Shown here: piece by piece, positions 1 to 59,147 of the stretch
Numbering within the stretch: the first letter of the stretch is position 1
How the letters are laid out: every line of letters begins with the position of its first letter
Assembly (NCBI GenBank): GCA_964511025.1
Contig: CAZEDK010000002.1
Coordinates: 1 to 59,147 of the forward strand
From: an uncultured Candidatus Peribacteria bacterium
GTDB taxonomy: Bacteria > Patescibacteriota > Gracilibacteria > UBA1369 > GWF2-33-10
Reading direction: 5' to 3'
Length of the DNA stretch: 59,147 bases
Translations under genes and position numbers: made by a program
Notes under the pieces: model-generated
What the model saw: only the letters and a program-made list of their open reading frames with translations
Told to the model about the DNA's origin: nothing
Databases searched by the model: none

Positions 1-361
1 CCGTTAATAATATGCCATTTGTATAAAAATTAATCTTATATGCAGCCTTCTTGTCTTTTGCATATTCAATCATTCGCGGTAGTTCTGGATGCAACAATGG
101 CTCTCCATCCTTATTTATAGTAATTATGAGTCGTTTGCCATAGAGAATGCTCTCGTCAATAACTTTTTGGAAGAGATTAAAATCCATGTAACCAAAAGGT
201 CTATTTAGTTCTCTGGGACACATTGAGCATTGCAGGTTACAATAATTGGTTGGTTCAATATTAAACCGTATAGGAAAATCAAAAGAGATTTTTTTTTGTA
301 AAACCATCCTACGAACAAAGTGAAATCTTTTGAGCTGTTCAATAAACTTAATATCAATCAT
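1..361 (-). CDS. Radical SAM enzyme, N-terminal part only (CDS runs off the window at its 3' end); probably SPASM-type
   Basis: Not in the ORF track. The reverse complement from the ATG at 359-361 reads MIDIKFIEQLKRFHFVRRMVLQKKISFDFPIRFNIEPTNYCNLQCSMCPRE...ITINKDGEPLLHPELPRMIEYAK...FYTNGILL. It has the CX3CX2C cluster motif (CNLQCSMC) and a GEPLLHP motif, and it stays open to position 1. Confidence 0.8.
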   Translation of the reverse strand, partial: MIDIKFIEQLKRFHFVRRMVLQKKISFDFPIRFNIEPTNYCNLQCSMCPRELNRPFGYMDFNLFQKVIDESILYGKRLIITINKDGEPLLHPELPRMIEYAKDKKAAYKINFYTNGILLT

Positions 362-387
362 GTTCAACAAAATAGTATTTACGGGAT

Positions 388-2490
388 TTATTTTACCTTG
401 TAGATAACAGCAGTGCCGAGATTGGGAATACTATAATAATGGACTAGTTCTAGGAAAGAAGCTTTTTGGTAATCTTGAATCAAATTACCTGATTGAAGGG
501 CAGAAATAAAGATATGAGTTACATTGGATTTTTTTAGAATATTGTAAGCGCCTGGCTGTAAAATGTTATTGTAAATGTCAAGTAATTTATTTTTATTTAT
601 TGATTCTCCACCTTTAATTTTCAAATGAAACTCTGCATTTATATCCAATGGTCTGCTACTAATTGCTCTTCTTTCGGCTATAATTGGAGTCCAATCTGTT
701 GTCCAGTATTCTACCCCATTCGCAAGTTTAATGGGGTTTCTAGGATTAAGAATCAAACAATTGTCAAAAGTTGTATTATTACAAAACCACTGAAGTGCTT
801 GATAATCAGTTTCCAACAACCATTCAGGATATCGTAAGTAATTTTTATATTCGTAATATTGAAATATAGACAAAAAAACTATTGAAATAAATAGAGCACC
901 GAATTTTTTAAATGTTGTAATATTTATAAATTTAACAAACCCAAGAACTGTACTTATTGTATAAGCTGCAGCGATGGGAAAAACAATTGTAAAAGACATC
1001 CAACCTACTGAAAAGGTATTTGGATACAAAAATGGTGTTGTAAAACTACCATTAGCTCCTAAAAACCAGTCCGGCCTCGGTGTAAAATGGAACCACCTAA
1101 ATCCTATAAGACGGTAAACCTTCCAATGTATAATCAGTGCAACCATAATCAAGGCATGTGTACCTAAAAAAACCAATATTTTATCTCTGTATACAAAAAA
1201 GATTCCTATCCCTATAAACGATAAAACAAGGAAAATAGGATTATGCCAGTATTTAAGTGTTGGAATTAAATGAGTCGCATACTGACTGAAAAGATTTTCG
1301 AAGTCTACTGTCTTATAACTGCCACTTGCATTCATTAGGGATGGGATAACAATAATAATACATGTAAAAATAGAAACTATTAAAACCGAATAATCTTTAA
1401 AGTAACTTTTGTTTACAGAAATTAAATACAAAAGAAAAAATACTCCAAGAGATATTACAAACCAAAGAAATATATCTGTCTGGCTTAATGCCGACACCGA
1501 AAATACAAATCCGGCTGATATAGCAATAATGGTTGCAAGTTTTCTAGACTTTTCATTTAATGCATGTTGCAAAAGAATTAAAAAACTAGCAATAGAAAGA
1601 TAGCTTAACAGTTCCGTTGTGTTGCCATCGTTATACATTGTTAGATAAGCTTTGTTTAAAGTTAAAATTCCCGCAATAAAAGCCAGTAGCATGTTCCGGT
1701 TAGAAAGAAAATATGCAAGTAAAAAAACTGCTAAGACAAAATAAGCCCCACATACCGCAGTAACGGACATACATTCTTTATAAATTAAAGACATTTTCAT
1801 TTTTGAAAATAATACAACAATTACGTTAAAACAGGGAGGATAATTTATATAAGCTTTTGTTTCATTCAAAAATGGGTAAACAACGGGAAAACCCTGTTTT
1901 TTCATTAAAAGCTGGAGATAACTCGAACCTTGTGCATCAACATCGGGTGGAACATTATTATTGGCCCACATTAAAGAATGCCACAAAAAGGCTATCAATA
2001 AAACAATTACTGGTATACAAATTTCGTTGATATTAATTTCTTTATTTTTAAAACCTATTTTTCTTTTAAACCAGACTAACAGACATATTGGCAATGCAAA
2101 ACCAACAACAAAATAAACCACTGGATTCATTGGAACCCTCAAAAAAGCCATTACTCCCCATAGTCCTGCAGAAAAAGGTAGCCCGAAACACAAGCTCAAA
2201 ATAACCGTTTCTGATATGTTCTTTTCTGAAAATAACAGACGTGAGATAAGTATCCCTAAAGGAAATGTAAAAATTACAATCAGCAATAGAGAAATACTAT
2301 TAGAATAGACATTTTTAGTAGTAAAAGAAAAAAATATTATTAATACAATCTCAATAAAAATTGTTGTGAATAAAATATAACTGTAAATACTTAAATGGCA
2401 TAAATTCTTTTTTTGTTCAATAAGGTTGTTTTTTGGTTGATTTAAAAGAGTATTATTCGACATCTTTGACCTCAACTGATGTGTGCCCAA
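388..2490 (-). CDS. Large polytopic membrane protein with a hydrophilic C-terminal domain; GT-C-like glycosyltransferase or polymerase candidate
   Basis: 700-aa ORF. Roughly the first 540 aa are consecutive hydrophobic helices, followed by a soluble tail of about 150 aa. No family motif was recognised with certainty. The start may be Met10 (2463), which would reduce the overlap with the upstream gene. Confidence 0.6.
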   Translation of the reverse strand: MGTHQLRSKMSNNTLLNQPKNNLIEQKKNLCHLSIYSYILFTTIFIEIVLIIFFSFTTKNVYSNSISLLLIVIFTFPLGILISRLLFSEKNISETVILSLCFGLPFSAGLWGVMAFLRVPMNPVVYFVVGFALPICLLVWFKRKIGFKNKEININEICIPVIVLLIAFLWHSLMWANNNVPPDVDAQGSSYLQLLMKKQGFPVVYPFLNETKAYINYPPCFNVIVVLFSKMKMSLIYKECMSVTAVCGAYFVLAVFLLAYFLSNRNMLLAFIAGILTLNKAYLTMYNDGNTTELLSYLSIASFLILLQHALNEKSRKLATIIAISAGFVFSVSALSQTDIFLWFVISLGVFFLLYLISVNKSYFKDYSVLIVSIFTCIIIVIPSLMNASGSYKTVDFENLFSQYATHLIPTLKYWHNPIFLVLSFIGIGIFFVYRDKILVFLGTHALIMVALIIHWKVYRLIGFRWFHFTPRPDWFLGANGSFTTPFLYPNTFSVGWMSFTIVFPIAAAYTISTVLGFVKFINITTFKKFGALFISIVFLSIFQYYEYKNYLRYPEWLLETDYQALQWFCNNTTFDNCLILNPRNPIKLANGVEYWTTDWTPIIAERRAISSRPLDINAEFHLKIKGGESINKNKLLDIYNNILQPGAYNILKKSNVTHIFISALQSGNLIQDYQKASFLELVHYYSIPNLGTAVIYKVK

Positions 2491-3307
2491 ACTGTTGGAA
2501 TCTGTTAGTTTTCAATTTAACATCACATGGATTGCAATGTCCAAACACATCACAACCACGGAATTTATCTTCTATCACAAAATTTTCATCAAGTATGTTA
2601 CCTATAAACTTTCTACCTTCATAGAGGTCGCTGTGGCATCTGTAAACATCCCCGTTACTTCCAATGATGAGCTCGGTTGTCTTGCATGATACTTTTTTAA
2701 CAAACTTTTTGTCACACGCTCCTTCATAACGATAAGTACCGTACATCACTCCATTATATTCACCAAGAAACTCTTTTGTACGAAAATCTATTCCTAAAGA
2801 GCTACAATATTCCTTCGCCCTTAATATCTCAGCTTCTTGTGCCGGATGCATAACACCCCAAATCCCAATACTAAAACCATTATTTTGGAATTTAAGAACT
2901 TTCTTAACCAACGGTTCAAGTTGCGTGGTTTCAGGATGATAACTAACTCTGATAGAAGCATATGGAGATTTCCTTTTAATCCTGTTTGGATTTACATTAC
3001 GTATAAACGCGTCTTCATCAAATTGTAAATTAGTCAGGATATCAATATTAAGTTCCGATTTTATATTGTTTAATATATGAATAAAATCCTTATGAAGACT
3101 TGGTTCTCCTCCCTGAAGAGAAATGGGAAGATCGTCCCTGGAGACAATTCTATTTAATCCCTTTACCCAGTCTTTTCCAGAAAGGTGTTTTTTTATGAAC
3201 TTACCTTCTTCGAAATAATTAATGCAATAACTGCACTTAAGATTACAGGTAAGGGATAAAAAAACAGCAATGTAATTATAAGATTGTGGAATAATAATAG
3301 GTTTCAT
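2453..3307 (-). CDS. Small radical SAM enzyme with a Cys-rich (twitch/SPASM-like) C-terminus
   Basis: 284 aa. Motifs: LTCNLKCSYCINYF (CX3CX2C), SLQGGEPSLH, and the C-terminal cysteines ...VYRCHSD...GCDVFGHCNPCDV. Confidence 0.8.
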   Translation of the reverse strand: MKPIIIPQSYNYIAVFLSLTCNLKCSYCINYFEEGKFIKKHLSGKDWVKGLNRIVSRDDLPISLQGGEPSLHKDFIHILNNIKSELNIDILTNLQFDEDAFIRNVNPNRIKRKSPYASIRVSYHPETTQLEPLVKKVLKFQNNGFSIGIWGVMHPAQEAEILRAKEYCSSLGIDFRTKEFLGEYNGVMYGTYRYEGACDKKFVKKVSCKTTELIIGSNGDVYRCHSDLYEGRKFIGNILDENFVIEDKFRGCDVFGHCNPCDVKLKTNRFQQFGHTSVEVKDVE

Positions 3308-3419
3308 TATTAAGATTAATGATTTGCTACTGTTTTTATTAGTTGAGACTTTGGCATTACATAAAAATTTTATTTAGCGTTGAAATACCGGAGTTAACAA
3401 ATAAAAAGGAGATGCATAT

Positions 3420-4799
3420 TTATTTGTTTAAATCCATTAACAAATTTTTATAATATATGAATTCGCTATAATCGAAACTATTTGTGTTGTTTCGTTTCAT
3501 CCCAAAAATCTCGGTAAATTTCCTTGTTATCAATTTTAAATTTCGTCGAAAATTAACAACATTAAAAATATTCTGGTTTAATAATATTTTAATAATTCGC
3601 TGGATATTCACCACGTCGTATTCATTTTGAGTTATAAGATTATTCTTAGCCCCTAAACCAACTTGAAATTTAGATATGCCATCTATCATCTCAAGTAAAA
3701 ATTTCTTTTGTGGATTACACCAGATTGCCATCCACATGTACTGGAACCAGTCGTTACTACCCTTAGGGTGAATTACTGCAATTCTAAACAAATTTTCGGC
3801 ATATTCTTTTATCTTTTTTGGGTCTCGTTCTTCAGCAGGAATTCTTTCAACACAAACTTCTAACCAATTCCTCCCAGATGCATCAACACTTGTAATATCA
3901 GGATTAATTCGAAAGTACTTAAGTTTCCAATAACTATCAAGTACTGGGCAAATAAGGTTACCGTCATCATAACTTGTTTCACAATATATTTGTTTATTAA
4001 CTAAAAAATAATTCCAACTATAAAACATTTTAACATTAATAATGCCTTGAATAAAATTCATCCAGAATTTTACGGCTTCCCCTGTCATTTCCTGTAAACT
4101 GCCCGTGTTTATTAAAAGATCAAAATCTTCCTGAGCTATTGTATGACAAAACTGAACAGGTACAAAAACAAAATCATATTTGTCTAAATTCACTCTATTG
4201 TTATCTTTTATATATATAGTTTTTGCATCAGGAAAATTTGTAGCTATAAAAACCTGTGCAAAAAAAAGCGATTCAGGCAGATCAATCATTACATAATGTA
4301 TAGATCGGTTCATAATCTTAAATATTCTTGCTAATCCCCCATACCCACTACCAATTTCTATAATTCTTTTAGGCCCAAATTCATAATCAAATGTATATAC
4401 ACTTCTTAAATAAATATTTACATGTGTTAAAAAAATATTACTAAATTTAAACCCATCAATAATTTCACTGGTTCTTTTGTCGGAATAAATCGATTCTTCT
4501 AAACCATTTTCAAACGCCTTTTTAAAATTAAACCATGGGAAAAGACGCTCCAATTCTCTCATTTTGAAATCAATTACACCTCTAACATTCCCTCTGCGAT
4601 GATCAAATCCTACTTTGGAACTATTTTGCGCATACAATATTGCCTCATCGCAGGTTTTGAAATTAATTATATCTCTACTAATATTTCTCCTATTGCTATC
4701 CCACCATGTACTTATTGTAAAATCATTCGGATACTCAATTTTCTCAACATCCTTATAACAACTTATTGCAAATTTTAAAATGTTATTATACTTAGTCAT
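3420..4799 (-). CDS. Class I SAM-dependent methyltransferase-like protein (putative sugar O-methyltransferase)
   Basis: 459 aa. A Gly-rich SAM-binding motif (IIEIGSGYGGLARIF) is followed by an acidic beta-2 end (VMIDLPE). The long N- and C-terminal extensions have unknown function. Confidence 0.55.
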   Translation of the reverse strand: MTKYNNILKFAISCYKDVEKIEYPNDFTISTWWDSNRRNISRDIINFKTCDEAILYAQNSSKVGFDHRRGNVRGVIDFKMRELERLFPWFNFKKAFENGLEESIYSDKRTSEIIDGFKFSNIFLTHVNIYLRSVYTFDYEFGPKRIIEIGSGYGGLARIFKIMNRSIHYVMIDLPESLFFAQVFIATNFPDAKTIYIKDNNRVNLDKYDFVFVPVQFCHTIAQEDFDLLINTGSLQEMTGEAVKFWMNFIQGIINVKMFYSWNYFLVNKQIYCETSYDDGNLICPVLDSYWKLKYFRINPDITSVDASGRNWLEVCVERIPAEERDPKKIKEYAENLFRIAVIHPKGSNDWFQYMWMAIWCNPQKKFLLEMIDGISKFQVGLGAKNNLITQNEYDVVNIQRIIKILLNQNIFNVVNFRRNLKLITRKFTEIFGMKRNNTNSFDYSEFIYYKNLLMDLNK

Positions 4800-4917
4800 T
4801 TTTGATTCTCTAATACATCCTTCTTGATCTGGATTTTCTCAATTCTAAACTATGAATTATTTCCCCTTACCTTCATTTTGATAAAGTTTTCTTTGTGAAT
4901 CAACTCTTAATCATACT

Positions 4918-6321
4918 TTAGATAAGTTCCAGAACCAATTTGCATAATGTTTCACTTAATTGTGCCATTAAAAAGCCTTTTTTTCGCATGTTAACAAAGA
5001 ATTCATTATTCTCAATGGCATTATCAATCTTTTCTAATAGCTTTCTCACCATAGGGTCTCTAGGTAAAAAGCGCACAGGAATACGAATTATTTCTGATTT
5101 AGTACCATTTATTGACGGTATAGTATTACACTTGTATTCGACAAGATCCCAGTGATCATAATACCAAGAACCAGCATAAGCCTTAATAAACGGTTCAACT
5201 GTAACTGTATTTCTTTTGTTTTGTAAAATTTTTAAACAAAATTCTGCTGTTCTCTTCACATCGTCTACTTCTGCCTCAGGCTGGCAAAGGATAATATTAA
5301 TATGAACTGGAAGATCAACGGCACGAGTAATTTCAAGAAAATTATCTACATCTTTTACGCGTTGTCCTTTACGAATCTTTTTCAATAGCGAATCTGAATA
5401 CGACTCTATACCACAAGAAAGCTTTCGGAAACCGGCACGTTTCATTACATCCAGCACTTCTGCATCAAAGTCAGTAATCCTGGAAGAAGCAACATATGTT
5501 ACTTTAATGCCTTCTTTAATTGCAAGATTACACCACTCTATAGTGTTTTGGCGGTTATGACATGCATTGTCATCGTGGAAATAGATTGTCTTAGTTTCTG
5601 GAACCTGCGTCAGTACCCTTTTTAAAATGTTTACTAATTCTCTGGGAGGCAGAGTAACCACTTTTGTTCCTGCTGGAACTGCCTGCCGGATGAAACGTGT
5701 AGTTGAACAAAACTTGCATCCTTGAGGGCAATAATTAGTAATATAAAGATTTATACAATTCGTGCTGACCACATCACCACTCGTAACAGTGGAATTACGC
5801 TTCCAATATTCCTTTATTGGTAATTTACTTAGATCTACGCTTGTCGCCCTAACGAGTTCGTCCATTGTTAAAACAGTTGAAAAGGAAAAGTCTTTCGCTA
5901 ATGTACTCGGTGGAAGTTTTAAGTGAACACGCCCTTCTAAAAAGTATTCCAATGCTTTTTCACCCTCTCCCATTATGATGTAGTCAGTCACATCTAGATC
6001 AAGTAATTGTTGATAATTGCAAGTTGCTTCAACACCACCCAACACAATCATTGTATGAGGAAAAAGTTTTCTGGCATAACGCATCAATGCAACGTCATTA
6101 TGAAGGTTATCTTTCGTAGGAGAAAACCCAATAACATCATAGTTCCCGCAATTTTCTAAATAAGAAACAGGATCTTCTACATTAGGATCGAGTACATTTA
6201 CATCGTGTTTATCTTTTAGCCAATGCTGGATGCGGTAAAGCCCCATCGGTGGAGAGAGATAATATCCAAGGACTTTTTTATCATTAGTCCACGAAGAAAC
6301 TAGCAAAAGACGCTTTCTCAT
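4918..6321 (-). CDS. Class B (B12-binding domain) radical SAM enzyme
   Basis: 467 aa. The N-terminal region looks Rossmann-like (RLLLVSS...GLYRIQHWL...DVIGFS...IVLGGVEAT), followed by YITNYCPQGCKFCST (CX3CX2C). Confidence 0.8.
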   Translation of the reverse strand: MRKRLLLVSSWTNDKKVLGYYLSPPMGLYRIQHWLKDKHDVNVLDPNVEDPVSYLENCGNYDVIGFSPTKDNLHNDVALMRYARKLFPHTMIVLGGVEATCNYQQLLDLDVTDYIIMGEGEKALEYFLEGRVHLKLPPSTLAKDFSFSTVLTMDELVRATSVDLSKLPIKEYWKRNSTVTSGDVVSTNCINLYITNYCPQGCKFCSTTRFIRQAVPAGTKVVTLPPRELVNILKRVLTQVPETKTIYFHDDNACHNRQNTIEWCNLAIKEGIKVTYVASSRITDFDAEVLDVMKRAGFRKLSCGIESYSDSLLKKIRKGQRVKDVDNFLEITRAVDLPVHINIILCQPEAEVDDVKRTAEFCLKILQNKRNTVTVEPFIKAYAGSWYYDHWDLVEYKCNTIPSINGTKSEIIRIPVRFLPRDPMVRKLLEKIDNAIENNEFFVNMRKKGFLMAQLSETLCKLVLELI

Positions 6322-6349
6322 ATATTGTTATCCTCCTATTTTATCTTGC

Positions 6350-7138
6350 TTAAGAACAAATCTTGTTCGTCAAAATTCGCTCTAGTTTTTTCCTTCTAAA
6401 TGCTGTAACTGAAGATGCATCCAACTCTTTTGGTTGTTCAGAAAACAACAACTCCGCTAGTAACCTACTCATATTTAATGAAAGGTTTAGTATGCTTTTA
6501 ATACTAAAAGCTTTAGATTTTCCAGATGCCCGTGGACGTGTATAATACGGCACCTCAGCATACAGGTAGCCACGGCGAACAGTCTTACATAAAAGTTCAG
6601 TTTGATAAAAAAACCCGTGACTTTTCAGCTTAATATCTTTAAGAATAGAACGTCTATATAATACCAGTCCATTTGAGTGATGAACATTAAGTCCAAATAA
6701 AATTCTTATCATAAATGTATAAATACCCGACATTAACCTGCGGAACGGAGAACGAACTGTCTCGTTTACAATAAAGGGCACAACAATATCAACATTTGAA
6801 AGCTCATGAAGGTACAAGAGCATTTCTGCAGGGAGCATCTCATTATCTCCTGGATATAATACCACTGCCTCGTTATTCGCCCTTGACACACCCTCCCAAA
6901 AAGAATAACCTATTCCTTTGGGAGTATCATGATGAATTACAAAGATTCTTTTATCTGTTTTTCGTAGTTCCTCCGCAATATTTCCAGTATTGTCAGTACT
7001 TCCATCGTTAACTATAATAAGTTCTCCATTAACATTAGCTTCGTCCAGCGCCCTAATAGTACACTCAACTGCCGCCTTAATATTACCTTCTTCATTAAGT
7101 GCAGGCATAACAATTGTTATATTGACATTAAAATTCAT
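6350..7138 (-). CDS. GT2 glycosyltransferase, Dpm1-like (polyprenyl-phosphate sugar synthase type), no TM tail
   Basis: 262 aa. Motifs: ITIVMPALNEEGNI, LIIVNDGSTDNT, and a DxD-like YPGDNEM. Confidence 0.75.
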   Translation of the reverse strand: MNFNVNITIVMPALNEEGNIKAAVECTIRALDEANVNGELIIVNDGSTDNTGNIAEELRKTDKRIFVIHHDTPKGIGYSFWEGVSRANNEAVVLYPGDNEMLPAEMLLYLHELSNVDIVVPFIVNETVRSPFRRLMSGIYTFMIRILFGLNVHHSNGLVLYRRSILKDIKLKSHGFFYQTELLCKTVRRGYLYAEVPYYTRPRASGKSKAFSIKSILNLSLNMSRLLAELLFSEQPKELDASSVTAFRRKKLERILTNKICS

Positions 7139-7177
7139 ATTAAAGTTTTGCTATGAAGAATACTACACAAATATTTG

Positions 7178-8281
7178 TTAAATGAAATTTATATGCATCG
7201 GCGGGTTAACATCTTCTCTTTTTAAAATGGCATTTTCGTGCTTTAAAGTCCATAAACACTCATTTACTTTATGTTGTAAGCATAAGGAACCGCACATTGT
7301 TCTTGCGTCAAATTTTTCTGACGCAATTAAATTAATTACTTCCCAATAACGATCACCCTGCCAGATTTTTTTAAATGGAGTATCAACAATGTTGCCAATA
7401 TGATACTTCTTATATCTATCATTAAAAAGCATACCGCATGGTACTACTAATCCTGACCCTGAAAACTGCATAATAAAAGGAGGTCCATAACAACGACTAT
7501 AATTACGTTTCCCACCACTTAAGATTTTAGACCACTTAGCCTTTACAAGATATTTGTCATCTGAATATGTTTCTGCCTCCTTTAATATATCCACCATGTC
7601 ATTGTATTTTGAATAATCTACACCAAGGGTTCCCATTTCATCATCACTACAATGCTTTATAACCAGATAATCAACGCCTAGTTTCTTTCCAAGATTTGAT
7701 AAAGGAATAACCTGATCTACCACCTCCGGCAACAGTATCATTTGTAAACCAATCGTTACATCAAGATTTTTCTCATGCTTTATTTTTACACATGTCTTTA
7801 TTGTATTTATAATCTTAAAATAACATTCTTTTTTACAAATGTGAATGGCAGCGTATTTGTCAGCTTCTGCGGCTGAAATATTAAATCTGAGATATGTCAA
7901 AGCCGGCAGGATATCCTCCAATCGTTCTTCTTTCAGAAGGTAGCCATTTGTACCCAAAGCCATATCTAAGCCGTTTGACTTTCCCCTTAAAATAGCGTCA
8001 TACAAATGGGGAGAGCAAGTACTCTCGCCATCGCTTACAAAACTGATTGCTTTTACCCCAATTTCTGCTGCATCATCAAGAAACCTGAAAATAACATCTT
8101 TGGACATACGCTTCTCATCATTCGTCTGAAGCATACCATAACAATAAATACATCTGTATGTGCATCTTCGAGTCAAAGCACAGTCAATAGTAATGGGCGC
8201 AATCCTCTCGCCTCTTAACCACGTATCAACTCGGTTTTTATGCCAGGCAAGCTTATGCCCATCAAGAACTATCTCGCCCAT
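7178..8281 (-). CDS. Radical SAM enzyme (twitch/SPASM-like), paralogue of 9705..10823
   Basis: 367 aa. Motifs: ALTRRCTYRCIYCYG (CX3CX2C) and C-terminal cysteines (CYGPP...VVPCG...CGSLCLQ). It shares N-terminal HKL.xH..RV..WL.GE.I.PI and a C-terminal H(I/V)NFI end with the 372-aa paralogue. Confidence 0.8.
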   Translation of the reverse strand: MGEIVLDGHKLAWHKNRVDTWLRGERIAPITIDCALTRRCTYRCIYCYGMLQTNDEKRMSKDVIFRFLDDAAEIGVKAISFVSDGESTCSPHLYDAILRGKSNGLDMALGTNGYLLKEERLEDILPALTYLRFNISAAEADKYAAIHICKKECYFKIINTIKTCVKIKHEKNLDVTIGLQMILLPEVVDQVIPLSNLGKKLGVDYLVIKHCSDDEMGTLGVDYSKYNDMVDILKEAETYSDDKYLVKAKWSKILSGGKRNYSRCYGPPFIMQFSGSGLVVPCGMLFNDRYKKYHIGNIVDTPFKKIWQGDRYWEVINLIASEKFDARTMCGSLCLQHKVNECLWTLKHENAILKREDVNPPMHINFI

Positions 8282-8359
8282 TTGTTCTCCCCATTTCTAT
8301 CATCTTTTTATTTACTATAACATTTTATTCCACAAGCTATATTCTTTTGCCAGTTATAC

Positions 8360-8857
8360 TCACACCCTGAAGTATCCTGGTTTTGGATCAGTAATCCAAT
8401 CTTTCACCATTTTATTAAGATCCTTTTCCCCCCCTTCATAAGGATCAAACACCTTCATATTTATTAATTGCATAATTTTCTTGTCGTCTTCGCCACAGCA
8501 GTGCGAAGGTCCCAAAAATTTGAAGTAATCGTTTACTCCAGTCGCAATAAATTTAACATTCAAGTTTTGCATCACAACATCATTTCGTATCTGTTCGATA
8601 GCACGAAAAACAAGGAAATTCACAATTGAATACACAACCGGGATCAAACCTGTCATTGCCATACCGGCGGCAATACCAACAGTTCCTTGTTCCATCATAC
8701 CCATATTAAAAATCTTCTCAGGAAATTTTTCCTTAAATTTATCAGTAACTCCAAATCCCATATCACAAACAAGTAAAACAATCCTCTTATCTCTTTTAGC
8801 ATAAGGTATAATGCTGTTTATAATATCCTTCCTATAATTTTCACCATTATCACTCAT
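8360..8857 (-). CDS. Transketolase-family Pyr (pyrimidine-binding) domain subunit, lacking the usual C-terminal domain
   Basis: 165 aa. Motifs: FNMGMMEQGTVGIAAGMAMTGLIPVVYSIVNFLVFRAIEQIRNDV and GPSHCCGEDD. The ORF ends right after the Pyr domain (PGYFRV). An 8-nt overlap couples it to the PP-domain subunit gene upstream. Confidence 0.75.
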   Translation of the reverse strand: MSDNGENYRKDIINSIIPYAKRDKRIVLLVCDMGFGVTDKFKEKFPEKIFNMGMMEQGTVGIAAGMAMTGLIPVVYSIVNFLVFRAIEQIRNDVVMQNLNVKFIATGVNDYFKFLGPSHCCGEDDKKIMQLINMKVFDPYEGGEKDLNKMVKDWITDPKPGYFRV

Positions 8858-9665
8858 AACAGTTTCCCATTTTTAATTCATCTGCTGTAGGAATACGGAA
8901 ATGAAATTTTGGAACATTTTCCATACAATTTAATCCATATCCCTTAATAGTGTTTGCTATTAATACTTGAGGTGCAAAGAGGTTTTTCTGATTTTTTACC
9001 CATTTTTCAACAATGGAAATAATCCTTTTAATATCATGTCCATCGCAGGTATTTACCTCAAATCCAAAAGCCTTCATTTTCCTCTGTAAATCATCCCTTC
9101 TCTCTTCCACAGTTAATACGTTCTTCAAAAAATCCATAGCTTGTAATGTATTGTGATCAATGATTACTGTTAAATTCGACAACTTATGTTTGACAGCAAA
9201 TTGAATCGCCTCCCAATTTGATCCTTCTTGCATTTCACCGTCACCAACAATACAATAAATTCTGTATGTTTTTTTCTGTAATTTTGCCCCAAAAGCTACA
9301 CCAACGGCCATTGGTAATCCATGACCAAGTGAACCACAACTTGCTTCTAAACCGTTTTTTACGCGTCGTTCCAAACATCCTGATAAAAAACTCCCTTTGT
9401 AGAATTTCTCCCAATCATGACATTTAATATATCCTATATCAGCAAGAATTGCATAAAGACCATAGCATCCATGTGCTTTGGAAAATATAAGACGATCCCT
9501 CTCCTCCCATTGTGGGTAGCTTGAAAGACGCATTATTTTGTAATAAAGTGCAATCAAAATATCAACGCAGGAAAGCGAAGGAGCAATGTGTCCGGCTCCA
9601 TTTCGAATGGCGATCTCTACTAAATTTTTGCGTGTTTGATTTGCTTTTTTACATAGACTGACCAT
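8850..9665 (-). CDS. Transketolase-family N-terminal (ThDP / PP-domain) subunit
   Basis: 271 aa. Motifs: HIAPSLSCVDIL, SKAHG, GSLGHGLP, and the ThDP motif GDGEMQEGSNWEA...NLTVIIDHN. Confidence 0.85.
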   Translation of the reverse strand: MVSLCKKANQTRKNLVEIAIRNGAGHIAPSLSCVDILIALYYKIMRLSSYPQWEERDRLIFSKAHGCYGLYAILADIGYIKCHDWEKFYKGSFLSGCLERRVKNGLEASCGSLGHGLPMAVGVAFGAKLQKKTYRIYCIVGDGEMQEGSNWEAIQFAVKHKLSNLTVIIDHNTLQAMDFLKNVLTVEERRDDLQRKMKAFGFEVNTCDGHDIKRIISIVEKWVKNQKNLFAPQVLIANTIKGYGLNCMENVPKFHFRIPTADELKMGNCYE

Positions 9666-9704
9666 TTAATATCATTTATTGTTTGCTTAAAATTATCAAA
9701 AAAG

Positions 9705-10823
9705 TTAGATAAAATTAACATGTTCAGGTGGATGCTTTAATTGCCACAGATATTGATTTATTTCGTCCATCCTGCAATTTACCCGACATTGGTTTGTATC
9801 AAGTCTATCTTTCGCCCAACTAATAGACCTTAGCCTTTTTTCTCCTTCCCAAATCTCCTTAAATGTATTTTTATAAATATTACCGTAGATAAAACGCTCA
9901 TCACCGAGATAAGCGCTGCATCCCCAAACCGTACCACCAGCATCTATATAAGACCAGAAAGGAAGGGCAAGGCATTGCTTATAACTCCGTTGGCCCTCAT
10001 CCCATTTTTTCATTGTGCTAACGCGGAATATTACGCTAAAGCTATTATTATTAAAAGTGCTTAACTTATCGGCTAAATGAAGATAATTACTGTATTTTAT
10101 ATCCTTATACCTGGTCGTTCTGCTTAACGGATGTTGTGAATACGGCTTTACAACCAAATAGTCCATACCTATATCTTTAGCCTGTCGAGCTAAAAGCTCT
10201 GTCTCATGCCAGTTTTCGGGAAGAAGTATAAGTTGCATACCTAAGGTACATTTATATCCTCTATCTCGCCTTTCTTTCGCTGCATAAGACATATTTTCTA
10301 TTACCCTATCCAAGTTATCAGGATTTGTTTTGTGAATCTTAGCATAGGTCTCTTTCGTTGCCCCATTTATGCTTACTTTTATCCAAGTAATATTTTCTAA
10401 AGTGCTCTCAATAAGGTCTTTTTTTAAAAGTACTCCGTTCGTTGTTATGGCAACATCAATACCTACTTTTTTTGTGCGGTTGATTATTTCACCAATATCT
10501 TTATGTAGCAATGGCTCACCTTCACCAGCGTACATAATACTTTTTAAACCGAGTGATGCCATTTCGGATAATCTATCGTTAAGTACCTTTTTATCTAAAA
10601 ATCGTGGTTGATATTCCATAAAATCCAACGCACAATATGTACACCGATGATTACACATGCCAGAGGGCGATATTTCCATATAAATTGGGTAGATATTCTC
10701 TCCTTCTAACCAATTATATACTCTAGAGACATGATATATCAATTTATGACTATCTATTTGGTATTTATCCATAAAAACATGCTGGAAATATCCTTTAAAA
10801 TTTAACATGGTTTCTTCCAGCAT
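9705..10823 (-). CDS. Radical SAM enzyme (twitch/SPASM-like), paralogue of 7178..8281
   Basis: 372 aa. Motifs: SGMCNHRCTYCALD (CX3CX2C), AGEGEPLLH, C-terminal CLALP...WGCS...CRVNCR, and an HVNFI end. Confidence 0.8.
   Translation of the reverse strand: MLEETMLNFKGYFQHVFMDKYQIDSHKLIYHVSRVYNWLEGENIYPIYMEISPSGMCNHRCTYCALDFMEYQPRFLDKKVLNDRLSEMASLGLKSIMYAGEGEPLLHKDIGEIINRTKKVGIDVAITTNGVLLKKDLIESTLENITWIKVSINGATKETYAKIHKTNPDNLDRVIENMSYAAKERRDRGYKCTLGMQLILLPENWHETELLARQAKDIGMDYLVVKPYSQHPLSRTTRYKDIKYSNYLHLADKLSTFNNNSFSVIFRVSTMKKWDEGQRSYKQCLALPFWSYIDAGGTVWGCSAYLGDERFIYGNIYKNTFKEIWEGEKRLRSISWAKDRLDTNQCRVNCRMDEINQYLWQLKHPPEHVNFI
10688..10793. repeat. Copy A of a duplicated segment of about 105 bp (5' coding end of the radical SAM gene 9705..10823). 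Copy B is at about 13217..13322.
   Basis: A 29-nt perfect match ggtatttatccataaaaacatgctggaaa lies at 10760-10788 and 13289-13317. A 16-nt perfect match gagacatgatatatca lies at 10726-10741 and 13256-13271. The flanks are similar. Confidence 0.8.
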
Positions 10824-11621
10824 TGAACATGCATAGTCGTAAATTCTTACTGGTAAAACCTAGCATTCTGGGAATATTTACTATGCTCTTTTCAAAAAAA
10901 AGAAAGAATGTGGTAAAAATAACTCTTTTAACACGAATAGTTGATACATAAAACATATTGATTTATACTTCAAAAAGGAATTAAAAGACTCAAGAATAGG
11001 CTTCCGACTATTCAACGGATTTATTCAGACCTAGAGCTCAAAAGGTAGCAGAAAAGATTGACCGATACTATCAACTAGAATGCCTTCTCTCAACAAAAAA
11101 CATTATGAGAAACTTAACAAATGGATTTAAACATGTTTTTAAGATGAAATAAAAGTCCAATTAACTCCAACATTATCTGACAATTGGCACTTAGAGGAAA
11201 ACAAGCTTGGGTTCGATCCGTAGCAGTGACAAGACAGAATGTAAATCTCTTTGAATTATTGAATCTTTTAATAAAAAAAGTCCATTACTGGAAAGCTCTT
11301 CAATAAATATCCTTCAGTTTCAGTATTCCTAATTTACCTTCTAGTACATTATTAAAGTGATCTTTAGAAATAATCTGCAACAGAATTATAATGCATAGAA
11401 ACTATTCCTACAGAAAAAAACCAAAATAAGATTCCTGCTTCTGACTTTATATATTTTCCAATATAAATCCAATCGAAAAACTCTTGTAATCCCAGTTTTG
11501 AACAGATCCAAGTCTCAATAGTATGAAATCATTCCCATTTGAGAAAAACATTCTTATGTTTAAAGAGAGACACAATGAAAGAGCTGTATTATATATACAT
11601 ATTAATTTTGTTTGCTTTTAT

Positions 11622-13100
11622 TTAGCTAGGAACATTCCGTAAAAAATAAGTTTGAACTGTCACCTTAAGCCTTTTTAAAAAAGAAATAGATGCTACTGAT
11701 TTTAATAAATATGAAAAATAATAATACGACTTCATTTTTGATATAAGTAGTTTAATCAGCAAAACATATAAAGGTTTATGTCCTTTATATATATAATAAT
11801 CAAACATTGTAAAACACCTTTGTATTTCTTTTTCGCTAAATCCAGGTAGATTTAAAACAGCTTTTGTCCTTTCTACTTCATCGAAAAAAGATTCACCAAT
11901 CAGACCTTGTGCTTTACAAAAAGAATAAAGCTCAGTTCCTGGATATGGATAGAAAATAGAAGTCATATGACGGTTCGGCTGGCATTTCCTGTTCATTTCA
12001 ACAGTTTCCATAAAATCATTAAAGGTTTCTCCGGGAATTCCGATAAGATTAAAGAAGCTTACTTCTATTCCATACTTCTTTGCCTGTTGAACCGTTCTTA
12101 TTACATCCTCATTTGAATAATTCCTCTTCAACACTTCTCTTCGTATCCTTTCACTACCAGATTCTAATCCTATGTTAATAAAACGAAAATTACTCCTCTT
12201 AAAGACTGCAAAAAGTTCTGAATAATCTGCATTTTGTGTAATTCTTAAATTTACCCCAAAAGATAACGGCTTTTTTAGATGAGAATTTAATTTTTCTAAG
12301 TTATAACACAATTCAAAAGCCCATTTTCTATTAACACCTATAGTTTCAACTTCAAAATATATTTCTCTCACTTTAGGAAAAGTGCTTATGACTTCATTTA
12401 TTTCTTGCATCACATTATCAACAGATCTCATCCTAACGTATTTATCAGATGCTATTTTTCTTAATGCATGATTAGAACAGTACGTACATAGATGAGGACA
12501 TCCACGTCCCAAAAGAATAGGATATTGAAAATCTTTATTATCGGGGTCTATCCATTCAATCCACATTTTTCTATCTGGGAAAGGCAAGCTATCGATATCC
12601 TGCAAAAATGGTCTTGTAGGATTTTTTACAACATCAGAATTGTGCTTAATCCACATATTAAAGATGGAAAAACGCGTTTCCCCTTGTCCTATGTTTGCAA
12701 CAAGTTCAGAAACAGGGAACTCACCTTCCCCAACGCATAAGGCATCAAAACTATGTTTAATAACTTCTTCAGGATTTAAAGAAACATGTGGCCCTCCTGC
12801 TACTAGATAAATGTTTGGATACTTCCTCTTTATGTAATCTGCAATAGATATAATAAATTTGAACTCCGTAGCTACAATGGTAAAACACATTATGTCTGGG
12901 TAAAACTTTCTTAAATATTCATTTATTCTGGTTTCATTTTGCTTCCCTAATAACTTACTAAGAACAATTAACTTTGTATTATGTCCATGTTTTTTAAGAA
13001 ACGATGATATATAAGATATTCCAAATTGCATTTCCATAGGAGTCTGCAAGGGATACTTAGGTGACCATATATCCTTTGAATATACAAAGAGAATATTCAC
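11622..13100 (-). CDS. Class B (B12-binding domain) radical SAM enzyme
   Basis: 492 aa with an apparent GTG start. The N-terminal region is ILFVYS...GISYISSFLKKHGH...IMCFT...LVAGGPHVS, followed by LGRGCPHLCTYCSN (CX3CX2C). Confidence 0.8.
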   Translation of the reverse strand: MNILFVYSKDIWSPKYPLQTPMEMQFGISYISSFLKKHGHNTKLIVLSKLLGKQNETRINEYLRKFYPDIMCFTIVATEFKFIISIADYIKRKYPNIYLVAGGPHVSLNPEEVIKHSFDALCVGEGEFPVSELVANIGQGETRFSIFNMWIKHNSDVVKNPTRPFLQDIDSLPFPDRKMWIEWIDPDNKDFQYPILLGRGCPHLCTYCSNHALRKIASDKYVRMRSVDNVMQEINEVISTFPKVREIYFEVETIGVNRKWAFELCYNLEKLNSHLKKPLSFGVNLRITQNADYSELFAVFKRSNFRFINIGLESGSERIRREVLKRNYSNEDVIRTVQQAKKYGIEVSFFNLIGIPGETFNDFMETVEMNRKCQPNRHMTSIFYPYPGTELYSFCKAQGLIGESFFDEVERTKAVLNLPGFSEKEIQRCFTMFDYYIYKGHKPLYVLLIKLLISKMKSYYYFSYLLKSVASISFLKRLKVTVQTYFLRNVPS

Positions 13101-13351
13101 TGCTTTATTACCTTCTCGGTAAGTTGTATTTCAAACAGCAACAATTTAAAAATCCCAAGAAAGTTTCTTATATTCTTCATATTATTTTTAATAGATCTTC
13201 TATTCAAAAGATAGACCGGATAAACATTTTCTCCTTTCAACCAATATGCATTTTGGAGACATGATATATCATTTTTTGTTACCCATTCGGTATTTATCCA
13301 TAAAAACATGCTGGAAACATCTCCTGCAAAACATATGTGTTTATAAATCAA
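13097..13351 (-). pseudogene. Decayed 5' fragment of a third copy of the 9705-type radical SAM gene
   Basis: The 84-aa ORF keeps ...YWLKGENVYPVYL (compare NWLEGENIYPIYM in the 372-aa protein). Relative to copy A it has two 1-nt indels, lacks the CX3CX2C motif, and ends in unrelated sequence. The nucleotide identity blocks are listed under the repeat feature. Confidence 0.7.
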
Positions 13352-13419
13352 TGCTCAATATATCAATTTCTATTTATCTCGATAATATGAATTGAATCGA
13401 AGTCAAATAAGCATCCATT

Positions 13420-14346
13420 TCACATTATACTTTCAATCACCTCAAAAACTCTTTCGGGCTCTATATAATTCATGCATGATTTGTCTTGTATACATCGAGG
13501 GCTCAAACAAGGTATACAATTATAACCAGCATTTGATTCTAATTTTATGCCGTTTGATATACAAATTTCTGAAGCAAGTGTAGGACCAAAAAATGCAATT
13601 ATCTTTTTGTGTAGCGCATTAGCTACATGCAAACCTAAACTGTCGTTGGTTATAACAACTTTGCAAGAATTTACCCACTCAAAATATTCTTCAAGGTTTT
13701 GCAAACCTTGCTGCCAAGAAATTGTATATTTATTGCCGATAAGCCTTTCAAGTTCCTTCCAATATTCCATAGACCAAGCTTTAGTGGGCCATTTCGTACC
13801 CACATCATAATTAAAGCCTATATCATAAATAATGTTAGATTGGGGTTTGTATCCCAAAATGCAACACTCACCTTGCCATTTAGCGCCACCAACCATTTCA
13901 TACAGAATTTCTTCCCAATATCTCCTTGTCTTTTTCTTATATTCGGTATCCATACAAATTTCCAATACATGTTGAGAGCCTTCATAAGCAAGTGCAACAC
14001 CATTTTCAGGATCAAATCTAAATCCATACCGACGCCAAGCATTAATAGTATCTGAAAAGGCACATAGTCCAGGTACCTTTTCAAGGTTGATGAGTGTATC
14101 AAATCGTTCTGATTGTAATTGCAATACTGAGCTAAGATCATAAAAAATTGTTCTGTGAATATATGGATTCTCTTTTAATAAGGGAAACGCCTTCTCGTCT
14201 ACCAACCAAGTAACATGAGCATTTTTATAAAGATGTAATAATACAGTACTTCTAAGTACATCCCCCAAGCTTGTTACCTTTCCTATTTCGCCATCTAATG
14301 TTTCAGAATATCCCAGTTTAATAATCAAAACTTTTTCTTTATGCAT
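13420..14346 (-). CDS. GT9-family glycosyltransferase (heptosyltransferase-like)
   Basis: 308 aa. The N-terminus is VLIIKLGYSETLDGEIGKVTSLGDVLRSTVLL. The C-terminal GT9 signature is VVITNDSLGLHVANALHKKIIAFFGPT. Confidence 0.75.
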   Translation of the reverse strand: MHKEKVLIIKLGYSETLDGEIGKVTSLGDVLRSTVLLHLYKNAHVTWLVDEKAFPLLKENPYIHRTIFYDLSSVLQLQSERFDTLINLEKVPGLCAFSDTINAWRRYGFRFDPENGVALAYEGSQHVLEICMDTEYKKKTRRYWEEILYEMVGGAKWQGECCILGYKPQSNIIYDIGFNYDVGTKWPTKAWSMEYWKELERLIGNKYTISWQQGLQNLEEYFEWVNSCKVVITNDSLGLHVANALHKKIIAFFGPTLASEICISNGIKLESNAGYNCIPCLSPRCIQDKSCMNYIEPERVFEVIESIM

Positions 14347-15478
14347 TTAATTCTTCCATAACACCCAATGTTTTTATAGCAGTCTCTTCCCAGCTAAAGG
14401 AACTTGCTCTTCTTTTCGAGTTTTGTTTTAATTTCTCTAATAAAATATTATTATGTAACACTGTTTCTATCTTTTTAGCAATCTCATTTGGATTATAAGG
14501 ATCAAAATATATTGCAGCATCTTGACAAATTTCTGGCATCGGCTCTATATTTGAAGATAAGATAGGCGCCCCACAAGACATAGCTTCAATCAAAATATTC
14601 GGACAATTCTCACATGTTGACGGATATACAAATAATTGACAAAGTACATAAAAATATGGTAATTCCTCGTAAGGAACATGACCTAAAAAGATAACACGGT
14701 CTTCTATTTTATTACTTAATACAACGGTTTTTAGCAATTTTGTATATTGTTCGTCAAAACTTTTTCCAATAAGAACAAGATTCAGATTATGATCAATTTT
14801 GCTTATAATCAGTGAAAAAGCATGAATCAGTTCAAGAAAGTTTTTGTACTTATAAATGTTTGAAACATATAGAATAAATTTGTTAAGGTTGTATTTCTGT
14901 TTAATTTCATTAAGTATGTCGGAATTTAAATCCGGTTTGAACAGTAAGTTTTTACCATGATAAATAAGTGAAGTTCTATGTGCCGGTAATTTATAATAAT
15001 GACTTAATTTCTTCTTTGCTTTATCTGAAATAAATATAATTTTTTTAGCTTTTCTAATAGATAAACTAGTTAATATTCTCAAAAAATTAAATTTCATCCA
15101 ATAATAAAGATTTTGTTTCTTTATCATATTACTATCAAAAGGTGCGACAGTTTGTATCATAATTATTGTTGGAAAAGGGCAAAAAATTAACCCAATATTA
15201 GCAGGACAATAAAGAATATTTGCCTTAATTTTTTTTAGTATATAACATAAGAAAAACTGCTCCCAAAAAAGGCGAAAAAATATCGAAATGCTAGGAATTT
15301 TGAAAGAGAGTATATTGAAGTTTTTATAATTTGTATCTAGTATTTTCTCACCTCTTTTCGTAGTGATAATAATATATTCATTTCTTTTATCTATTTCTGA
15401 CAAATACCTGAATAGCTGATTTAAATAAGTAACACCTCCTCCCGCAACAGCAGATAAAGCATTTATTGCAATACGCAT
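14339..15478 (-). CDS. GT4-family (GT-B, retaining) glycosyltransferase
   Basis: 379 aa. The C-terminal EX7E region is PSTCENCPNILIEAMSCGAPILSSNIEPMPEI. Confidence 0.8.
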   Translation of the reverse strand: MRIAINALSAVAGGGVTYLNQLFRYLSEIDKRNEYIIITTKRGEKILDTNYKNFNILSFKIPSISIFFRLFWEQFFLCYILKKIKANILYCPANIGLIFCPFPTIIMIQTVAPFDSNMIKKQNLYYWMKFNFLRILTSLSIRKAKKIIFISDKAKKKLSHYYKLPAHRTSLIYHGKNLLFKPDLNSDILNEIKQKYNLNKFILYVSNIYKYKNFLELIHAFSLIISKIDHNLNLVLIGKSFDEQYTKLLKTVVLSNKIEDRVIFLGHVPYEELPYFYVLCQLFVYPSTCENCPNILIEAMSCGAPILSSNIEPMPEICQDAAIYFDPYNPNEIAKKIETVLHNNILLEKLKQNSKRRASSFSWEETAIKTLGVMEELNA

Positions 15479-15532
15479 ATTCGATAGATTCTTTAGACCT
15501 TCATTTCTTAAATCTTTAGATTATATACCCTT

Positions 15533-16324
15533 TTATTGGTATGTACGTTTCCGCCATAGATAACCTCTAAACACCGATACGGCTTTTTCTCCAAAATTAT
15601 TTAAGATTATTCTTCTGGCAAAATGTCGTATAAAATTGTTTGTGTAACTAAGGGGTTCTTTCACTGCCGATGATAGTTTGTGCGCGCTACGAACTCTCCA
15701 ACCATCGAGTGTAAGTGTTGAACTACTGTTACCACCTACTCGCATACGAGTAAGAATATCTTCAAGTATAATACACGGTATATTAGCCTTTATGCACCTC
15801 AGCAAAAAATCATAATCAGCACCAATGTTATAGCGAGTATTAAAAAGACCTACACATTCATATACACTACGTCGTACAAAAGTAGCAGGATGTTGAATAG
15901 TCATTCCTTTATATAGATGAAGTATACTCGATTTTAAAATAATTTTATTCCCTTTGGATGAGTTTTCCCATGCCTCTATAGAACCGGAAACAATGCCTAC
16001 ATCAGGATTGCGTACAAATACAGAAACAACTCGCTCAAGGATATTTGGTAACCATGTGTCATCGCTATTAAGAATAGCAACGATTTCGCCAGTTGCACGA
16101 CTAATACCTTTATTCATAGCGTCGTATATCCCATTATCTGGCTCAGACCTCCACCCAGACATCGCCATCGGATATTTTGCAACTATATCTTTAGTGTCGT
16201 CTGTAGACTCCCCATCTTGTATAATAATCTGAAAATTGGTGTAATTTTGATTTATTATACTTTTTATCGTATCTTCGACTGTTTTTGCACTATTAAAAGT
16301 AGGTACGATTATACTAACTTTCAT
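15533..16324 (-). CDS. GT2-family glycosyltransferase
   Basis: 263 aa. Motifs: VSIIVPTFNSAKTVEDTIKSIINQNY, IIIQDGESTDDT, and ILNSDD (DxD). Confidence 0.8.
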   Translation of the reverse strand: MKVSIIVPTFNSAKTVEDTIKSIINQNYTNFQIIIQDGESTDDTKDIVAKYPMAMSGWRSEPDNGIYDAMNKGISRATGEIVAILNSDDTWLPNILERVVSVFVRNPDVGIVSGSIEAWENSSKGNKIILKSSILHLYKGMTIQHPATFVRRSVYECVGLFNTRYNIGADYDFLLRCIKANIPCIILEDILTRMRVGGNSSSTLTLDGWRVRSAHKLSSAVKEPLSYTNNFIRHFARRIILNNFGEKAVSVFRGYLWRKRTYQ

Positions 16325-16644
16325 AATCCCTTTTTTAAAAGATATTCCATCTAAAATCCTTCTGTGCTGCTAATGAATCATTCCAAAATCACTATATTTT
16401 CGGAAGTCTAAACATAATGATTTCATATATATTTAAACACTTTTCGCATAAGAGTTTCAATTTATTAGATTGATTTTACAATTTCTATAAAAATTCTTCG
16501 AAAGAAGATATTCGTTCTTCTAAACGATATAATGTTTTTGATCACAAGTTAATACCCAATGCGTAGTTCTAATGCTCTATACTGAGGAAATATAATGGTT
16601 TTTAACTATAGTGTCTACTAAAATTCATTCCATCTGGCAGTCAA

Positions 16645-17604
16645 TCATTGAATAATCTTACCAATCTTATAAACAGGCTTATCCTGTGACTCATGATAAA
16701 TTCTTACTAAAATCTCTGCTAATATTCCAAAAGAAATAAATAATAATGAAGAAATAATAAACAACATTGTTAACATAACTAAAGGTAAAAGATTTATACC
16801 TGGAATATTAATAATAAAACGCTCATATAATGTTTTCATACCGACAATCAAGGCAGCAATTAAATTAATTATACCAAAACCACCGAACAGATAGATAGGT
16901 TTCTGAGAAAAATCAGCTAAAAATTTAATAGTGATCAAATCAAGCAGAACTTTGACGATCCGAATTAATCCATATTTTGACTTGCCTTTTTTACGAGGAT
17001 GATGTGAAACTGGTATTTCGGTAATCTTTGCACCTTCCCAATAAGTATAAATTGGAATAAACCTATGCATTTCACCGTATAATTTTATATTTTTTACAAT
17101 TTCCTTTTTATAGGCCTTTAGTGAACATCCATAATCCCCTAATTTAACGCCACTTATTAAAGAAATCAATTTATTAGCAATAAAAGATGGAAATCTTCTT
17201 GTAAGAAACGAATCACATCTATTTATTCTACACCCACTCACTACGTCATAACCTTCGTTTAGCTTTTCCAATAATCTTGGTATATCTTCTGGGTCGTTTT
17301 GTAAATCTCCATCCATCGGGACAATCACCTCGCCATTTGCATAATCAAATCCAGCAGATACAGCTGCAGTTTGACCATAATTTTTTTTAAGTACAATAAT
17401 CTTAATATTAGGATAATTATTTTTATTGATTTGTAACATCTGAAGTGTATTATCCTTGCTACCATCATCTATAAAAATTACTTCATAATCAGCTTGTTTA
17501 AAATTAATAGACCGCATTGCACGATCTATTTTATTACAGATTTCTGTGATATTCCCTTCTTCATTATAAACAGGAATTATTATACTTAGTTTAAGTTCCG
17601 ACAT
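16645..17604 (-). CDS. GtrB/ArnC-like GT2, polyprenyl-phosphate glycosyltransferase with two C-terminal TM helices (copy 1)
   Basis: 319 aa. Motifs: LSIIIPVYNEEGNI, IFIDDGSKDNT, PMDGDLQNDPEDIP, followed by two hydrophobic helices at the C-terminus. Confidence 0.8.
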   Translation of the reverse strand: MSELKLSIIIPVYNEEGNITEICNKIDRAMRSINFKQADYEVIFIDDGSKDNTLQMLQINKNNYPNIKIIVLKKNYGQTAAVSAGFDYANGEVIVPMDGDLQNDPEDIPRLLEKLNEGYDVVSGCRINRCDSFLTRRFPSFIANKLISLISGVKLGDYGCSLKAYKKEIVKNIKLYGEMHRFIPIYTYWEGAKITEIPVSHHPRKKGKSKYGLIRIVKVLLDLITIKFLADFSQKPIYLFGGFGIINLIAALIVGMKTLYERFIINIPGINLLPLVMLTMLFIISSLLFISFGILAEILVRIYHESQDKPVYKIGKIIQ

Positions 17605-19507
17605 GGTTTTCCCACCATAAGCCTAAAATAAGAATATTCCATAGTTCTTTCCGTAAATCAGCTTTATTTTGCAAGTGAAGATCGTAAAGTTGTCTCAGGA
17701 ATTTCATATCAAATAACCCTGTTTTGCTTAATTTACCATTATACAAAATATCATACATCATGGTCTTTAGTATTCCTTTTAACCATTTCCCCGTAGGAAT
17801 GCCAAATCCTTTTTTTCCCCTCTTTAATATATTTAAAGGTAAAACCCCTTTTAATATTTTTTTGTATAGGTACTTTCTGGTTAACCGTCGCATCTTAAAC
17901 GAAACTGGTAATTGATTAACAAAATTAGCATAATCTTTATCAAGAAAAGGAGAACGAACCTCCAAGGAATTCATCATACTTGCTCTGTCAACCTTCGTCA
18001 GGATAGAATCATGCATGTAAAATGTAAGAAAGTTCAAAACCACGCTGTCAATATAATGTAATTCCTTGTGGTTACATTTTTGTTTTAATACATCTTCCAA
18101 AAGTTGCTGAAAAGTCAGACCTCCTGCCCATGGAAAAATACTTTTGATTTCAGTGACAGAAAACGTACTCATCCATAATTGATTTCTTAATCCATAATTA
18201 CCATAAGTTTCAGGATTAAAACCTTTTAAAAAATGTCTTAACTTAAATCCTAAGCTCATATTCAAATTCGAGTTTATTAAAAGAGACGAAGATGCTATAA
18301 AATAAATCAGTTTTTGAAGACATTGACTTCTTTCAATCAAAAGACTAAAGGGGATTGCCACAAAAGGATCGTATCCGGCAAATAGTTCATCATTTCCATC
18401 TCCACCTAAAGCTACAGTAATCGTTTGTCTAGCAAATTTGGACAACAAATATGTTGGAATAATAGAAGCATCAGCAAATGGTTCATCAAGATTCTCAATA
18501 ATTGTGGGAAGAAACTGAACCAACGAGTCTATATCCAGGATTTCTTCATAATGGTCTGTACCATACAAAGCAGCAAGCCGTCTCGCATATTGTGATTCAT
18601 CATAATCTGGCTCATTAAAGCCTATACAAAAAGTCCTTAATTGAGAAATACCACATTGAGCTAATAATGCCAACATACCCCCAGAATCCAAGCCTCCACT
18701 TAAAAATATGCCCAATGGTACATCACTAATAAGGCGCTTTCTAATTGCTCTGACAAGCAATATTTTTAATTGTTCCTGTGCTTCAGGTTCTGAAATAGAT
18801 AACTTCGGTGTAAATGTAATATTAAAAAACTTAACTGGAATAATGGAATTCTGAGTAATAGGTTTATTTACATCAATATAAAAATATGCGCCGGCTGGAA
18901 GTTTTAATACAGATTTATATATACTATGTGGGGTTGGAATATAATCAAAAGCTAGATATTTTTGAAGGGATAGTTGCTGTATTTCTGCACGAAAATTTGG
19001 ATACCTAATAATTGCCTTAATTTCGGAGCTAAATATTAGTTGTTTATTCTGCCATGCATAAAAAAGTGGTTTTTTACCAAAGGGGTCTCTTGCCAAAAGT
19101 AACTTTTTTCTTATGGCATCGTAAAGAGCAAACGCAAACATCCCATCTAACTTACTTAATAAATCTAGGCCGTATTCCTCATAGAGATGTACAATAACTT
19201 CCGTATCTGTGTTAGAAGAAAATACGTGACCCTTTTTGATCAAATCTTCCTTTAATTCTAAGAAATTATAAATTTCTCCATTTAAAATAATACTAATACT
19301 TCCGTCTTCAGAAAAAATAGGCTGATGTCCGGCAGGGCTAGTATCAATAATACTGAGACGTCTATGAGCCAATCCGACGTTGTGATTACAATAACTCCCG
19401 GCATCATCAGGCCCACGATGTCGAATGACATCAACCGCATCTTTTAAATCCTGTTCAACGATTTTTAAAGATGTATTCTGATTAATTACACCGAATATTC
19501 CGCACAC
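17591..19507 (-). CDS. asnB: AsnB-family glutamine-dependent amidotransferase (copy 1)
   Basis: 638 aa. MCGIFG gives the N-terminal Cys nucleophile, with HRGPDD also present. The PP-loop is LSGGLDSGG. In this context it is probably a glycan amidotransferase rather than a housekeeping Asn synthase. Confidence 0.85.
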   Translation of the reverse strand: MCGIFGVINQNTSLKIVEQDLKDAVDVIRHRGPDDAGSYCNHNVGLAHRRLSIIDTSPAGHQPIFSEDGSISIILNGEIYNFLELKEDLIKKGHVFSSNTDTEVIVHLYEEYGLDLLSKLDGMFAFALYDAIRKKLLLARDPFGKKPLFYAWQNKQLIFSSEIKAIIRYPNFRAEIQQLSLQKYLAFDYIPTPHSIYKSVLKLPAGAYFYIDVNKPITQNSIIPVKFFNITFTPKLSISEPEAQEQLKILLVRAIRKRLISDVPLGIFLSGGLDSGGMLALLAQCGISQLRTFCIGFNEPDYDESQYARRLAALYGTDHYEEILDIDSLVQFLPTIIENLDEPFADASIIPTYLLSKFARQTITVALGGDGNDELFAGYDPFVAIPFSLLIERSQCLQKLIYFIASSSLLINSNLNMSLGFKLRHFLKGFNPETYGNYGLRNQLWMSTFSVTEIKSIFPWAGGLTFQQLLEDVLKQKCNHKELHYIDSVVLNFLTFYMHDSILTKVDRASMMNSLEVRSPFLDKDYANFVNQLPVSFKMRRLTRKYLYKKILKGVLPLNILKRGKKGFGIPTGKWLKGILKTMMYDILYNGKLSKTGLFDMKFLRQLYDLHLQNKADLRKELWNILILGLWWENHVGT

Positions 19508-21258
19508 AATGGTATTTTTTGGTAGAGTTTATCAACATAGTTTTCTACTTTGTGTTCATCTACATCAATTATGTCACATAACTTAAAAATCGAATATTTC
19601 CCTTCAAAAAATGTTCGGTCAAATTCATATCTTAAGCCAGTAGCTTCTTCCAGAACAGCTAAATTTAAATCCTTCTCAAATTGGATTAAAAATTTTGGTG
19701 TTGTCTTAATCAAATTTAACAGCATCGTCATTTTCCATTCAGGGAAAATGGGACTCATAAGAGAATCACAAGTATTCAGCCAAGGGACCGGTGAACGTCT
19801 CTCACATAACACATAAAGCTGAGGTACGCATCCCCAAACAAAAATGTGATCGTCATCAGTTGTATTGCTTTTTACATAACCCACAATTTCGGAGGCGGCA
19901 CGATTTTTCTCAAAAACATCACGATCAGAGTCTGCCCACAGCTTATAGTCAACCGGCTCTTTATTATTTACCAAAAAAAGTAATAGGAAAAACTTAACAT
20001 CCTTATATACACATACCACAGCAAGAAAACAAATTATTATAAACCACACTTGATTAAACGAAGATATATTCAACCATACCTTATATACACCTAATCCAGC
20101 TAATATGGAAACGGGAATTAATACAGGGATGTAATGAAAAGGCAAACACTTACCTTGTAAAACAATATTCGCAAGACACCCTATCAACCAGAAGATGGCA
20201 AAAAGTTCTACACTAAGATGAGGATATAGAAAAACACCAAAGCAACACAAAATTATCATAGAGCGACTGCTCAAATAAATATTCCTACCGTAATGCTTTG
20301 ATCTATAAAAAATTTTTCCACTCGTTACTAATCCATTAGAAACAAATTTTTCAAATCTTGTTCCTTCTACCTTATAGAGTAAAAATTGGAGAACCTTTTT
20401 TAATTTTTCATTTTTAACCCACTTATCAATTTTCCTCTCAATATCCTTAATCGTATCGGAAGGTTTCTTATAGTTAAGGGAAAGATACCCAAAAACCCCC
20501 AAATTTTCTTTAGTCAATAATCCTTTACTTTTTAAAACCACATAAAAAATTGCAAACGCGGCAAAAGTACCCATTACTGAAACTGGGAAATAAACCAACT
20601 TCCACATACTTATCATAAGGAATAACCACATAAAGAAATATTCCATCACCTGAGTAACTTTGAAAAAAAAAGCCGATAAGAACATTAAAAAAACAATTAA
20701 ACCAAGAAGATAGTTATCAGGTGTTTTTAAAAAGATTCCTATCAGAAGAAAAATAATAGCATTCACAAAATTTGTAGTCCGTTCAGATGTTTCATAGTGC
20801 ACACCTAAAAAAGGATTACTTGAGAAAAGAAGATAAATAGATGGTACAAAAAAAGAAAGAACTGCCTGATCATGAAGCAAAATTTTTAAAGCAAAAAAAA
20901 GAATGATTGCCGTGAAGCAATTTAACACGAGAAACATTTTTCTGGATATAGTTTCAGGATTACGAATACCAAATAATTTAAACCAAAAAATAAACAGAAA
21001 CATTGAACCTATACGAGCGCAACCCATAAGAATATTTAATTGTTGATTTAATCTTACCCCTCTCTTTCTGAAAGCAGCCCAATAAGCATGCCATCCTGCA
21101 TCCCTATGACACACTAAATTCATAAAAGGACGATTTGCAATCCAATAAAGTATAAAAACAGCTAAAAAACAACTATAAATAAGCATAGTAATTTTATATT
21201 TAGAAGAACGTTTCAAAAAATGTCTTAGCAGTACTCCATAATTGATTAACACGTACAC
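19486..21258 (-). CDS. Polytopic membrane protein, GT-C-like candidate (partner of GtrB-like copy 1)
   Basis: 590 aa. About 12 or more hydrophobic helices are followed by a soluble C-terminal domain of about 150 aa. An alternative start at Met25 (21186) would remove the 59-nt overlap with the upstream gene. Confidence 0.6.
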   Translation of the reverse strand: MYVLINYGVLLRHFLKRSSKYKITMLIYSCFLAVFILYWIANRPFMNLVCHRDAGWHAYWAAFRKRGVRLNQQLNILMGCARIGSMFLFIFWFKLFGIRNPETISRKMFLVLNCFTAIILFFALKILLHDQAVLSFFVPSIYLLFSSNPFLGVHYETSERTTNFVNAIIFLLIGIFLKTPDNYLLGLIVFLMFLSAFFFKVTQVMEYFFMWLFLMISMWKLVYFPVSVMGTFAAFAIFYVVLKSKGLLTKENLGVFGYLSLNYKKPSDTIKDIERKIDKWVKNEKLKKVLQFLLYKVEGTRFEKFVSNGLVTSGKIFYRSKHYGRNIYLSSRSMIILCCFGVFLYPHLSVELFAIFWLIGCLANIVLQGKCLPFHYIPVLIPVSILAGLGVYKVWLNISSFNQVWFIIICFLAVVCVYKDVKFFLLLFLVNNKEPVDYKLWADSDRDVFEKNRAASEIVGYVKSNTTDDDHIFVWGCVPQLYVLCERRSPVPWLNTCDSLMSPIFPEWKMTMLLNLIKTTPKFLIQFEKDLNLAVLEEATGLRYEFDRTFFEGKYSIFKLCDIIDVDEHKVENYVDKLYQKIPLCAEYSV

Positions 21259-22657
21259 GCTTCAATTGGTCACAAAACTGCTTTGGTCGAAAATAAAAAT
21301 CCCGTAATGCTTTTTTTTGTAATTTCTTCAACATATCGCCACTTAGCTCCGGAGTGTTCCATATTGGCTTATTTTTTGTATAGGATATATAGCTGGAGTA
21401 TCTAAGCCAAACAGAAGTATCTATAGAGCCATCTGGTCTTATACCCGTATCAATTTCTCCCTTTGCTTTGAGTTCATTAAATAATGGCGAACCAGGATAA
21501 GGCACCAATATGCTGAACTGCGCCATATCTAAGGGAAGTCCTTTGGCAAAACGAATAGTCTGCAAAGAATCATTATAGGTTTCACCCGGTAATCCCAAAA
21601 TAAATAGACCAGAAACCTTTATTTCTGTGACTCTCTTTACTATCTTAATAGCTTCCTCTATTTTATCTAAGCGTGTCCCTTTTCTAACGTTATCAAGTAA
21701 ACGTTGAACACCGGACTCAATCCCGAAAGCCATATCATAACAACCAGCCGATTCCATAATCTTTACAAGTTCTGCATCAATAAAACGTACATGCGCTTCA
21801 CAACCCCACTTGAAATCCAGATTACGTCTTTTAATCTCAGAGCAAATATCAATAACCCTCTTTTTGTTACTTATAAAAAGCGAATCCATAATGAAGATAT
21901 AATCAGCTTTATATTGTTTTACTAAGAGTTCCATCTCATCAACAACTTTTATTACATCATTTTGCCTCTGTCTATTTGAATTATGGACAACACAGAATGT
22001 GCAGCGATGAGGACAACCACGCGAGGTAAACATGTGCTTACCAATGGTGTTTTTCTTACCAGAATAAGGAAGATTACTTATTGAGGGAATATTATAGAAT
22101 TTTTGATTAACAAGGTCTCTGGCAGGAAAAGGCAGGTCAGTTAAATTCTCAACGATACGACTTCCAGGTGTTGTAACAAACTCACCGTTTTTCAAAAAAG
22201 AAACAGATGGAATATCCGAAAAATCTCTTCTCTGATTTTCCAGATTATGCAGAATTTTTAAAAAGGTATGTTCTCCTTCGCCATGAACAACAACATCACA
22301 ACACTTATTCCTTAAATATCCCTCTGCATATGCTTCGGCATGAACATTTCCAAGAATAACTATAATATGGGGTAGATTACTTTTTAACCACTTCCCCAAA
22401 TCATATAAAATCGCCCCGTTAGATGTGAATGAAGTAAAACCAATAACATCTGCTTGGGATTCCACCATTCTGTGCTTAAGCTCATTGACAGATAATCTTT
22501 CTACATACGCATCAATTACCGAAACATTATACCCGGCATTCCTTGCTATAGCGGCAACGTAAAGTATACCCAGAGGTTCAAAAGGGGTGATTAAATTGGC
22601 GCCTGCTCCTAACAGAGCTTCCAAATCATCAGGAGGATTGACCAACAAGACATTCAT
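21200..22657 (-). CDS. Class B (B12-binding domain) radical SAM enzyme
   Basis: 485 aa. The N-terminal region is VLLVNPP...LGILYVAAIARNAGY...VIGFTS, followed by FTSRGCPHRCTFCVV (CX3CX2C). Confidence 0.85.
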   Translation of the reverse strand: MNVLLVNPPDDLEALLGAGANLITPFEPLGILYVAAIARNAGYNVSVIDAYVERLSVNELKHRMVESQADVIGFTSFTSNGAILYDLGKWLKSNLPHIIVILGNVHAEAYAEGYLRNKCCDVVVHGEGEHTFLKILHNLENQRRDFSDIPSVSFLKNGEFVTTPGSRIVENLTDLPFPARDLVNQKFYNIPSISNLPYSGKKNTIGKHMFTSRGCPHRCTFCVVHNSNRQRQNDVIKVVDEMELLVKQYKADYIFIMDSLFISNKKRVIDICSEIKRRNLDFKWGCEAHVRFIDAELVKIMESAGCYDMAFGIESGVQRLLDNVRKGTRLDKIEEAIKIVKRVTEIKVSGLFILGLPGETYNDSLQTIRFAKGLPLDMAQFSILVPYPGSPLFNELKAKGEIDTGIRPDGSIDTSVWLRYSSYISYTKNKPIWNTPELSGDMLKKLQKKALRDFYFRPKQFCDQLKRVRVNQLWSTAKTFFETFF

Positions 22658-22660
22658 TAC

Positions 22661-23386
22661 TTATTTTTCTTTGATGCACGAAACCACAATTCTAACTGGG
22701 AATAGTAGAGAAGGAACAAATTTAATCTTTTCAATTGAAAAGATATCACGAACTATATTTTTTGCATAATCCAAATCAAAGCTATGCAAATGCCATTCTT
22801 CCGTCATATCCTTTGTAAATTTATATTTGCTAATCAAATTAATCATCTTATCGAGACAAGATAAATGCATCAATGTTTTCATTGAATTGATAAACCTTTC
22901 GTTAGGAACAGAAAAAGCAAAAAGCCCCTTTTCTTTTAAAAGACGGTAAGCTTCGTAACATATAGCCTTCGGATCCTTTACGTGTTCTAGAACTTCTGAA
23001 CAATAAATTTTATCAAACGTTTCGGATTTAAAAGGAGTTGTTTCACCATAACTTTGAATAAAATTGCTCTGAACATTATATCTCTTGGATTTTGCTATAT
23101 TAAGTAAGTCAATTGACAAATCAAGTCCAAAAATATAACCCTTGTCAAAAACTTCCATCAAATTTCCCGCACCGCAACCAAGTTCAAGAATTTTATCGTT
23201 TGGATTCACATTTAACAGCGTTAAAATTGCATTGATACGTAATTTCTCAATAATCTTTATAAGAAAAAAGGCATTCTTATGATATGTATCAGGATTATAT
23301 CTCTTTACCATACTATCGTTCCACAAACGAAATTCTTTATCGTTAATCATCACTCTATTCTCAATATCAGATACAAAAAAGCGCAT
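22661..23386 (-). CDS. Class I SAM-dependent methyltransferase
   Basis: 241 aa. Motif I is ILELGCGAGNLME, followed by GLDLS and IYCSEVLEHV. Confidence 0.8.
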   Translation of the reverse strand: MRFFVSDIENRVMINDKEFRLWNDSMVKRYNPDTYHKNAFFLIKIIEKLRINAILTLLNVNPNDKILELGCGAGNLMEVFDKGYIFGLDLSIDLLNIAKSKRYNVQSNFIQSYGETTPFKSETFDKIYCSEVLEHVKDPKAICYEAYRLLKEKGLFAFSVPNERFINSMKTLMHLSCLDKMINLISKYKFTKDMTEEWHLHSFDLDYAKNIVRDIFSIEKIKFVPSLLFPVRIVVSCIKEK

Positions 23387-23396
23387 GCCATCGCTC

Positions 23397-25043
23397 TTAA
23401 AGATTACCGTGTGGATAATTTAAATAATCTTCTCTACCAGATTTTAGAAAACGCCTCAATCCCTGAACGAAGCTTGACTTTTCAAACTCATTTCTATTTT
23501 TAAATAACGGATGAAATCGCATTGTTGCCTTTTCGTCTCTATAATATCCATGTTCTAAAAGATCGAGTTGTATAGGGCGCAAAATAAATATTCCATAAGC
23601 ATAACGGCGGGCAAGTTCTTTTGCTTCTTCTGACATTGGTTGTATATCTTGTAGTGCTTGAATGCATTCAAGGTATGCCTCTCTAGAATCAAAATCATGT
23701 GTAAAACCAAGCCTGTCGTATCGGCCTGTACCCGCAGTAAGGGTATTTATACCCATTGCAGATGCCTCAATTCCAATAGTTCCGCGTACAGTAAGACAAT
23801 AATCCATTGTTTCAAAAAGACTAAATGTATTAATATCACTCTCAGGAGGAATAACTTTAATATGTTCAGGCAATTGACCTAGTGTTTCATAAACTGCCTT
23901 TAACTCTACATGCTCTCCTCTATAATTATCCCGCCTTGCCTTAACCACGTTTGCAGGATGAACTTTTATAATCCAGTTAAGGTTTTTATTATTAGCAGCA
24001 ACCTTAAGCACATTTATAAACCAGTCGTAGTAATCTTCAAACAGATCTTCACCCCAGAAGAAAGTGGCATCCCAGAACATATGGGGAAATATTACGGCAG
24101 TTTTTTTACTTAAATCCAATTGTAACTTAGATTCAATATCTTTTTTAGAATAAACTACTTTATTAAACTGAGTTCCAACCTCACTAAACCAGTCCCCACT
24201 TTTATAAGTTCTTTCCAGCTCATTACAGAGATCTATCCATAAACCATCATTCCATTCTATATTCTTCACATAGTTCAAAGATTCCGCTGATAAAGAGTGA
24301 GGATGAACATTGCTTGTTTTTAGACTAGAATATCGTTTAAGTATTTCCCAGCCACTTTTATGTGCAGCGCAACGTTGAACCACCGGAATCTCGTATCTTA
24401 GACATATATCAAAAAGCTGTCCTCCTGGAGTGTAACCACGATCGTTTACACACACCAAGTCAGGAGCAACTTTTCTTAATATAATTTCTACCACAATTGC
24501 AGCTCTTAGTGAATAAGCAAGCTGCTCAATAAACAATGCCCTTATTTTATCGTCTCTCAAATTAAAATTGCTTTGTCTGGTTAACCTCATAATGGACGAA
24601 GCCGCATGTTTACCAACTTGAATACCATTTCTCGTCAATTCCAAAACATCTTCTAAGGTTACATTTTTAGCTAAATTTTCAGCTTCGGCTTTAATTCGCT
24701 TTAAGGATAGGCTTTTGAAATAATCTTCGTAATAATATAAATTTTTAATTCCAAAGATTTTAAAGATTTTTTCAACAAAAGGGTCATATGCTGTCAGTAT
24801 GTATGCTTCATACCCAAGGGTCTCTAATGCCTTTGCGTAAATTGCCTCAGTTCCAGCCCCATACCAGCCTATGCTAGCAATTAGAACCTTATTATTAGCT
24901 GAATTAACAGATAACCTTTCACATATAAACGAAGGCACATTCTGTTTGAGATGTAAAAAAGCGGCCTTTGCAGGTGCATATCTTGATAAATAACTTCCTA
25001 CTAATTTTTTCGCAGTAACCTTTAAATAAAAATTCAAATCCAC
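23397..25043 (-). CDS. Protein of uncertain function, resembling capsule-biosynthesis (KpsC/KpsS/LpsZ-type) proteins; possible keto-acid sugar transferase
   Basis: 548 aa. AVIFPHMFWDATFFWGEDLF...NWIIKVHPAN resembles the conserved core of the Capsule_synth family as I remember it. The call is weak. Confidence 0.35.
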   Translation of the reverse strand: MDLNFYLKVTAKKLVGSYLSRYAPAKAAFLHLKQNVPSFICERLSVNSANNKVLIASIGWYGAGTEAIYAKALETLGYEAYILTAYDPFVEKIFKIFGIKNLYYYEDYFKSLSLKRIKAEAENLAKNVTLEDVLELTRNGIQVGKHAASSIMRLTRQSNFNLRDDKIRALFIEQLAYSLRAAIVVEIILRKVAPDLVCVNDRGYTPGGQLFDICLRYEIPVVQRCAAHKSGWEILKRYSSLKTSNVHPHSLSAESLNYVKNIEWNDGLWIDLCNELERTYKSGDWFSEVGTQFNKVVYSKKDIESKLQLDLSKKTAVIFPHMFWDATFFWGEDLFEDYYDWFINVLKVAANNKNLNWIIKVHPANVVKARRDNYRGEHVELKAVYETLGQLPEHIKVIPPESDINTFSLFETMDYCLTVRGTIGIEASAMGINTLTAGTGRYDRLGFTHDFDSREAYLECIQALQDIQPMSEEAKELARRYAYGIFILRPIQLDLLEHGYYRDEKATMRFHPLFKNRNEFEKSSFVQGLRRFLKSGREDYLNYPHGNL

Positions 25044-25084
25044 GATTATTAATATTTTAAAGTTAATTTCATGCCTAGCAACTA

Positions 25085-26071
25085 TTACGGTCCTTCGTCA
25101 TAAAGATTCTCCCATCTATCAAAGATTACCCCTGACTTAAATACCCTTTTTATCCCTTCCTCAAGAGGAACATCTGCCTTCCATCCAAGCAGACTCTTTG
25201 CCTTGGTGGCAATACAGAATCGTTCAAATATCTCTCGCCCTTCATGCCTGTCACTACCATTAAAATTCCTGCAATATTCGGGACTTAAAACGCCACATTT
25301 ACCACCTATTTTAATAACCATATGAGCTAGATCATTAAGACTAATAGGACGATCCCCACTACCAATATTGATAATTTCACTATTGGATTTGTCATTAAAA
25401 GCTGTCATTATAGTTGCCTTAGCTATATCAGAAACATATGTATAAGACCTAATCTGCCTTCCATCTCCATAAATAATTGGTGGTTTACCATGCATTACAT
25501 TATGTATAAATTTCGTAATAACAAATTGTGCAACTTGGTAAGGTCCGTAACAATTGAAATATCTTAGTATAGTGTAATTTATGGGATATATTTGAGTATA
25601 TGCTTTACAAAGTTCTTCTCCTGCAAGCTTTGTAACTGCGTAAACTGTTTTACCTTGTGTAATAGATTGTTCTGTTATAGGATTTTCTATAGGCTCTCCA
25701 TAAACCTCCGAGGATGATGCAAAAATTATCTTTTTTATTCTCTGTTGAACAGCGCAATCCAACACATTTTTTGTTCCATTTATGTTAATTTCTATGCAGT
25801 GTAATCTTTCTTTCTCTGAACGTTTGACTCCAAGAAGTGCGGCTAGATGAATGACAACGTCGCATTTAGCCATAGCTGCCCTCAAACTTGTTGGATCTAA
25901 AATGGACCCGTAAAATAATTTAATATTGTCTTTTGTTAAATGCTTAATCCTCGAAATCTGCTCCCCAAGGTCAAACATATGAACTTCGTGCCCTTGCTCT
26001 GCAAGCTGATGGCATACTTCAAGTCCGATTAAACCCGCACCACCAGTTACCATTATCTTTTTTATACTCAT
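25085..26071 (-). CDS. NAD-dependent nucleotide-sugar epimerase/dehydratase (extended SDR)
   Basis: 328 aa. Motifs: IMVTGGAGLIGLEV and the canonical YAVTK (YxxxK). Confidence 0.85.
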   Translation of the reverse strand: MSIKKIMVTGGAGLIGLEVCHQLAEQGHEVHMFDLGEQISRIKHLTKDNIKLFYGSILDPTSLRAAMAKCDVVIHLAALLGVKRSEKERLHCIEININGTKNVLDCAVQQRIKKIIFASSSEVYGEPIENPITEQSITQGKTVYAVTKLAGEELCKAYTQIYPINYTILRYFNCYGPYQVAQFVITKFIHNVMHGKPPIIYGDGRQIRSYTYVSDIAKATIMTAFNDKSNSEIINIGSGDRPISLNDLAHMVIKIGGKCGVLSPEYCRNFNGSDRHEGREIFERFCIATKAKSLLGWKADVPLEEGIKRVFKSGVIFDRWENLYDEGP

Positions 26072-26107
26072 AAAAATCTCAATGTGGATAAGTTAATTCA
26101 AAAAAAC

Positions 26108-27271
26108 TTAATATACTATTTTTTTATCCAGAAGCTGTTCATTCAATTCAATATCTTCAAGAATCTTTACAATTCTTTCTGAACTTTTTCCATCTCCATA
26201 AGGATTTATACAATTTTTCAAATCCTTCTTAAAATCATTATCAAATAATGCCTTATTTATAGCATTAGCAATTTCTACACGCTCATGTGACACATTAATA
26301 ACATTATTGGCTTGCACACGTCCTCGTTGTCTATTCCCAATATTTACAGCTGGCAATTTAAAAGAAGGCGCTTCCAAAATTCCACAACTCGAATTTCCTA
26401 CGATCACACTAACTTCTTTTAATAAACTGATAAAAACTTGCCTTTCCATGTTTCTATATGTATGAATAAATGGAAGGTTTTCATATTCCTTAATAGCTCG
26501 GATAATCTCTGTCCCGCCAGAATCTACATTAGGGTATACAATCAAAGTCTGAATTTTTAATTCAGCAATAGCTTCCATCGTTTGTTTAGCCTGGTTATAA
26601 GATTCATCATTCTCAACTAAAACAGGATGTTGCAATACTAAAATTGTTGGCAAGCAAAGAGCGATACCTAACTTTTCATTAAGTTTCTTTTTAGATAATT
26701 TTGGATCATGAATGATGGCATCAAGCTGAGGAGCCCCAACATCAAAAATTCTCCACTTTTCTTCACCCATTTTCTCTACTCTTATTGCTGAATCTTCACA
26801 TGATGGAAAATGGATGTGGCTTAGTTTTGTAATTGCATGTCGCGCAGAACCATCAATATGCCCCGATACATCCCCAGCTTGTATATGGGCAACAGGAATG
26901 TTCATATAAGCGGCAGTTATAGCAGCCGCAAACATCTCTGCTCTATCGCCTGTTACAAGTACTATATCCGGTCGTAACATACTAAAGACTTGCGCCAAAT
27001 TCTGTATTTCAACACCAATAGATTTTGCCCAGGCAGATGGTGTATCACCTCCCACCATCATCTCCACTCTTGCTATAATGGGAAATCCATCTGCTTCAAT
27101 ATCTTTAACTGTATAACCATATTCTTTTAGAAGGTGCATACCTGTTACTATCAACTGGAGTTCTAACCTATCGGATTTATTAATTAAATTAATAACTTTG
27201 CGCTTATAACCATAAGTAGCGCGAGATGAAGCAATTACAGCAATTCTTCTCTTCATTCCATGTAACTCCAC
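26108..27271 (-). CDS. neuC: UDP-N-acetylglucosamine 2-epimerase, hydrolysing type (NeuC-like)
   Basis: 387 aa. Motifs: RRIAVIASSRATYGY, GDRAEMFAAA, VAHIQAGDVSGHIDGSARHAITKLSHIHF. The likely start is Met6 (27256), giving a short overlap with neuB. Confidence 0.8.
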   Translation of the reverse strand: MELHGMKRRIAVIASSRATYGYKRKVINLINKSDRLELQLIVTGMHLLKEYGYTVKDIEADGFPIIARVEMMVGGDTPSAWAKSIGVEIQNLAQVFSMLRPDIVLVTGDRAEMFAAAITAAYMNIPVAHIQAGDVSGHIDGSARHAITKLSHIHFPSCEDSAIRVEKMGEEKWRIFDVGAPQLDAIIHDPKLSKKKLNEKLGIALCLPTILVLQHPVLVENDESYNQAKQTMEAIAELKIQTLIVYPNVDSGGTEIIRAIKEYENLPFIHTYRNMERQVFISLLKEVSVIVGNSSCGILEAPSFKLPAVNIGNRQRGRVQANNVINVSHERVEIANAINKALFDNDFKKDLKNCINPYGDGKSSERIVKILEDIELNEQLLDKKIVY

Positions 27272-28290
27272 TTTATTTGTACTCCTTTGGGAATCGCTAC
27301 TTTTACTTTCTTACCTATAACCTTATTTAAATCTTTTGCAGGAACCACATCATTCCCAGGACTGGGTCTCTTTACCCAGACCATTTCTGAAGTAATCTTC
27401 GTCCCTTTAGGTATGTCAACTTCTGAAACCACGCTCTCACGTGCCCATGAGACAATTTGTTGCTCTTCTGTAAATATTTTTCTCTCAGATCCCATTGCCA
27501 TATACACTGCCTTTACACCCTTTACCAATTCACCCAATTCATAGGGTTCAATTGATGAAGCATGATCCGGACCTTTTTGTAACTTATCTAAAGTAAAATG
27601 TTTTTCTATCACACATGCTCCTAACGCTACTGCACCAAGTGCAGTATATATCCCTCGAGAATGATCAGACAGTCCTATAGGAATGCTAAAAGACTCTTTG
27701 TACTTTTGTATCATTCTTAAATTTACTATATTATAAGGTGTCGGGTATGCGGAAACACAGTGAGTTAATATAAAGGGTGTTCCAATACTCTTTATAAGGT
27801 TAACTGTTTCTTCAACTTCCTTAATAACTGACATCCCAGTTGAAACAATCATTGGTTTTCCCTTGCGGGCAATGTGTTCAATAAGGGGTAAATTTGTTAA
27901 TTCTCCAGATCCTGTTTTGTAAGAATCTACACCAATGTCTTCAAGAAGTTCCACGCCGTCTCTGCTAAATGGTGTACATAAATAAAATATGCCTAGCTGT
28001 TCGCATAATTTTTTTAGTCTGATATGTTCGTCGAGGCTTAAGTTTGTACGCTCAAGTGTATCCCACAGAGGTTCTTCAAAGTTATTCGATTGAGGCGTTT
28101 CACGAAGCATTTCATTCTCCAGAACATGGATTTGAAACTTAATACAATCTGCCCCCATAGCGTGTGCAATATAAACCATCTGTTCAGCAATACGAATATC
28201 CCCTTCATGATTAATACATGCCTCAGCAATAATAAAAGGTTTATAATCCGGACCTATTGGCCTATTCTTTATTGTTACAGGTCTAATCAT
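27253..28290 (-). CDS. neuB: Nonulosonic acid synthase (NeuB family: N-acetylneuraminate, legionaminate or pseudaminate synthase)
   Basis: 345 aa. Motifs: KPFIIAEACINHEGDIRIAEQMV, CVSAYPTP, GLSDHS, and a C-terminal SAF-like domain (DIPKGTKITSEMV). Confidence 0.85.
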   Translation of the reverse strand: MIRPVTIKNRPIGPDYKPFIIAEACINHEGDIRIAEQMVYIAHAMGADCIKFQIHVLENEMLRETPQSNNFEEPLWDTLERTNLSLDEHIRLKKLCEQLGIFYLCTPFSRDGVELLEDIGVDSYKTGSGELTNLPLIEHIARKGKPMIVSTGMSVIKEVEETVNLIKSIGTPFILTHCVSAYPTPYNIVNLRMIQKYKESFSIPIGLSDHSRGIYTALGAVALGACVIEKHFTLDKLQKGPDHASSIEPYELGELVKGVKAVYMAMGSERKIFTEEQQIVSWARESVVSEVDIPKGTKITSEMVWVKRPSPGNDVVPAKDLNKVIGKKVKVAIPKGVQIKWSYME

Positions 28291-28302
28291 TATAAAAACC
28301 TA

Positions 28303-28977
28303 TTACGTGGTTTTAAGCTTCATATAAACTTCTGCAAACTCGAAATCAAAAGGAGTATTAATGTCGATAGCCTCTTCTTCCGAAACGATTACAGGATATA
28401 ATATATCTCCCAAAACTGATTTTTTCTGTCGTAAGATATTTGTTTTCGTGCCATATATCGTACTGCTTTCCTTATACAACGGTATCCTTTCTTGGCGTCT
28501 TCTGGATTGTCCAGGAAACAAAAATTCAAACTTGCCATCTATTATTTTCCCATAACAGCTCCTGGACTCTATCACCCCAATAACCGAATCAGCCTCCGTA
28601 GTTTTAAAAACTTCTACACACCTATCAATTAGTTGTGGCGTTCGAAAAGGAGACGTGGGTTCTAATGTAAGAACGATATCTGGCTCAAAACCATACATGC
28701 GCTTTAATTCATCAAGAACGTGAAGTAATGCCCATTCTGTTGGCGTTTCATCAGTTGCCAGTTCTGCAGGTCGTACAATGACTTCTGTATTAAATTCCTT
28801 GGCAACTTGAGCAATTTGTGGATGATCAGTAGAAACAACTAACTTATTTATAGATATAGACTTCTGTGCAGATTCTATTGTATATGCTATTAACGGTTTA
28901 CCGCAAAGCTCTCTAATATTTTTAAGAGGAACAGACTTAGAACCCCCGCGGGCAGGAATAACTGCTAAAACTACCAA
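28303..28977 (-). CDS. neuA: CMP-nonulosonic acid synthetase (acylneuraminate cytidylyltransferase)
   Basis: 224 aa. Motif: AVIPARGGSKSVPLKNIRELCGKPLIAYTI. Confidence 0.85.
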   Translation of the reverse strand: MVVLAVIPARGGSKSVPLKNIRELCGKPLIAYTIESAQKSISINKLVVSTDHPQIAQVAKEFNTEVIVRPAELATDETPTEWALLHVLDELKRMYGFEPDIVLTLEPTSPFRTPQLIDRCVEVFKTTEADSVIGVIESRSCYGKIIDGKFEFLFPGQSRRRQERIPLYKESSTIYGTKTNILRQKKSVLGDILYPVIVSEEEAIDINTPFDFEFAEVYMKLKTT

Positions 28978-29043
28978 TTATTAATCCTCAAATAATGGCT
29001 GACAAATACTACAAAATTAGAGATATAAACAATATTTCTTTAA

Positions 29044-30174
29044 TTATGCTTGGAAGAAAGTGCTTACAACATGGCATCCTTTACAAGCCTTTATTTGGGA
29101 TCTTTTTCCTTCAAAATGGTTTTTACGAAATACTGTATAATGTTTACCCCTCCATATTTGTGCAAAACTATCTTTTTCTATGTTGCCAAGATCTATAATT
29201 TCAGGGTTATATGAGAGTTCGCAACAAGGTAAAACTCTTCCATCCCAGTGTATGACTGCTGAATTCCATAAAAAAGGACACGGTTTATTGGTTGTCTCTG
29301 TTGCCGCATAGTTATCTAAACTACTTCTGTAAGGCAAGATACTTTTAGGTGCAAATTCTTTAACCTGTTCAACATCAAAGAACTGTCCTGGACGCGGAAT
29401 AACTAAATTAACACCCAGAGATAAAAATTGTTTCTTATCTTCGTTAAATAAATGTTCATTATAAGAAAAAATTAGATACCGAATTGCTATAATTGTAGAG
29501 ACATTCATCGCTCTCTTAGTCTTACAAAGATTAGAAATTCCTTCTTTAACTTTTTCAATACTTCCACCTCTATGGTATTTAATATAGGTTTCCTGATGGA
29601 AACCACTAACTGAAATAATAATCAAATCCGGTTTACCTTGAAGAATCTTTTTACAATTTTCCATAGTAAAAAAATGCCCGTTAGTAGAAATGATTGTTGC
29701 AATTCTATTTTTTGTTGCATATGCCACCATATCAGGCAAATACTTATTCATGAAAGGTTCACCAGAGGAGTACAATAACAAAAAAAGTAACCTATCGCTA
29801 AGTTCGTCTACAACTTTCTTAAAAATATCAAATTTCAAACTTCCTAAAGTTAAAGCCTTGAATTTGCTTTCTTCATTGACATGGCCATGCTTATTAAATA
29901 AATCAACCCTGTTAGATAGTTGACCTTCGCTATTTCTACAACGAGGGCAGGAAAGATTACACAAAGAAGATACCTCTACCATTATTGTGGAAGGAAAAGG
30001 AGGTTCTACTGACAATCTAAACACATAGATGCACTTTGCTTTCAAAAAATTGATAATTTTTTTACGTGTTAATTTTCTTTCCTTTAATACGACAAAAATA
30101 AGTAACATCAGGAGTCTCAAGTTCCGTACATAATGAGGTATTCCTGAGTAATTAATAATTTTATTTATGTTCAT
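29044..30174 (-). CDS. Radical SAM / SPASM-domain enzyme with an N-terminal membrane anchor
   Basis: 376 aa. There is an N-terminal hydrophobic helix (LRLLMLLIFVVL), then VEVSSLCNLSCPRCRN (CX3CX2C) and SSGEPFMN. The C-terminal SPASM-like region is CPFLWNSAVIHWDGRVLPCC...CKGC. Confidence 0.8.
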   Translation of the reverse strand: MNINKIINYSGIPHYVRNLRLLMLLIFVVLKERKLTRKKIINFLKAKCIYVFRLSVEPPFPSTIMVEVSSLCNLSCPRCRNSEGQLSNRVDLFNKHGHVNEESKFKALTLGSLKFDIFKKVVDELSDRLLFLLLYSSGEPFMNKYLPDMVAYATKNRIATIISTNGHFFTMENCKKILQGKPDLIIISVSGFHQETYIKYHRGGSIEKVKEGISNLCKTKRAMNVSTIIAIRYLIFSYNEHLFNEDKKQFLSLGVNLVIPRPGQFFDVEQVKEFAPKSILPYRSSLDNYAATETTNKPCPFLWNSAVIHWDGRVLPCCELSYNPEIIDLGNIEKDSFAQIWRGKHYTVFRKNHFEGKRSQIKACKGCHVVSTFFQA

Positions 30175-30493
30175 TAAGTTTTCAAAGTAGCAAAAGCATG
30201 AAATCCAAAGAGCCGAATTTAATTATTCTCACACTTTTCAGAATGCCTATGAGCTTCCCACCGTAAGTGTATCCAATCAGAAGCACTCATTTTATATCAG
30301 AATTCAACACGGGTTATTCAATTTCACAAAATACCCTTTGATACAATACCTTCGTTTTACCAAGTAACATTGATTAATTTAGAAAAAATAACAGTGAGCC
30401 ATGCAGAAATTAATTCTACAAGATGTACGACATGAAATTTAGAAGGAATAAAAGCTTTCAGTAGATTAAAATCATAATTTCTTAAAAATAAAC

Positions 30494-31948
30494 TTAGTCC
30501 ATACCCTGTATGAAAAACTTTTCTAAATGCATAAAATAAGACATATGCTTAAACCTTAAATAAGCTATTGGCTGATACATTTTTAACAACATTCTCAACA
30601 TTCTTTTAGATGCCCTATGAATACCTGAAGGAAACGCAAGATAGCTTGTACAGTTTATGCTCTCCAAAATTTTATTTTCCCTGTCACTCATCCAGTGATT
30701 ATAGTATTTACCCCAACCAGTTGATTCCAATTGTGCCCATCTCTCAAGACAAGTTGGTTGAGTAAACCCATACTCAACAGCTTTTTGAAACATAGGGGTG
30801 CCTGGAAAAGGAGTGAAAATATTGAATGGGAACCATGCATTCTTATTTTTCTTGTATAATTCTACTGCTAAATTTACTGTTTTTTCTATTCCTTTGATTG
30901 TTTCCCCTGGGAAACCAATAATCATGTTATATTTTACTGCAAAAGTTCTTCCTACGAGTTTTTCATTGGCTAAAAGTATCTCCTCAATCTTGAATTTTTT
31001 ATCTATCATATCTAAAATCTCAGGATTAGCGGACTCAATCCCTATACTAAATTCAACACACCCACTGTCTTCAATTTTATCAAGAAGCTTCGAAGTCATT
31101 TTATTTACTGTTTCAACACGAACCCCCTGTGTCCCCCAATAAATTTTTAAATTAGCCTCTTTCAAAGCATCTACAAATCGTTCTACACGTTTTAAATCCA
31201 CCATAAAATTATCATCAACCAAATAGAACGTGCTAATGCCATATTTCCCTTTTAGAAACACCATGTTTTCAATAATCTTTTCAACAGTTATCGCCCTCCA
31301 TAGTCTTTTAGAAGTAATTGGAGTCGAACAAAATCCACAATTGTATGGACATCCTCGGCTGGTCAGAATATCAAGCGACGGTAGGTTATCTACAGAAAGT
31401 GAAGAATATTTTGGAATATCAAGAAGGCGATATGGAAACATGGGAAGAACGTTGAGGTCGTTGATAAGTGGTGCAGGTAGGTTGATTTTTATTTCTCCGT
31501 TATCCTTATATCCAATACCACCTATCTCTGCTAAATTCTTTTTTTCGGCAAATGCTTTAACTAATGCAAAAAAGGTCTCATCGCCTTCATTGATAACAAT
31601 AACATCAACCAAAGGTGATTCAAGAGTTTGTTTTGGCACTAGAGTTGGGTGTGGTCCCCCCCAAACAAGAGGGACATCTGGATTTATTAACCTTACTGCA
31701 TTTGCAACCTCTAAAGCACTATTAATCATTTTCCCTGTAAAACATCTTATTCCAACACAGAGTGTATTACAATCTATCGCATTTTTTAAGGTTTGTTGCC
31801 AATTACCGTCAATTCTTAAGTCTACTATCTTAATAGAAAATCCTGCCTTTTCTGGCAATGAAGCAATAGCCAAAAGACCATTCGGAACTCTGATTGCGAT
31901 TTCGTCAAACCGATTTCCTCCAGGTTGAACTAATACTATATCTGCCAT
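30494..31948 (-). CDS. Class B (B12-binding domain) radical SAM enzyme
   Basis: 484 aa. The N-terminal region is IVLVQPG...LLAIASL...VWGGPHPT, followed by LTSRGCPYNCGFCST (CX3CX2C). Confidence 0.85.
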   Translation of the reverse strand: MADIVLVQPGGNRFDEIAIRVPNGLLAIASLPEKAGFSIKIVDLRIDGNWQQTLKNAIDCNTLCVGIRCFTGKMINSALEVANAVRLINPDVPLVWGGPHPTLVPKQTLESPLVDVIVINEGDETFFALVKAFAEKKNLAEIGGIGYKDNGEIKINLPAPLINDLNVLPMFPYRLLDIPKYSSLSVDNLPSLDILTSRGCPYNCGFCSTPITSKRLWRAITVEKIIENMVFLKGKYGISTFYLVDDNFMVDLKRVERFVDALKEANLKIYWGTQGVRVETVNKMTSKLLDKIEDSGCVEFSIGIESANPEILDMIDKKFKIEEILLANEKLVGRTFAVKYNMIIGFPGETIKGIEKTVNLAVELYKKNKNAWFPFNIFTPFPGTPMFQKAVEYGFTQPTCLERWAQLESTGWGKYYNHWMSDRENKILESINCTSYLAFPSGIHRASKRMLRMLLKMYQPIAYLRFKHMSYFMHLEKFFIQGMD

Positions 31949-32095
31949 AATTTATCCTAAATTTATCCTATTACAAATGAGCCTTCAGAACTACAAAAGT
32001 GTTTAAAATGGGTGTCTGCAAAAATCATCGCAAGATTATATTGTTAAAAGTTTTCTGAGCAGTGTACTGGTACAAAAATGCATCATCAAAAAAGT

Positions 32096-33532
32096 TTATC
32101 TTGTATATTCTCCTCTAAGGAGGTTAAATAAGCCTAACCCCATTTTAAATTTCTGTAAAAACTCTGTTAAAGTTCTGATTTTTTTAAACTCATTAAACAT
32201 ATAACTCAATCTAAAATAAAACCTTTTTACAGATTTATCTCGCAATCTTATTAATTCCTCTTTCGATATCAGATTCTCTATTACATAAGGAATCTCAAAG
32301 GATGGAATGGGATTCATCGTAAAATCTAACCAATAATCTTCTGGGATAATTTTTTGTTTCAAAGCATTCTCGTAAGCTTCTGTACCGGGATATGGAATTG
32401 TTATAGAGAACTCAGCATAATCGGTATCCAGCTCAAGGGCAAATTCAATAGTTTTATGAGCATCTTCAGGCGTTTCTCCCGGTAATCCAAACATAAAATA
32501 CGTTAGTATAACAAACCTATATTTTTTAGTATGCTTAATTGCTTCCCTTACCTGATCTGTAGTAATATTCTTCTTTATTAATCTCAAAACCTTATCACTA
32601 CCTGATTCTACACCATAATGAATACGATAACAGCCTGCCTTTTTCAACTCAATTAAAACATCTTCTTTTGCCCGGTCAACCCTATCACGAATAGCCCAAT
32701 CTAAATCCAGTTTCTTATCTATGATACCTTGACAAATATCCTTTGTACGCCGATGGTTCCAGTTAAATGTATCATCATATATCTCCACTTCTTTTATTCC
32801 TAAGCTGTTAATAATCTCAAATTCTTTAATAACACTCTCTGCACTTCTCATAACAGGTTTTTGAAAATTTAGTTTACAATAAACACATCTAAAAGGACAT
32901 CCTCTACTGGTAATCATAGAAGTCACAAATCTATTATGGCTTAACACCGAGTAATACCTTTCCATCGGTAACAAGGTTCTATCAGGAATAGGTAAACTAT
33001 CCAGATCTTCGCATACATATGGTATATAATTTCCATATTCTACATTACGGAAATACACCCCCGGTATTTCTTTATTCTCATGGTTCTCTATGGAAAGATA
33101 ATTGAGAAGATTTACCATTGGAATTTCTCCATCACCAAGTATAATAGAGTCTATACAATCAAACGTAAGGGCTTCTTTTGGGAAAATATTGATGTGCGGA
33201 CCACCCATTGTAATATGACAGCCAGGATACCTCCCTTTAAGTTTCTTTGCTATTTCTAATGATTGGTACCAAAAATCTGTCCATGCACTAACACCAATAA
33301 CATCATATGAATCCTTTATAAATTCTAATATGTTCCCTCGATGGACATCGTCAAGCTGACAGTCAAGAATTTCAACATCATGGTCCGTCATCTCCTTAAT
33401 GGCAGTTGCAACATACAATAAACCAATAGGTGGTTTAAAACCAATTCCCTCATCCGTGTTATATATACTGAAAAGGGTTTTAATACAATCCCTATTTGAT
33501 GGTTGAATTAATAGTACTTTAAACCGTCGCAT
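32096..33532 (-). CDS. Class B (B12-binding domain) radical SAM enzyme
   Basis: 478 aa. The N-terminal region is VLLIQPS...IGLLYVATAIKE...VIGVSA...TMGGPHIN, followed by ITSRGCPFRCVYCKL (CX3CX2C). Confidence 0.85.
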   Translation of the reverse strand: MRRFKVLLIQPSNRDCIKTLFSIYNTDEGIGFKPPIGLLYVATAIKEMTDHDVEILDCQLDDVHRGNILEFIKDSYDVIGVSAWTDFWYQSLEIAKKLKGRYPGCHITMGGPHINIFPKEALTFDCIDSIILGDGEIPMVNLLNYLSIENHENKEIPGVYFRNVEYGNYIPYVCEDLDSLPIPDRTLLPMERYYSVLSHNRFVTSMITSRGCPFRCVYCKLNFQKPVMRSAESVIKEFEIINSLGIKEVEIYDDTFNWNHRRTKDICQGIIDKKLDLDWAIRDRVDRAKEDVLIELKKAGCYRIHYGVESGSDKVLRLIKKNITTDQVREAIKHTKKYRFVILTYFMFGLPGETPEDAHKTIEFALELDTDYAEFSITIPYPGTEAYENALKQKIIPEDYWLDFTMNPIPSFEIPYVIENLISKEELIRLRDKSVKRFYFRLSYMFNEFKKIRTLTEFLQKFKMGLGLFNLLRGEYTR

Positions 33533-33557
33533 ATATTCTTAAAATGATGATAACTTC

Positions 33558-34520
33558 TTACAATGTTTTTTCTTCGATAATACTTTCCACTAAATCAATA
33601 ATTCTGGCTTTACTAATATGGTGAAGAATAAAATCACACACAAAGCCAGTCAGAAAGATGCTTACGCCTACTATGCAAATAGTTGTTGATAAAGGCAAAA
33701 GCAAGGTAATTCTTGACATGTAATTATCACCCAAACCCAGAACAAAAAGAGTATGCCTGAACATAAGATAAAAAATCGTTGCGAAACTAGGCACTATAAG
33801 TAGTAATCCCAAAGCCCCAAAAAAATAAAGCGGACTGAATCTGTATTTATACATAAAAAGAATTGATAAAAGATCAAAGAGCCCCTGATAGCGGAATACT
33901 GAGTATTTTGAACCCCCGTGTTTACGCTTACAATGGGAAATTGGAAGTTCGGTGACTTTAAATCCCATAAAATGGGCTAATAGGGGAATAAAACGATGGT
34001 ATTGACCGTATACCAATATTTTTTTAACTACTTCTGCCCTATAAATCTTAAAGCCGCAATTGAAATCATGTAATTTAAGCCCGCCAAAGTACGAAACCAC
34101 TAAATTAAATAACCTTGAACCCAATACTCTAACCAAACTATCCTGCCTCTTCTGCTTCCAACCAGTTACAAGGTCATACCCCTCATTGAGTTTTTCGATC
34201 ATGATTGGTATATCTTCTGGTTTGTCTTGAAGGTCGCCATCAATTGTTATAACAATATTGTTTTTCGAGTAAAGAAAACCGGCCATAAGCGCTAATGCTT
34301 TACCATTATTCCTTCGCAAAAAAAGGCTTTTTACATAGGTTTTTTCTATACATAACTTCTTTAAAATTTCTTTTGATAAATCTCTGGAACCATCATTTAC
34401 GAAGAGAATTTCAAAGTCTTTACTCTTCCCCATAACTTCAAAGGTTTTATAAACTCTGTCACATAATTCTACCAGACTTTTTTCCTCATTATAAACAGGC
34501 ACAATTACAGTATATTCCAT
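33558..34520 (-). CDS. GtrB/ArnC-like GT2, polyprenyl-phosphate glycosyltransferase with C-terminal TM helices (copy 2)
   Basis: 320 aa. Motifs: TVIVPVYNEEKSL, LFVNDGSRD, TIDGDLQDKPEDIP, with hydrophobic C-terminal helices. It is a paralogue of 16645..17604. Confidence 0.8.
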   Translation of the reverse strand: MEYTVIVPVYNEEKSLVELCDRVYKTFEVMGKSKDFEILFVNDGSRDLSKEILKKLCIEKTYVKSLFLRRNNGKALALMAGFLYSKNNIVITIDGDLQDKPEDIPIMIEKLNEGYDLVTGWKQKRQDSLVRVLGSRLFNLVVSYFGGLKLHDFNCGFKIYRAEVVKKILVYGQYHRFIPLLAHFMGFKVTELPISHCKRKHGGSKYSVFRYQGLFDLLSILFMYKYRFSPLYFFGALGLLLIVPSFATIFYLMFRHTLFVLGLGDNYMSRITLLLPLSTTICIVGVSIFLTGFVCDFILHHISKARIIDLVESIIEEKTL

Positions 34521-34545
34521 TGTGTTATTCCTATGCTATACAACC

Positions 34546-37062
34546 TTAATTTGTTTGCCTTTGTATAAACGGAATATCCCATTTATACTTCTTAGCTATA
34601 AAAAATCCGAAAAAAAATAAAATCCATACCCCTATCGAAACATAAATTCCTAAATGGAAGGGGGTAGTATCAAAATACAAGTTAACCATATACTGACCAG
34701 AAGGCAATTTAACCCCTTTAAAAATACCATTCGCCTTTATAACTTCAAAAGCTTCTTTTTCTGTATTATCGAATGTTGGAATTAAAGCCCAATTCCATAT
34801 ATTTGCTTTTATATCAGTATGATTTCCTCCATCTGCTTTTGCTTTCCAGAAAGGATGCCATGCGTCTGCTATAACTAAAATATTCTCCTTATCACCGTAA
34901 TAATCAAAAACCAAAGAACCATAAGAGAATTTCTTCAAAGATATTCTGGAATGCCCTACACCTACTGGCATAAAATTACAATCTTTTTCATAAACGTAAG
35001 CAGTTCCCTGAACTGGATTTTCAGGCCATTGATTTTCCTTCAGTGTCTCTATTTTTTCTGCCAAATAATAATATGGCCAGGCGGAAAGATTTTTGTAAAC
35101 ATAAAGTTGTTTGTCTTTGAAAGCAAGTGATAAATAATCTGGAGTAATTGTAAGCTCGCGGTGAGTATAATAATAAGAGACTGCCCCCATATTAAGAAGT
35201 TCAGAGGATATTAAAGGGCCTCCACGCAACTCTCTCAAATCATTTATTCTTTTTATTCCATCACCATTAAAAACATTATAAGTAAATTCTGCTACATTTT
35301 TTTGACTGTAAGATTTATTATGTGAAATAGTCATAGTGGGTTGTTCAAAAAAGCTGGATATATATTCAAAATGTCCACCACCGTCCACTTCTTCCCAATT
35401 CTTCTTAAAAAATTCCAAGTTTTTTTCACTATCCGGCGTTTTTTCAAAAAACGCGTAAAAACGGTCTGTGGGTTGAAAATCCGGCAGAGTTTTGCCTCGC
35501 CATATTATTTCCCTCTCATTTAAAGGCTGTATCCCCCATGAAAACATAATGGCGTTAAGGATTAATACACCAGCAATAATCTTATTGTATTTAGATAAGA
35601 CTGATGAACCAAAACCCTTCTTTATAAATAGAAATATTAAAAATCCGCTTGTCATATAGAATATTAGAGAATACCAATGCATTGTCTCCTGTAAACGTTT
35701 AACATTAAATACCATACAATGCGCAACCAGTTCCTTAGAACTGATACTCTTCATAAAAATAGACACGAGAGCCGGCAGCAATTCAGGCACCAACATTGCA
35801 AGGATACTGAAAATTACCAGGACAAAATAAATAGTAAAAAGAATAATGGCTATTATTTTTTGAATTAATGCTCCACAACGAATTCTTATTTTAAAATCTT
35901 GTTTTGAAACTTCAGATAGAAATATCCCTAAAAGGCCAATTTGAAGGGATTGAGAAGCAGGAAACGATTCAATAAAATTGGCGTAAGAAACTGTAATTAA
36001 ATTCTCAAAAGGGGGAAAAGTTCTATATAAAAATTCATAAATATAAGTAATAATAATAAGCCATTTCGTTGCAAATTCCCAGAAGCTGGTTGACTTACGA
36101 AAAAGGAAGAATAGAAAGACAAGTGGAAAAATTATATAAGAGCTGAAGTGGCTCTCTGGCGGCAACAACTCACTTCTTACTAACAATGTTTGTTGGGAAG
36201 GGTACCATCCCATACAAATAAAATTAATTACATGATGGAACATCTGTACAACATTAACGATGCCCGCCTTTTCATATATATGGTCTCGAGTATATCCTAT
36301 GAGGTGTTTTTCTAAAAAAAAGGCATAGCAAATCCAAAACCCAAGTAAAACAGTTATTAGTGCTCCTAATGAATGTAAAAAAACGCTTTTGAGTAATACC
36401 CTCCTTAAAGAGTCTTTGTAATATATGTAGTAAATAATACAAAACAAAATACCTACAAAATTAAGTGTGGTAAAACAAACAACATTCCCACAAAACAATA
36501 CGAACCATAAGAGAAAAGAACATTGAAAAAGATGTAAAACCTTAGGTTTTTTAAAGTAATCATATAACAGCATTAAAAAGAGGGGTGTCGCAACAGAGAG
36601 CGCTATCGGGTTTCTAGTAGAAAAGGTTGATTGTAGTGAACCAAAAACAACAAGTGGGGCAAGAAAGCAGGTAATGTTGCCAAGCTTAGGCGCAACACGC
36701 TTTAAGAAATAATATTGAGATATTCCAGCAAATATAAGAAGTAAAAGCACTGAAGAGTTGTAAGCAAATACCTCGTGACCAATAATCTTTTGCCACAAAG
36801 TATAAATTGACCATGCATGAACCAATCCCGGTTCACCAAAAAATGTTGAAATACCAAATCCATGATCAGGTCTCCAGCCATTACCAATAGCATTTCCATG
36901 TGCATAGAAGAAAGCAACAATTCCATCCTCTATGCAAAGGAAGTTTGCGCCTAAGAACAATTTGTAATAACCTAAAAAAATAATTATAACAATGCAAAAG
37001 ATTGAAATAATATCTTTATTATCAAATACCAACTTTCTTAACCCACACTTTACACTGCTCAT
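34546..37062 (-). CDS. Very large polytopic membrane protein with a C-terminal soluble domain and a terminal TM; YfhO-like / GT-C candidate (partner of GtrB-like copy 2)
   Basis: 838 aa. There are many TM helices over about 520 aa, then a hydrophilic domain of about 270 aa, then a final hydrophobic helix (IYVSIGVWILFFFGFFIA). The size and architecture recall YfhO-type proteins, but the family is not verified. Confidence 0.55.
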   Translation of the reverse strand: MSSVKCGLRKLVFDNKDIISIFCIVIIIFLGYYKLFLGANFLCIEDGIVAFFYAHGNAIGNGWRPDHGFGISTFFGEPGLVHAWSIYTLWQKIIGHEVFAYNSSVLLLLIFAGISQYYFLKRVAPKLGNITCFLAPLVVFGSLQSTFSTRNPIALSVATPLFLMLLYDYFKKPKVLHLFQCSFLLWFVLFCGNVVCFTTLNFVGILFCIIYYIYYKDSLRRVLLKSVFLHSLGALITVLLGFWICYAFFLEKHLIGYTRDHIYEKAGIVNVVQMFHHVINFICMGWYPSQQTLLVRSELLPPESHFSSYIIFPLVFLFFLFRKSTSFWEFATKWLIIITYIYEFLYRTFPPFENLITVSYANFIESFPASQSLQIGLLGIFLSEVSKQDFKIRIRCGALIQKIIAIILFTIYFVLVIFSILAMLVPELLPALVSIFMKSISSKELVAHCMVFNVKRLQETMHWYSLIFYMTSGFLIFLFIKKGFGSSVLSKYNKIIAGVLILNAIMFSWGIQPLNEREIIWRGKTLPDFQPTDRFYAFFEKTPDSEKNLEFFKKNWEEVDGGGHFEYISSFFEQPTMTISHNKSYSQKNVAEFTYNVFNGDGIKRINDLRELRGGPLISSELLNMGAVSYYYTHRELTITPDYLSLAFKDKQLYVYKNLSAWPYYYLAEKIETLKENQWPENPVQGTAYVYEKDCNFMPVGVGHSRISLKKFSYGSLVFDYYGDKENILVIADAWHPFWKAKADGGNHTDIKANIWNWALIPTFDNTEKEAFEVIKANGIFKGVKLPSGQYMVNLYFDTTPFHLGIYVSIGVWILFFFGFFIAKKYKWDIPFIQRQTN

Positions 37063-37127
37063 GGTTGCCTATTTTCTTTAATTTCTAATTTCAAATCAGC
37101 GTTCACACAACGATTCGACAACAAATG

Positions 37128-39053
37128 TCACAAACCAACCGATACTTGCGGAAATTTTTCAAGCCATTTCCCAAAAACCATAAGGTTGAAAAGGATTCTG
37201 TAATTGTTCCTTTTACCTAGCAGATGCTGTTCTTTAAGATGCTCCATGTACAAAGGATCAACCAATCCATTATTCCATATCTTCGACAAGAGTATTTCGT
37301 CCATTTTGCTTCTCAAAACTGTTTTTAACCATCTGGCAAGGGGAAACGTAAATCCCTGCTTCTTTTGGTTATAAATCATTTTTTGAAAACCACGTTGATA
37401 GGCGACATATTTTAGAATTCTCTTGAGTTCACCTTTACTCGTTTTAAAGTAATCCGGAAGCTTATTTGCAAATTCAATGAGAGAAACAGAAAGAAAGGGA
37501 GACCTTACTTCTAGACTGTTTTGCATTGCCGAACGGTCAGTATGCAGACACACGAACTCTGGCAAAAAAAATTTTTGATAGAAATATAAAAACATTTGTG
37601 TCCGTGATCTACCCTCCATTCCTGAAAGCCCTCTTCTAAAATCTTCAAAAAGAGTCCCTTCTTCTCCCTTACGAGAAAAGAAGCCCGAATCCTGCCATGG
37701 GCAAAGCATTTGTAATTCTTCAGGAGAAATAGCTCCCAACCATAAAGGGAATCTTGTTGTCTCGTGTGCAGGAAAACCTTGTAAAAGTGATAATGCTCTA
37801 AACTGTAAACCCAAATACTTATCATTTCCAGGAAGAAGGTGTTTTACTAACTTGTTTACGCCCGATACAAAAAACTCAGGAATACTGTTAAAAAACCTTT
37901 CTTTTTCTAAAGCCAGGAAACTAACATATCCTGCAAATAACTCATCCGCCCCATCTCCAGCAATGGCTACTGTAATATCGGATCGGCAGGATTTTGCCAG
38001 AAAATAGGAATTTACAAAACCAGGGTCTCCATGCGGCTCGTCAAGAAAACTAAAAAAAACATCTATAGAATCTTGTATAGATTTAAAATTCATCAAATAG
38101 GCATTTCTTGTTTTTATCTTCAACTGGTCTGCAACAATTTTAGCCTTATCCCATTCATCAAAATCACTCTCACCCATTGAAACACTGAATGACGATATTT
38201 CTTGGTTAAATTTATGACATGAATCAAGCACTAGAGAACTATCAATCCCGCCGCTCAGAAAGACTCCGTAAGGAACATCTGATCTCATTGAAATTTCACA
38301 AGAACGGTCGAATAATCGCTGAAACTCTAAAGAAGCATCTTCAAAACTTATATTTAACAGGTTATTACCAGGAATTGAATCCCAATAGCGTTGTAGAGAT
38401 ACGCTTCCATTGTCTATTTCCAAATAACAACCGGGGAGCAACTTTTTCACGCCTACCAGAGGAGTTGTATCCCATATATAATATGAATTGGTTAAAAATT
38501 TCAGGAAAGTGTTTAGGTCAATCTGCCATTTAAAACATTCCAAAGCTAACAAGGCGCGTAGTTCAGAGGCATAAACTATACCTTCATCATATACATAATA
38601 ATAAAGTGGCTTTTGCCCAAGATGATCCCGAAAAAGATACTGTTTCTCTGAAATTGTATCATGAATTGCCACCGCAAACATCCCATCAAACTTTAAAAAA
38701 GCATCCTTACCCCAAAGCATAAAAGATGCAAGAAGAACCTCTGTATCCGAGGCAGTTCGAAATTTAAAGTTTTCATTTTCAAGCTGATGTCTTAATTCAA
38801 GATAATTGTATATTTCACCGTTAAAAGTAACGATATATCTTCCTTTTTCATCAATAAAAGGTTGATTAGCCTCTTCGCTAAGATCTATTATCTTTAGCCG
38901 CCGATGCCCCATATAAACATTATTAGAATACCACTCTCCCTGAGAATCTGGTCCTCTATGAACCATTGTTGAAAGCGCTCTCCTTGCATAGAGCATTTCC
39001 TCTTTTGTCAGATGAGACCCTTTATTTTTTATCCATCCAAAAATAGCGCACAT
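37128..39053 (-). CDS. asnB: AsnB-family glutamine-dependent amidotransferase (copy 2)
   Basis: 641 aa. Motifs: MCAIFG (Cys nucleophile), HRGPDS, and the PP-loop LSGGIDSS. Confidence 0.85.
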   Translation of the reverse strand: MCAIFGWIKNKGSHLTKEEMLYARRALSTMVHRGPDSQGEWYSNNVYMGHRRLKIIDLSEEANQPFIDEKGRYIVTFNGEIYNYLELRHQLENENFKFRTASDTEVLLASFMLWGKDAFLKFDGMFAVAIHDTISEKQYLFRDHLGQKPLYYYVYDEGIVYASELRALLALECFKWQIDLNTFLKFLTNSYYIWDTTPLVGVKKLLPGCYLEIDNGSVSLQRYWDSIPGNNLLNISFEDASLEFQRLFDRSCEISMRSDVPYGVFLSGGIDSSLVLDSCHKFNQEISSFSVSMGESDFDEWDKAKIVADQLKIKTRNAYLMNFKSIQDSIDVFFSFLDEPHGDPGFVNSYFLAKSCRSDITVAIAGDGADELFAGYVSFLALEKERFFNSIPEFFVSGVNKLVKHLLPGNDKYLGLQFRALSLLQGFPAHETTRFPLWLGAISPEELQMLCPWQDSGFFSRKGEEGTLFEDFRRGLSGMEGRSRTQMFLYFYQKFFLPEFVCLHTDRSAMQNSLEVRSPFLSVSLIEFANKLPDYFKTSKGELKRILKYVAYQRGFQKMIYNQKKQGFTFPLARWLKTVLRSKMDEILLSKIWNNGLVDPLYMEHLKEQHLLGKRNNYRILFNLMVFGKWLEKFPQVSVGL

Positions 39054-39121
39054 GCTTGTTAACCATTAAACATAAGTATATGTTTTAACCTGAAGACAAT
39101 TGATAGTAATATAGCTTTTTG

Positions 39122-39242
39122 TATTAAACAATTATGGTGATAAAGTAACAAACGTTTTATCTATTAAACAATTCTACGGACTGCTTAAATCTTTCAGGAA
39201 TTTTTATATCAATTACTTTTTTCCTAATCTTACGGTCTGCTT
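39122..39242. promoter_or_regulatory. Two pairs of short direct repeats in the 216-bp spacer upstream of asnB copy 2; possible operator or internal promoter region
   Basis: tattaaacaatt occurs at 39122-39133 and 39162-39173. tacggactgctt at 39175-39186 is repeated as tacggtctgctt at 39231-39242. Confidence 0.15.
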
Positions 39243-39269
39243 GGTGGGAAATTTTTTTTAAAATCATTA

Positions 39270-40265
39270 TCAAAAATCCTGCGTGGCATATAAAATTACA
39301 TGGCTTCCCAGTTTCTCAAAGCGGAAAGGCACATGCAAAAGATCCTTTAATTTTTCTTTAATTGCCTGCTGGGATTCAGGCGGTGCAAAAAAGAGTATGA
39401 AACCGCCTCCTCCTGCTCCAAGCAATTTCCCACCCAGAGCCCCGGTGCGTAAAGCAGTTTCATAAATTGCATCAATCTCGCCATTTGTTATCAAATTGGT
39501 AATGGTCCTCTTAATCTTCCATGATTCATGAAGAAGCTTTCCAAAGTCATTTATATCATGAGCATTCCCGTTAAGGATCTCGATTGCGTCTTCTACCATC
39601 TCCATCATAGCTTTTAACTCAATTTTTTTTTCGTGGGTTTTTTTAATCTGTTCATTTGCGATATCAGATGCATTCCTGGAAAAATGCGTGAAAAATAACA
39701 TAAGATGATCCTGGAGCAAATTTAACTTTTCCTGAGTAATTGTTATAGGTTGGACATAAAAATCTTTTCCTGCTCTAAACTCAATTTTGTTAAGCCCCCC
39801 AAACGAGGCAGCCACTTGATCCTGTGAACCAACACTTTCCTTAATGAGATCTTGTTCAACATGGATTGCATCTCTGGCTAATTGCCTTTTTGTTACCATC
39901 TTACCGGTCAAGGCATATAAGGCATTTAAAAAACCAACGGTAAAAGCAGAACTCGAACCAATTCCCGATTGAGCGGGAATATCGCTTGTATGGACCATTT
40001 CAACCCCTTTTTCAACATTTAAAAACTTTAGACACTCGCGGACAGAGGGGTGCTTAATTTCATCAATACTTTTTGTCTCCTCACGAAATGAATATCGTAT
40101 GCGATAGTTATAATCAAAAAAGGGCGGAAGATATCTACAGCTAATATAGCAGTACTTATTTATGGTAGTGCTAATAACAGCACCTTCATTCTCTTTATAC
40201 CAGACTGGATAGTCAGTCCCTCCACCAAAAAATGAAATGCGAAATGGGGTTCTTGTTATAATCAT
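39270..40265 (-). CDS. hddA: GHMP-family sugar kinase, HddA-like (D-glycero-D-manno-heptose 7-phosphate kinase type)
   Basis: 331 aa. Motifs: RTPFRISFFGGGTDYP, SDIPAQSGIGSSSAF (GHMP motif II), GSQDQVAASFGG, and GAGGGGF. The substrate was not determined. Confidence 0.6.
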   Translation of the reverse strand: MIITRTPFRISFFGGGTDYPVWYKENEGAVISTTINKYCYISCRYLPPFFDYNYRIRYSFREETKSIDEIKHPSVRECLKFLNVEKGVEMVHTSDIPAQSGIGSSSAFTVGFLNALYALTGKMVTKRQLARDAIHVEQDLIKESVGSQDQVAASFGGLNKIEFRAGKDFYVQPITITQEKLNLLQDHLMLFFTHFSRNASDIANEQIKKTHEKKIELKAMMEMVEDAIEILNGNAHDINDFGKLLHESWKIKRTITNLITNGEIDAIYETALRTGALGGKLLGAGGGGFILFFAPPESQQAIKEKLKDLLHVPFRFEKLGSHVILYATQDF

Positions 40266-40288
40266 ATCTAAATATTCTAATTTCTAGA

Positions 40289-41254
40289 TTATACCTTGCG
40301 TGCTTCTCTATACCATTCCATCGTTTTTCCTATACCCTCTCGTATATCGGTTTTTGCCTTAAAACCTAAAATTTTCTCTGCCTTCTCTGTATCAATAAGT
40401 CTTACAGGAATCATCGAAGGTTTATTTGCGTCATAAATAATCTGAACATCTTTAAACCCATCAATTTCTAATGCTATCTGTAATATTTCTTTAATACTGT
40501 ATCCCTTACCATAGCCGATATTGATAGGATCGAAAGTTTCTATCTTCTCAGCAGCAAATATCATTGCATCAATAAAATCATCAATACAAATCAAGTCCCG
40601 AATATCATTGCCTGTTCCCCATACCTGAATCGGATTGTGTCTTTCAACCACTTTTCTTATTGTGGCAGCCATCATATGGGAAGTTGCAAAGTCAAATTTG
40701 TCGTAAGGTCCGTAAATATTAGACGGTCTCAGAACAACAGTCGCCATCCGATCTTTAAGCTTTTCGGAGTAAAGTTTGCAGAGAATTTCTGTATATCGCT
40801 TCATCCATCCAACACCAAAATAGGTATCATACGGATCACCATCAAATATTTCGTCTTCTTTAACTGGCCTATCTCCAGAGGGTGGATATGCAGCATTACT
40901 GCTGAGCCATATAAATTTTTTCACTTTTGCAAAGTAGGCAGCCTCTAACATCTGAGAGTTCATAATAATATTAGGTGTAACATGGACAAGCGGAGTGGAT
41001 GCTATCACCGCCGCCCCAGAAGTATTCGCTGCACACATAAATACATACTCTACGTCACTGACGACCCTCTTACAGTCTTCCATATGCAATAAATCGCATT
41101 CGACATATTCGATTCTGTCATCAAGAATAACAGGAGATTTTTTGTGAATAGTAGCTCTTATATTAGCTCCAAGTAATAATAGCCTATTGATCAAATTTAC
41201 CCCAACAAAACCTGCCCCGCCTGCTACCAGTACACTTTTATTCTTAAAAAACAT
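40289..41254 (-). CDS. Extended-SDR nucleotide-sugar epimerase/reductase (Fcl-like fold) with non-canonical active-site spacing
   Basis: 321 aa. Motifs: VLVAGGAGFVGVNL, and DTYFGVGWMKRYTE where YxxxK is expected. It is a paralogue of 45808..46824. Confidence 0.75.
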   Translation of the reverse strand: MFFKNKSVLVAGGAGFVGVNLINRLLLLGANIRATIHKKSPVILDDRIEYVECDLLHMEDCKRVVSDVEYVFMCAANTSGAAVIASTPLVHVTPNIIMNSQMLEAAYFAKVKKFIWLSSNAAYPPSGDRPVKEDEIFDGDPYDTYFGVGWMKRYTEILCKLYSEKLKDRMATVVLRPSNIYGPYDKFDFATSHMMAATIRKVVERHNPIQVWGTGNDIRDLICIDDFIDAMIFAAEKIETFDPINIGYGKGYSIKEILQIALEIDGFKDVQIIYDANKPSMIPVRLIDTEKAEKILGFKAKTDIREGIGKTMEWYREARKV

Positions 41255-42259
41255 TTACCCTGCCAAATTATTACTTGTACATTCTTTAGTAAAAACATTG
41301 TACTTTTTATCTATTACATCTTTATTTTTAAGATACCAGTTTAATGTTTCCCTTAGTCCTTCTTTTAAGGTTATTACTGGAACAAATCCAATCTTTTCAC
41401 GAGCCTTTGATATATCTGCAACCCTATATTTTATACCCGAAGGTTTTTCTTTATCCCATATCACTTTTGGAGATTTACCAGTTACTTCCAAAATCATATC
41501 AACAATTTCTTTTATTGATAAACCAATACCGCTACCAAGATTAATAGGATCACAACAGGCATATTTCTCCAATGCAAGCAACATACCTCGTGCAACATCT
41601 CTGGAAAATACAAAATCTCTTACTGCAGAACCATCACCCCAAACTACCAAAGGATCTTCTCCTTTAAGAATACGTCTGAGTAAAACAGGAATTACCAATC
41701 CAGTTCTTGGATTAAAATCATCGTATGGTCCATATGTATTCACAGGGCGTACAATAGCAATTTTGTCCCATCCATATTGTTCTTTATATGCCTCAGCTTG
41801 TAATTCACCCATTCTTTTTGCCCAACCTGCATAACTGTCGCCAGGCTGAGGGGGACCGCTCCATGCATTTTGTTCAACAAAAATTTCTGCTGGAGGATAA
41901 ACACATATACTGCTTGCAAAGAGATATCGTTCAACCCCTGCCAATCTGGCAGCTTCCATCATATTTGTGTTAATAAGTAAATAATTTACAAAAAAACTCG
42001 CCCCTTGGTTTCTGCCAATACCAATAGAACCTTTAACACCGGCAAGATGGAAAACAAAATCAATTTTTTCTACCACTTTGCGACAAAAGATACCCTCTCT
42101 CAAATCACCTTTTACAAACTCAACATTTTTGGGAATATCAATTGGTTCATCAAGGGAAACAACCTTTACATTTGCACCTGCTTCTATCAACATAGATACA
42201 AGAGGCCGTCCAATTAATCCTGTTCCACCTGTTACAAGTACTCTTTTCCCTTTGTACAA
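41255..42259 (-). CDS. Extended-SDR nucleotide-sugar epimerase/dehydratase-family protein
   Basis: 334 aa with an apparent TTG start. Motifs: VLVTGGTGLIGRPL and DSYAGWAKRMGE. The stop abuts the next gene's start with no gap. Confidence 0.75.
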   Translation of the reverse strand: MYKGKRVLVTGGTGLIGRPLVSMLIEAGANVKVVSLDEPIDIPKNVEFVKGDLREGIFCRKVVEKIDFVFHLAGVKGSIGIGRNQGASFFVNYLLINTNMMEAARLAGVERYLFASSICVYPPAEIFVEQNAWSGPPQPGDSYAGWAKRMGELQAEAYKEQYGWDKIAIVRPVNTYGPYDDFNPRTGLVIPVLLRRILKGEDPLVVWGDGSAVRDFVFSRDVARGMLLALEKYACCDPINLGSGIGLSIKEIVDMILEVTGKSPKVIWDKEKPSGIKYRVADISKAREKIGFVPVITLKEGLRETLNWYLKNKDVIDKKYNVFTKECTSNNLAG

Positions 42260-42412
42260 TTAAATATTAATCCTATAAAATTTCTTGCTTGAGATATTAA
42301 TTCAATGAACGCTAAAAGAACATTAGTATTCGGAGGCGTACGTATAGCTATTTAGCTACTGAAAATGAGGGGATATATGACCAAAGGAAGCACAACACTT
42401 TATTGCAATTTA

Positions 42413-43744
42413 TTACTTCAAAACAAGAGGGCGCTTACGACGTTCATACTTATCGTAGGCTTCTTGCTGGTAATTTAAAAGGTCTTCATCAGATACTAGA
42501 GATAAATTAGCTGCCACACGTTGATACCAGGTATAACTTTCAAGATTTTCAGCTTCATCTTCTTTTATAATCTTACGCTCCATAACCATTTTAAATAAAG
42601 GCGTACCGGGATATGGAGTTGCAATCATGAATTTAGATTCATCCGCATCCAATTCACTCGCAAAATCAAGAGTTGCACGTATTGATTCATGAGTATCTGA
42701 AGGATGGCCAATTATATAACTGGCAAGAAATGGCATTTTTGCTTTCTTTAAAACTTTAGCTGCCATACGAAATTGTTCCTTGATTTCACCTTTCCCAATC
42801 ATACTTAATATTTTTTCGTCGCCTGACTCAACTCCAATAGCAACACAAAAGCAACCTGCTTTTTTAAGGGCATCAACTATCTCAAAATCAATACAATCAG
42901 CCCTAGCCTGTACATAAAAGCGGATATCTAATTTCCGTTCTAAAATCATTTTGCAAATCGCCAGAGTGCGTTTGTGATTAATAGTAAATGTATCATCGTA
43001 AAATTGAAATTCTCTAATCCCAAATCTATTAACTGCATTTTCAATTAAATTTACCACGTAATCGGATGAATGGAATCTGACTTTTCTCTTCCATGTAACC
43101 TCTGAAGCACAAAAATTACAATACCATGCGCATCCCCGTCCAGATAAAAGCCCAAAATGGGGACCATAAAAAAAATTAGGCTCTACATATGCGCTTAAAT
43201 TCTCTAAAAGATCCCATGCTGGCAAAGGTAAAACATCCAAATTTTTAATGAATGGGCGGACTGGATTTACTCTGACACCTTTATCATGTCGTAATATAAG
43301 ACCGGGTACACCTGAGATATCTTTACCTTTCTCTCTTAAATCTAGAACCTCCAATAGGACTTCTTCCCCTTCACCAATAATCCCGTAATCAATTGCTGGG
43401 TCTTTAAGAGCATGCTGTGGCAATCCTGTGACATGAGGACCACCCACTACCACAACAACATCTTTATTGGTGATTTTACAATGCTGTGCGATTTTAATAA
43501 CTATAGGAAAGCGTGGGGTTAAACAAGTAAATCCAATTATCTGTGGTTCTGATTTCATAATTTGTTCGGCCATATCATTAACATTGCCACCCCTAATATC
43601 AAAATCTATAATGTTAACCTCGTGCCCCTTTTCACGGACATAAGATGCCAACAAAGCGATATTGGTAGGCGTACGGTAAACTTGCTGTTTTTTCCATTCT
43701 CCAGATTTTTGCAAGTTAGGTGGTTGTACTAAAGTCACTCTCAT
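42413..43744 (-). CDS. Class B (B12-binding domain) radical SAM enzyme
   Basis: 443 aa. The N-terminal region is VTLVQPP...IALLASYVREKGH...IIGFTC...VVGGPHVT, followed by LSGRGCAWYCNFCAS (CX3CX2C). Confidence 0.85.
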   Translation of the reverse strand: MRVTLVQPPNLQKSGEWKKQQVYRTPTNIALLASYVREKGHEVNIIDFDIRGGNVNDMAEQIMKSEPQIIGFTCLTPRFPIVIKIAQHCKITNKDVVVVVGGPHVTGLPQHALKDPAIDYGIIGEGEEVLLEVLDLREKGKDISGVPGLILRHDKGVRVNPVRPFIKNLDVLPLPAWDLLENLSAYVEPNFFYGPHFGLLSGRGCAWYCNFCASEVTWKRKVRFHSSDYVVNLIENAVNRFGIREFQFYDDTFTINHKRTLAICKMILERKLDIRFYVQARADCIDFEIVDALKKAGCFCVAIGVESGDEKILSMIGKGEIKEQFRMAAKVLKKAKMPFLASYIIGHPSDTHESIRATLDFASELDADESKFMIATPYPGTPLFKMVMERKIIKEDEAENLESYTWYQRVAANLSLVSDEDLLNYQQEAYDKYERRKRPLVLK

Positions 43745-43851
43745 TTTCTCTATCTTAGTAATTTATTAACACTTCTATGTTAAATGTGCCTCTTTATTTC
43801 TATCTCCTCTATATAAAATCTATTTTACACATATTGGATATAGAAATACCT

Positions 43852-44364
43852 TTATACGAAATGTCCCACTTCGTCTCTTTGAGACAGAATTGGATTCTTA
43901 ATTGGCCACCAAATATTTAACTTGGGATCATTCCATTTATAGGTAAATTGCCTTGCAGGATTATAATATGAGGATTGTTTGTAATGAAAAATTGCTGTAT
44001 CGCTTAGAACCAGATGCCCATTGCCATATTGGGGAGGGACTAGCACCTGATATCTATTCCTGTCTGAAAGAACGAAAGGTTGCCATTTACCAAAATTCCC
44101 TGAATTTGTATCACAATTCACAACCACCAGATAAAACTTTCCATAAAGGCAGGAAATTAATTTCCAGGTTGTATCATCACCGTGAAGACCGCGAATAACA
44201 TTTTTCGAAGAAACAGAAATATCATCCTGAACAAATTTTATATCTATACCATTTTTCCTATACAAATCCTCATTGTATGTTTCTATATATTCTCCTCTAT
44301 GATCTTCAAATATATCTAGTTTTATCAACAACACACCCTCTAGCTTAGTCTTGGTTATTTCCAT
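43852..44364 (-). CDS. rfbC: RmlC-like cupin, NDP-4-keto-6-deoxy-sugar 3,5-epimerase
   Basis: 170 aa. Motifs: KLEGVLLIKLDIFEDHRGEYIETYN, VQDDISVSSKNVIRGLHG, VPPQYGNGHLVL. There is no rmlA, rmlB or rmlD in the window, so the substrate may be a GDP-sugar rather than a dTDP-sugar. Confidence 0.8.
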   Translation of the reverse strand: MEITKTKLEGVLLIKLDIFEDHRGEYIETYNEDLYRKNGIDIKFVQDDISVSSKNVIRGLHGDDTTWKLISCLYGKFYLVVVNCDTNSGNFGKWQPFVLSDRNRYQVLVPPQYGNGHLVLSDTAIFHYKQSSYYNPARQFTYKWNDPKLNIWWPIKNPILSQRDEVGHFV

Positions 44365-44451
44365 AAAATTACACTTTCTATTTTACTCCCTGAAATAGTT
44401 AATCTTTTTAAGGCATTCACTCCAATTTTACATACAAACTTCATGTTCATA

Positions 44452-45777
44452 TCAGTAAGACATACATTGCTCTCTGAGATAATGCTGTAACTCTTTGATA
44501 TTATTAATAATCTCATCCCGAGAGAAATTTTTTCCCCATTTGCCGGTTTTTTCATACTCAAAAGGCAACCCAAAATGTTCTTCATCTGAAAAACGGAAGA
44601 GTAAATGTGCATGTTTGCTCCAGTCGTTATCAATGTATTTAATCCCATATTCCACAGGATTCTCAAAAATATCAGAACCAGGAACAGGGCAAAAACCTGA
44701 GATGTTGACATAATCAGGTTTTGTCTCCTCAATAAGTAATCGAGTAATATTAACTATATCGGGAGGTTCTCCTGGCAGTCCCAAAATAAGACACATCTTT
44801 ACTTTTATACCAAACGATTTACAAAGAAAAATAAACTCCTTAGCCTTATTAATTGTTTGTTTTTTATTGATGATATCTAATACTTGCTGTGATGCGCTCT
44901 CTATACCAATAGCAAGTTCAACACACCCCGTTTCCCGCGCCAGAGCTATAACCTTCTTGCTTGCGCCAATTTTCGTTTGACCTCTCCAAATCACATCTGT
45001 ACGTCCAATTGCCTCTAAAAAAGGGATGGCTACTTTACTAGACAGAGGAATGCAAATTTCATCTCTGAGGTTTATACCCTTAATACCATACTCGTTTTTA
45101 AGATATCTTATTTCTTCTTCTACCGATTTTGGACTTTTTCTCTGAATAGATGATGGTACGTTATATACGCAATACCCACACTTGAAGTCGCATCCCCGTG
45201 AAAACATAGCCGATGTACCTAAAACTCCACCATATTTTTCAAATAAAATGGTATTTACAATAGATGCTTCCGGGAGATAGTGGCGGCACGGAAAAGGATA
45301 ATCATCATACCGTCTACGTTTCCAATCATCAGTATAAATTTTCTTTAAAGAACCGTTAAGGGAATCGTTTATTATTTCTACGAAAGACTCTTCTCCAGGA
45401 CCCAGCACAATAGCATCAAAATAATTTGCACAATCTTCCGGGAAATTATCTACATGAGTTCCGCCGGCAGCATGTCTTGAGGCAGGGTACATGTTGCGAA
45501 GATATTTGGCAATAGACTGCATTTCAACTGAATCAGCAGTTTTCGCTATCCAGTAAAGGAAAACATCATATTCCGGAATACCAGAACAGACCTGTGTGAT
45601 ATTATATTTATTTCCGTTTAAGCGTACATTTCGAAGGTCAACAACATTTATACTAACTCCATTATTTTTAAAACGATTATCTATGATAGTTGTGAAATAT
45701 AATTCGTTCAACGGTTGTAATTTAAATGGGTTGGCGAAATAATGCCATGTTGGAACAATGAATCCTATTGATAACAT
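44452..45777 (-). CDS. Class B (B12-binding domain) radical SAM enzyme
   Basis: 441 aa. MFSRGCDFKCGYCVY (CX3CX2C) is preceded by a Rossmann-like domain of about 180 aa (AAGGTHVDNFPE...AIVLGPGE). Confidence 0.8.
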   Translation of the reverse strand: MLSIGFIVPTWHYFANPFKLQPLNELYFTTIIDNRFKNNGVSINVVDLRNVRLNGNKYNITQVCSGIPEYDVFLYWIAKTADSVEMQSIAKYLRNMYPASRHAAGGTHVDNFPEDCANYFDAIVLGPGEESFVEIINDSLNGSLKKIYTDDWKRRRYDDYPFPCRHYLPEASIVNTILFEKYGGVLGTSAMFSRGCDFKCGYCVYNVPSSIQRKSPKSVEEEIRYLKNEYGIKGINLRDEICIPLSSKVAIPFLEAIGRTDVIWRGQTKIGASKKVIALARETGCVELAIGIESASQQVLDIINKKQTINKAKEFIFLCKSFGIKVKMCLILGLPGEPPDIVNITRLLIEETKPDYVNISGFCPVPGSDIFENPVEYGIKYIDNDWSKHAHLLFRFSDEEHFGLPFEYEKTGKWGKNFSRDEIINNIKELQHYLREQCMSY

Positions 45778-45807
45778 ATTTATTTTATCTTTCCTGATAC
45801 CGTAAAT

Positions 45808-46824
45808 TTAAACTTTTAGATTCTCAAATTTTTTCCCATCAACTACCGGATTTTTTTTATACCATTCGATCATTTTACAAACACCTTCTTCAATCGTAGT
45901 TTTAGCTTTAAATCCAAGAATCTTTTTCGCCTTTGTACAATTAATATTTCTTTTACCAATGGCAGAAGGCTTCGAAGTGTTGTAAACTATTTGTGCATCC
46001 ATATAATCATCAAGTTCAAGAATAATCTTCAGTATTTCATTAACACTATAATCTTTACCGTAACCTATATTAAATACATCAAAACTATTAACTCTTTCTA
46101 AGGCTAGAAGACACGCATCAAGCACATCATCTGCATAAATAAAGTCCCTTCTATTATCTCCCGTTCCCCAAATTTCTAAGGGATTTTGCCTTTCAACCAC
46201 CTTTCTCACTGTGGCCGGTAAAACATGCGCTGTAGCGAAACAAAAATCTTCATACTCGCTATATATGGTAGTAGGTTTTAAAATAACAGTTGTTATAGGA
46301 TTTTTAAGTTTGGTGGCGTACATCCTGCATAGGATTTCTGTATATCTTGACATCCAGCCAACAGAAAAATATGTATCAGGTGGATCTTCGCAAAACATAT
46401 CCTCTTCCACTAATTCTTTATCTAGCACAGGATAGCCGGTTGTGCTGCTTAACCATAGAAATTTCTTTACACCAGCAAAATACGAAACCTCTAACATCTG
46501 GGCATTCATAATCATATTTTCTGTAATATGTGAAACAGGATTTCTAGCCATTACTGGCGCTGTAGATAAAATTCCTGCAAACATCAAAACATAATCAATA
46601 CCATCAACAATCTTTTTGCAGTCATCTGGGTTTCTTAGATCAGCTTGTATGTAAGAGATATTATCGGCAAAAATGTTTGGTTTCTTCTTATGGTAAACAG
46701 CTCTTACATAAATATTTGGCAGGTTTCTAAGTCTCATCAAGGCAAAGGTACCCATCTGCCCCGCCGCCCCCGTAACCAAATACCTGCCTTGGCAAATCTC
46801 AACTTCTTTTATATTAATACACAT
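45808..46824 (-). CDS. Extended-SDR-fold protein, paralogue of 40289..41254, with Ser in place of the Lys in the GWM(K/S)RY segment
   Basis: 338 aa. Motifs: YLVTGAAGQMGTF and DTYFSVGWMSRYTE. TIYSEYE sits where the paralogue has NIYGPYD. Confidence 0.7.
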   Translation of the reverse strand: MCINIKEVEICQGRYLVTGAAGQMGTFALMRLRNLPNIYVRAVYHKKKPNIFADNISYIQADLRNPDDCKKIVDGIDYVLMFAGILSTAPVMARNPVSHITENMIMNAQMLEVSYFAGVKKFLWLSSTTGYPVLDKELVEEDMFCEDPPDTYFSVGWMSRYTEILCRMYATKLKNPITTVILKPTTIYSEYEDFCFATAHVLPATVRKVVERQNPLEIWGTGDNRRDFIYADDVLDACLLALERVNSFDVFNIGYGKDYSVNEILKIILELDDYMDAQIVYNTSKPSAIGKRNINCTKAKKILGFKAKTTIEEGVCKMIEWYKKNPVVDGKKFENLKV

Positions 46825-46865
46825 ATATTAATTCAGTGTCTAATCTACTCCCAGAGTATTCTTTC

Positions 46866-47978
46866 TCATGGCCAATCCTCTCTTATATAAGCCGGTATTG
46901 GCATGTTACCATAAGCAATGACCCACGCCCAATACCTGACTCTTCCCTCGACCAGATCATAATCATATCTACCTGTTTTATCCAACGTTCGTATCAACCG
47001 GACTGGTTTTATGACTTCATCTTTCACAAGGCTTTTTGATAGTTCTACCGGACTAGGTACAAAACACAGCTTGTTCTCTATCGCTTCCTCAATAGTCTGA
47101 TAAACACGCTTGTTTCCCTGTCCCTGTGTACTAATACGTATCCTGTCTTGTAAAACACGTACTATCTGCCTTTTAAAAACCTTATCTATTTCATCAATCT
47201 CGTTTTTTTCAAGATTAAAATCAGCCGAACTGGCATTTTCTCTAAGATGTTTTAAATTTTTCGCCTTGGGGATAACAACAACTGGTGGCTTACTAATCAA
47301 CCATCTAAGAGCTATCTGGGCTGGGGTTTTACCATGTTTTTTTGCTATTTTTTCCAACAAATCTTTTCTTTCTTTGCCATCTGTAATTCTTCCCTGATCA
47401 AGAGGACTATACGCTATTATCAAGATATTATTGCGCTGGCAATAAGGAAGAATACCATCCTCAATCATGCGGTCAAACAGATTGTATTCCGTTTGGAGAG
47501 AAACCATTATCTCAGATTGAAGTGCAAATCGTGCTTCTTGGAGTTCTCTTAAATAAAAGTTGCCCACGCCAATAAACCTAACTTTTTCTTCTTTAACAAG
47601 CCGTTCTAAAGCAGCCATAGTATTCTTAAGTGGAAATGTTGGATTTGGCCAGTGTATCTGGTATAAGTCAATATAATCGGTTTGCAATCGGCGGAGACTT
47701 CCCTCTGCAGCTTTTAGTACATCCTTCTCTAAATGGTGTTCTGGAGCAATTTTTGTCCCTATAATAACCTTTTCCCTTATTCCTTTTATAGCCTTACCGA
47801 TAATCTCTTCGGAACGCCCTTTATCATAATTTTCTGCGGTATCTATAAAGTTCATTCCCAAATCAATCCCGGTACGTAAAACATCTATATGGCTCTCATC
47901 CCATGAATAATCTCCCATTCCTTGCCCAATAGCTGGCAACTTTATTGATCTGTTGCTCAGCTGCTTCATTATATTCAC
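46866..47978 (-). CDS. Aldo-keto reductase fused to a C-terminal ParB/Srx-like domain
   Basis: 370 aa. The AKR tetrad context is FIDTAENYDKGRSEE, IGTKI and LYQIHWPN. The C-terminal extension of about 95 aa, ...VELSKSLVKDEVIKPVRLIRTLDKTGRYDYDLVEGRVRYWAWVIAYGNMPIPAYIRE, matches the ParB N-terminal/sulfiredoxin-fold pattern (P(I/V)xV...Y.L(I/V)xGxxRxxA...G...IPAxV). Confidence 0.7.
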   Translation of the reverse strand: MNIMKQLSNRSIKLPAIGQGMGDYSWDESHIDVLRTGIDLGMNFIDTAENYDKGRSEEIIGKAIKGIREKVIIGTKIAPEHHLEKDVLKAAEGSLRRLQTDYIDLYQIHWPNPTFPLKNTMAALERLVKEEKVRFIGVGNFYLRELQEARFALQSEIMVSLQTEYNLFDRMIEDGILPYCQRNNILIIAYSPLDQGRITDGKERKDLLEKIAKKHGKTPAQIALRWLISKPPVVVIPKAKNLKHLRENASSADFNLEKNEIDEIDKVFKRQIVRVLQDRIRISTQGQGNKRVYQTIEEAIENKLCFVPSPVELSKSLVKDEVIKPVRLIRTLDKTGRYDYDLVEGRVRYWAWVIAYGNMPIPAYIREDWP

Positions 47979-48049
47979 ATCAGTTTGCTCAAATAAGAGA
48001 GTTAGGGAATTTCACCATAATATAACGCTAAAATTAACTTTTATTAGCG

Positions 48050-49093
48050 CTAAAATGGTCCTTTAAATCTATTTTCATGACTGTAAAACTGCTCACCCGA
48101 AAGGTCTGTCGGCTTCAAATCCAGCATATTTTCTATTTCTCTTATAATAGTCACTGCATTAGGATAAAATTTATTTTCCAAACACCTCACAGTAGGACAT
48201 GGAGTCGGAGCAAAACCAATTCTTCGTACTGGGATTTTTAACTTACCAAAACACTTTTCTGAAACTCTCGCTGAAACCTCCGCACTAAATCCACAATGCA
48301 GCCAATCATTATCAGCCACGATACACCGTCCTGTTTTATTAACTGATTCGATGATAAGCTCATCATTAAAAGGCGCTATCGTCCTGGGATCAACTATTTC
48401 AACGCTTACACCTCTTCTACCTAAAATCTCTGCTGCTTTAACTGCCTCCACATTCATCCATGAAACAGCTACGATAGTTACATCCTTACCTTCACGCAAA
48501 ATATTTGCTTCTCCCATTGGAATGGTAAAAGGTTCTTTTGGAACCTCATTTTCTTGCCAATACAACCACCTATGCTCAATAAAAATTACAGGATTATCAT
48601 CTCTTATTGCAGACATAAGTAACCCTTTGGCATCTTTAGGAGTTGTTGGTAAAACAACTTTTAATCCAGGAATATGAGCAAAAACAGAATGCATACTTTT
48701 ACTGTGATGAAAAGACTGTCCCCATCCTCTGCCAATAACAGCCCTTATCACCAAGGGAACATTTAATTTCCCTGCCGCTGAATACCTATAACTAGATACG
48801 ATGTTGGCAATCTGATTCATTGCCAAGAGCAAAAAATCCACACGAATATGAATATTTACCGGCCTCATTCCATTAATAGCGGCCCCCAATCCAAACCCAA
48901 CCATTGCTTCTTCAGAAATTGGAGTCTCAAAGCACCTTTCGGGTCCAAATTTTTCTAATAACCCTTTTGTACATCCAAATATTCTTTTGTGATCCGTAAT
49001 CCCACCTATTCCATATACAAAAATAGTTGGATCCCTTTCCATCTCTTGAAACATAGCTTCATTCAATGCATCACAATAACTTATCTTTCTCAT
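48050..49093 (-). CDS. ThDP-dependent 2-oxo acid dehydrogenase E1 component, beta subunit-like
   Basis: 347 aa. Motifs: RCFETPISEEAMVGFGLGAAINGMRPV, SFHHSKS, and a C-terminal transketolase-C-like domain (DVTIVAVSWM...VEIVDPRTIAPF). Confidence 0.85.
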   Translation of the reverse strand: MRKISYCDALNEAMFQEMERDPTIFVYGIGGITDHKRIFGCTKGLLEKFGPERCFETPISEEAMVGFGLGAAINGMRPVNIHIRVDFLLLAMNQIANIVSSYRYSAAGKLNVPLVIRAVIGRGWGQSFHHSKSMHSVFAHIPGLKVVLPTTPKDAKGLLMSAIRDDNPVIFIEHRWLYWQENEVPKEPFTIPMGEANILREGKDVTIVAVSWMNVEAVKAAEILGRRGVSVEIVDPRTIAPFNDELIIESVNKTGRCIVADNDWLHCGFSAEVSARVSEKCFGKLKIPVRRIGFAPTPCPTVRCLENKFYPNAVTIIREIENMLDLKPTDLSGEQFYSHENRFKGPF

Positions 49094-50082
49094 ACATATA
49101 CATCCTCATACAATTCAGATTCGTCAGCAAAAGGCGCCTTTTTAGCTAAAACAATACTATTATTAATTTGATTAGCAATTTCTATTTCTACTTTCTGAAT
49201 TTCTTTTTCATTACAACCTTTTTCTATTAATTTTTTGCGTTGTAAATCTACAGGATCCACCTTCTGCCACTTCATAAATTCCTCTTTGGAACGATACCCA
49301 CAATCAAAATCTTCGTTAACTCCAACGTGTTCCAAATATCTGTAATATTTTAAATAAAGGAAAGCTGGTCTTTGTGCGTTTTTACTTACTTCTATCGCAT
49401 TACAAGTTAACTCATAGACAATCTCTACATCTGTAGTTTCTGAACTAAAAACATTACAATTGAATTTGGCAACTATATCACAAATGGAATTATAACCATG
49501 TCTGACAGAAGGTGGGTAATGAACCGCAAAGCCATTATCCTCACAAACAAACAAAACGGGTATATTCATAAGGCAGGCAAAGTTTAAACTCTCCCAAAAA
49601 ACACCTTCGTCAATGGCACCGTCTCCAAAAAACACAGCTGCCATCTTATTATTCTTATTTTGTTTATTTGAAAAAGCGGTACCAACAGCAATTGGAATGG
49701 TACCCGCTACAATCGCTGAAGTGCCTAAAAAACCATTTTCTGGCGCTGATAAATGCATTGAACCGCCCTTCCCTTTTGCAAGGCCGGTTTTTTTCCCGTA
49801 CATTTCAGCAAAAAATTTATCTGTTTCTCCCGTTTTAGCTAAATAGATTGCATGACTACGATATGAACCGAAGATTTGACCTTGCTCTCCGAGGGCATGA
49901 CAAACTCCTGCTGCAATCGCTTCTTCTCCAACAGACATATGCATAGGTGTCTTCATATCATTTTCATGATAATAAATACGAATTTTTTCTTCCGCCTTTC
50001 TAATCAAATACACCTTTTTGTAAAGTTCGATGTTTAATTCAAACCATTTATTGCCAAATTCAGTCATTCGTTCTCCAACCAA
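49090..50082 (-). CDS. ThDP-dependent 2-oxo acid dehydrogenase E1 component, alpha subunit-like
   Basis: 330 aa. Motifs: HMSVGEEAIAAGV, YRSHA, and the ThDP motif FFGDGAIDEGVFWESLNFA...VCEDNGFA. A 4-nt overlap couples it to the beta subunit gene. Confidence 0.85.
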   Translation of the reverse strand: MVGERMTEFGNKWFELNIELYKKVYLIRKAEEKIRIYYHENDMKTPMHMSVGEEAIAAGVCHALGEQGQIFGSYRSHAIYLAKTGETDKFFAEMYGKKTGLAKGKGGSMHLSAPENGFLGTSAIVAGTIPIAVGTAFSNKQNKNNKMAAVFFGDGAIDEGVFWESLNFACLMNIPVLFVCEDNGFAVHYPPSVRHGYNSICDIVAKFNCNVFSSETTDVEIVYELTCNAIEVSKNAQRPAFLYLKYYRYLEHVGVNEDFDCGYRSKEEFMKWQKVDPVDLQRKKLIEKGCNEKEIQKVEIEIANQINNSIVLAKKAPFADESELYEDVYV

Positions 50083-50097
50083 AATTTTTATGTCGGT

Positions 50098-51090
50098 TTA
50101 TTTTACAACTGTTAGGGCCTTCCACTCACATCGTTTTAATTCTTCTCTCCAAAAGGACAACATATCACGTAATGTCCTTTCCAATGGAATATTCGGTTCC
50201 CATCCAGTTTCATCTCTGAACTTGTCTATACAGGGTATCTGTAAGGTAACGTCTGAAGGCCGCAGGAGCCGGGGATCGACCCTGATCTCAAACTTTGTTT
50301 TGGAAAAAGATAGCAATATTTCCAATGCCTCACCAATAGTTGTAGTACGGTTTCCCCCTATATTATATACTTCACCCGGCTTACATCTATTCACTAAAAT
50401 CCAGTACGCCCTAACAGCATCTCTCACATCACAAAAAGTTCGCACTGATTTTAAATTCCCCACCTGTATGACGGGTTCTGTTAATCCCAATTCTCCTGCT
50501 GCTGCTTGCTTGGCAAAAAATGACATTGCAAAGACATCTCCTCTTCGGGGACCGGTGTGGGTAAACATCCTAGTACGAATGGTTTTTACATCGTACGAAA
50601 GCCAATATTGTAATGCAACCATGTCCTCGCCTACTTTACTGACTGCGTAAGGAGAAGCGGGTCTGAAAGGGCATGTCTCTTTAATTGGCACGTCTGTTTC
50701 AGTTACCTGTCCATAAACCTCTGATGATGAACATATATGAATAACTGGATTAATTTCTACAATTCTAACCGCCTCGAGTAAATTTGTTGTACCAATCACA
50801 TTTGACCAAAGAGTTTGTATTGGTGAATTGAAACTCGTTAATACATAACTTTGAGCTGCTAGATGAAAAATAATATCTGGTTTAATCTCCTTGAAATGCC
50901 GAATTAACGCGCTCAAATCACAAAGATCTGCATCAAGGAGTGTAACTTTATTATAAATTTTCTCTAGATTGTCTCTTGGACTTCTCCATCTGCACAGCCC
51001 ATATATTTCATGTCCTTCGTTCAAATTAAGAATATATTCTGCAAGATGGCTTCCGACAAAACCTGTTATACCTGTAATCAATAATTTCAT
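50098..51090 (-). CDS. Gmd/Rmd-family extended SDR (GDP-4-keto-6-deoxy-mannose reductase or NDP-sugar dehydratase-like)
   Basis: 330 aa. Motifs: MKLLITGITGFVGSHLAEY, SSSEVYG, and the canonical YAVSK. Confidence 0.65.
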   Translation of the reverse strand: MKLLITGITGFVGSHLAEYILNLNEGHEIYGLCRWRSPRDNLEKIYNKVTLLDADLCDLSALIRHFKEIKPDIIFHLAAQSYVLTSFNSPIQTLWSNVIGTTNLLEAVRIVEINPVIHICSSSEVYGQVTETDVPIKETCPFRPASPYAVSKVGEDMVALQYWLSYDVKTIRTRMFTHTGPRRGDVFAMSFFAKQAAAGELGLTEPVIQVGNLKSVRTFCDVRDAVRAYWILVNRCKPGEVYNIGGNRTTTIGEALEILLSFSKTKFEIRVDPRLLRPSDVTLQIPCIDKFRDETGWEPNIPLERTLRDMLSFWREELKRCEWKALTVVK

Positions 51091-51128
51091 AATTTACTCA
51101 ACCCAGAAGAACTTCACGAAAAGTTTTC

Positions 51129-52415
51129 TTACGAAATAAAATAATCATGCGAATATTGAAAATTTCTTACAATACTCTTCATATCATCTTCCATTTCTTG
51201 TATTGCGACCTGGGGTATAAAATTTTTTTCATAGGTCATACGCGCATTATATTCTATTTTCCTTCTCAATTGCTCATCCTTGATAACTTTGATTATAAGT
51301 TCAGGTAATTCTCGAATGTCATTTGCTATAAGGGCATTTTCCATATTCATTAATTCAGGCCGCGAGTTTTTTTCAAAAATTGTTGTAACTATACAACATC
51401 CATAAGCCAATCCCACAATAATCCTCGCTCTAGAACTTAATTGAACGGGCGTTGGAACAAGTAATAAATCGGCTGATAAAAAGTCCTCGCTAACATTATC
51501 AACATAACCACGTAATATTATCGATGGCTTATTTAAATTTTCTTTAAATTCTGGCGGGATAGTAACGTTCCCAATTAAATGTATCTCGAAAGTATCCTTC
51601 CCAAGTTTTTCTTCGAGATGTGGTAATATATGCTTAGCAAGCACTTTATAATGTAAATAGGTAGCAGTACCTACTGCTCCTACCATAATAATTTTAGGTT
51701 TTTTATTACTGGCCTGGGCTTTTTCCTTGAGATCCTGCCAATTCTCGCCTACCGGATCTATACACGGCGCTTTATAGTATTTACAATCCGAAGCTCCCAA
51801 CCTTTTGAAACTCTCAACGTAATCAAGAGCAACTTGCCCATACGCTTGACATGCTGAGTAAGCTTTTACTATTTGTTTTAACACGCTGCGAGAATTTAAA
51901 ATATTTATAAAATACCTTATGTACTCAGAGACATTAGGAGGAACCTTTCTTTTACATCGCAACATAGTAAAAAGCCACATGAATGGATTTTCACACAATG
52001 GAGATATCCTCGGAACTGTTTTGATACCTTGCGTAACACAAATTGCCGCCAACCCGAATGCAACAATGATATGCGGGCGTAATTGCTCTACGTATTTTTC
52101 AATCACATTTCTGATTTCTTTTCTGTAAGATACGGTATGATAATAATCTTCAATTTTTGGTTTAAGTATTCTTAATAGTTTTGACCGCCTGAGACGATGC
52201 GGCGCTACATCGAAGAGCGAAATGACCGTAACTCCTAACGAAGACAAGATTTTAATATGTTCCTCCCTATCATCGGGTTCCCAGCTCGGAGGATTTACTA
52301 TTGCAGTTACTTTGTGACCGACACTCAAAAAATACTGGATCAATGTCCAGCCATGAATACACGAACCACTTTTCCCATTAAATGGAATATCCTCGCCAAT
52401 ATAAAAAATGTGCAC
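51129..52415 (-). CDS. GT-B fold glycosyltransferase (GT4-like, divergent)
   Basis: 428 aa. The N-terminus IFYIGEDIPFNGKSGSCIHGWTLIQYFLSVGHKV is typical of GT4. The C-terminal half is divergent, with no clean EX7E motif seen. Confidence 0.5.
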   Translation of the reverse strand: MHIFYIGEDIPFNGKSGSCIHGWTLIQYFLSVGHKVTAIVNPPSWEPDDREEHIKILSSLGVTVISLFDVAPHRLRRSKLLRILKPKIEDYYHTVSYRKEIRNVIEKYVEQLRPHIIVAFGLAAICVTQGIKTVPRISPLCENPFMWLFTMLRCKRKVPPNVSEYIRYFINILNSRSVLKQIVKAYSACQAYGQVALDYVESFKRLGASDCKYYKAPCIDPVGENWQDLKEKAQASNKKPKIIMVGAVGTATYLHYKVLAKHILPHLEEKLGKDTFEIHLIGNVTIPPEFKENLNKPSIILRGYVDNVSEDFLSADLLLVPTPVQLSSRARIIVGLAYGCCIVTTIFEKNSRPELMNMENALIANDIRELPELIIKVIKDEQLRRKIEYNARMTYEKNFIPQVAIQEMEDDMKSIVRNFQYSHDYFIS

Positions 52416-52419
52416 AGAA

Positions 52420-53541
52420 TCACAACCTCATGGATAACTTAGAAAAGTAAATAAACCTTCTCTGAAATACTTTGAATAACGATATACATATACCAAAAAT
52501 ATTTTTACTATGCAGGAATTCCCATTTTTTTGGAATTATCCATTCTTTTAGAATTTTTCGTCTTTCAGGCAAAGGTATATTTTCAACATAACCAAATTCT
52601 TTTGCATAATTGTAAGTCAAATAAACAATTAAATCGCGCTCACATGGAGATAAAAATTCATCATACTTGAAAATGTTTTTCATATTTGAAATAACTTCTA
52701 CTGGTGTTTCAACACCAACTTGACCAACATTTACAGGTAGTTTTTTGATACTTTTCCCTCCTAATACTGTTTGTTTTGTTGGACTTTTTGGCAGTGGAAG
52801 TCCCAACCAAGAACAAACAGACTCTATAGTGTCTAAAGGGACTCGGACCAAATCCTCAAATCGGACAACATAATGATTTTTTAAGTCTTTTCTGTCTAAA
52901 ATATTTCTTGCATGAATAATCCATCGCTTATTTATCATAGTATTCAGACTATCCCCACCTAAATGCCATAACGGTTTTCTTGCCGGACAAATTTTTTGTC
53001 GTGTCGCTCTAATTAATGAAGCATATACATCAATAGGATTCCTGATTATATGTATAAATTTCATATCAGGAAAAATTTCTTCATAATAGCGGATATAAGG
53101 AACTTCTATAGTTTTAAACATATAAGTAGTAACAGCCTTGTTATTATTTATCCACTTTGACATAACCTTTAAGAATAACATAATAAAATTACGTGGCTTA
53201 TATTCTGGCTCGAAGTTTAAAGCCTGAAGAGGATTCACATCCAAATTTATGCTGATATCTTCTTCTAATTTAGCCACATAGTCTGACAATATCTCTTTTA
53301 CATGGTAACTATAATTATCTATTAATAATTTATTTTCAATATCTCTATCAAGATATTTTAATGGTTCTGTTCTTGCATAATGTTTAGTCTTTTTAGAAAT
53401 ACGACCTTTGGATGCTAAATCATCTAAAGCAGTCAGAAAAATCACTTCAACAGGATGTACATATGTGTCTGGTATCCCATCCAGTAGTCTTGTTATTAGA
53501 GTACTACCATTCCTACCCGTTCCGAATATGCCTACTAACAT
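52420..53541 (-). CDS. Sulfotransferase-family protein
   Basis: 373 aa. IFGTGRNGSTLITRLL is a 5'-PSB-like P-loop, and IIRNPIDVYASL is a 3'-PB-like motif. Confidence 0.65.
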   Translation of the reverse strand: MLVGIFGTGRNGSTLITRLLDGIPDTYVHPVEVIFLTALDDLASKGRISKKTKHYARTEPLKYLDRDIENKLLIDNYSYHVKEILSDYVAKLEEDISINLDVNPLQALNFEPEYKPRNFIMLFLKVMSKWINNNKAVTTYMFKTIEVPYIRYYEEIFPDMKFIHIIRNPIDVYASLIRATRQKICPARKPLWHLGGDSLNTMINKRWIIHARNILDRKDLKNHYVVRFEDLVRVPLDTIESVCSWLGLPLPKSPTKQTVLGGKSIKKLPVNVGQVGVETPVEVISNMKNIFKYDEFLSPCERDLIVYLTYNYAKEFGYVENIPLPERRKILKEWIIPKKWEFLHSKNIFGICISLFKVFQRRFIYFSKLSMRL

Positions 53542-53561
53542 ATTAAACTCTTATAAAATTA

Positions 53562-54578
53562 TTAAAATATCTTGATTTTCCTGAGAATATTAAACACTTC
53601 GTACGGTATCTGATTCCATACATTGCGCACCCTTCGTATAGTCCACTTCCTACTTAGAGTAATCTCAATCTGTTCAATTTCATCGCTGCAAATCAATTTT
53701 GCATCGCGCATAAGACTTAGAGCAAAAGATTTGAACCCAAGACAAAGACTGATGATAGAAAGTCTATGAAGGTCTAAAGGTGTCAAATCGAAACGATCTG
53801 GATCTAACGCAAAAAAAGCGTCCCCAGCACAAATCATACGTCTATCTGCATGTTTGGTAATTATATGTTTTCCACGACTATACCGCGGATGGTCTAAATC
53901 TAAATCTAAAAGCCTATAGCCATGCTCATGCAAGAAAACATGTTCATGCCCTAATAAATGGTTTTCCTGAAAATGTGGAGTAACCATAAACTCTGTTTTT
54001 ATAAATAAAATATTATGAGCTTTTAACAGTTTATCTGCCCCCCTTAACACACACATATCTGCACCTTCTGTATCAATTTTTAAGAAATCCACTTTTTGCT
54101 TTGGATCTAATATTTCATCAAGACGACGGCATTGCATAGGAATAGTGTTAATAACTTGAGCATGTAATTCCTTGTATGGTTTGTTGTTTTTGTCTAACCA
54201 CATGTTTTTTGCAACCTTATTATCAGTACTCCCCATCAGTGTGCAAGTAGCTGGTCCTGTCGTTACAAAAAAAGACCTCACTTCTTCTTTGTCCCATAAA
54301 GCACAATTATGATACTGTACTGATTTGAATGATGGCATATTAATGCCGGCTCTCATAGCATCGGTGCTATTTGAAATAAGTTTCTCGTATTCCGCCGGAT
54401 GCGGTTCAAAGCCAATAATCTCTGAGCGCTTAGCATAAGTTGGAGGTATCAAAAACATCCCATTACGTGCACCAACGTCAACTACAGTAAAATTTACACC
54501 GGTTTTGTCAATCGGGTAAAACACAATATCTCCGATAGTTCTGCCTGATGGAGTTTTATAAAGAAACGGTTCCCTCAA
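53562..54578 (-). CDS. FkbM-family SAM-dependent methyltransferase
   Basis: 338 aa. Motifs: VVDVGARNGMF, IIGFEPHP, and FLKIDTEGADMCVLRGA. Confidence 0.8.
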   Translation of the reverse strand: MREPFLYKTPSGRTIGDIVFYPIDKTGVNFTVVDVGARNGMFLIPPTYAKRSEIIGFEPHPAEYEKLISNSTDAMRAGINMPSFKSVQYHNCALWDKEEVRSFFVTTGPATCTLMGSTDNKVAKNMWLDKNNKPYKELHAQVINTIPMQCRRLDEILDPKQKVDFLKIDTEGADMCVLRGADKLLKAHNILFIKTEFMVTPHFQENHLLGHEHVFLHEHGYRLLDLDLDHPRYSRGKHIITKHADRRMICAGDAFFALDPDRFDLTPLDLHRLSIISLCLGFKSFALSLMRDAKLICSDEIEQIEITLSRKWTIRRVRNVWNQIPYEVFNILRKIKIF

Positions 54579-54631
54579 ATTCTTACCCTTTCAGTAATTT
54601 GACCCACAAACGCCTGCATTATATCTGTGAC

Positions 54632-56071
54632 CTACTGTCCCTTTTCTTTCAATGCTAGTATATTAATAAATATTTTTTTACGAATGGACATAAACACATC
54701 GAATAGACCATAATACTCAACTACTAAAAAAGATGTTGCCAAACATCCAAATACCTTTTCCATTAAATCAAATTTAATTAGAGTATTCGCAATATATAGT
54801 CCAAGAATCATAGCTAATACAATTAAAAAATCTTTTCCAGCAAATTTACCACATCCCAACTTTCTTGCATAAATTAAGCGTGATGATTGAATTATAAAAT
54901 TTAATAAAACAATAGCTACGGCAGCTCCTATTATTCCAAAATAATAAATAGAAATTGCTGTAACACCGATAAATGAAACATTCGTTATTATCCCTGAATA
55001 CATCAAAAAGGCATTCTTTTTATTAACGAGGAGAAACTGGGTATATGGCACACCGTAAGTGGAAAAAAGGTGAAACAGAAACCACAACGGAATCAATGGT
55101 GCAGCGGCTACAAATTTCCCATGTGTTAAAATATTAACAATTTCATAAGAAAATAATGTCATAAAAATACCTGTAATACCCAGCAACCCATACCATTTTC
55201 TAAGTTTTATATTAAAACTTTTATGATCCAAATCTTTTGAAAATATTTCTGTTATTTGAAGACCAAATGTCCTGGAAAATGCCTTAATAGCCATTGCAAA
55301 AATATTCTTGTAGTTTAATGAGTGAGAATAAATACCAAGTTGCGGTAAATTAATCCACTTCTGAATAAAATAGCGGTCTGTCACATTTGTAACCATCTCC
55401 AGCAAATTATATGGCACGGAGGGTATTCCAACCACAAAAACCTCACGAGACCATTTCCTGCTTATTTTAGGAATAATATAGTTTCGTATATACCATAACC
55501 CCGCAATAAACGAAAATAATCCAGCGGCTATCGGACTTAAAAATAATGTTATTATTGATAGTTTGAATAAAACTAAGCAAATGATCGTCGTAAGAGCACC
55601 AAATGCCCATTGAGAAAATTCAAGGAAAGCGTAAACTCTTCCCTTCTGTTGGAATACAATTAAACATGAAATCGAAGGCCAAAATGTCATTAATAATATA
55701 GACACTAATATCAACTTAAAATAAAGTACATGTTTAACCTCAAATTCTTTTATTATTACAGGAAGTAATAAGGGCGCTGATAACCAAAATACTAAAACCC
55801 AAAAAATTTTTAGCGCAAAATCCAATAACAAGAGATTGAAAAATAAAACTTTTCTTTCATTGTCATCTATTTTATAAAAATTACCAGCCAAGACCCACGC
55901 TATTCCAGTAGAAGCAAGGGGGCCTATGGGTATTGTTATAGCATTTAAGATGGCAAAAATACCGAAATCCTTAGGATTAAGATAATACGTAGTTATAGGC
56001 ACCATCACAAAAGCACCTATAATGCCCATACCTATTGAAGGTAACAAATAATATAAAAAGTTTTTTTGCAT
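54632..56071 (-). CDS. wzx: Wzx-type oligosaccharide flippase (MOP/PST superfamily)
   Basis: 479 aa. There are about 12-14 TM helices along the whole length, and the N-terminus YYLLPSIGMGIIGAFVMVPITTYYLNPKDFGIFAI is typical of polysaccharide-biosynthesis flippases. Confidence 0.7.
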   Translation of the reverse strand: MQKNFLYYLLPSIGMGIIGAFVMVPITTYYLNPKDFGIFAILNAITIPIGPLASTGIAWVLAGNFYKIDDNERKVLFFNLLLLDFALKIFWVLVFWLSAPLLLPVIIKEFEVKHVLYFKLILVSILLMTFWPSISCLIVFQQKGRVYAFLEFSQWAFGALTTIICLVLFKLSIITLFLSPIAAGLFSFIAGLWYIRNYIIPKISRKWSREVFVVGIPSVPYNLLEMVTNVTDRYFIQKWINLPQLGIYSHSLNYKNIFAMAIKAFSRTFGLQITEIFSKDLDHKSFNIKLRKWYGLLGITGIFMTLFSYEIVNILTHGKFVAAAPLIPLWFLFHLFSTYGVPYTQFLLVNKKNAFLMYSGIITNVSFIGVTAISIYYFGIIGAAVAIVLLNFIIQSSRLIYARKLGCGKFAGKDFLIVLAMILGLYIANTLIKFDLMEKVFGCLATSFLVVEYYGLFDVFMSIRKKIFINILALKEKGQ

Positions 56072-56217
56072 AGAATTGCCAAACTAAGTTTTTAAATTTT
56101 CACCGTCACTGACATAATCATTGATTGCTGGCAAAAAATCTCAAAAATATTTCATTCTTTTTCACTCTTATAAGATATACAGTTTGCTTTTTAAACATAT
56201 ACACTTTTTTATTTACC

Positions 56218-57225
<1,008 letters not shown>

Positions 57226-57495
57226 CTATGTATAGACCTAGATTAAGGTTTTTAGGTCAAGCCTTTTTTCTAAAGGAATAGGAAATATAGAGTAAGTGGT
57301 AAGGACTAGGCAGAAAGCAGGCAAAAGATCATATCCTGTTTGGTATTACGATTGTTTCTTACAAATTTTTCTAATTATTTGTTCTGTAAGGGAAAATCTT
57401 TCCTCTTTTAGAAAATACTTTGTTTCTTCTAATATTTCCATTGTTAATTCATATACAAGATTATACACATTAAGACCTTGTTACCTTTATACTGC

Positions 57496-58626
57496 CTACT
57501 CCTTACTATCCACAGTCTCCAGCATCCAATCAATTCCTTTTTGTTTCAGTATCTTTTCACTTTCGCCAATCGGATTTAAGCCAACTAGCTTCATATCTGA
57601 ATCAACCATGATTTTGACAAGTTCTTGAAAAGTAACTCTTGACATCCATCCTAATTTATTTTGTGCCTTTGTAATATCAGCACATAAAAAATCTACTTCT
57701 GTAGGTCTAAAGTATCTTGGATCTATTTCAACGATAACTTCTCCGGTTTTTAAAGAAAAGGTTGAGGCTGAGGAGCAAATGATGCCTTTTTCTTTTGCCC
57801 CCCTTTCTTTCCATTCTAATTCAACACCAACGTGTTTGAAGGCGAGTTCTACGAATTCTCTCACAGAATGACTTTCACCGGTACCTATTACGTAATCATC
57901 TGGACTATCCTGTTGGAGCATTAGCCATTGACATACCACATATTCAGGCGCAAAACCCCAATCTCTTTTGGCTTCCAAGTTGCCAAGGTATAGCTTCTTC
58001 TGTTTTCCGGCAACAATGTTTGCTACTGCCCTTGTTATTTTTCTTGTTACAAAAGTCTCACCTCTCCTTGGTGATTCATGATTAAAGAGGATTCCATTAC
58101 AAGCAAACATATTGTATCCATCTCTGTAGTTAACAGTCATCCAGTAGGCATAGACCTTGGCTGCAGCGTAAGGACTCCTCGGCCTAAAATGTGTCTCCTC
58201 ATTCTGAGGAGCCTGAGCATCTCCAAACATTTCACTGCTGCTGGCTTGATAAAATTTGGTTTTAATGCCACTCCTTCTCACGGCTTCTAACAACCTCGTA
58301 GTTCCCAGACCGCTGATATCCCCGGTAAATTCTGGCATATCAAAACTAACACGCACATGGCTCTGTGCTGCTAAATGGTAAACTTCATCTGGTTGGATAT
58401 TATATATGAGATTAGTTATCTGGCTCGAATCAGAAAGGTCTCCATAATGAAGAAAAAGTCGTACATTGGGGTTATGTGGGTCACGATAAAGGTGATCAAT
58501 CCTGTCGGTGTTAAAGGTACTGGAACGACGAATAAGACCGTGAACTTCGTAACCCTTTGATAGGAGAAATTCTGCCAGATAGGAACCGTCCTGCCCTGTA
58601 ATTCCTGTTATGAGTGCTCTTTTCAT
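57496..58626 (-). CDS. gmd: GDP-mannose 4,6-dehydratase
   Basis: 376 aa. Motifs: [79 protein letters not shown]. Confidence 0.95.
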
Positions 58627-58644
58627 ATATAAATAAATTCTTAT

Positions 58645-59147
58645 CTAAATCCTGATATCAACAACTTTAGTGCAGTCCGGTATCTGTTGTACTTTCTCAA
58701 CATCCAATTCTTTTGTTAGCAAGAGAAAGTCGGGGATGTATGTATTTATCTCCTCGATACCTATTACATGATACCCAAATATCCTTATCTTCGTTTCATC
58801 ATCGACAATTGCAACAAGTTCCAGTTCTTTATCCTGGATAACAAGATAAGCCAACTCCATCAAATCTGTAACTCCGTAAAGAGCAACTCGTTTTTTGTCA
58901 TTAAATGGAATACTGCCAATCTTGTCTTCAACATCTTTCCGAACTGCCTTATAGAAATGAAAATTTCTGTCAAAAAATTTATATGCCAGTTGTGTTTTCT
59001 CTGCAATCCCTTTTGGCGTTAAAATATATTTCATCCTCCTAGAATTTACCCCCAACATCTTTACCAGTCCTCTTTTAGTAAGCTTTTTTAACGCAAAATT
59101 TATTGACGCAACATTAATACCCATCTGCGACGATAACTGACGTTGAG
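58645..59147 (-). CDS. MarR-family, EPS-associated winged-helix regulator fused to a Rossmann-like C-terminal domain; 5' end lies outside the window
   Basis: The frame stays open upstream of the tracked Met to the window edge (..QRQLSSQMGINVASINFALKKLTKRGLVKM..), which matches the wHTH core of EPS-type MarR regulators. The C-terminal part, RVALYGVTDLMELAYLVIQDKELELVAIVDDE...IFGYHVIGIEEI, resembles the N-terminal Rossmann-like module of NeuD/PglD or polyprenyl-P sugar transferases. Confidence 0.65.
   Translation of the reverse strand, partial: QRQLSSQMGINVASINFALKKLTKRGLVKMLGVNSRRMKYILTPKGIAEKTQLAYKFFDRNFHFYKAVRKDVEDKIGSIPFNDKKRVALYGVTDLMELAYLVIQDKELELVAIVDDETKIRIFGYHVIGIEEINTYIPDFLLLTKELDVEKVQQIPDCTKVVDIRI

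Follow-up and report, generated by a model that had tools for sequence, protein, structure and literature searches.

Methylated HexNAc occurs in the S-layer O-glycan of Kuenenia, an anammox bacterium, together with an unidentified 174-Da unit, the methyl positions having been assigned from mass alone (PMC5088730). In the route proposed for paulomycose, a branched sugar of antibiotic biosynthesis, Pau11/Pau12 attach an acetyl branch that is reduced by Pau7 (PMC4753412). No characterised precedent for a surface-glycan pathway rich in radical SAM enzymes was found in a literature search, and to that extent the statement of the preliminary description that none was known was borne out. The window analysed here, i.e., the whole stretch of 59,147 nucleotides, contains a real but uncharacterised form of an already known kind of locus. 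It is probably a co-directional cell-surface glycan biosynthesis island built from modules that couple ordinary sugar-activating and sugar-transferring enzymes to uncharacterised radical SAM tailoring enzymes, the product of which could be LPS O-antigen, EPS or an S-layer protein glycan. To judge from the named best matches, the host is probably an anaerobic planctomycete of the class Brocadiia, to which the anammox bacterium Kuenenia would be related. What is new is the embedding of the radical SAM enzymes in gene modules conserved across phyla.

Gene content and radical SAM proteins

The 47 complete ORFs (150 aa or longer) that tile the window, as well as the partial ORF at its edge, were all found on the minus strand (Table 1). 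The CX3CX2C motif was present in 11 complete ORFs and in the partial one (CNLQCSMC) and absent from every other ORF in the window, the 11 observed proteins comparing with a chance mean of 0.12 (per-protein shuffling; maximum 3 in 2000 shuffles). All twelve proteins exceeded the gathering score of PF04055 (Pfam), by thin margins for S1 (33.0 versus 29.5 bits) and the S0 fragment (33.5 versus 29.5 bits), and the earlier count of twelve radical SAM enzymes was thereby upheld. Seven of the twelve have class B architecture. PF02310 (B12-binding) was over threshold in six of these long proteins and sub-threshold in B7 (21.7 versus 32.1 bits), so that the claim of seven cobalamin-type enzymes held by profile for six. 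Similarly, the proposed (S/G)RGCxxxCx(F/Y)C context was present in six of the seven but not in B1, which reads TNYCPQGCKFC. Cys-rich twitch/SPASM-like C-termini, claimed for five short proteins, were supported by PF13186 in S2, S3 and S4, but S1 showed just a Cys cluster (C198/208/224/252/258/261) without a SPASM match and the C-terminus of S0 falls outside the window. The true start of S3 is probably Met18, since all 120 of its best homologues are about 355 aa long.

None of the twelve proteins reached the cutoff of a curated radical SAM family (NCBIfam), the best sub-threshold matches being HpnJ, BchE and ApyD, and thus no reaction was assignable by homology. Mutual identity among the seven class B proteins was only 20–31%, so that they represent distinct old subfamilies rather than recent duplicates.

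The interpretation as a glycan locus was borne out by gmd/fcl, Wzx, neuABC, GT2, GT4 and GT9 glycosyltransferases, a sulfotransferase and O-methyltransferases, all of which had been listed previously. That list was incomplete, however, as it lacked the split transketolase, the pyruvate-dehydrogenase-E1-like alpha/beta pair (48050–50082), the aldo-keto reductase, two AsnB proteins, the GHMP kinase, two ArnC-like polyprenyl-phosphate transferases (NF007986 best match at 222 and 175 bits, plus C-terminal TM segments) and three polytopic membrane proteins, for which a family was sought and no classification obtained. The locus holds two thiamine-dependent, C-C-forming enzyme pairs. An initiating phosphoglycosyltransferase, a recognisable Wzy or ligase and a PF00483 nucleotidyltransferase were not found in the window with Pfam.

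Table 1. Features of the window in coordinate order.
Position	Strand	Feature	Score
1..361	-	S0, radical SAM protein, N-terminal 120 aa, cut by window edge	PF04055 33.5 bits
388..2490	-	Polytopic membrane protein of 700 aa with ~13 hydrophobic segments; family not recognisable	
2453..3307	-	S1, 284-aa radical SAM protein, C-terminal Cys cluster; orthologue at 83% identity in L094	
3420..4799	-	NanM-type putative sugar O-methyltransferase	TIGR04371 80.9 bits, cutoff 44
4918..6321	-	B1, class B (B12-binding + radical SAM) enzyme	
6350..7138	-	GT2 glycosyltransferase	
7178..8281	-	S2, radical SAM/SPASM enzyme, 30% identical to its paralogue S3	
8360..9665	-	Split transketolase-like thiamine enzyme: N-terminal subunit 8850–9665, pyrimidine-binding subunit 8360–8857	
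9705..10823	-	S3, radical SAM/SPASM enzyme; probable true start 10772	
11622..13100	-	B2, class B radical SAM enzyme carried by ~2.5-kb insertion	
13245..13321	-	Degenerate, frameshifted duplicate of S3 5' end (copy of 10715–10792)	
13420..16324	-	GT9-like, GT4 and GT2 glycosyltransferases	
16645..17604	-	ArnC-like polyprenyl-phosphate glycosyltransferase (GT2, C-terminal TM segments)	
17591..19507	-	AsnB-type glutamine amidotransferase 1	
19486..21258	-	590-aa polytopic membrane protein, no known family; adjoins B3 also in L003, L010, L011	
21200..22657	-	B3, class B radical SAM enzyme	
22661..23386	-	Class I SAM methyltransferase (Methyltransf_11), often adjoining B3 orthologues	
23397..28977	-	Nonulosonic-acid block: 548-aa Capsule_synth-like protein, LegB-like SDR, NeuC, NeuB, NeuA	
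29044..30174	-	S4, radical SAM/SPASM enzyme; C-terminus matches BtrN auxiliary-cluster domain	
30494..31948	-	B4, class B radical SAM enzyme	
32096..33532	-	B5, class B radical SAM enzyme	
33558..39053	-	Second ArnC-like GT2 33558–34520; 838-aa polytopic membrane protein 34546–37062; AsnB amidotransferase 2 37128–39053	
39270..42259	-	HddA-like GHMP sugar kinase and two fcl-like SDRs	
42413..43744	-	B6, class B radical SAM enzyme, core of module in L090, L091, L092	
43852..44364	-	RmlC-type 3,5-epimerase	TIGR01221 158 bits, cutoff 155.75
44452..45777	-	B7, radical SAM enzyme, sub-threshold B12-binding-like N-terminal domain	
45808..51090	-	fcl-like SDR, aldo-keto reductase, E1 beta, E1 alpha (thiamine-dependent), GMD/RmlB-like 4,6-dehydratase; candidate acetyl/hydroxyethyl-branched sugar pathway	
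51129..59124	-	GT4, sulfotransferase, FkbM methyltransferase, Wzx flippase, fcl-like SDR, gmd, 159-aa protein with weak wHTH match	

Conserved modules and mosaic make-up

The conserved-synteny comparison showed that radical SAM enzymes of the window sit in three modules, those of B6, S3/S2 and B3, which recur in other phyla. The B6 module comprises B6, the 4,6-dehydratase, E1 alpha/beta, RmlC, SDRs and the GHMP kinase. In locus L092, dehydratase, E1 alpha, E1 beta, SDR, RmlC, SDR, B6 and GHMP kinase (65, 62, 70, 49, 67, 62, 50 and 66% identity, respectively) are followed by an NTP_transferase, and in L090 and L091 B6 is kept with E1 or transketolase subunits, SDR, GHMP kinase and NTP_transferase. 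The second module consists of S3, S2, the split transketolase, GT2 and S1; its gene order is GT9-S3-S2-TKn-TKc-GT2-rSAM-S1 in L094, while in L093, from a Scalindua genome, an HldE-like gene precedes S3-TKn-TKc-MT-S2. The split transketolase adjoins S3/S2 in L010 as well as in these two loci, and S3 is highly conserved (66–89% identity) in Brocadiales, Scalindua and Omnitrophota. The third module comprises B3, the ArnC-like GT2 and AsnB. On contigs assigned to Omnitrophota, Proteobacteria, Bathyarchaeota and other groups, every B3 orthologue that shares at least 60% identity and has flanking sequence was either adjacent to an ArnC-like GT2 or no more than 6 kb from one; for most of them, AsnB was close by as well. 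Other B3 orthologues, in Elusimicrobia (L008/L026) and in L029/L031, lay among housekeeping genes without glycan context. Because three of the radical SAM genes have orthologues that retain neighbours from sugar pathways in other phyla, their link to glycan tailoring is more than co-location, and the recurrence of several of these genes in uncharacterised modules of other uncultured anaerobes points to radical chemistry, so far unexplored, on the surface sugars of bacteria.

The suggestion that the locus is a single system of unprecedented radical SAM density did not hold. A metagenomic locus, L082, carries seven class B genes in approximately 13 kb and is denser, and the locus is a mosaic of modules recurring widely in metagenomes. 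At least one radical SAM gene, B2, is a recent cassette insertion: the close relatives L010 and L094 lack the inserted segment, which is bounded by the duplicated S3 5' end, the scar of the insertion. Radical SAM density is therefore partly accretion. Taken further, the window may be a collection of independent cassettes that serve several different sugars or glycoconjugates and have been exchanged by recombination, and not a locus for one heavily tailored glycan, with the density a by-product of cassette stacking, an explanation that is quite possible if short of probable. Besides the B2 insertion, it is favoured by the occurrence of the modules separately in other phyla, by the order S3-TK-S2 in the window as opposed to S3-S2-TK in L094, and by L003, where the B3 block (78–88% identity) lies beside a different neuABC set (43–47% identity) and another class B gene. 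On the other hand, the single strand, tight gene spacing, uniform G+C (0.31–0.38) and single Wzx fit one co-regulated locus, and accretion is compatible with, and does not exclude, a surface-glycan island.

Proposed working and radical chemistry

As a surface-glycan island, the locus might work as follows. Within 51090–39270, a hexose or heptose would be activated by the GHMP kinase and a nucleotidyltransferase encoded elsewhere, converted to a 4-keto sugar by the 4,6-dehydratase and branched by the thiamine-dependent E1 alpha/beta, which would draw the two-carbon acetyl unit from pyruvate; the aldo-keto reductase would reduce the branch, and RmlC and fcl-like SDRs would set stereochemistry. 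The conserved B6 and lineage-specific B7 would act on the nucleotide sugar by a radical reaction, for which methylation at an unactivated carbon is the likeliest candidate. In 23386–16645 and 39053–30494, the ArnC-like GT2 would load a sugar onto polyprenyl phosphate, AsnB would amidate a carboxyl group, B3 (or B4/B5) and the class I methyltransferase would tailor it and the adjacent polytopic membrane protein would pass it to the glycan at the membrane's outer face. CMP-nonulosonic acid would be made by neuABC in 30174–23397, where it or its precursor may be modified by S4, while S3, S2, the split transketolase, GT2, B1, the O-methyltransferase, S1 and S0 (13100–1) may build and attach another modified, possibly chain-extended sugar.

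An AlphaFold model of B3 (pLDDT 91.8) superposed on the class B structures of AprD4, TsrM, MgmA, OxsB, CysS and TokK at TM 0.62–0.72. The best match, which was also the top PDB match by profile, was the sugar diol-dehydratase AprD4 (TMq 0.72), a dehydratase and not a methylase. AprD4 is reportedly without bound cobalamin in the paper describing its structure, and hence methyl transfer does not follow from a class B fold by itself. The preliminary assignment of C-methylation, branching and deoxygenation to the radical SAM enzymes was therefore not sustained, given this match and the lack of any score at or above a curated family cutoff. Branching would be more economically explained by the E1 alpha/beta and aldo-keto reductase triad, which mirrors Pau11/Pau12/Pau7 (PMC4753412).

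The class B enzymes may carry out other radical sugar reactions instead of cobalamin-dependent C-methylation, i.e., 1,2-diol dehydration/deoxygenation as by AprD4, ring contraction or rearrangement (proposed for HpnJ, shown for OxsB), epimerisation or oxidation, and we give this a substantial but less than even chance. The AprD4 match, the AprD4 family scores (35–117 bits), the HpnJ and BchE matches, the B12-binding shortfall of B7 and the presence of at least three conventional methyltransferases (Methyltransf_11, FkbM and NanM-type) agree with it. In contrast, six of seven proteins passed PF02310, most characterised class B enzymes are methylases (PMC12931638) and the P- or C-methylase families PhpK, Sden_1168, ApyD and HpnR scored in the same range as non-methylases, an overlap by which homology favours neither reading.

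Action on non-sugar substrates (ladderane/hopanoid-type membrane lipids, cofactors or peptides) by enzymes merely co-located with glycan genes is improbable. Sub-threshold matches to lipid-related families (rSAM_ladder_B12 at 49–113 bits, HpnJ, HpnR) and to RiPP maturases, the B3 orthologues outside glycan loci and the unusual lipids made by the probable host clade would agree with it, but every family score was far under its cutoff, precursor-peptide and fatty-acid-synthesis genes were absent from the window, and B6, S3/S2 and B3 keep nucleotide-sugar or polyprenyl-sugar enzymes nearby across phyla. Although several parts have their closest characterised relatives in antibiotic pathways (AprD4, BtrN, DesII, BlsE and Pau/Avi E1-like enzymes), it is very improbable that the cluster makes a secreted oligosaccharide or aminoglycoside-like natural product rather than a surface glycan, as the window is without an aminocyclitol synthase, resistance gene or exporter and carries a Wzx flippase, neuABC, ArnC-like polyprenyl-phosphate transferases, GT9 and a sulfotransferase.

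Radical SAM proteins and neighbouring genes

Scanning of the 47 complete ORFs (150 aa or longer) and the one ORF truncated at position 1, all on the minus strand (window length 59,147 bp, G+C 0.31–0.38), located CX3CX2C in the same twelve genes named in the preliminary description, eleven complete and one truncated, and in no other ORF. Eleven motif-bearing proteins were thus observed versus a mean of 0.12 (maximum 3) after each protein was shuffled 2000 times. The eleven complete radical SAM genes take up 14.1 kb of the 59 kb. All twelve proteins matched PF04055 (33–90 bits versus a gathering score of 29.5), although S1 and S0, two of the short proteins, did so narrowly. The class B architecture assigned to seven long proteins (B1 to B7) was supported by PF02310, at 52–78 bits against a cutoff of 32.1 in six of them and below threshold in B7, and the 'RGC' context claimed for the motif was missing from B1. 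Of the five short proteins (S0 to S4), to which SPASM-like C-termini were attributed, S2, S3 and S4 matched PF13186 (cutoff 21.5 bits); S1 gave no PF13186 match and has six C-terminal Cys and a weak match to the SPASM region of a SCIFF maturase, and the C-terminus of S0 falls beyond the window edge. Since all 120 best homologues of S3 are approximately 355 aa long and cover 95% of the mechanical ORF of 372 aa, the true start of S3 is probably Met18 (coordinate 10772).

The glycan genes reported earlier (gmd and fcl-like genes, Wzx, neuABC, a sulfotransferase, GT2/GT4/GT9 transferases and methyltransferases) were confirmed by Pfam and NCBIfam, which distinguished two GT4, four GT2 and one GT9-like protein and, among methyltransferases, FkbM, Methyltransf_11 and a NanM-type sugar O-methyltransferase. 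Components absent from the earlier list were a split transketolase, a pyruvate-dehydrogenase-E1-like pair preceded by a GMD/RmlB-like 4,6-dehydratase, an aldo-keto reductase (AKR), RmlC, three fcl-like SDRs, an HddA-like GHMP kinase, two AsnB and three large polytopic membrane proteins; in addition, two of the GT2 proteins proved to be ArnC/PgfS-like polyprenyl-phosphate transferases. S4 lies directly upstream of neuA, neuB and neuC, which are accompanied by a LegB-like SDR; in a related locus (L092), too, SPASM enzymes occur together with NeuB and a cytidylyltransferase. Neither a Wzy polymerase/ligase nor an initiating phosphoglycosyltransferase was recognised in the window with Pfam or NCBIfam; the latter may be encoded outside the window. 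The prediction that the radical SAM enzymes tailor the glycan is drawn from good but indirect evidence, and the glycan target may be LPS, EPS or S-layer protein.

Coordinates of radical SAM genes and other features of the glycan island
Feature	Position	Strand	Remarks
S0, short radical SAM (partial)	1–361	minus	
Polytopic membrane protein	388–2490	minus	700 aa
S1, short radical SAM	2453–3307	minus	
B1, class B-type	4918–6321	minus	
S2, short radical SAM	7178–8281	minus	PF13186 35.5 bits
Split transketolase	8360–9665	minus	
S3, short radical SAM	9705–10823	minus	PF13186 31.7 bits
Repeated S3 5' end	10715–10792		
Non-coding gap	10824–11621		800 bp
B2, class B-type	11622–13100	minus	
Copy of S3 5' end	13245–13321		79–84% identity, frameshifted
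ArnC/PgfS-like GT2	16645–17604	minus	
Polytopic membrane protein	19486–21258	minus	590 aa
B3, class B-type	21200–22657	minus	
neuA/neuB/neuC, adjacent	26108–28977	minus	NeuB PF03102 263.6, NeuC PF02350 280.1, NeuA PF02348 83.3 bits
S4, short radical SAM	29044–30174	minus	PF13186 62.2 bits
B4, class B-type	30494–31948	minus	
ORF antisense to B4	31230–31928	plus	
B5, class B-type	32096–33532	minus	
ArnC/PgfS-like GT2	33558–34520	minus	
Polytopic membrane protein	34546–37062	minus	838 aa
ORF antisense to an SDR	41187–41834	plus	
B6, class B-type	42413–43744	minus	
B7, class B-type	44452–45777	minus	PF02310 21.7 bits, sub-threshold
4,6-dehydratase, E1 alpha, E1 beta, AKR	46866–51090	minus	PF00676 173, PF02779 107, PF02780 113, AKR PF00248 225 bits; GMD/RmlB-like SDR
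E1-like alpha/beta pair	48050–50082	minus	
ORF antisense to E1 alpha/dehydratase	50030–50650	plus	
Wzx flippase	54632–56071	minus	PF13440 33.4 bits (cutoff 23); approximately 10 TM segments
First gene in transcription order	58645–59124	minus	159 aa

Relationship to characterised enzymes

Pairwise identity among the seven class B proteins was only 20–31%, on which ground an origin of these genes as recent tandem duplicates was rejected; judged by sequence, each represents a separate subfamily of old standing. Measured against the curated NCBIfam families, all twelve radical SAM proteins scored below cutoff. Among these sub-threshold scores, the class B proteins came closest to HpnJ, BchE, ApyD, PhpK-type P-methylases and AprD4, and the best scores of all seven against HpnR, HpnJ, BchE, PhpK, AprD4, MgmA/QCMT, KedN5 and TsrM were 25–188 bits versus cutoffs of 251–775. 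HpnJ (TIGR03471), for which rearrangement of a glucosamine unit has been proposed, and BchE (TIGR02026) were the top-scoring curated families for most of the seven (73–188 bits), but with cutoffs of 578 and 481 bits, respectively, the window proteins are not members, and no hopanoid or bacteriochlorophyll genes occur near the radical SAM genes of the window. A role in ladderane or hopanoid lipids as the main reading was rejected on the basis of family scores far under cutoff and conserved neighbours that are sugar enzymes.

A PDB search with a profile of the seven proteins identified AprD4, MgmA/QCMT (9CCB; PMC12931638), OxsB, TsrM, TokK and CysS. The AlphaFold model of B3, made with 38 homologues (pLDDT 91.8), superposed best on AprD4 (TMq 0.72) and then on cobalamin enzymes (TsrM, MgmA, OxsB, CysS, TokK). 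The predicted fold of B3 is that of class B and does not settle methyl transfer versus other radical chemistry. AprD4, a sugar diol-dehydratase, reportedly has no bound cobalamin and makes no use of it, and we know of no universal cobalamin-binding sequence motif in class B enzymes. Like the methylases GenK/GenD1 and MoeK5 and the diol dehydratase AprD4, the window proteins combine an N-terminal Rossmann domain of B12-binding type with a CX3CX2C barrel and have carbohydrate enzymes as neighbours. In contrast, they are only 16–20% identical to solved or curated class B members, with scores far under equivalog cutoffs, the locus that encodes them, with its Wzx and neuABC genes, is one for a primary surface glycan instead of an antibiotic, and seven distinct subfamilies share it.

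The SPASM proteins resembled BtrN, BlsE, DesII, MoaA and viperin, but at the domain level only. The auxiliary-cluster domain of BtrN aligned with the C-terminus of S4 (E 1e-11) and weak core matches to BlsE, viperin, MoaA and DesII were noted for S3, whereas scores for equivalog membership were not reached for either DesII (35–48 bits versus 450) or BlsE (41 versus 400).

Modules conserved across phyla

Conserved synteny, proposed in the preliminary description as a check, was found across phyla for modules containing B6, S3/S2 and B3. Orthologues of B6 (50–57% identity) occurred within the same sugar-nucleotide module on three unrelated contigs (L090, L091 and L092). In L092, the genes and their identities to those of the window were, in order, dehydratase (65%), E1 alpha (62%), E1 beta (70%), SDR (49%), RmlC (67%), SDR (62%), B6 (50%) and GHMP kinase (66%), followed by a sugar-1-phosphate nucleotidyltransferase, and in L090 and L091, B6 was kept with E1 or transketolase subunits, SDR, GHMP kinase and nucleotidyltransferase. 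A PF00483 nucleotidyltransferase adjoins the GHMP kinase in all three related loci; none was detected anywhere in the window and, therefore, the activating enzyme must be encoded elsewhere.

The consecutive dehydratase, E1 pair and AKR of the window resemble, in gene content only, those of the AviB1/AviB2, Pau11/Pau12 plus Pau7 and yersiniose pathways, the set proposed to produce octoses with an acetyl or hydroxyethyl branch at C-4, and by this analogy suggest that a yersiniose- or paulomycose-like branched sugar may be present in a planctomycete glycan. In the proposed paulomycose route, the branch is introduced by Pau11/Pau12 and then reduced by the AKR Pau7 (PMC4753412). In the corresponding scheme for positions 51090–39270, the E1 pair would add a two-carbon acetyl branch to a 4-keto sugar nucleotide, the AKR would reduce the branch and B6, together with the lineage-specific B7, would supply a radical step. 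Methylation of an unactivated carbon would be the single most likely reaction for B6/B7, with a roughly even chance of being the correct one. In contrast with the Avi and Pau antibiotic pathways, where no radical SAM, GHMP kinase or RmlC partner is described, the window triad is tied to B6, GHMP kinase and RmlC in a cross-phylum module.

The GDP-heptose pathway of Campylobacter comprises an HddA kinase, a GMD-like dehydratase, an RmlC-like epimerase and fcl-like C4 reductases. Positions 39270–51090 resemble this toolkit as found in C. jejuni in the presence of a GHMP kinase with HddA as its best match, a GMD-like SDR, RmlC and three fcl-like SDRs, but all scores except that of RmlC were sub-threshold, GmhA, GmhB and HddC are missing from the window, and radical SAM and thiamine enzymes are not known from the Campylobacter pathway.

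The second module contains S3, S2 and the N- and C-terminal halves of transketolase (TKn and TKc). In L094, the order was GT9-S3-S2-TKn-TKc-GT2-rSAM-S1, with 45–85% identity to window orthologues over seven genes. A 4.15-Mb contig of Ca. Scalindua (L093, GCA_031316235.1) carried an HldE-like gene followed by S3, TKn, TKc, a TylF methyltransferase, S2 and additional SPASM/methyltransferase genes. In this locus (positions 1–21068), the S3/S2 counterpart has on its flanks the HldE-like heptose kinase/adenylyltransferase and, within 21 kb, seven genes for methyltransferases; these are hints that a heptose may be the substrate of the S3/S2 module and that methylation genes may be unusually abundant in glycan loci of anammox bacteria. 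A separate locus with several radical SAM genes, in a Proteobacteria MAG (L002), brings four of them together with GHMP kinase, RmlC, split transketolase, GT2 and AsnB over 21 kb. The nearest public DNA was a 5-kb contig from a groundwater 'Planctomycetota' MAG, the proteins of four genes being 91–96% identical, and the best named homologues of S3 were from Ca. Wunengus, Brocadiales and Ca. Scalindua (Brocadiia). Judged by these best matches rather than by a phylogeny, the host is probably a planctomycete with an anaerobic lifestyle and a relationship to anammox bacteria.

An exact-sequence look-up of B3 gave no match. The family is large, with 4342 matches below 1e-10 among 8000 candidates scored, and includes named relatives from Omnitrophota, Elusimicrobia, Thermodesulfobacteriota, Spirochaetes, Magnetococcales and a Bathyarchaeota-labelled contig. 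In a survey of 89 loci from genome and metagenome collections, every B3 orthologue of at least 60% identity with available flanks had an ArnC-like GT2 adjacent or no more than 6 kb away; most were also near AsnB and several were next to a class I methyltransferase (MT). The arrangement is doubled in the window, as MT-B3-membrane protein-AsnB-GT2 and AsnB-membrane protein-GT2-B5-B4. In Elusimicrobia (L008/L026, positions 10001–11455), a B3 orthologue of lower identity (58%) was an exception, occurring alone among housekeeping genes (RadC, SpoU methylase, RNase III, ACP and PlsX), and the family is therefore not confined to glycan islands.

The two polyprenyl-phosphate GT2s of these arrangements, with C-terminal membrane segments and best matches to ArnC and PgfS, recall lipid-linked sugar modification of the Arn or PgfS type, although scores for ArnC were 222 and 175 bits versus a cutoff of 529. 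As in an Arn-type system, where ArnC is combined with an ArnT-like GT-C protein, each GT2 adjoins a large polytopic membrane protein, a position filled by a PMT_2 GT-C protein in L091 and L082. Unlike in that system, the GT2s are accompanied by AsnB and class B radical SAM proteins, not by ArnA, ArnB and ArnD, and no GT-C signature was detected in the membrane proteins. The window encodes three such proteins (9–13 hydrophobic segments), two of which adjoin ArnC-like GT2 genes. No match was found for any of them in Pfam, even at E<5, in NCBIfam or in PDB sequences, BLASTP related them neither to one another nor to the PMT_2-like protein of L091, and a single-sequence AlphaFold model of the 590-aa protein was unusable (pLDDT 41.8). 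These proteins may be undescribed glycan transferases or polymerases and could fill a polymerase or GT-C role. In the scheme envisaged for the ArnC-type modules, polyprenyl phosphate would be charged with a sugar, which AsnB would amidate and B3 or B4/B5 would tailor, after which the adjacent membrane protein would transfer it outside the cytoplasm.

Gene density, mosaic structure and novelty

The density of radical SAM genes stressed in the preliminary description is real in the window but not unique, as seven class B genes occur in approximately 13 kb of L082 (Ga0302253_1000087, positions 6706–19301), in an array arranged around the PMT_2 GT-C protein, with a DegT sugar aminotransferase at its end. 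Several other loci contain four to six class B genes; overall, the arrays of L082, L058/L086, L076 and L062 comprise four to seven such genes within 13–21 kb and encode distant relatives (approximately 30% identity) of the window enzymes.

The 5' end of S3 is repeated, in degenerate form, upstream of B2 at a distance of 2529 bp, and the 2.5-kb B2 segment sits between the two copies. The colinear relatives L010 (81% nucleotide identity) and L094 both lack this segment, GT9 directly preceding S3 in each. Given the duplicated S3 5' end and the absence of B2 from these loci, B2 is a cassette inserted in this lineage or lost in others, leaving a recombination scar. Since the segment is absent from L010 and L094, the radical SAM density is partly the result of accretion. 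L003 retains the B3 block, but its neuABC set differs from that of the window and it has a further class B gene; these differences and the B2 insertion indicate that the locus is a mosaic of exchangeable cassettes. The 800 bp downstream of B2 and upstream of S3, which belong to the inserted segment and have no counterpart of similar length among the non-coding gaps of the island, contain no convincing ORF and no Rfam match, and scanning for promoters and terminators around B2 did not outperform the shuffled control.

Diversification of surface glycans is thought to be due to SDRs, aminotransferases and acyl- and O-methyltransferases and, to our knowledge, almost all documented cases of sugar tailoring by radical SAM enzymes come from antibiotic pathways. 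Searches of the open-access literature, where absence is weak evidence, found no description of a radical SAM/B12 pathway for a surface glycan; the only related entries were unannotated single 'radical SAM' genes in a C. jejuni HS:19 capsule region and reviews that list antibiotic sugar methylases. Already known singly are class B and SPASM sugar enzymes (from antibiotic pathways), ThDP-branched sugars, Arn/Pgf transfer and neuABC. New, as far as the searched literature goes, are the combination of these component types in a primary surface-glycan locus and the three cross-phylum modules that tie radical SAM subfamilies to sugar-pathway enzymes.

We tentatively propose, at slightly less than an even chance, that the B6/E1/GHMP kinase/nucleotidyltransferase, S3/S2/transketolase and B3/ArnC-GT2/AsnB modules carry out undescribed radical reactions on nucleotide- or polyprenyl-linked sugars, thereby providing anaerobes, among them anammox planctomycetes, Omnitrophota and Elusimicrobiota, with envelope sugars that are C-methylated, branched or chain-extended and lack an aerobic counterpart. 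In the S-layer O-glycan of Kuenenia, methylated HexNAc and an unidentified 174-Da unit have been reported, with methyl positions assigned from mass only (PMC5088730), so that some of these sugars could be C-methylated or branched; chemistry of the proposed kind could explain residues such as the 174-Da unit. If the twelve enzymes, or the three modules, act on envelope sugars, a large unexplored glycan chemistry would exist in anaerobic bacteria, with C-methyl, deoxy, rearranged or extended sugars among envelope glycans and new enzyme families for C-H functionalisation of carbohydrates, and the resistance of envelope and EPS glycans of anammox bacteria and uncultured anaerobes to compositional analysis would be explained. 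The modules yield concrete, testable enzyme-substrate hypotheses.

At Rfam gathering thresholds, no RNA family and hence no cobalamin or SAM riboswitch was detected in the window. Three plus-strand ORFs (206–232 aa), fully antisense to minus-strand genes, are probably spurious. The first gene in transcription order encodes a protein with a weak winged-helix match (17 bits) that may be a regulator of the locus.

Follow-up and report, generated by a model that had tools for sequence, protein, structure and literature searches.

The addition of a ThDP-bound two-carbon unit to the carbonyl group of an NDP-sugar is known from YerE in the yersiniose pathway and from AviB1/AviB2 in the avilamycin pathway: YerE is a flavoenzyme of the acetolactate synthase type, AviB1/AviB2 are homologues of PDH-E1 alpha/beta, and in both pathways the carbonyl originates from an NAD-dependent 4,6-dehydratase and not from a radical SAM enzyme. 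DesII, a TDP-4-amino-4,6-dideoxy-D-glucose deaminase and TDP-sugar dehydrogenase, converts a nucleotide sugar to a keto sugar by radical chemistry. Heptoses are supplied by the ADP-/GDP-heptose pathway (GmhA, HldE or HddA/HddC, GmhB), which is served by GT9 heptosyltransferases, whereas the lincosamide octose pathway combines a C–C enzyme of the pentose phosphate type, the transaldolase LmbR, with the GmhA-like isomerase LmbN and the further heptose-activation paralogues LmbP/K/O. According to PMC5854111, LmbR and LmbN build octose 8-phosphate, kinase, phosphatase and nucleotidyltransferase act thereafter, and transketolases can form octulose-8-P from G6P and F6P (Sasaki et al. 2012, cited therein). 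Here we compare these systems with a locus in a DNA stretch of 59,147 nucleotides (the window), which encodes a split transketolase-like enzyme between two paralogous radical SAM proteins and probably makes an undescribed modified sugar.

A conserved cassette in surface-glycan loci

The locus comprises the following features:

388..2490, minus strand: polytopic membrane protein, at least 13 hydrophobic segments and a C-terminal soluble domain (hydrophobicity profile)
2453..3307, minus strand: small radical SAM protein, 284 aa (Pfam Radical_SAM)
6350..7138, minus strand: GT2, 262 aa, polyprenyl-phosphate glycosyltransferase type (Pfam Glycos_transf_2)
7178..8281, minus strand: rSAM-B, paralogue of rSAM-A (Pfam Radical_SAM E 5e-15, SPASM E 1e-8)
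8360..8857, minus strand: truncated Pyr subunit of the split transketolase-like enzyme (Pfam Transket_pyr E 3e-17)
8850..9665, minus strand: PP (ThDP-binding) subunit of the same enzyme (Pfam Transketolase_N E 6e-29)
9705..10772, minus strand: rSAM-A, radical SAM enzyme with one predicted auxiliary (twitch-like) Fe-S site
10824..11621, no strand: gene-less 800-bp spacer upstream of rSAM-A, part of the rearranged segment
11622..13100, minus strand: B12-binding radical SAM gene (Pfam B12-binding and Radical_SAM)
13218..13321, minus strand: rearrangement scar that derives from the 5' end of rSAM-A and is frameshifted (nucleotide match to rSAM-A)
13420..14346, minus strand: GT9, heptosyltransferase family (Pfam Glyco_transf_9)

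As the original prediction had described, the gene order is rSAM, PP, Pyr, rSAM, and the PP and Pyr genes overlap by 8 nt (ATGAGTGA); all four ORFs are confirmed at the coordinates given there and lie on the minus strand. The ORF of rSAM-A reaches 10823 (9705..10823; Pfam Radical_SAM E 1e-22, SPASM E 2e-7); since all 120 homologues among the matches listed are about 355 aa long and cover 95% of the ORF, translation most likely starts at Met18 at 10772. These homologues are 66-89% identical and annotated only as 'radical SAM protein', while those of rSAM-B (75-93% identical) occur across phyla including Nanoarchaeia. The two paralogues can be aligned over their full length (30% identity, E 1e-58), and the alignment contains both signatures that had been noted, HKLxxHxxRVxxWLxGExIxPI at the N-terminus and LWxLKH...HxNFI at the C-terminus. 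Their C-termini, correctly recognized as Cys-rich, each hold four invariant cysteines in the same auxiliary site (C284/C302/C346/C350 in rSAM-A, besides its CX3CX2C motif, and C264/C282/C330/C334 in rSAM-B), which suggests a single auxiliary cluster per enzyme.

About 35 loci with the arrangement rSAM-A–TKN–short TKPyr–(GT2)–rSAM-B were located by a genome scan with tblastn mapping. Surface-glycan loci that carry it occur in many bacterial phyla and in some archaea, and the hosts include Nanoarchaeia, Fibrobacter, Omnitrophota, Elusimicrobia, Oligoflexia, Colwellia, Campylobacterota, Helicobacter cinaedi and Pseudoalteromonas luteoviolacea; the PP subunit has counterparts of 69-87% identity in Planctomycetota/Brocadia, Nitrospirota and Levybacteria. 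This recurrence in dozens of unrelated genomes places the arrangement far beyond chance: The cassette is genuine, conserved and situated inside glycan loci, and a literature search found no publication on it. Among 37 short-Pyr loci that remain distinct once redundant contigs are removed, rSAM-A is present in 28, rSAM-B in 20, an HldE-like gene in 21, a GmhA-like gene in 20, GT2 in 11 and GT9 in 5, whereas none of 38 ordinary split-transketolase loci has these partners except that of H. cinaedi, in which an ordinary split transketolase lies directly beside a fused cassette-type enzyme. Within cassette loci the strongest linkage is that of rSAM-A with the transketolase-like genes, not that of the latter with the isomerase.

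The genes for GmhA-like and HldE-like proteins, which accompany the cassette in most other genomes, are divergent members of heptose activation families, and the GmhA-like (SIS) gene is in many cases directly adjacent to rSAM-A or overlaps it. The scores of the encoded proteins stay well under the NCBIfam equivalog cut-offs (107 versus 209 bits for GmhA-like, 185 versus 521 bits for HldE-like), and the HldE-like domain order is reversed, with the nucleotidyltransferase first and the kinase second; these proteins may act on a substrate other than sedoheptulose-7-P or heptose. Together with the neighboring GT9 or polyprenyl-phosphate GT2, these genes point to a cassette substrate of the heptose type. 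As GmhA-like and HldE-like genes are missing from the neighborhood of the cassette both in the window and in its closest relative (L002), the heptose link is an association seen in other genomes. The GT9 of the window is 79% identical to the L002 GT9 that directly precedes rSAM-A and is likely the transferase of the cassette product in this genome; in 5 loci a GT9 directly adjoins the cassette. Residues 5-223 of the GT2 align to dolichol-P-mannose synthase (DPMS, 5mlz) and ArnC (9bhc), and in 11 loci its orthologues (40-46% identity) adjoin the transketolase-like genes or, frequently, rSAM-B. The small radical SAM protein, one of 11 encoded in the locus, is 85% identical in L002 and lies near the cassette in 5 loci. 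Pfam and PDB searches with the membrane protein gave no match; L002 has a 31%-identical counterpart and another locus (L004) a YfhO protein at a similar position, and a role as GT-C-type transferase for a lipid-linked sugar is possible. The window also encodes an E1 alpha/beta pair of the AviB1/AviB2 kind (48050..50082), apart from the cassette.

Upstream of the cassette the original prediction had seen a decayed third rSAM copy (13097..13351) and taken it as a sign of evolutionary dynamics. We find that this ORF is a chance frame and that only 13218..13321 derives from rSAM-A: The scar matches 10687..10792, i.e., the final 20 nt of the leader and the first ~29 codons of rSAM-A, at 86/106 nt (E 3e-24), and contains two frameshifts, so that FQHVFMDKY, KMIYHVSK and WLKGENVYPVYL need three reading frames. 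A 106-nt 5' fragment is not a gene-length copy and no evidence for repeated cassette duplication. The scar directly follows the GT9 gene, a place that is taken by the intact rSAM-A in L002, and the B12-binding radical SAM gene between scar and intact rSAM-A is an inserted or rearranged segment. Its spacer contains no ORF of at least 80 aa, has no credible Rfam match and resembles none of the ORFs and loci with which it was compared.

Cofactor site and substrate residues of the ThDP enzyme

The best PDB match of the PP subunit is the split transketolase 6yak (E 1e-50), and its family-wide invariant motifs are GHIxPSLS, SKAHG, G-Cys97-xE, GSLGHG, GDGEMQEGS, DxNxLQA and FHF. The family is compact: Out of 1.84 billion proteins, only 11 representatives reach E <= 1e-30. 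Relative to 6yak/6yaj and E. coli TktA, the His and Glu residues of the ThDP site prove to be kept, as are further residues: the equivalents of the cofactor-activating E411, the catalytic H26, H66, H261 and H473, D155 and N185, and the two phosphate-binding arginines R358 and R520. The cofactor site and the core catalytic residues are thus intact. The substrate residues differ: H100, which holds the C1-OH of the donor in transketolase, is replaced by a Cys that is invariant in both clades, and S385, H461 and D469 are changed to Gly/Phe, Gly and Leu, respectively. Moreover, Pfam detects only Transket_pyr and no Transketolase_C in the Pyr subunit, which ends directly after the Pyr domain; this short form (about 161-225 aa) is found specifically at cassette loci. 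The assignment as a transketolase therefore holds with respect to homology and cofactor core, but the enzyme is noncanonical, and with no C-terminal domain and with H100, H461 and D469 altered, transfer of a glycolaldehyde (ketol) unit is not assured.

Proposed pathway and alternative readings

Sequence searches of the PDB with rSAM-A return BlsE, viperins, MoaA and DesII, and DesII is the top structural match of the predicted models of both paralogues (8hzv, E 6e-16, TMq 0.64 for rSAM-A; E 1e-9 for rSAM-B); the mean pLDDT values of the models, 78 and 70, indicate moderate confidence. Although a likeness at TM ~0.6 and 14-16% identity does not determine which reaction is catalyzed, these matches and the insertion of an NDP-sugar SDR between rSAM-A and TKN in a Campylobacterota/Pseudoalteromonas clade suggest that both enzymes act on nucleotide-linked sugars. 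As a whole, we tentatively favor a horizontally mobile module for sugar tailoring within surface-glycan loci, in which an NDP-heptose-type sugar is modified by rSAM-A, the ThDP enzyme and rSAM-B and then transferred. For substrate, step order and chemistry we infer the following: A nucleotide-activated sugar, most likely of the heptose type, would be supplied by the adjoining GmhA-like isomerase and HldE-like kinase/nucleotidyltransferase in most genomes, and by genes elsewhere in the genome in the case of the window. The DesII-like rSAM-A with its one auxiliary Fe-S cluster would abstract a hydrogen from a sugar carbinol and generate a carbonyl via radical dehydrogenation or diol dehydration. 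In the next step, the ThDP-bound two-carbon unit would be joined to this carbonyl, yielding a chain extension or a branch; the donor may be non-canonical, given the Cys in place of H100. After a second radical tailoring by rSAM-B, the product would be transferred by the adjacent GT9, or the 262-aa GT2 would load it onto polyprenyl phosphate so that it can be used for decoration outside the cytoplasm. The idea that radical SAM steps flank C–C bond formation remains the most economical reading, with DesII structurally closest to both enzymes, while its ketol transfer component is left in doubt by the altered residues. Counting against the favored reading, the acceptors of transketolase-family enzymes are normally aldehydes of free sugar phosphates rather than nucleotide sugars, and the two conserved arginines suit a simple sugar phosphate as well as an NDP-sugar.

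An unlikely but substantial alternative lets the ThDP enzyme act first, at the sugar-phosphate level: C2 and an aldose phosphate would give an unusual ketose phosphate (e.g., octulose-8-P or nonulose-9-P), the GmhA-like and HldE-like enzymes would convert it to an NDP-higher-sugar, and the rSAMs would tailor afterwards, so that the route would correspond to that of the lincosamide octose with a transketolase instead of a transaldolase. The GmhA-/HldE-like genes that flank the cassette in about 20 loci and are too divergent for ordinary heptose enzymes, the SIS gene abutting rSAM-A, both phosphate-binding arginines and the precedents of LmbR/LmbN and transketolase-made octulose-8-P agree with this order, but the cassettes of the window and L002 have no such neighbors, the closest linkage joins rSAM-A and not the isomerase to the ThDP enzyme, the rSAMs resemble nucleotide-sugar enzymes, one clade has an NDP-sugar SDR inserted between rSAM-A and TKN, and the phosphate-site residues H461 and S385 are lost.

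That the enzyme is instead a lyase or decarboxylase, which cleaves a C2 unit and thereby shortens or remodels the sugar, seems improbable. If, for example, rSAM-A oxidized the heptose side chain at C6, a terminal ketol (HOCH2-CO-CHOH-) would result, which is exactly the established donor motif of transketolases, and an intact catalytic core with a changed acceptor side (D469, H461) would fit; yet glycan pathways offer no precedent, the exchange of the donor C1-OH binder H100 is left unexplained, and simpler ways to a shortened sugar exist.

It is very improbable that the cassette serves salvage, i.e., that the ThDP enzyme joins C2 to 5-deoxyribose from 5'-deoxyadenosine, the by-product of the locus's eleven radical SAM enzymes, and the GmhA-/HldE-like enzymes turn the 7-deoxysedoheptulose into an NDP-7-deoxyheptose for the glycan. 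Only 2 cassette loci out of about 30 show a GmhB-type HAD phosphatase, which a 7-deoxy sugar would not need, two phosphate-site residues are lost, and a Synechococcus transketolase converts 5-deoxyribose to 7-deoxysedoheptulose (PMC8102628). Against this, the R358 and R520 equivalents are retained and two highly conserved, dedicated rSAM paralogues would have no role. Moreover, gmhB is often unlinked from the remaining heptose genes in ordinary genomes.

Finally, despite its clear homology to transketolases including the solved 6yak, an ordinary split transketolase of central metabolism placed by chance among unrelated radical SAM genes is hardly credible in view of the partner counts at the two types of loci, the missing TK_C, the invariantly altered substrate residues, the compact family and the ordinary enzyme that H. 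cinaedi retains beside the cassette type.

Comparison with known systems

The cassette enzyme shares its fold and the GDG...N ThDP/Mg motif with TktA and with the split-chain transketolase of Carboxydothermus hydrogenoformans (6yak/6yaj), the latter also being divided over two genes, but differs from transketolases in its linkage to radical SAM genes in glycan loci. The rSAMs match the DesII model TIGR04426 at the sequence level, including the region N-terminal to CX3CX2C, at 48 bits versus an equivalog cut-off of 450, and the role proposed for them resembles the formation of a keto sugar by DesII; they are, however, ~100 aa shorter and carry the four C-terminal cysteines, and no auxiliary cluster of this kind is known in DesII. 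With YerE and AviB1/AviB2, the proposed pathway would have in common the logic of C2 addition to an NDP-sugar, whereas its ThDP enzyme is of the transketolase type. Of the ADP-/GDP-heptose pathway, cassette loci have in common the SIS/GmhA-like proteins, the HldE-like proteins (PfkB plus cytidylyltransferase-like) and in some cases a GT9, but GmhB is mostly absent. The lincosamide pathway resembles the cassette loci in pairing a pentose-phosphate-type C–C enzyme with heptose-activation paralogues; it transfers a C3 unit by a transaldolase, has no radical SAM partners and belongs to an actinomycete antibiotic cluster, whereas the cassette uses a ThDP enzyme of the transketolase type within a surface-glycan locus.

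Gene order and rearrangement in the window

The window (59 kb, 31–38% G+C), which word matching assigns to a groundwater metagenome, carries almost all of its genes on the minus strand and, judged by their predicted products, is as a whole a glycan-biosynthesis locus: It encodes GT2, GT4 and GT9 transferases, Gmd/Fcl, NeuC/NeuB, a CMP-sugar synthetase, an RmlC-like protein, several SDRs, a GHMP kinase (weakly HddA-like), a NanM-like O-methyltransferase, a sulfotransferase, a MarR_EPS regulator and two asparagine-synthase-like (glutamine amidotransferase) genes (17591..19507 and 37128..39053), which may amidate sugar carboxylates. Eleven radical SAM genes lie within 2453..45777, seven of them with a B12-binding domain (starts 4918, 11622, 21200, 30494, 32096, 42413 and 44452), and this richness suggests that sugars are extensively modified under anaerobic conditions, by C- or O-methylation or other radical chemistry. 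Within this locus, we focused on a cassette of two radical SAM genes and a split transketolase-like, ThDP-dependent enzyme, which is listed here with the genes and segments around it.

Features of the cassette and its surroundings
388..2490, 700-aa membrane protein
6350..7138, GT2 (262 aa)
7178..8281, minus strand, rSAM-B, Radical_SAM and SPASM (Pfam, NCBIfam)
8360..8857, TK-Pyr, the Pyr subunit, Transket_pyr only (Pfam, NCBIfam)
8850..9665, TK-N, the PP (ThDP-binding) subunit, Transketolase_N (Pfam, NCBIfam)
9705..10823, minus strand, rSAM-A open reading frame, Radical_SAM and SPASM (Pfam, NCBIfam)
10824..11621, spacer
11622..13100, B12-binding radical SAM gene
13218..13321, rSAM-A-like fragment
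13420..14346, GT9

The original prediction of four adjacent genes agrees with the open reading frames at these positions, including the 8-nt overlap of the two transketolase genes (ATGAGTGA). The proposed paralogy of rSAM-A and rSAM-B is borne out by a full-length alignment (30% identity, E 1e-58) that covers the N- and C-terminal signatures on which it had been based. The true start of rSAM-A is most likely Met18 at 10772, because 120 of the 120 listed homologues are ~355 aa long and cover 95% of the open reading frame. A further SPASM radical SAM gene (29044..30174), which directly follows the nonulosonic-acid module at 26108..30174 (UDP-GlcNAc 2-epimerase, NeuB, CMP-sugar synthetase), is unrelated to either paralogue.

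A decayed third copy of the radical SAM gene had also been proposed at 13097..13351, but only 13218..13321 is related to rSAM-A, and this is a short fragment rather than a decayed whole gene. It matches 10687..10792, which comprises 20 nt of leader and the first ~29 codons of rSAM-A, at 86 of 106 nt (E 3e-24), requires three reading frames to be read, and is located a short distance downstream of GT9. In the closest relative of the window (L002), an intact rSAM-A directly follows and overlaps GT9, whereas in the window the B12-binding radical SAM gene and the 800-bp spacer separate the fragment from the intact rSAM-A. The fragment's frameshifts, the intact junction in the relative and the intervening segment together identify the region as the scar of a rearrangement or insertion, accompanied by a short duplication. 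The spacer probably belongs to the inserted or rearranged segment. It contains no open reading frame of at least 80 aa and no credible Rfam match, blastx and blastn against the related loci and the other open reading frames compared returned no match, and promoter and terminator scans stayed at shuffle background. The blastx, blastn and Rfam results give no sign of a hidden gene remnant or RNA.

Recurrence of the cassette and its neighbours

We scanned one genome per species, which yielded 80 loci, mapped the window proteins onto them, and separated two kinds. The first comprises 37 distinct loci (redundant contigs left out) with a short Pyr subunit of ~161–225 aa or a fusion; the second comprises ordinary split transketolases, whose C subunits measure 302–393 aa. 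The arrangement sought by the original prediction recurs in its core: Among the short-Pyr loci, rSAM-A accompanies the enzyme in 28/37 and rSAM-B in 20/37, alongside HldE-like (21/37) and GmhA-like genes (20/37), the 262-aa GT2 (11/37), GT9 (5/37) and a small radical SAM gene (5/37). Cassette neighbours were found at 0/38 ordinary loci, apart from that of Helicobacter cinaedi, which also has a fused cassette-type enzyme. In this locus (strain CCUG 18818, 9947..13247), PP and short Pyr subunits form one 485-aa protein with an ordinary split pair (311 and 303 aa) immediately downstream, and the upstream radical SAM gene appears split (8161..8640 and 8637..9248).

Carriers include Levybacteria, Nitrospirota, Nanoarchaeia, Deltaproteobacteria, Fibrobacter, Lentisphaeria, Oligoflexia, Omnitrophota, Planctomycetales, Elusimicrobia, Lambdaproteobacteria and Colwellia, as well as a distant clade of Campylobacterota (Sulfurimonas, Aliarcobacter, Sulfuricurvum, Helicobacter cinaedi) and Pseudoalteromonas luteoviolacea. 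Cassette proteins are common in groundwater, anammox, Omnitrophota and Campylobacterota genomes; PP-subunit homologues with 69–87% identity occur in MAGs named Planctomycetota, Brocadia, Nitrospirota and Levybacteria, and the homologues of both radical SAM proteins bear generic names only. Conservation is unusually high: Across phyla, identity reaches 66–89% for rSAM-A and 75–93% for rSAM-B (Planctomycetota to Nanoarchaeia). Clustered at 50%, the short Pyr family comes to 11 representatives at E ≤ 1e-30 in a set of 1.84 billion proteins; it is compact, under strong constraint and spread horizontally, and the distribution suggests that the module has moved by horizontal transfer through numerous bacterial phyla, the CPR bacteria and DPANN archaea. 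The cassette proteins of one Nanoarchaeia (DPANN) and one Levybacteria (CPR) MAG are 70–80% identical to those of the window; this points to recent cross-domain transfer or to contig mis-binning.

Three related loci (L004, L005 and L007) share a recurring core of CTP_transf (160), CTP_transf+PfkB (510), SIS (192), rSAM (355), TK-N and TK-Pyr (165), to which L004 adds GT2 (262), rSAM (367) and a YfhO membrane protein; L002 has GT4, GT9, rSAM, TK-N and TK-Pyr. SIS frequently adjoins rSAM-A or overlaps with it. SIS and PfkB/cytidylyltransferase-like proteins of the related loci are best matched by the GmhA and HldE models, at 107–118 bits against an equivalog cut-off of 209 and at 172–185 bits against one of 521, respectively, and the two domains of the HldE-like protein stand in reversed order. 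Neither gene occurs near the cassette in the window, and a HAD motif search found GmhB-type phosphatases near the cassette in 2 loci only. The Campylobacterota/Pseudoalteromonas clade has an NDP-sugar SDR inserted between rSAM-A and TK-N; next to these genes it has a KdsB-like gene, an HddC-like nucleotidyltransferase, a methyltransferase and a FemAB-like gene. A conserved 199-aa neighbour in another locus (L042) matches no family.

Two neighbours in the window bear on transfer of the product. GT2 (Pfam Glycos_transf_2, E 1e-21), for which no transmembrane segment is predicted, aligns over residues 5–223 to dolichol-P-mannose synthase (5mlz, E 7e-8) and ArnC (9bhc, E 1e-6); by this alignment of the full-length catalytic domain it fits the polyprenyl-phosphate glycosyltransferase class (DPMS/ArnC/GtrB type) with a putative lipid acceptor. 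The 700-aa membrane protein, which closes the operon, combines at least 13 hydrophobic segments with a C-terminal soluble domain. It has no Pfam or PDB match, a 31% identical counterpart in L002, and the YfhO protein of L004 in a similar place; from its topology we infer a possible GT-C-type glycosyltransferase. Together, the two proteins would resemble an extracytoplasmic decoration system of the GtrB/GtrC or ArnC/ArnT type. In six loci, the GT2/rSAM-B pair is followed by a 172–173-aa protein with three predicted transmembrane segments (L004 13980..14501, L011 6410..6931, L020 12067..12585, among others), which has no family match and no counterpart in the window and might serve as a small membrane component, flippase-like or accessory.

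Predicted chemistry of the ThDP and radical SAM enzymes

The closest solved structures to the ThDP enzyme are those of the C. hydrogenoformans split transketolase (6yak, E 1e-50; 6yaj, E 1e-17). For a comparison at the residue level, we aligned the family to E. coli TktA, with the numbering of this reference verified at 16 landmark residues. The ThDP/Mg2+ motif GDG-X(25-30)-N is present as a family-invariant GDGEMQEGS ... DHN aligned to D155 and N185, the cofactor-activating Glu in MEQ corresponds to E411, and the catalytic His positions H26, H261 and H473 are kept in GHI, FHF and PSH, as is the equivalent of H66. The catalytic His and Glu residues of the ThDP site, on which the original prediction had made its case depend, are thus retained, and because of this conservation the cofactor chemistry is predicted to be intact.

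The substrate pockets, as predicted from the same alignment, are unlike those of transketolase. In transketolase, the ketol donor is held at its C1-OH by H100 and H473, and D469 recognises the acceptor through its C2-OH; in pyruvate-using DXS, the H100 position is variable. This donor-binding His ('GHP[ED]') is replaced by Cys97 in 28/28 close homologues and in the Campylobacterota clade, and GHP is kept in every ordinary split transketolase sampled. At the substrate phosphate/C2-OH site, S385 is changed to Gly or Phe, H461 to Gly and D469 to Leu; the equivalents of R358 and R520 are kept, with Lys for R358 in the distant clade. Because the equivalents of both H100 and D469 are replaced, a non-canonical donor or acceptor is suggested. 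Moreover, the TK_C domain is absent: The Pyr subunit stops at ...GYFRV, immediately behind its Pyr domain, and Pfam gives no Transketolase_C match for it. We also considered an Fe–S cluster in this enzyme and rejected it, as the main clade conserves many Cys residues, of which the Campylobacterota clade shares only Cys97.

Both radical SAM proteins score above the Pfam cut-off for PF04055 and have an invariant CX3CX2C motif (C57/C61/C64 in rSAM-A, numbered from the open reading frame; C40/C44/C47 in rSAM-B). Since each family has exactly four invariant C-terminal Cys residues (CX17C ... CX3C), a single auxiliary cluster of the twitch type is predicted for both. A full SPASM domain with two auxiliary clusters (seven Cys residues, CX9-15GX4C ... 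CX2CX5CX3C ... C) is rejected on the basis of these four residues, despite a Pfam SPASM score above cut-off. Sequence matches of rSAM-A in the PDB include BlsE, viperin-like enzymes, MoaA, AbmM and DesII; rSAM-B has one weak match only, PqqE. DesII is the best structural neighbour of both AlphaFold models (rSAM-A: pLDDT 78, pTM 0.83, E 6e-16; rSAM-B: pLDDT 70, pTM 0.74, E 1e-9; TM ~0.6), followed by SuiB, viperins, BlsE, anSME and MoaA. The substrates of most of these neighbours are nucleotides or nucleotide sugars, and in several cases a carbonyl arises through radical dehydrogenation, deamination or dehydration. With 48.5 bits for rSAM-A and 35.2 for rSAM-B against a cut-off of 450 for the DesII equivalog TIGR04426, the modelled relation to DesII lies at the level of the fold only.

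Candidate pathway and comparison with known systems

With anatomy, paralogy, conservation, co-occurrence, residue pattern and fold relationships established, we tentatively favour, at a little below an even chance, a sugar-tailoring module that acts on a nucleotide-activated heptose-type sugar in the order rSAM-A, ThDP enzyme, rSAM-B and glycosyltransferase: rSAM-A would make a carbonyl on the activated sugar, the ThDP enzyme would form a C–C bond with a two-carbon unit, rSAM-B would tailor the product, and GT9 or GT2 would transfer it. More specifically, and with greater doubt, radical SAM oxidation or dehydration of the nucleotide sugar followed by carboligation by a new, truncated, Cys-bearing transketolase subfamily may yield a higher-carbon (e.g. 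nine-carbon) or C2-branched heptose-derived sugar. The main alternative, which we consider rather unlikely, reverses the order: The ThDP enzyme would act first, at the sugar-phosphate level, and supply the GmhA-like and HldE-like enzymes with an unusual ketose phosphate, a route for which the lincosamide octose pathway and transketolase-made octulose-8-P offer precedents (PMC5854111); these two genes recur in the related loci and are missing near the cassette in the window. It is improbable that the ThDP enzyme serves as a lyase, and still more so that the cassette salvages 5-deoxyribose into 7-deoxyheptose, a conversion with a precedent of its own (PMC8102628). A housekeeping transketolase is scarcely credible.

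The glycan locus contains a second ThDP enzyme at 48050..50082, a pair of PDH-E1 alpha-like (49090..50082) and beta-like (48050..49093) genes beside a 4,6-dehydratase-like SDR (50098..51090). The surrounding region 43852..51090 also holds an aldo-keto reductase, another SDR, a B12-binding radical SAM gene and an RmlC-like epimerase, and it looks like an AviB1/AviB2-type module for a two-carbon-branch deoxysugar; because of this likeness, the locus may make two different C2-modified sugars.

A search of the full-text literature returned no description of the cassette, nor of a truncated Cys-bearing transketolase combined with paired radical SAM paralogues and divergent heptose-activation genes, and radical SAM oxidation or dehydration coupled to ThDP carboligation was found described for no glycan pathway. 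The study of the Kuenenia S-layer glycan mentions no such genes and reports only an unidentified 174-Da sugar, so a link to that glycan cannot be drawn (PMC5088730). The favoured reading, if true, would mean that a new class of surface sugar is made by a route independent of oxygen. It would also set apart a functionally new subfamily of transketolase-like enzymes, recognisable by a Cys where transketolase has the donor-binding His and by the missing C-terminal domain, with possible interest for biocatalytic C–C bond formation. The reading is directly testable, because Pseudoalteromonas luteoviolacea S2607 and Helicobacter cinaedi CCUG 18818 are cultivable carriers. Each part of the cassette falls into a known superfamily: The ThDP enzyme is transketolase-like, the radical SAM enzymes are of the twitch type, and the transferases are GT2 and GT9. 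NDP-sugars are known to be C2-branched by ThDP-dependent enzymes (YerE, AviB1/B2) and, separately, to be tailored by a radical SAM enzyme (DesII); the cassette would join the two chemistries on a sugar, a combination for which we found no counterpart in the literature.

Follow-up and report, generated by a model that had tools for sequence, protein, structure and literature searches.

What do two sets of genes, in each of which an AsnB-like amidotransferase, a large membrane protein and a membrane-anchored GT2 glycosyltransferase lie beside class B radical SAM genes, contribute to a surface-glycan locus, and do they form a unit? The question is raised by the window, which is the whole stretch of DNA analysed here (59,147 nucleotides). 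This 59-kb surface-glycan locus is one long run of minus-strand genes, in which every open reading frame named in a preliminary description was found in its place, on the minus strand. According to Pfam, 12 of its approximately 47 genes encode radical SAM proteins. The locus also involves many other sugars, of nonulosonic acid, heptose-type and deoxy kinds, on which the AsnB-like and the twelve radical SAM enzymes could work instead of the lipid-linked donor proposed below, a point against the reading favoured here. The genes of the two modules are listed below.

Module 1
21200..22657, minus strand: class B radical SAM protein (485 aa; B12-binding 1.8e-21, Radical_SAM 1.8e-17; CPHRCTFC)
19486..21186, minus strand: M1, predicted GT-C fold glycosyltransferase (566 aa; start moved from 21258)
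17591..19507, minus strand: AsnB-like glutamine-dependent amidotransferase (638 aa; Asn_synthase 1e-83, GATase_7 1e-44)
16645..17604, minus strand: GT2, ArnC/GtrB class (319 aa; PF00535 3e-34)
Module 2
37128..39053, minus strand: AsnB-like glutamine-dependent amidotransferase (641 aa; Asn_synthase 5e-59, GATase_6/7)
34546..37062, minus strand: M2, predicted GT-C fold glycosyltransferase, far-diverged YfhO-like (838 aa)
33558..34520, minus strand: GT2, ArnC/GtrB class (320 aa; PF00535 2.5e-29)
32096..33532, minus strand: class B radical SAM protein 2a (478 aa; B12-binding and Radical_SAM; CPFRCVYC)
30494..31948, minus strand: class B radical SAM protein 2b (484 aa; B12-binding and Radical_SAM; CPYNCGFC)

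The reading favoured here, to which we give about an even chance, is that these are two extracytoplasmic glycosylation modules of the Gtr/Arn/CsbB-YfhO type, in which the donor sugar undergoes amidation and radical SAM modification while still in the cytoplasm. At the cytoplasmic face, the membrane-anchored ArnC-like GT2 would use a nucleotide sugar to glycosylate polyprenyl phosphate; before or after this loading, the glutamine-dependent AsnB-like enzyme would adenylate a carboxyl group of the sugar and convert it to an amide, and one or two class B radical SAM enzymes would modify the sugar, most likely by C-methylation. A putative flippase would flip the lipid-linked sugar, and on the outer side of the cytoplasmic membrane M1 or M2 would pass it to its acceptor, either a glycan or a glycoprotein. 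The analysis itself shows the enzyme classes, the predicted GT-C folds, the conserved Asp of M1, intact motifs in the amidotransferases and a gene linkage that recurs. We infer the donor sugar, the radical SAM chemistry, the flippase and the acceptor, and equally that the AsnB-like and radical SAM enzymes act on the lipid-linked donor of the GT2 and not on another sugar of the locus.

Relationship and recurrence of the two modules

The preliminary description had taken the arrangement for a duplicated module with GT2 enzymes of the GtrB/ArnC/CsbB type. The latter assignment was confirmed: ArnC (NF007986) was the top NCBIfam match of the module 1 GT2 (1.2e-65, full length) and of the module 2 GT2 (2e-51, followed by PgfS and AglJ), their identities to E. 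coli ArnC were 35% and 36%, respectively, and a Kyte-Doolittle scan placed two C-terminal membrane helices in each, which are also found in the GT2s adjoining M1 and M2 homologues. Both are membrane-anchored GT2s like those of Gtr/Arn/CsbB-YfhO systems, and their sequences assign them to the ArnC/GtrB/PgfS class, which would load a sugar onto polyprenyl phosphate. Paralogy holds for the GT2 pair (39% identity, E 1e-69) and the AsnB pair (32% identity, E 3e-96) only; M1 and M2 are unrelated in sequence, and a BLASTP E value of 0.15 together with an hhalign probability of 0.3 between the family alignments ruled them out as paralogues. On sequence comparison, the two are therefore analogous modules rather than one module duplicated.

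The overlapping stop and start codons described for module 1 were retained in part. The 14-nt overlap of the AsnB stop with the GT2 start is real, and so is that of M1 with AsnB (22 nt), where a Met-Cys N-terminus, kept in 9 of 9 GT-C-linked AsnBs, fixes the point at which AsnB begins. In the alignment, however, all homologues of the 590-aa M1 reading frame begin at its Met25, so the gene probably spans 19486-21186 (566 aa), and the 59 nt that it seemed to share with the radical SAM gene are probably an artefact.

Both modules were met again in other organisms, so that neither arrangement is due to chance. GT-C, membrane GT2 and class B radical SAM genes were found together in Planctomycetota, Nitrospinota and other metagenome loci, with gene content kept and gene order shuffled across phyla. 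Locus L010 matches module 2 gene by gene (AsnB 77% identical, radical SAM 2a 90%, and radical SAM 2b, in the same position, 79%), and the orders B12rSAM-AsnB-GT2-M1, GT2-AsnB-3xB12rSAM-M2 and AsnB-GT2-M2 (two B12-rSAM genes upstream) were found in Nitrospinaceae, a Nitrospinae MAG (L017) and L033, respectively. In each of the three M1 lineages, the M1 homologue has a membrane-anchored polyprenyl-phosphate GT2 as a neighbour and a B12-rSAM gene at most two genes upstream. The genes between the modules (22661..30174) are co-conserved with module 1 and were assigned by Pfam and NCBIfam as follows.

29044-30174, minus strand: SPASM radical SAM protein
28303-28977, minus strand: NeuA-like protein
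27253-28290, minus strand: NeuB
26108-27271, minus strand: NeuC
25085-26071, minus strand: LegB-like epimerase/dehydratase
23397-25043, minus strand: KpsS/C-like protein, 548 aa
22661-23386, minus strand: SAM methyltransferase

L027 keeps the order NeuB-NeuC-epimerase-548aa-MTase-B12rSAM-M1, as does Lentisphaerae L001, where additional genes precede the M1 homologue, and L024 carries NeuB-NeuC-(CBS)-NeuA-548aa-MTase-B12rSAM-M1.

About 7 of 17 lineages have AsnB, and its stop often overlaps the GT2 start. Its synteny with the GT2/GT-C pair was seen in other phyla, namely in L025 and L004 (Nitrospinaceae), L017 and L019 (Nitrospinae), L010, L024, L031 and L033, but about 10 of about 17 lineage-level loci lack it, such as those of Lentisphaerae (L001), Omnitrophota (L007), Scalindua (L008) and Planctomycetales (L013/L015). 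Most M2-family loci and the M1 locus of Lentisphaerae do without AsnB, so GT-C function does not require it, a point against the favoured reading. Wherever AsnB occurs, a class B radical SAM gene does too, and in M1 loci such genes are steadier partners than AsnB. A fixed triad of AsnB, GT-C and GtrB, the possibility raised earlier, is contradicted by these absences and by components that are not orthologous sets: GT-C family (M1, M2 and the candidate M3), GT2 subclass (two classes) and AsnB combine freely. Gene order and content thus mark this as a recurring design whose accessories are optional, and synteny supports a linked unit in part.

A third, looser pair of a GT2 and a membrane protein had also been pointed out as a possibility, in the following stretch (genes other than M3 assigned by Pfam and NCBIfam).

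6350-7138, minus strand: soluble GT2
4918-6321, minus strand: class B radical SAM protein
3420-4799, minus strand: NanM-like sugar O-methyltransferase
2453-3307, minus strand: short radical SAM protein
388-2463, minus strand: M3, membrane protein (691 aa; 13 predicted helices)

M3 had no family match. The pairing is plausible, since L031 keeps GT2-rSAM-M3 and continues with GT4-AsnB-B12rSAM, and L032 has M3-rSAM-GT2; 388..7138 may well be a third decoration module.

The free combination of components bears on an alternative that we hold possible but rather unlikely, namely that these are plain three-component modules using an ordinary sugar, with AsnB and the radical SAM enzymes serving other steps of the locus and being neighbours through dense packing. 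They might, for example, amidate or C-methylate a nucleotide-activated nonulosonic acid, heptose or uronic acid of the main chain. The many loci that lack AsnB, and the variation of GT2 subclass and GT-C family independently of it, are consistent with this alternative; yet in AsnB-positive loci AsnB is never more than four genes away from the GT-C gene, and in four of them it is directly beside the membrane GT2, across different phyla and gene orders, and the same 14-nt AsnB/GT2 overlap is kept in Brocadiales-type loci (the window and L024) and the Nitrospinaceae loci L025 and L004. Also in line with the alternative, with 12 radical SAM genes among some 47, one beside any given gene is to be expected, and AsnB-like genes are common in polysaccharide loci, the EPS-type TIGR03108 being the best-scoring model for the window proteins (the module 2 AsnB is below its cut-off). 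The Nitrospinaceae arrangement, in contrast, has no nonulosonic acid genes within 10 kb.

Predicted folds of the membrane proteins

Kyte-Doolittle scans predicted many membrane helices in both M1 (590-aa reading frame) and M2, but neither protein had a Pfam or NCBIfam match. No Pfam or NCBIfam match was obtained for the five close homologues or 10 distant relatives of M1, PF02366 and PF13231 included, and PF09586 (YfhO) was absent from M2 even at E values up to 1. The AlphaFold models agree with the earlier proposal that both are GT-C enzymes, as the best nine Foldseek matches in the PDB were all GT-C proteins for M1 (yeast Stt3 at 2.4e-5, ArnT, PglB, DPY19, ALG12 and AftD) and for M2 (AftD at 1.9e-4, ArnT at 6.4e-4 with TMt 0.52, AftB, AftA and Stt3). 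The M2 model has a pLDDT of 79 and a pTM of 0.83. Confidence in the M1 model is only moderate (pLDDT 67; TM-scores 0.3-0.4), which counts against the favoured reading.

A broadened M1 family profile matched ArnT (5ezm, E 7e-4). In this alignment the near-invariant Asp29 of an HxDxG motif, located after the first membrane helix, falls on the Asp of ArnT PDEGRY, the position of the conserved acidic residue of the first extracytoplasmic loop (ArnT/PMT DE motif); M1 topology is tentative because the first loop is rich in Arg and Lys, which also counts against the favoured reading. The family comprises 13 representatives at E<1e-30 and approximately 1,300 distant ones. Its predicted fold suggests that M1 is a GT-C glycosyltransferase, remotely ArnT-like, of a family without a Pfam model. 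In M2, membrane helices at the N-terminus are followed by a soluble, beta-rich domain of approximately 290 aa and by one membrane helix at the C-terminus, an overall build (~840 aa) consistent with YfhO, and PF09586 was matched by 4 of 25 members of its family (best 2.4e-6); M2 appears to be a far-diverged YfhO relative, GT-C by predicted fold.

Since Stt3 is the top structural match of M1 (E 2.4e-5), M1, M2 or both might instead be an oligosaccharyltransferase or polymerase/ligase that moves a whole lipid-linked glycan onto an S-layer protein or other acceptor, with the GT2s acting elsewhere. The C-terminal domain of M1 does resemble the C-terminal globular domain of AglB (3vu0, probability 0.99), and anammox S-layer proteins are heavily O-glycosylated (PMC5088730; bioRxiv 10.1101/2020.12.03.409086). 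The profile link of M1, however, is to ArnT, a monosaccharide transferase; no WWDxG-type motif was seen by eye in the M1 alignment consensus, which carries a conserved C-terminal WGxxPQxYVL instead; and the GT2 that adjoins M1 in every M1 lineage belongs to the membrane-anchored polyprenyl-phosphate class. M2, for its part, is probably related to YfhO, which uses C55-P-sugar donors. We regard this alternative as improbable.

The AsnB-like and radical SAM enzymes

That the AsnB genes are ordinary asparagine synthetases, in the locus by happenstance, is very improbable: both proteins pass the cut-off of the broad TIGR01536 and retain every glutamine amidotransferase and PP-loop motif of the AsnB superfamily (N-termini MCGIFG and MCAIFG, PP-loops SGGLDS and SGGIDS), but each copy is embedded in and overlaps glycan-operon genes, the AsnB equivalog NF006949 is not reached (312 and 221 bits; cut-off 499), both exceed E. 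coli AsnB in length by about 85 residues and score higher to other GT-C-linked AsnBs (204-408 bits) than to E. coli AsnB (132-199 bits), and the closest solved structure to the module 1 copy, ahead of E. coli AsnB, is a secondary-metabolite hydroxyamidotransferase (7ylz, 3.7e-52), not an asparagine synthetase.

All three radical SAM proteins of the modules combine an N-terminal PF02310 domain with PF04055 carrying CxxxCxxC, and none reached an NCBIfam equivalog cut-off. Orthologue-like counterparts of radical SAM 2a adjoin AsnB and M2 homologues in Nitrospinae (42-47% identity, 421-465 bits, compared with at most 212 bits for other paralogues).

As the preliminary description had observed, no small GtrA-like flippase is present: a scan of the whole window for reading frames of 70-200 aa with an ATG start and at least three membrane helices returned none, and no GtrA/ArnEF/GtcA-type flippase dedicated to either module occurs in the window. 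The sole flippase-like gene is a Wzx-like gene (54632-56071), 16 kb away from the modules. Nor was a UDP-sugar 6-dehydrogenase, a uronic acid pathway gene, seen in the window. Both absences count against the favoured reading.

Comparison with known systems

GtrA/GtrB/GtrC and CsbB/GtcA/YfhO systems carry out O-antigen glucosylation and the glycosylation of lipoteichoic and wall teichoic acids, respectively. Common to both is a membrane-anchored GT2 that makes a polyprenyl-phosphate sugar, with an adjacent GT-C enzyme that transfers it outside the cytoplasm; a predicted GT-C protein is likewise adjacent in both window modules, by Foldseek and, for the M1 family, by the ArnT profile match. M2 would be a distant relative of YfhO with the same overall build, yet it lies below every Pfam threshold. 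Unlike these systems, the modules lack a small GtrA/GtcA flippase and add an AsnB-like amidotransferase and class B radical SAM genes.

For the Arn pathway, ArnC is the best-matching characterised GT2, and M1 shows a remote resemblance to ArnT in which the conserved Asp is aligned. According to arn operon annotation, ArnD deformylates the donor on its lipid ahead of ArnT, so that the donor is tailored before transfer, as proposed for the modules, though by a deformylase instead of AsnB and radical SAM enzymes. Homologues of ArnA, ArnB, ArnD, ArnE and ArnF are absent here, and M1 has no PF02366 or PF13231 match.

Three-component pentofuranose systems combine a polyprenyl phosphoribose synthase, a MATE flippase, a GT136 GT-C enzyme and an auxiliary epimerase, such epimerases diversifying the donor (PMC11127046). 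They too are GT-C modules in O-antigen-type loci with donor-diversifying auxiliary enzymes, and their GT-C enzyme founded a new family, but their donor synthase is a phosphoribosyltransferase rather than a GT2, their auxiliary chemistry differs, and the window has no counterpart of the MATE flippase besides the Wzx-like gene.

In moenomycin biosynthesis, MoeF5 (AsnB-like) and MoeK5 (a B12 radical SAM C-methylase) reportedly act on the lipid-linked first sugar, as described by Ostash et al. in 2009. The AsnB-like MoeH5 amidates the galacturonic acid carboxyl in this phosphoglycolipid (PMC8778134). Likened by enzyme type, MoeF5/MoeH5 with MoeK5 are the pair of the modules, amidating a uronic acid carboxyl and C-methylating on a lipid-linked sugar; however, moenomycin is the product of a Streptomyces antibiotic pathway with a phosphoglycerate lipid, no GT-C enzyme and no extracytoplasmic transfer. 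WbpS (P. aeruginosa O6) and WbtH (Francisella) are uronamide-forming AsnB homologues of O-antigen loci, and thus likewise AsnB-like proteins of surface-glycan loci with an implied role in turning the carboxyl of a sugar into an amide; we know of no link between them and a polyprenyl-phosphate GT2/GT-C pair or class B radical SAM enzymes.

Tentatively, the modules may belong to a widespread, undescribed side-group route, in which an acidic sugar carried by polyprenyl phosphate receives an amide from an AsnB-like enzyme and is C-methylated, or rearranged in some other way, by class B radical SAM enzymes, either on the lipid carrier or shortly before it is loaded there, and is then delivered by interchangeable GT-C enzymes. 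If so, anammox planctomycetes and nitrite-oxidising Nitrospinota would carry charge-neutral, methyl-rich decorations that tune the surface, and M1 would be one such GT-C family, with neither a Pfam nor an NCBIfam model. Set beside the Gtr, CsbB-YfhO and Arn systems, the modules represent a known mechanism in a new elaboration, not a new kind of system.

Gene content of the locus

The window is a complete contig of 59,147 nt. The ORF survey recovered about 47 substantial ORFs in it, all located on the minus strand and densely packed, with a G+C content of 0.31-0.38. Pfam and NCBIfam scans described one glycan-biosynthesis locus across the window, in which the following genes were identified.

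Glycan-biosynthesis genes of the window (minus strand; Pfam/NCBIfam)
GDP-mannose dehydratase; many SDR epimerases/dehydratases
HddA-like GHMP kinase
NeuA/NeuB/NeuC-type nonulosonic acid (NulO) genes
GT2, GT4 and GT9 transferases
Sulfotransferase; several methyltransferases (MTases)
Two ThDP-enzyme pairs
Wzx-like flippase

Radical SAM (rSAM) genes made up 12 of the approximately 47 genes upon Pfam analysis (8 class B, i.e. cobalamin-dependent or B12rSAM, 3 SPASM-type and 1 short), a share that is very high by glycan-locus standards. The Rfam scan of the window was negative, for cobalamin riboswitches as for all other families, and promoter and terminator counts between 16 and 36 kb did not exceed the shuffled expectation.

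Homologues of the left-end membrane protein, 68-77% identical, were found in Candidatus Brocadiales, Planctomycetes bins and Candidatus Kuenenia stuttgartiensis, pointing to a planctomycete of the anammox lineage, or one closely related, as the source. The cluster's upstream end holds a 159-aa ORF (58645-59124) without Pfam match. The ThDP enzymes (8360-9665 and 48050-50082) comprise a split transketolase pair and an E1 alpha/beta pair, and E1 pairs also adjoin homologues of two of the large membrane proteins, M1 and M3, in other phyla (L004, L025, L031); ThDP enzymes of the transketolase/E1 type are able to branch keto-sugars by two carbons. A 548-aa protein (23397-25043), with only a weak KpsS/KpsC-type Capsule_synth match, always follows the NulO genes and precedes MTase-B12rSAM-M1 in the Brocadiales-type and Lentisphaerae loci, and is a candidate nonulosonic acid transferase. 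In the region 10715-13420, the gap between the GT9 and SPASM rSAM genes is 2.67 kb long, versus 650 nt in the close relative L026. Within it are an additional class B rSAM gene at 11622-13100 and, at 10823-11622, 800 nt without coding sequence; a copy of the SPASM gene's 5' end (10715-10792) recurs at 13245-13321 with 79-84% identity, and the region looks like a gene-cassette insertion scar.

Components of the two modules

The genes and domains of the two modules, as confirmed by ORF coordinates and Pfam, agreed with those of the preliminary description and are listed here together with M3 of a possible third module.

Features of the modules (minus strand)
21200-22657, module 1 class B rSAM
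19486-21186, module 1 membrane protein M1
17591-19507, module 1 AsnB
16645-17604, module 1 GT2
37128-39053, module 2 AsnB
34546-37062, module 2 membrane protein M2
33558-34520, module 2 GT2
32096-33532, module 2 class B rSAM 2a
30494-31948, module 2 class B rSAM 2b
388-2463, membrane protein M3 (possible third module, 388-7138)

M1 was originally read as a 590-aa ORF, but its start is most likely Met25, because every homologue in the alignment begins there, giving 566 aa. Of the stop-start overlaps attributed to module 1, those between M1 and AsnB (22 nt) and between AsnB and GT2 (14 nt) stand, and the one that depended on the longer ORF probably does not. The AsnB copies (32% identity, E 3e-96) and the GT2 copies (39% identity, E 1e-69) are indeed paralogous. 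A recent tandem duplication of the module was rejected because of these low identities within the window and the closer counterparts of each module elsewhere (77-90% and 84-91%).

Both AsnBs retain the Met-Cys N-terminus and SGG(L/I)DS. In NCBIfam both scored above the cut-off of the broad TIGR01536 model and not above that of the AsnB equivalog, and their top-scoring model was the EPS-type amidotransferase TIGR03108, yet below its cut-off; the solved structure nearest to the module 1 AsnB was 7ylz, a hydroxyamidotransferase, with E. coli AsnB ranking behind it. Both GT2s matched ArnC best, followed by PgfS and AglJ (NCBIfam), and each carries a C-terminal pair of membrane helices.

The membrane proteins had been listed within a duplicated module, but M1 and M2 shared no detectable similarity by BLASTP or hhalign. 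Comparison of the M1, M2 and M3 families by hhalign gave probabilities of only 0.1-0.8%, and a single duplicated membrane gene was therefore rejected. None of the three proteins matched Pfam or NCBIfam directly, and nothing useful came from sequence-profile searches of the PDB that started from the narrow alignments of the M1, M2 and M3 families (A1, A2 and A3, respectively), ArnT being reached by the broadened M1 alignment A4 only. The GT-C fold anticipated for the proteins of modules 1 and 2 was upheld by Foldseek, in which the best nine PDB matches of each AlphaFold model were all GT-C.

Five close homologues only were found for M1. A full HMMER search of 1.84 billion representatives brought its family to 13 proteins at E<1e-30, or 1,311 at the looser limit of E<1e-3, and none of ten distant relatives had a Pfam family. 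The M1 model was of moderate quality (pLDDT 67) and its nine matches were to Stt3, ArnT, PglB, DPY19, ALG12 and AftD. In alignment A4, an HxDxG motif that follows the first helix contains an almost invariant residue, Asp29; the A4 profile matched ArnT 5ezm at E 7e-4, with Asp29 paired to the Asp of PDEGRY. From these structural matches, the A4-ArnT match and the Asp29 alignment, M1 is thus a GT-C enzyme, remotely ArnT-like, of a family without a Pfam or NCBIfam model.

M2 (838 aa) had 25 homologues in 5.8 billion clusters. Its model, built from the homologue alignment, was good (pLDDT 79, pTM 0.83) and matched AftD, ArnT (TMt 0.52), AftB, AftA and Stt3; the YfhO Pfam model was reached by 4 of the 25 family members, the window M2 not being among them. 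M3 (691 aa) is predicted to cross the membrane with 13 helices, carries a soluble domain at its C-terminus, and gave neither a Pfam/NCBIfam family nor a PDB match by profile search.

Divergence is much faster in the GT-C proteins than in the neighbouring cytoplasmic enzymes (window versus L010, L024, L026 and L027): M1 is 64-68% identical where flanking enzymes are 84-91% identical, and M2 48% where AsnB, GT2 and rSAMs are 77-90%. A shift in acceptor specificity, or selection acting on the exposed domain, may lie behind this difference.

Conservation of gene neighbourhoods

Genomic contexts of homologues were retrieved and the window proteins were then mapped onto them by tblastn, which yielded M1 family loci in three lineages and M2 family loci in twelve.

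Gene order around homologues of M1, M2 and M3 (L numbers denote genomic loci)
M1, Brocadiales-type (window, L024, L026, L027): (NulO genes)-548aa-MTase-B12rSAM-M1-AsnB-GT2
M1, Nitrospinaceae (L004, L025, L030): B12rSAM-AsnB-GT2-M1
M1, Lentisphaerae (L001, L028): NeuB-NeuC-epimerase-575aa-MTase-B12rSAM-MTase-GT2-M1, without AsnB
M2 with AsnB, B12rSAM and GT2 (window, L010): AsnB-M2-GT2-rSAM-rSAM, gene-for-gene match
M2 with AsnB, B12rSAM and GT2 (L017): GT2-AsnB-3xB12rSAM-M2
M2 with AsnB, B12rSAM and GT2 (L033): AsnB-GT2-M2, two B12rSAM genes upstream
M2 with AsnB and B12rSAM (L019): AsnB and B12rSAM divergently transcribed; soluble-type GT2 only
M2 without AsnB: L007, L008/L016, L011, L013, L014, L015, L020, L021
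M3 (L031): GT2-rSAM-M3-GT4-AsnB-B12rSAM
M3 (L032): M3-rSAM-GT2

Of about 17 lineage-level loci, about 7 carry AsnB (raw count); in these loci it was never more than four genes away from the GT-C gene, and a class B rSAM accompanied it every time. The class B rSAM adjoining AsnB in Nitrospinae is orthologue-like to that of module 2a (42-47% identity, 421-465 bits versus at most 212 bits for other paralogues). A fixed orthologous cassette was rejected: the GT2 partners fall into two subclasses, ArnC-like and a second, and relationships among the AsnBs do not follow the GT-C families.

Nearly always, M2 genes have one to three CTP_transf_3 cytidylyltransferase paralogues nearby in L007, L008, L011, L013, L014, L015, L020 and L021 (hosts: Planctomycetes, Scalindua, Nitrospirae, Omnitrophota and a CPR bacterium), a link more regular than that of M2 to AsnB, and several of these loci also hold a protein of about 640 aa without Pfam family. 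In L031 (13318-16752), a GT4, an AsnB-like and a class B rSAM gene come after the M3 homologue (61% identity), and immediately outside the left end of the window (1-387) there may be a third AsnB/rSAM set.

Proposed donor tailoring and known systems

The preliminary description proposed two parallel decoration systems arising from a duplicated unit. The GT2 plus GT-C modules survive as the best-supported reading, in which the window holds two Gtr/Arn/CsbB-YfhO-like modules and probably a third; the duplicated unit or fixed cassette does not, M1 and M2 being unrelated and the partners mixed. An ArnC-like GT2 would load a sugar on polyprenyl phosphate, and the GT-C enzyme would move it to an acceptor outside the cytoplasm. 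Before flipping, an acidic donor sugar would be amidated by AsnB in the cytoplasm and C-methylated, or otherwise altered by a radical step, by the class B rSAM. Since AsnB chemistry needs a carboxyl group, an amidated acidic donor is the simplest proposal; Pfam/NCBIfam scans found no UDP-sugar 6-dehydrogenase or other uronic acid pathway gene in the window. As noted before, a small helix-rich membrane ORF of GtrA/ArnEF type was also absent from the window by ORF scan, and both absences are weak points of the reading.

The main rival, that AsnB and rSAM are merely co-located and share no substrate with GT2/GT-C, is possible though less probable. AsnB is an optional component, and its absence from many loci counts as a weak point of donor tailoring, as do the many alternative substrates in the locus. 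Conversely, the AsnB/GT2 gene overlap, which suggests translational coupling, the retention of AsnB and class B rSAM beside GT2/GT-C across phyla in shuffled order, and the lack of nearby NulO genes in the Nitrospinaceae set argue that both enzymes belong to the GT2/GT-C sub-pathway. It is rather unlikely that M1 or M2 is an oligosaccharyltransferase-type enzyme: M1 does match Stt3 and AglB-like proteins structurally, but a polyprenyl-phosphate GT2 is ever-present and the sequence links are to ArnT (M1) and YfhO (M2). That the AsnBs are housekeeping asparagine synthetases is very improbable; the GT-C-linked AsnBs score 204-408 bits among themselves versus 132-199 bits to E. coli AsnB. On balance we read the modules as three-component systems of extracytoplasmic glycosylation in which AsnB and class B rSAM are optional accessories and the GT-C families are interchangeable.

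To our knowledge, known extracytoplasmic systems use ordinary sugars, or donors altered only simply (deformylation, epimerisation). Sets of GT2, flippase and GT-C are a general source of surface-glycan diversity, and if AsnB amidation and cobalamin-dependent rSAM chemistry serve donor synthesis, the range of extracellularly added sugars would be wider than described and class B rSAM enzymes would gain a role in the cell-envelope glycobiology of anaerobes. The main value of this analysis lies in a testable donor-tailoring hypothesis and in gene markers for odd anammox/Nitrospina-type surface glycans, besides bringing the M1 family to light. In the phosphoglycolipid moenomycin, the lipid-linked first sugar is the target of MoeF5 and MoeK5. 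MoeH5 amidates the galacturonic acid carboxyl of moenomycin (PMC8778134). Precedents for tailoring are ArnD of the arn pathway, which acts on the lipid-linked donor Und-P-Ara4FN (arn operon annotation), and the auxiliary epimerases of pentofuranose three-component systems (PMC11127046). Anammox S-layer glycans are reported to be heavily methylated and "charge-balanced", with nonulosonic acids and heptoses (PMC5088730; bioRxiv 10.1101/2020.12.03.409086), and the gene sets are concrete candidates that may lie behind these unusual glycans.

Follow-up and report, generated by a model that had tools for sequence, protein, structure and literature searches.

The enzyme pair reported here groups with Pau11 and Pau12 of the paulomycin pathway, which are homologues of AviB1 and AviB2. 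The transfer of a pyruvate-derived C2 unit has been assigned to Plm8/Plm9 (PMC4802897) and to TxnB3/B4 (PMC5659172), and the reaction of EvdU5/EvdS3 was still described as 'hypothesized' in 2023. In the literature examined, we found no report of an in vitro reaction for any E1-type enzyme of the Pau11/Pau12 kind, and the branching chemistry considered below is therefore drawn by analogy. On the reductive side, the aldo-keto reductase (AKR) Pau7 has been shown to act in vitro on the acetyl branch of paulomycose, which it reduces (PMC4753412), and this provides an experimental precedent for the idea in the initial annotation that an E1 pair works together with AKR reduction.

We analyzed a 59-kb stretch of DNA (the window) from an uncultured Peregrinibacteria (CPR) assembly with a completeness of 97.3%. 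The genes for E1 alpha, E1 beta, a dehydratase-like SDR and an AKR fusion form a single run, all on the minus strand, and all four were found at the positions given earlier.

50098..51090, minus strand: NDP-sugar 4,6-dehydratase-like SDR (330 aa; Pfam GDP_Man_Dehyd, 250 bits)
49090..50067, minus strand: E1 alpha-like ThDP subunit (325 aa from the ATG at 50067; Pfam E1_dh, E 7.8e-51)
48050..49093, minus strand: E1 beta-like subunit (347 aa; Transket_pyr and Transketolase_C)
46866..47978, minus strand: AKR fusion (370 aa; Aldo_ket_red at aa 24-267, E 1.4e-66)

The stop codon (TGA) of E1 alpha and the start of E1 beta overlap in ATGA, in line with the 4-nt overlap claimed before. The location of E1 alpha was also as annotated, but its start is probably a different one: the ORF can be extended to a TTG at 50082, from which it had been annotated (49090..50082), but the ATG at 50067 is the more likely start, because GGAG lies 6 nt upstream of it and the resulting length of 325 aa is the same as that of the closest homologue, P0001.

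No 2-oxoacid_dh, Biotin_lipoyl or Pyr_redox domain was found in the ORFs of at least 120 aa in the window, as expected from the earlier claim that it contains neither E2 nor E3. PF00198 (the E2 catalytic domain) gave no match across the 97.3%-complete genome, and neither did PF00364 (Biotin_lipoyl), which matched in all 14 control genomes. Because the genome has neither an E2 catalytic domain nor a lipoyl domain, and thus no such protein that could accept an acyl group, the pair is not part of a dehydrogenase complex and is truly orphan. The E2 domain was also absent from 23 of 50 other genomes that bear the gene cassette described below.

Judging by its residues, the pair is an intact E1-type enzyme of two subunits: E1 alpha has kept the GDG...EDN ThDP motif as well as its catalytic His, and E1 beta has kept Glu61 and His130. 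The initial annotation had left it to phylogeny to separate an AviB1/AviB2-type pair from true dehydrogenase E1 enzymes, and both subunits grouped with Pau11/Pau12, apart from seven AcoAB, PdhAB and BCKDH-type pairs linked to E2 or lipoyl proteins. In the maximum-likelihood tree of E1 beta, 39 E2-less sequences, including those of the window and Pau12, formed one clade with a support of 100/100, with all seven E2- or lipoyl-linked sequences outside it; the sequences of E1 alpha were divided likewise in their tree (99/99), where the E2-less clade contained Pau11. The identity to Pau12 (45% for E1 beta, full length) and Pau11 (36% for E1 alpha) is not higher than that to some E2-linked E1s, which reaches 47%, and the membership of this strongly supported clade therefore rests on the trees and on sequence signatures. 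An H82-x-R84 motif and a C-terminal F-x-G-P-F/Y tail in E1 beta (ending in FKGPF in the window) are common to Pau12 and missing in E2-linked E1 beta, and on this comparison they are shared derived features of the E2-less clade. A pyruvate dehydrogenase (PDH) E1-like pair without complex partners thereby joins a family of antibiotic-pathway enzymes thought to give sugars a two-carbon branch.

Across at least 17 phyla, 67 loci contained relatives of E1 beta with an identity of 60-81%, and the gene order of dehydratase, E1 alpha and E1 beta was repeated across them. The recurring cassette comprises the dehydratase, E1 alpha/beta, a ketoreductase, an RmlC-like epimerase, Fcl-like reductases, an HddA-like kinase and an HddC-like transferase, and GmhA- and GmhB-like genes also travel with the related loci. 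The dehydratase lies directly 5' of E1 alpha in most of these loci (homologue with at least 45% identity in 43). The pair is thus shown to be a constant component of a nucleotide-sugar cassette that has spread horizontally, with its place directly after the 4,6-dehydratase, and the expectation that a branched sugar in a surface glycan would be unusual does not fit so wide a recurrence of the setting. In the window, the gmd upstream of the run and the SDRs, the RmlC-like epimerase and the B12-binding radical SAM enzymes downstream of it were all present as annotated.

57496..58626, upstream of the run: gmd (TIGR01472, 561 bits against a cut-off of 415)
45808..46824, minus strand: Fcl-like extended SDR (Epimerase/GDP_Man_Dehyd), in a two-gene module with 44452..45777
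44452..45777, minus strand: B12-binding radical SAM enzyme, candidate C-methylase (Radical_SAM and a weak B12-binding match)
43852..44364, minus strand: RmlC-fold 3,5- (or 3-) epimerase (dTDP_sugar_isom, E 1.8e-49)
42413..43744, minus strand: second B12-binding radical SAM enzyme (B12-binding and Radical_SAM)
41255..42259 and 40289..41254, minus strand: two abutting Fcl-like SDRs (Pfam Epimerase), the keto-sugar reductases/epimerases of the cassette
39270..40265, minus strand: GHMP kinase, HddA-like (heptose-7-phosphate kinase type; GHMP_kinases_N/C)

The GHMP kinase, for which the best NCBIfam match was HddA (162 bits, cut-off 600), is the final conserved cassette gene within the window and has a homologue with at least 45% identity in 34 related loci (median 60%). 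Homologues at the same threshold were found in 37-38 loci for the abutting Fcl-like SDRs and in 32 for the epimerase (median match identity 68%). The module of the Fcl-like SDR and the first radical SAM enzyme recurs in two related loci (L004 and L015) with 50-57% identity, and the second radical SAM enzyme is a variable insert with a close homologue in one related locus only. The gmd gene, which is followed by an Fcl-like gene, lies outside the conserved cassette. The window also contains a split transketolase-like pair (8360..9665), which occurs in about 20 related loci as well, and a module of NeuB, NeuC and CMP-transferase genes (26108..28977) located 20 kb from the E1 pair; an acetolactate-synthase/YerE-like enzyme was present in 8 related loci.

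With respect to the acceptor, the best solved relative of the dehydratase was 7US5, the GDP-heptose 4,6-dehydratase of C. jejuni (277 bits), followed by Rmd (2PK3, 223 bits), with Gmd at 143 bits or less. The dehydratase is therefore probably of the GDP-D-glycero-D-manno-heptose 4,6-dehydratase type, which makes the label "Rmd/Gmd-like SDR" more precise. Among solved structures, the epimerase was closest to the GDP-4-keto-heptose epimerases of C. jejuni (8DB5 and 7M14, 131 bits; RmlC, 122 bits) and the abutting Fcl-like SDRs to GDP-fucose synthases, among them 7M13 and 7ANC, which are heptose enzymes of Campylobacter. Moreover, 49 of the 50 cassette genomes contained gmhA, among them CPR genomes of 0.6-0.9 Mb, compared with 4 of 14 controls. 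Because of the type of the dehydratase and this occurrence of gmhA, GDP-6-deoxy-4-keto-heptose appears a more likely acceptor than GDP-4-keto-6-deoxymannose. The latter, supplied by the upstream Gmd, had been proposed initially, but it does not accord with the GDP-heptose type of the dehydratase, epimerase and kinase/transferase or with the position of gmd outside the cassette. In the assembly of the host itself, gmhA, gmhB and hddC-like genes were not detectable, which leaves the heptose route incomplete and the acceptor uncertain there.

We consider it reasonably probable that the pair works as a carboligase of the Pau11/Pau12 (AviB1/AviB2) family, dependent on ThDP but not on E2, which branches a GDP-linked keto-sugar. 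The pair would decarboxylate pyruvate to hydroxyethyl-ThDP, the carbanion of which would attack the product of the 4,6-dehydratase, a GDP-linked 6-deoxy-4-keto sugar, at its C-4 carbonyl. This sugar is most likely a heptose, or possibly the hexose in the host genome, and it would acquire a 4-C-acetyl branch. Further tailoring may come from the epimerase, the Fcl-like SDRs and the B12-binding radical SAM enzymes, after which glycosyltransferases may incorporate the sugar into a surface glycan. It counts against this scheme that a branch at C-4 would take away the 4-keto group required by the RmlC-like epimerase and the Fcl-like reductases, which bears on the order of steps or the number of products.

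Alternatively, the pair might act before activation, joining a C2 unit from pyruvate to the aldehyde group of a sugar, whether free or phosphorylated, in a manner similar to DXS or transketolase, with the resulting 1-deoxy-ketose or higher-carbon sugar being activated by the HddA-like kinase and a nucleotidyltransferase. The constant presence of the GHMP kinase in the cassette, and frequent presence of the nucleotidyltransferase, would suit such chain extension, as would the transketolase-like and acetolactate-synthase/YerE-like genes mentioned above, and the lack of gmhA in the host would allow the kinase substrate to come from another route. We regard it as unlikely, however, in that gmhA elsewhere provides the kinase with its usual substrate, the tightest and most constant neighbor of the pair is the 4,6-dehydratase immediately upstream, and the acceptor proposed for Pau11/Pau12 is an NDP-4-keto sugar.

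Somewhat less probable still is the supply of an acyl donor, in which a 2-oxo acid is decarboxylated, its acyl or hydroxyalkyl unit is handed over to ACP, CoA or another thiol as carrier, and the glycan is then O- or N-acylated, as with E1-like enzymes in some natural-product pathways. A pair of the Pau12-type subclade on pSGRIFU1 of Streptomyces griseofuscus adjoins genes for a condensation-domain protein, ACP, PPTase and KS, so that members of the clade need not all act on sugars, and RenH, a fused E1-like protein, is encoded on a plasmid, within the gene cluster for renieramycin. Nevertheless, RenH was more distant than any other sequence in the first tree, the host genome lacks a lipoyl domain, and ACP, condensation, E2-like and acyltransferase genes are neither conserved with the cassette nor present near the pair in the window.

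The decarboxylation of a 2-ulosonic (Kdo- or nonulosonic-acid-type) sugar, which would yield an aldehyde sugar of shorter chain or a sugar donor bound to ThDP, is highly improbable: 2-oxo acids are the substrates of E1 enzymes and the window does hold a NeuB module, but it is distant from the pair, matches to NeuB and NeuC within 10 kb were limited to 1 related locus each, both weak (23-32% identity), and the genes that constantly accompany the pair encode a dehydratase, an epimerase and reductases of the 6-deoxy-sugar type. An ordinary catabolic E1 (for pyruvate, acetoin or branched-chain 2-oxo acids) lying by chance in a glycan cluster, to which generic database names, the best NCBIfam matches (PDH E1 alpha, 260 against a cut-off of 394, and PDH E1 beta, likewise under its cut-off) and the closest solved structures (PDH and BCKDH E1) would point, is refuted, as far as sequence evidence goes, by the genome without E2 or lipoyl domain and by both trees (99-100% support), and is also at odds with the gene order conserved with sugar enzymes.

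For the branching of a GDP-linked keto-sugar by the pair, reduction of the acetyl branch to a 1-hydroxyethyl group would fall to the AKR. The ketoreductase slot of the related loci was occupied by a classical SDR alone in 20 loci, by this type of AKR alone in 8 and by both in 2, indicating that the two types tend to exclude each other. The window AKR resembles Pau7 in the barrel only (33% identity). The "AKR fusion" of the initial annotation is indeed a fusion, and its extra part can now be specified: the AKR spans aa 1 to about 268 (predicted model with a pLDDT of 89, barrel closest to Tm1743), and the remainder (aa ~270-370), modeled alone with a pLDDT of 84, gave top Foldseek matches that were all ParB, KorB, Noc, sulfiredoxin or SbnI, so that according to the model it is a ParB/sulfiredoxin-fold nucleotide-binding domain, which may grip the nucleotide moiety of the substrate. 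This fusion was kept in 12 proteins, including that of the window.

The four genes named in the initial annotation, namely those of the E1 alpha/beta pair, an aldo-keto reductase (AKR) and a 4,6-dehydratase, were all confirmed by Pfam domain assignment, with coordinates and strand as follows.

46866..47978, minus strand: aldo-keto reductase (AKR), 370 aa, with Aldo_ket_red at residues 24-267 (Pfam)
48050..49093, minus strand: E1 beta, with Transket_pyr and Transketolase_C (Pfam)
49090..50082 as first called, minus strand: E1 alpha, with E1_dh at an E-value of 7.8e-51 (Pfam)
50098..51090, minus strand: 4,6-dehydratase, with GDP_Man_Dehyd at 250 bits (Pfam)

The stop of E1 alpha and the start of E1 beta have the ATGA in common, and the dehydratase, which is upstream, ends 15-30 nt before the start of E1 alpha. 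This start is probably the ATG at 50067, because a GGAG sits 6 nt before it; starting there, E1 alpha would have 325 aa, which is the length of its closest homologue. From 51090 down to 39270, each gene is separated from the next by 0-153 nt, which would fit a single transcription unit. The window, which is one whole contig, represents a very large glycan locus, containing at least seven B12 radical SAM genes, SPASM radical SAM genes, a sulfotransferase, a flippase, a NeuB/NeuC/CMP-transferase module, two AsnB-like genes and numerous glycosyltransferases. The contig breaks off within a radical SAM gene (1..370), and the glycan cluster, therefore, extends past the assembled sequence. The window is contig C2 of its assembly, the EF-Tu of which is 82-86% identical to proteins of named Candidatus Peregrinibacteria, and the organism is, therefore, a CPR bacterium. 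The G+C content was about 37% at 46001..52000, compared with 32.6% genome-wide, which would fit a foreign origin of the cassette (the recurrent gene set around the E1 pair) or could reflect coding constraints.

Both subunits have the features of the heterotetrameric ThDP E1 fold, which are E1_dh and the GDG...N motif in E1 alpha and Transket_pyr and Transketolase_C in E1 beta. In the ThDP/Mg motif of E1 alpha, GDG and N178 were invariant, with E-D-N in place of E-N-N. Glu61 of E1 beta, which is for ThDP activation, and His130 were kept in all rows compared, and the active-site His of E1 alpha was retained in 'YRYLEH', where it aligns with the His, presumably His263, in front of the phosphorylated Ser of the human PDHA1 motif HGHS. 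Judged from its sequence, the pair is thus an intact E1-type ThDP enzyme, and it should be active because it retains the ThDP motif together with the catalytic Glu and His.

The pair is without the partners of a dehydrogenase complex. The initial annotation had stated that E2 (lipoyl acyltransferase) and E3 are absent from the 59 kb, and this was upheld, as no E2, lipoyl or E3 domain was found among the window ORFs of at least 120 aa, every one of which was annotated. It had also proposed a genome-wide search for E2/E3 genes. In the whole assembly (1.56 Mb in 82 contigs, 97.3% complete, 32.6% G+C), there were zero matches to the E2 catalytic domain 2-oxoacid_dh (PF00198) and zero to the biotin/lipoyl domain (PF00364), the latter being found in 14/14 control genomes, and one flavoprotein disulfide reductase (Pyr_redox_dim), which is encoded on another contig (C30) and is not linked to the E1 pair. 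The only other E1_dh-like matches in the genome were a normal transketolase (contig C15) and a split transketolase-like gene of the window. Therefore, reductive acylation of a lipoyl-E2 is not open to the E1 pair, which has no possible lipoyl acceptor, and a catabolic E1 with its E2 elsewhere in the genome was ruled out by the absence of the E2 catalytic and lipoyl domains. A cognate lipoyl-E2 and scores above the equivalog cut-offs, which would mark a functional 2-oxo-acid/acetoin dehydrogenase complex, are both lacking; E1 alpha scored 259.6 against TIGR03182 (NCBIfam PDH E1 alpha; cut-off, 393.85) and E1 beta scored 302.7 against NF006667 (NCBIfam PDH E1 beta; cut-off, 321).

The phylogenetic position of the pair was determined by IQ-TREE (LG+C20+F+G4, with ultrafast bootstrap/SH-aLRT supports), using as references seven E2-linked pairs, all of which precede E2 or lipoyl genes on annotated plasmids (Burkholderia AcoAB, Priestia and Methylocystis PdhAB, Rhizobium etli BCKDH and the pairs of Rhodococcus, Phaeobacter and Thermus), and E2-less pairs from other contexts (Azospirillum lipoferum plasmid p6, Solidesulfovibrio magneticus pDMC1 and two Streptomyces plasmids). 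The sugar-branching family was represented by the paulomycin E1 alpha/beta pair, Pau11/Pau12, through which alone AviB1/B2, TxnB3/B4 and KstD7/D8 are connected to the trees. The UniRef-named Pau12 of S. albidoflavus was recovered by a protein search with a Streptomyces plasmid sequence, and its contig is a recognisable paulomycin cluster, where an AKR, E1 alpha, Pau12 and a SARP regulator are present together with acyltransferase, P450, glycosyltransferase, hexose 2,3-dehydratase and chorismate-utilising genes. All 39 E2-less E1 beta sequences were placed in one clade (100/100), in which the window sequence is joined by those of the cassette, of the second pairs present in some loci, of Azospirillum and S. 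magneticus and of the Pau12 type, whereas the seven E2-linked ones were all outside. The E1 alpha tree gave the identical split at 99/99, with Pau11 within the E2-less clade. Thus, the phylogenetic comparison that had been proposed in the initial annotation favours the sugar-branching family, placing the pair by sequence in one clade with Pau11/Pau12. E1 beta was 45% identical to Pau12 over the full length, and E1 alpha was 36% identical to Pau11.

The E2-less clade is also distinguished by two features of the beta subunit. In the signature H82-x-R84, R84 was found in 64 of the 65 cassette sequences and in all other E2-less members, whereas position 84 is Phe or Thr in E2-linked sequences. A C-terminal extension ending in F-x-G-P-F/Y, which is FKGPF in the window, was found in all E2-less members except S. 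magneticus. Two other candidate discriminators failed: loss of catalytic residues, as both kinds of E1 retain the catalytic Glu and His, and the E-D-N of E1 alpha, which is confined to the cassette subclade, Pau11 having E-N-N.

Among known systems, Pau11/Pau12 (= Plm8/Plm9) of Streptomyces paulus and S. albidoflavus likewise consists of E1 alpha and E1 beta without E2 and belongs to a deoxysugar pathway, and it shares with the window pair, besides the clade in both subunit trees, the beta H-x-R and the C-terminal F-x-G-P-F. The paulomycin cluster also includes an AKR (Pau7), as the window has one beside the E1 pair. The Pau substrate is a dTDP-2,6-dideoxyhexose for an antibiotic, whereas the window pair is accompanied by enzymes of the GDP-heptose type and lies in a surface-glycan locus. 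AlmDI/DII, the E1-like pair of aldgamycin biosynthesis, is put with AviB1/AviB2 following the initial annotation. For the E2-less PDH-E1-like pairs AviB1/AviB2, TxnB3/TxnB4, KstD7/KstD8 and EvdU5/EvdS3, the products of which are avilamycin, trioxacarcin, kosinostatin and everninomicin, respectively, the assigned role is the attachment of a pyruvate-derived two-carbon branch to C-4 of an NDP-4-keto sugar (PMC4753412, PMC5659172, PMC10338323), that of EvdU5/EvdS3 being still 'hypothesized' in 2023 (PMC10338323). TxnB3 and TxnB4, with 327 and 345 aa, are in the size class of the window pair (PMC5659172). The Avi, Txn, Kst, Evd and Alm pairs differ from the window pair in that all are actinomycete secondary-metabolite enzymes, and they are likened to it by description, by way of Pau11/Pau12 as homologues of AviB1/B2. 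In PMC4753412, PMC4802897, PMC5659172 and PMC10338323, the evidence for E2-less sugar-branching pairs (Plm8/9, TxnB3/B4 and AviB1/B2) is genetic only, and in vitro reconstitution of any E1-type sugar-branching enzyme was not found in the literature on paulomycin-, trioxacarcin- and everninomicin-type sugars.

The proposed ThDP-dependent C2 transfer from pyruvate is performed, as cited in PMC4753412, by YerE in the biosynthesis of yersiniose A in Yersinia pseudotuberculosis, for which the acceptor is the NDP-4-keto-3,6-dideoxyhexose of the O-antigen. YerE is, however, a single-chain acetolactate-synthase-type flavoprotein of another ThDP superfamily, and there is no such gene beside the window pair. 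AcoA/AcoB and other heterotetrameric E1s have the fold, the ThDP motif and the catalytic Glu and His in common with the window pair, and carboligation is possible without E2 for E. coli PDH E1 (PMC7696235). E1s of the AcoA/AcoB type differ in that their acyl group goes to a lipoyl-E2 with an adjacent gene, whereas the window genome is without E2 and lipoyl domains, and in that they belong to a separate clade without R84 and the C-terminal tail. No account of an E1 pair in a heptose or O-antigen cluster was found in literature searches.

Relatives of E1 beta at 60-81% identity were found in 67 genome loci from 16 named bacterial phyla and Thermoplasmatota. By tblastn of all window proteins against these related loci and clustering of all locus ORFs, the cassette was delineated with a recurrent order of 4,6-dehydratase, E1 alpha, E1 beta, methyltransferase-like protein, classical SDR, Fcl-like SDR, RmlC-like epimerase, Fcl-like SDR, GHMP kinase and nucleotidyltransferase. 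The position of the dehydratase upstream of E1 alpha was kept in most related loci; the E1 pair is inside a nucleotide-sugar pathway and beside the enzyme proposed to make the NDP-4-keto sugar, and its place in the heptose-type cassette, next to this NDP-sugar 4,6-dehydratase and downstream of it, is fixed. No E2 domain was found in 23 of the 50 cassette genomes. Because the phyla were thoroughly mixed in the E1 beta tree, the sequences point to the spread of the cassette by horizontal transfer.

Other ThDP enzymes are encoded near the E1 pair. The window has a split transketolase-like pair (8360..9665), a second heteromeric ThDP enzyme, which is flanked by SPASM radical SAM genes and of which the second half has 165 aa and Transket_pyr only; about 20 related loci have homologues of it together with the E1 pair, the second half being in some cases fused with a methyltransferase-like domain. 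In eight related loci (L013, L023, L034, L044, L053, L061, L063 and L064), an acetolactate-synthase/YerE-like ThDP enzyme of about 565 aa was also observed; its gene is separated from the E1 pair by a few genes on the downstream side and, in most cases, lies just ahead of the split transketolase-like genes. These eight loci, therefore, encode three different ThDP enzyme classes.

With respect to the acceptor, the cassette enzymes argue for a heptose. The best relative of the dehydratase was the GDP-D-glycero-D-manno-heptose 4,6-dehydratase of C. jejuni (7US5, 277 bits, compared with 223 for Rmd and at most 143 for Gmd), and those of the epimerase were, by a narrow margin, the Campylobacter GDP-4-keto-heptose epimerases 8DB5 and 7M14. 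The two reductases are of the Fcl family, the matches of which include the Campylobacter heptose reductases 7M13 and 7ANC; the epimerase and Fcl-like reductases require a 4-keto group. Thus, no solved structures are closer to the dehydratase and epimerase than those of the C. jejuni capsular GDP-heptose enzymes, which also rank among the nearest for the reductases, although the Campylobacter pathways are without a ThDP enzyme and yield unbranched 6-deoxyheptoses. The cassette kinase and transferase had HddA and HddC as their top NCBIfam matches, each under its cut-off. Furthermore, genes of the GmhA/HddA/GmhB/HddC type for GDP-heptose activation accompany the cassette in other genomes. GmhA-like genes were inside eight related loci and GmhB-like ones inside six, with HddC-like genes also within loci, and a gmhA homologue was found in 49/50 cassette genomes, among them those of two archaea and CPR genomes of 0.6-0.9 Mb, compared with 4/14 controls. 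The acceptor is, therefore, probably a heptose.

In the organism's own genome, the HddA-like kinase was the only member of this activation set found. Neither tblastn nor a search for Pfam SIS_2 found gmhA, gmhB or hddC-like genes in the assembly, and its nucleotidyltransferases are only RmlA-, ManC-, GalU- and GlmU-like, with a Gmd-type gene also present. The missing genes may be on unassembled sequence, because the contig ends inside the cluster; alternatively, GDP-hexose may be the cassette input in this organism. A complete GDP-heptose pathway in the assembled genome was rejected because gmhA, gmhB and hddC-like genes were not found. The initial annotation had derived the acceptor from an adjacent, upstream Gmd, which was not borne out, as gmd is outside the conserved cassette, a close gmd is present in only one related locus and the adjacent dehydratase is of the heptose type, closest to 7US5.

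The AKR takes, in the window, the place of the methyltransferase-like gene and classical SDR that usually come after E1 beta, and its type was found in 11 related loci. Among the 44 loci with sufficient downstream sequence, 20 had the classical SDR only, eight the AKR only and two both, so that the alternation of AKR and classical SDR is a tendency and not proof. Because the AKR is only 33% identical to Pau7, the two are, by sequence, analogous rather than orthologous. Its C-terminal region of about 100 residues (about 270-370; 46866..47180) was kept in all 12 family proteins, including that of the window. As the Pfam search gave no match for this domain and Foldseek with the full-length model gave barrel matches only, the domain was modelled alone (pLDDT, 84), and the model matched solely structures of the ParB/sulfiredoxin superfamily (KorB, ParB-CDP, Noc, sulfiredoxin and SbnI) at a TM of about 0.6 and an E of about 3e-4. 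It has an invariant G-R-x-R-Y-W-A-W motif, which we take to resemble the ParB arginine patch. To our knowledge, all members of the ParB/sulfiredoxin (ParB/Srx) fold are nucleotide-binding, and the modelled domain may, therefore, be a binding site for the GDP part of the substrate. Pau7 is without this domain. In other loci, a weak TylF/Methyltransf_24-like gene, absent from the window, usually comes after the AKR-ParB/Srx fusion gene.

By established ThDP chemistry and the genetic literature on Plm8/9, TxnB3/B4 and AviB1/B2, the E1 pair would decarboxylate pyruvate to hydroxyethyl-ThDP and transfer the hydroxyethyl unit to the C-4 carbonyl of a GDP-6-deoxy-4-keto sugar, which would give a 4-C-acetyl sugar. 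The acetyl group would then be reduced by the AKR, for which Pau7 is the precedent; the demonstrated reduction of the acetyl branch by Pau7 occurs on the glycosylated antibiotic rather than on an NDP-sugar (PMC4753412). Two B12 radical SAM genes are interleaved with the cassette genes in the window. As a tentative reading, the cassette product might be an undescribed class of GDP-activated C-branched higher sugars with at least nine carbons. Such a product would combine a 6-deoxy-4-keto-heptose with the acetyl or hydroxyethyl branch installed by E1, and the split-transketolase-like and YerE-like ThDP enzymes and B12 radical SAM C-methylases would add extra carbons in many loci. These sugars would be common in the envelopes of CPR, Omnitrophota, Planctomycetota, Nitrospirota and some archaea, and the AKR-ParB/Srx fusion would be a new mode of nucleotide-sugar substrate recognition.

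The kind of enzyme is already known from actinomycete antibiotic sugars; what differs here is the surface-glycan setting over many phyla, CPR and archaea included, the probable heptose acceptor and the AKR-ParB/Srx reductase. E1-type sugar branching has so far been known only from a handful of actinomycete antibiotic pathways, and its reach is widened by the finding of the same clade fixed in a surface-glycan cassette exchanged among at least 17 phyla, with hosts including genomes of 0.6-1.6 Mb that have entirely discarded pyruvate dehydrogenase. 'Pyruvate/acetoin dehydrogenase E1' is a systematic mis-annotation of a large gene family, which can skew metabolic reconstructions of uncultured lineages, and R84 and the C-terminal F-x-G-P-F/Y of the beta subunit are simple markers dividing the two kinds of E1. 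Microbial envelopes are likely to contain branched heptose-derived sugars of a new class, and the small, soluble enzymes are on offer for the first in vitro trial of this C-C bond formation on nucleotide sugars.

Several related observations were made in other replicons and loci. An Fcl-like SDR and B12 radical SAM pair in the window (44452..46824) was also found as a two-gene module in an Omnitrophota locus (L004) and a Planctomycetia locus (L015) at 50-57% identity, which suggests a portable unit for keto-sugar C-methylation or a similar reaction. Four related loci (L004, L033, L048 and L054) have two E1 alpha/beta pairs apiece, the extra pairs being on older, separate E2-less branches, and one of them clusters with the Azospirillum plasmid pair. 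A more distant E2-less pair in a sugar context is present in S. magneticus RS-1 (L079; pDMC1 4057..20930), with radical SAM, NUDIX, kinase, Fcl-like, aminotransferase, SDR, nucleotidyltransferase and SIS genes as neighbours, and Azospirillum lipoferum 4B (L077; p6 7524..12372) has an oxidoreductase, E1 alpha/beta, an aminotransferase and sugar genes nearby; both hosts are culturable and could be used as genetic models of the E2-less clade. In Streptomyces griseofuscus (L078; pSGRIFU1 10989..24975), a Pau12-type pair, 73% identical to Pau12, adjoins genes for a 1103-aa condensation-domain protein, an ACP, a PPTase and a thioesterase as well as KS genes, and not sugar genes, and some members of the clade may, therefore, serve a carrier-protein pathway.
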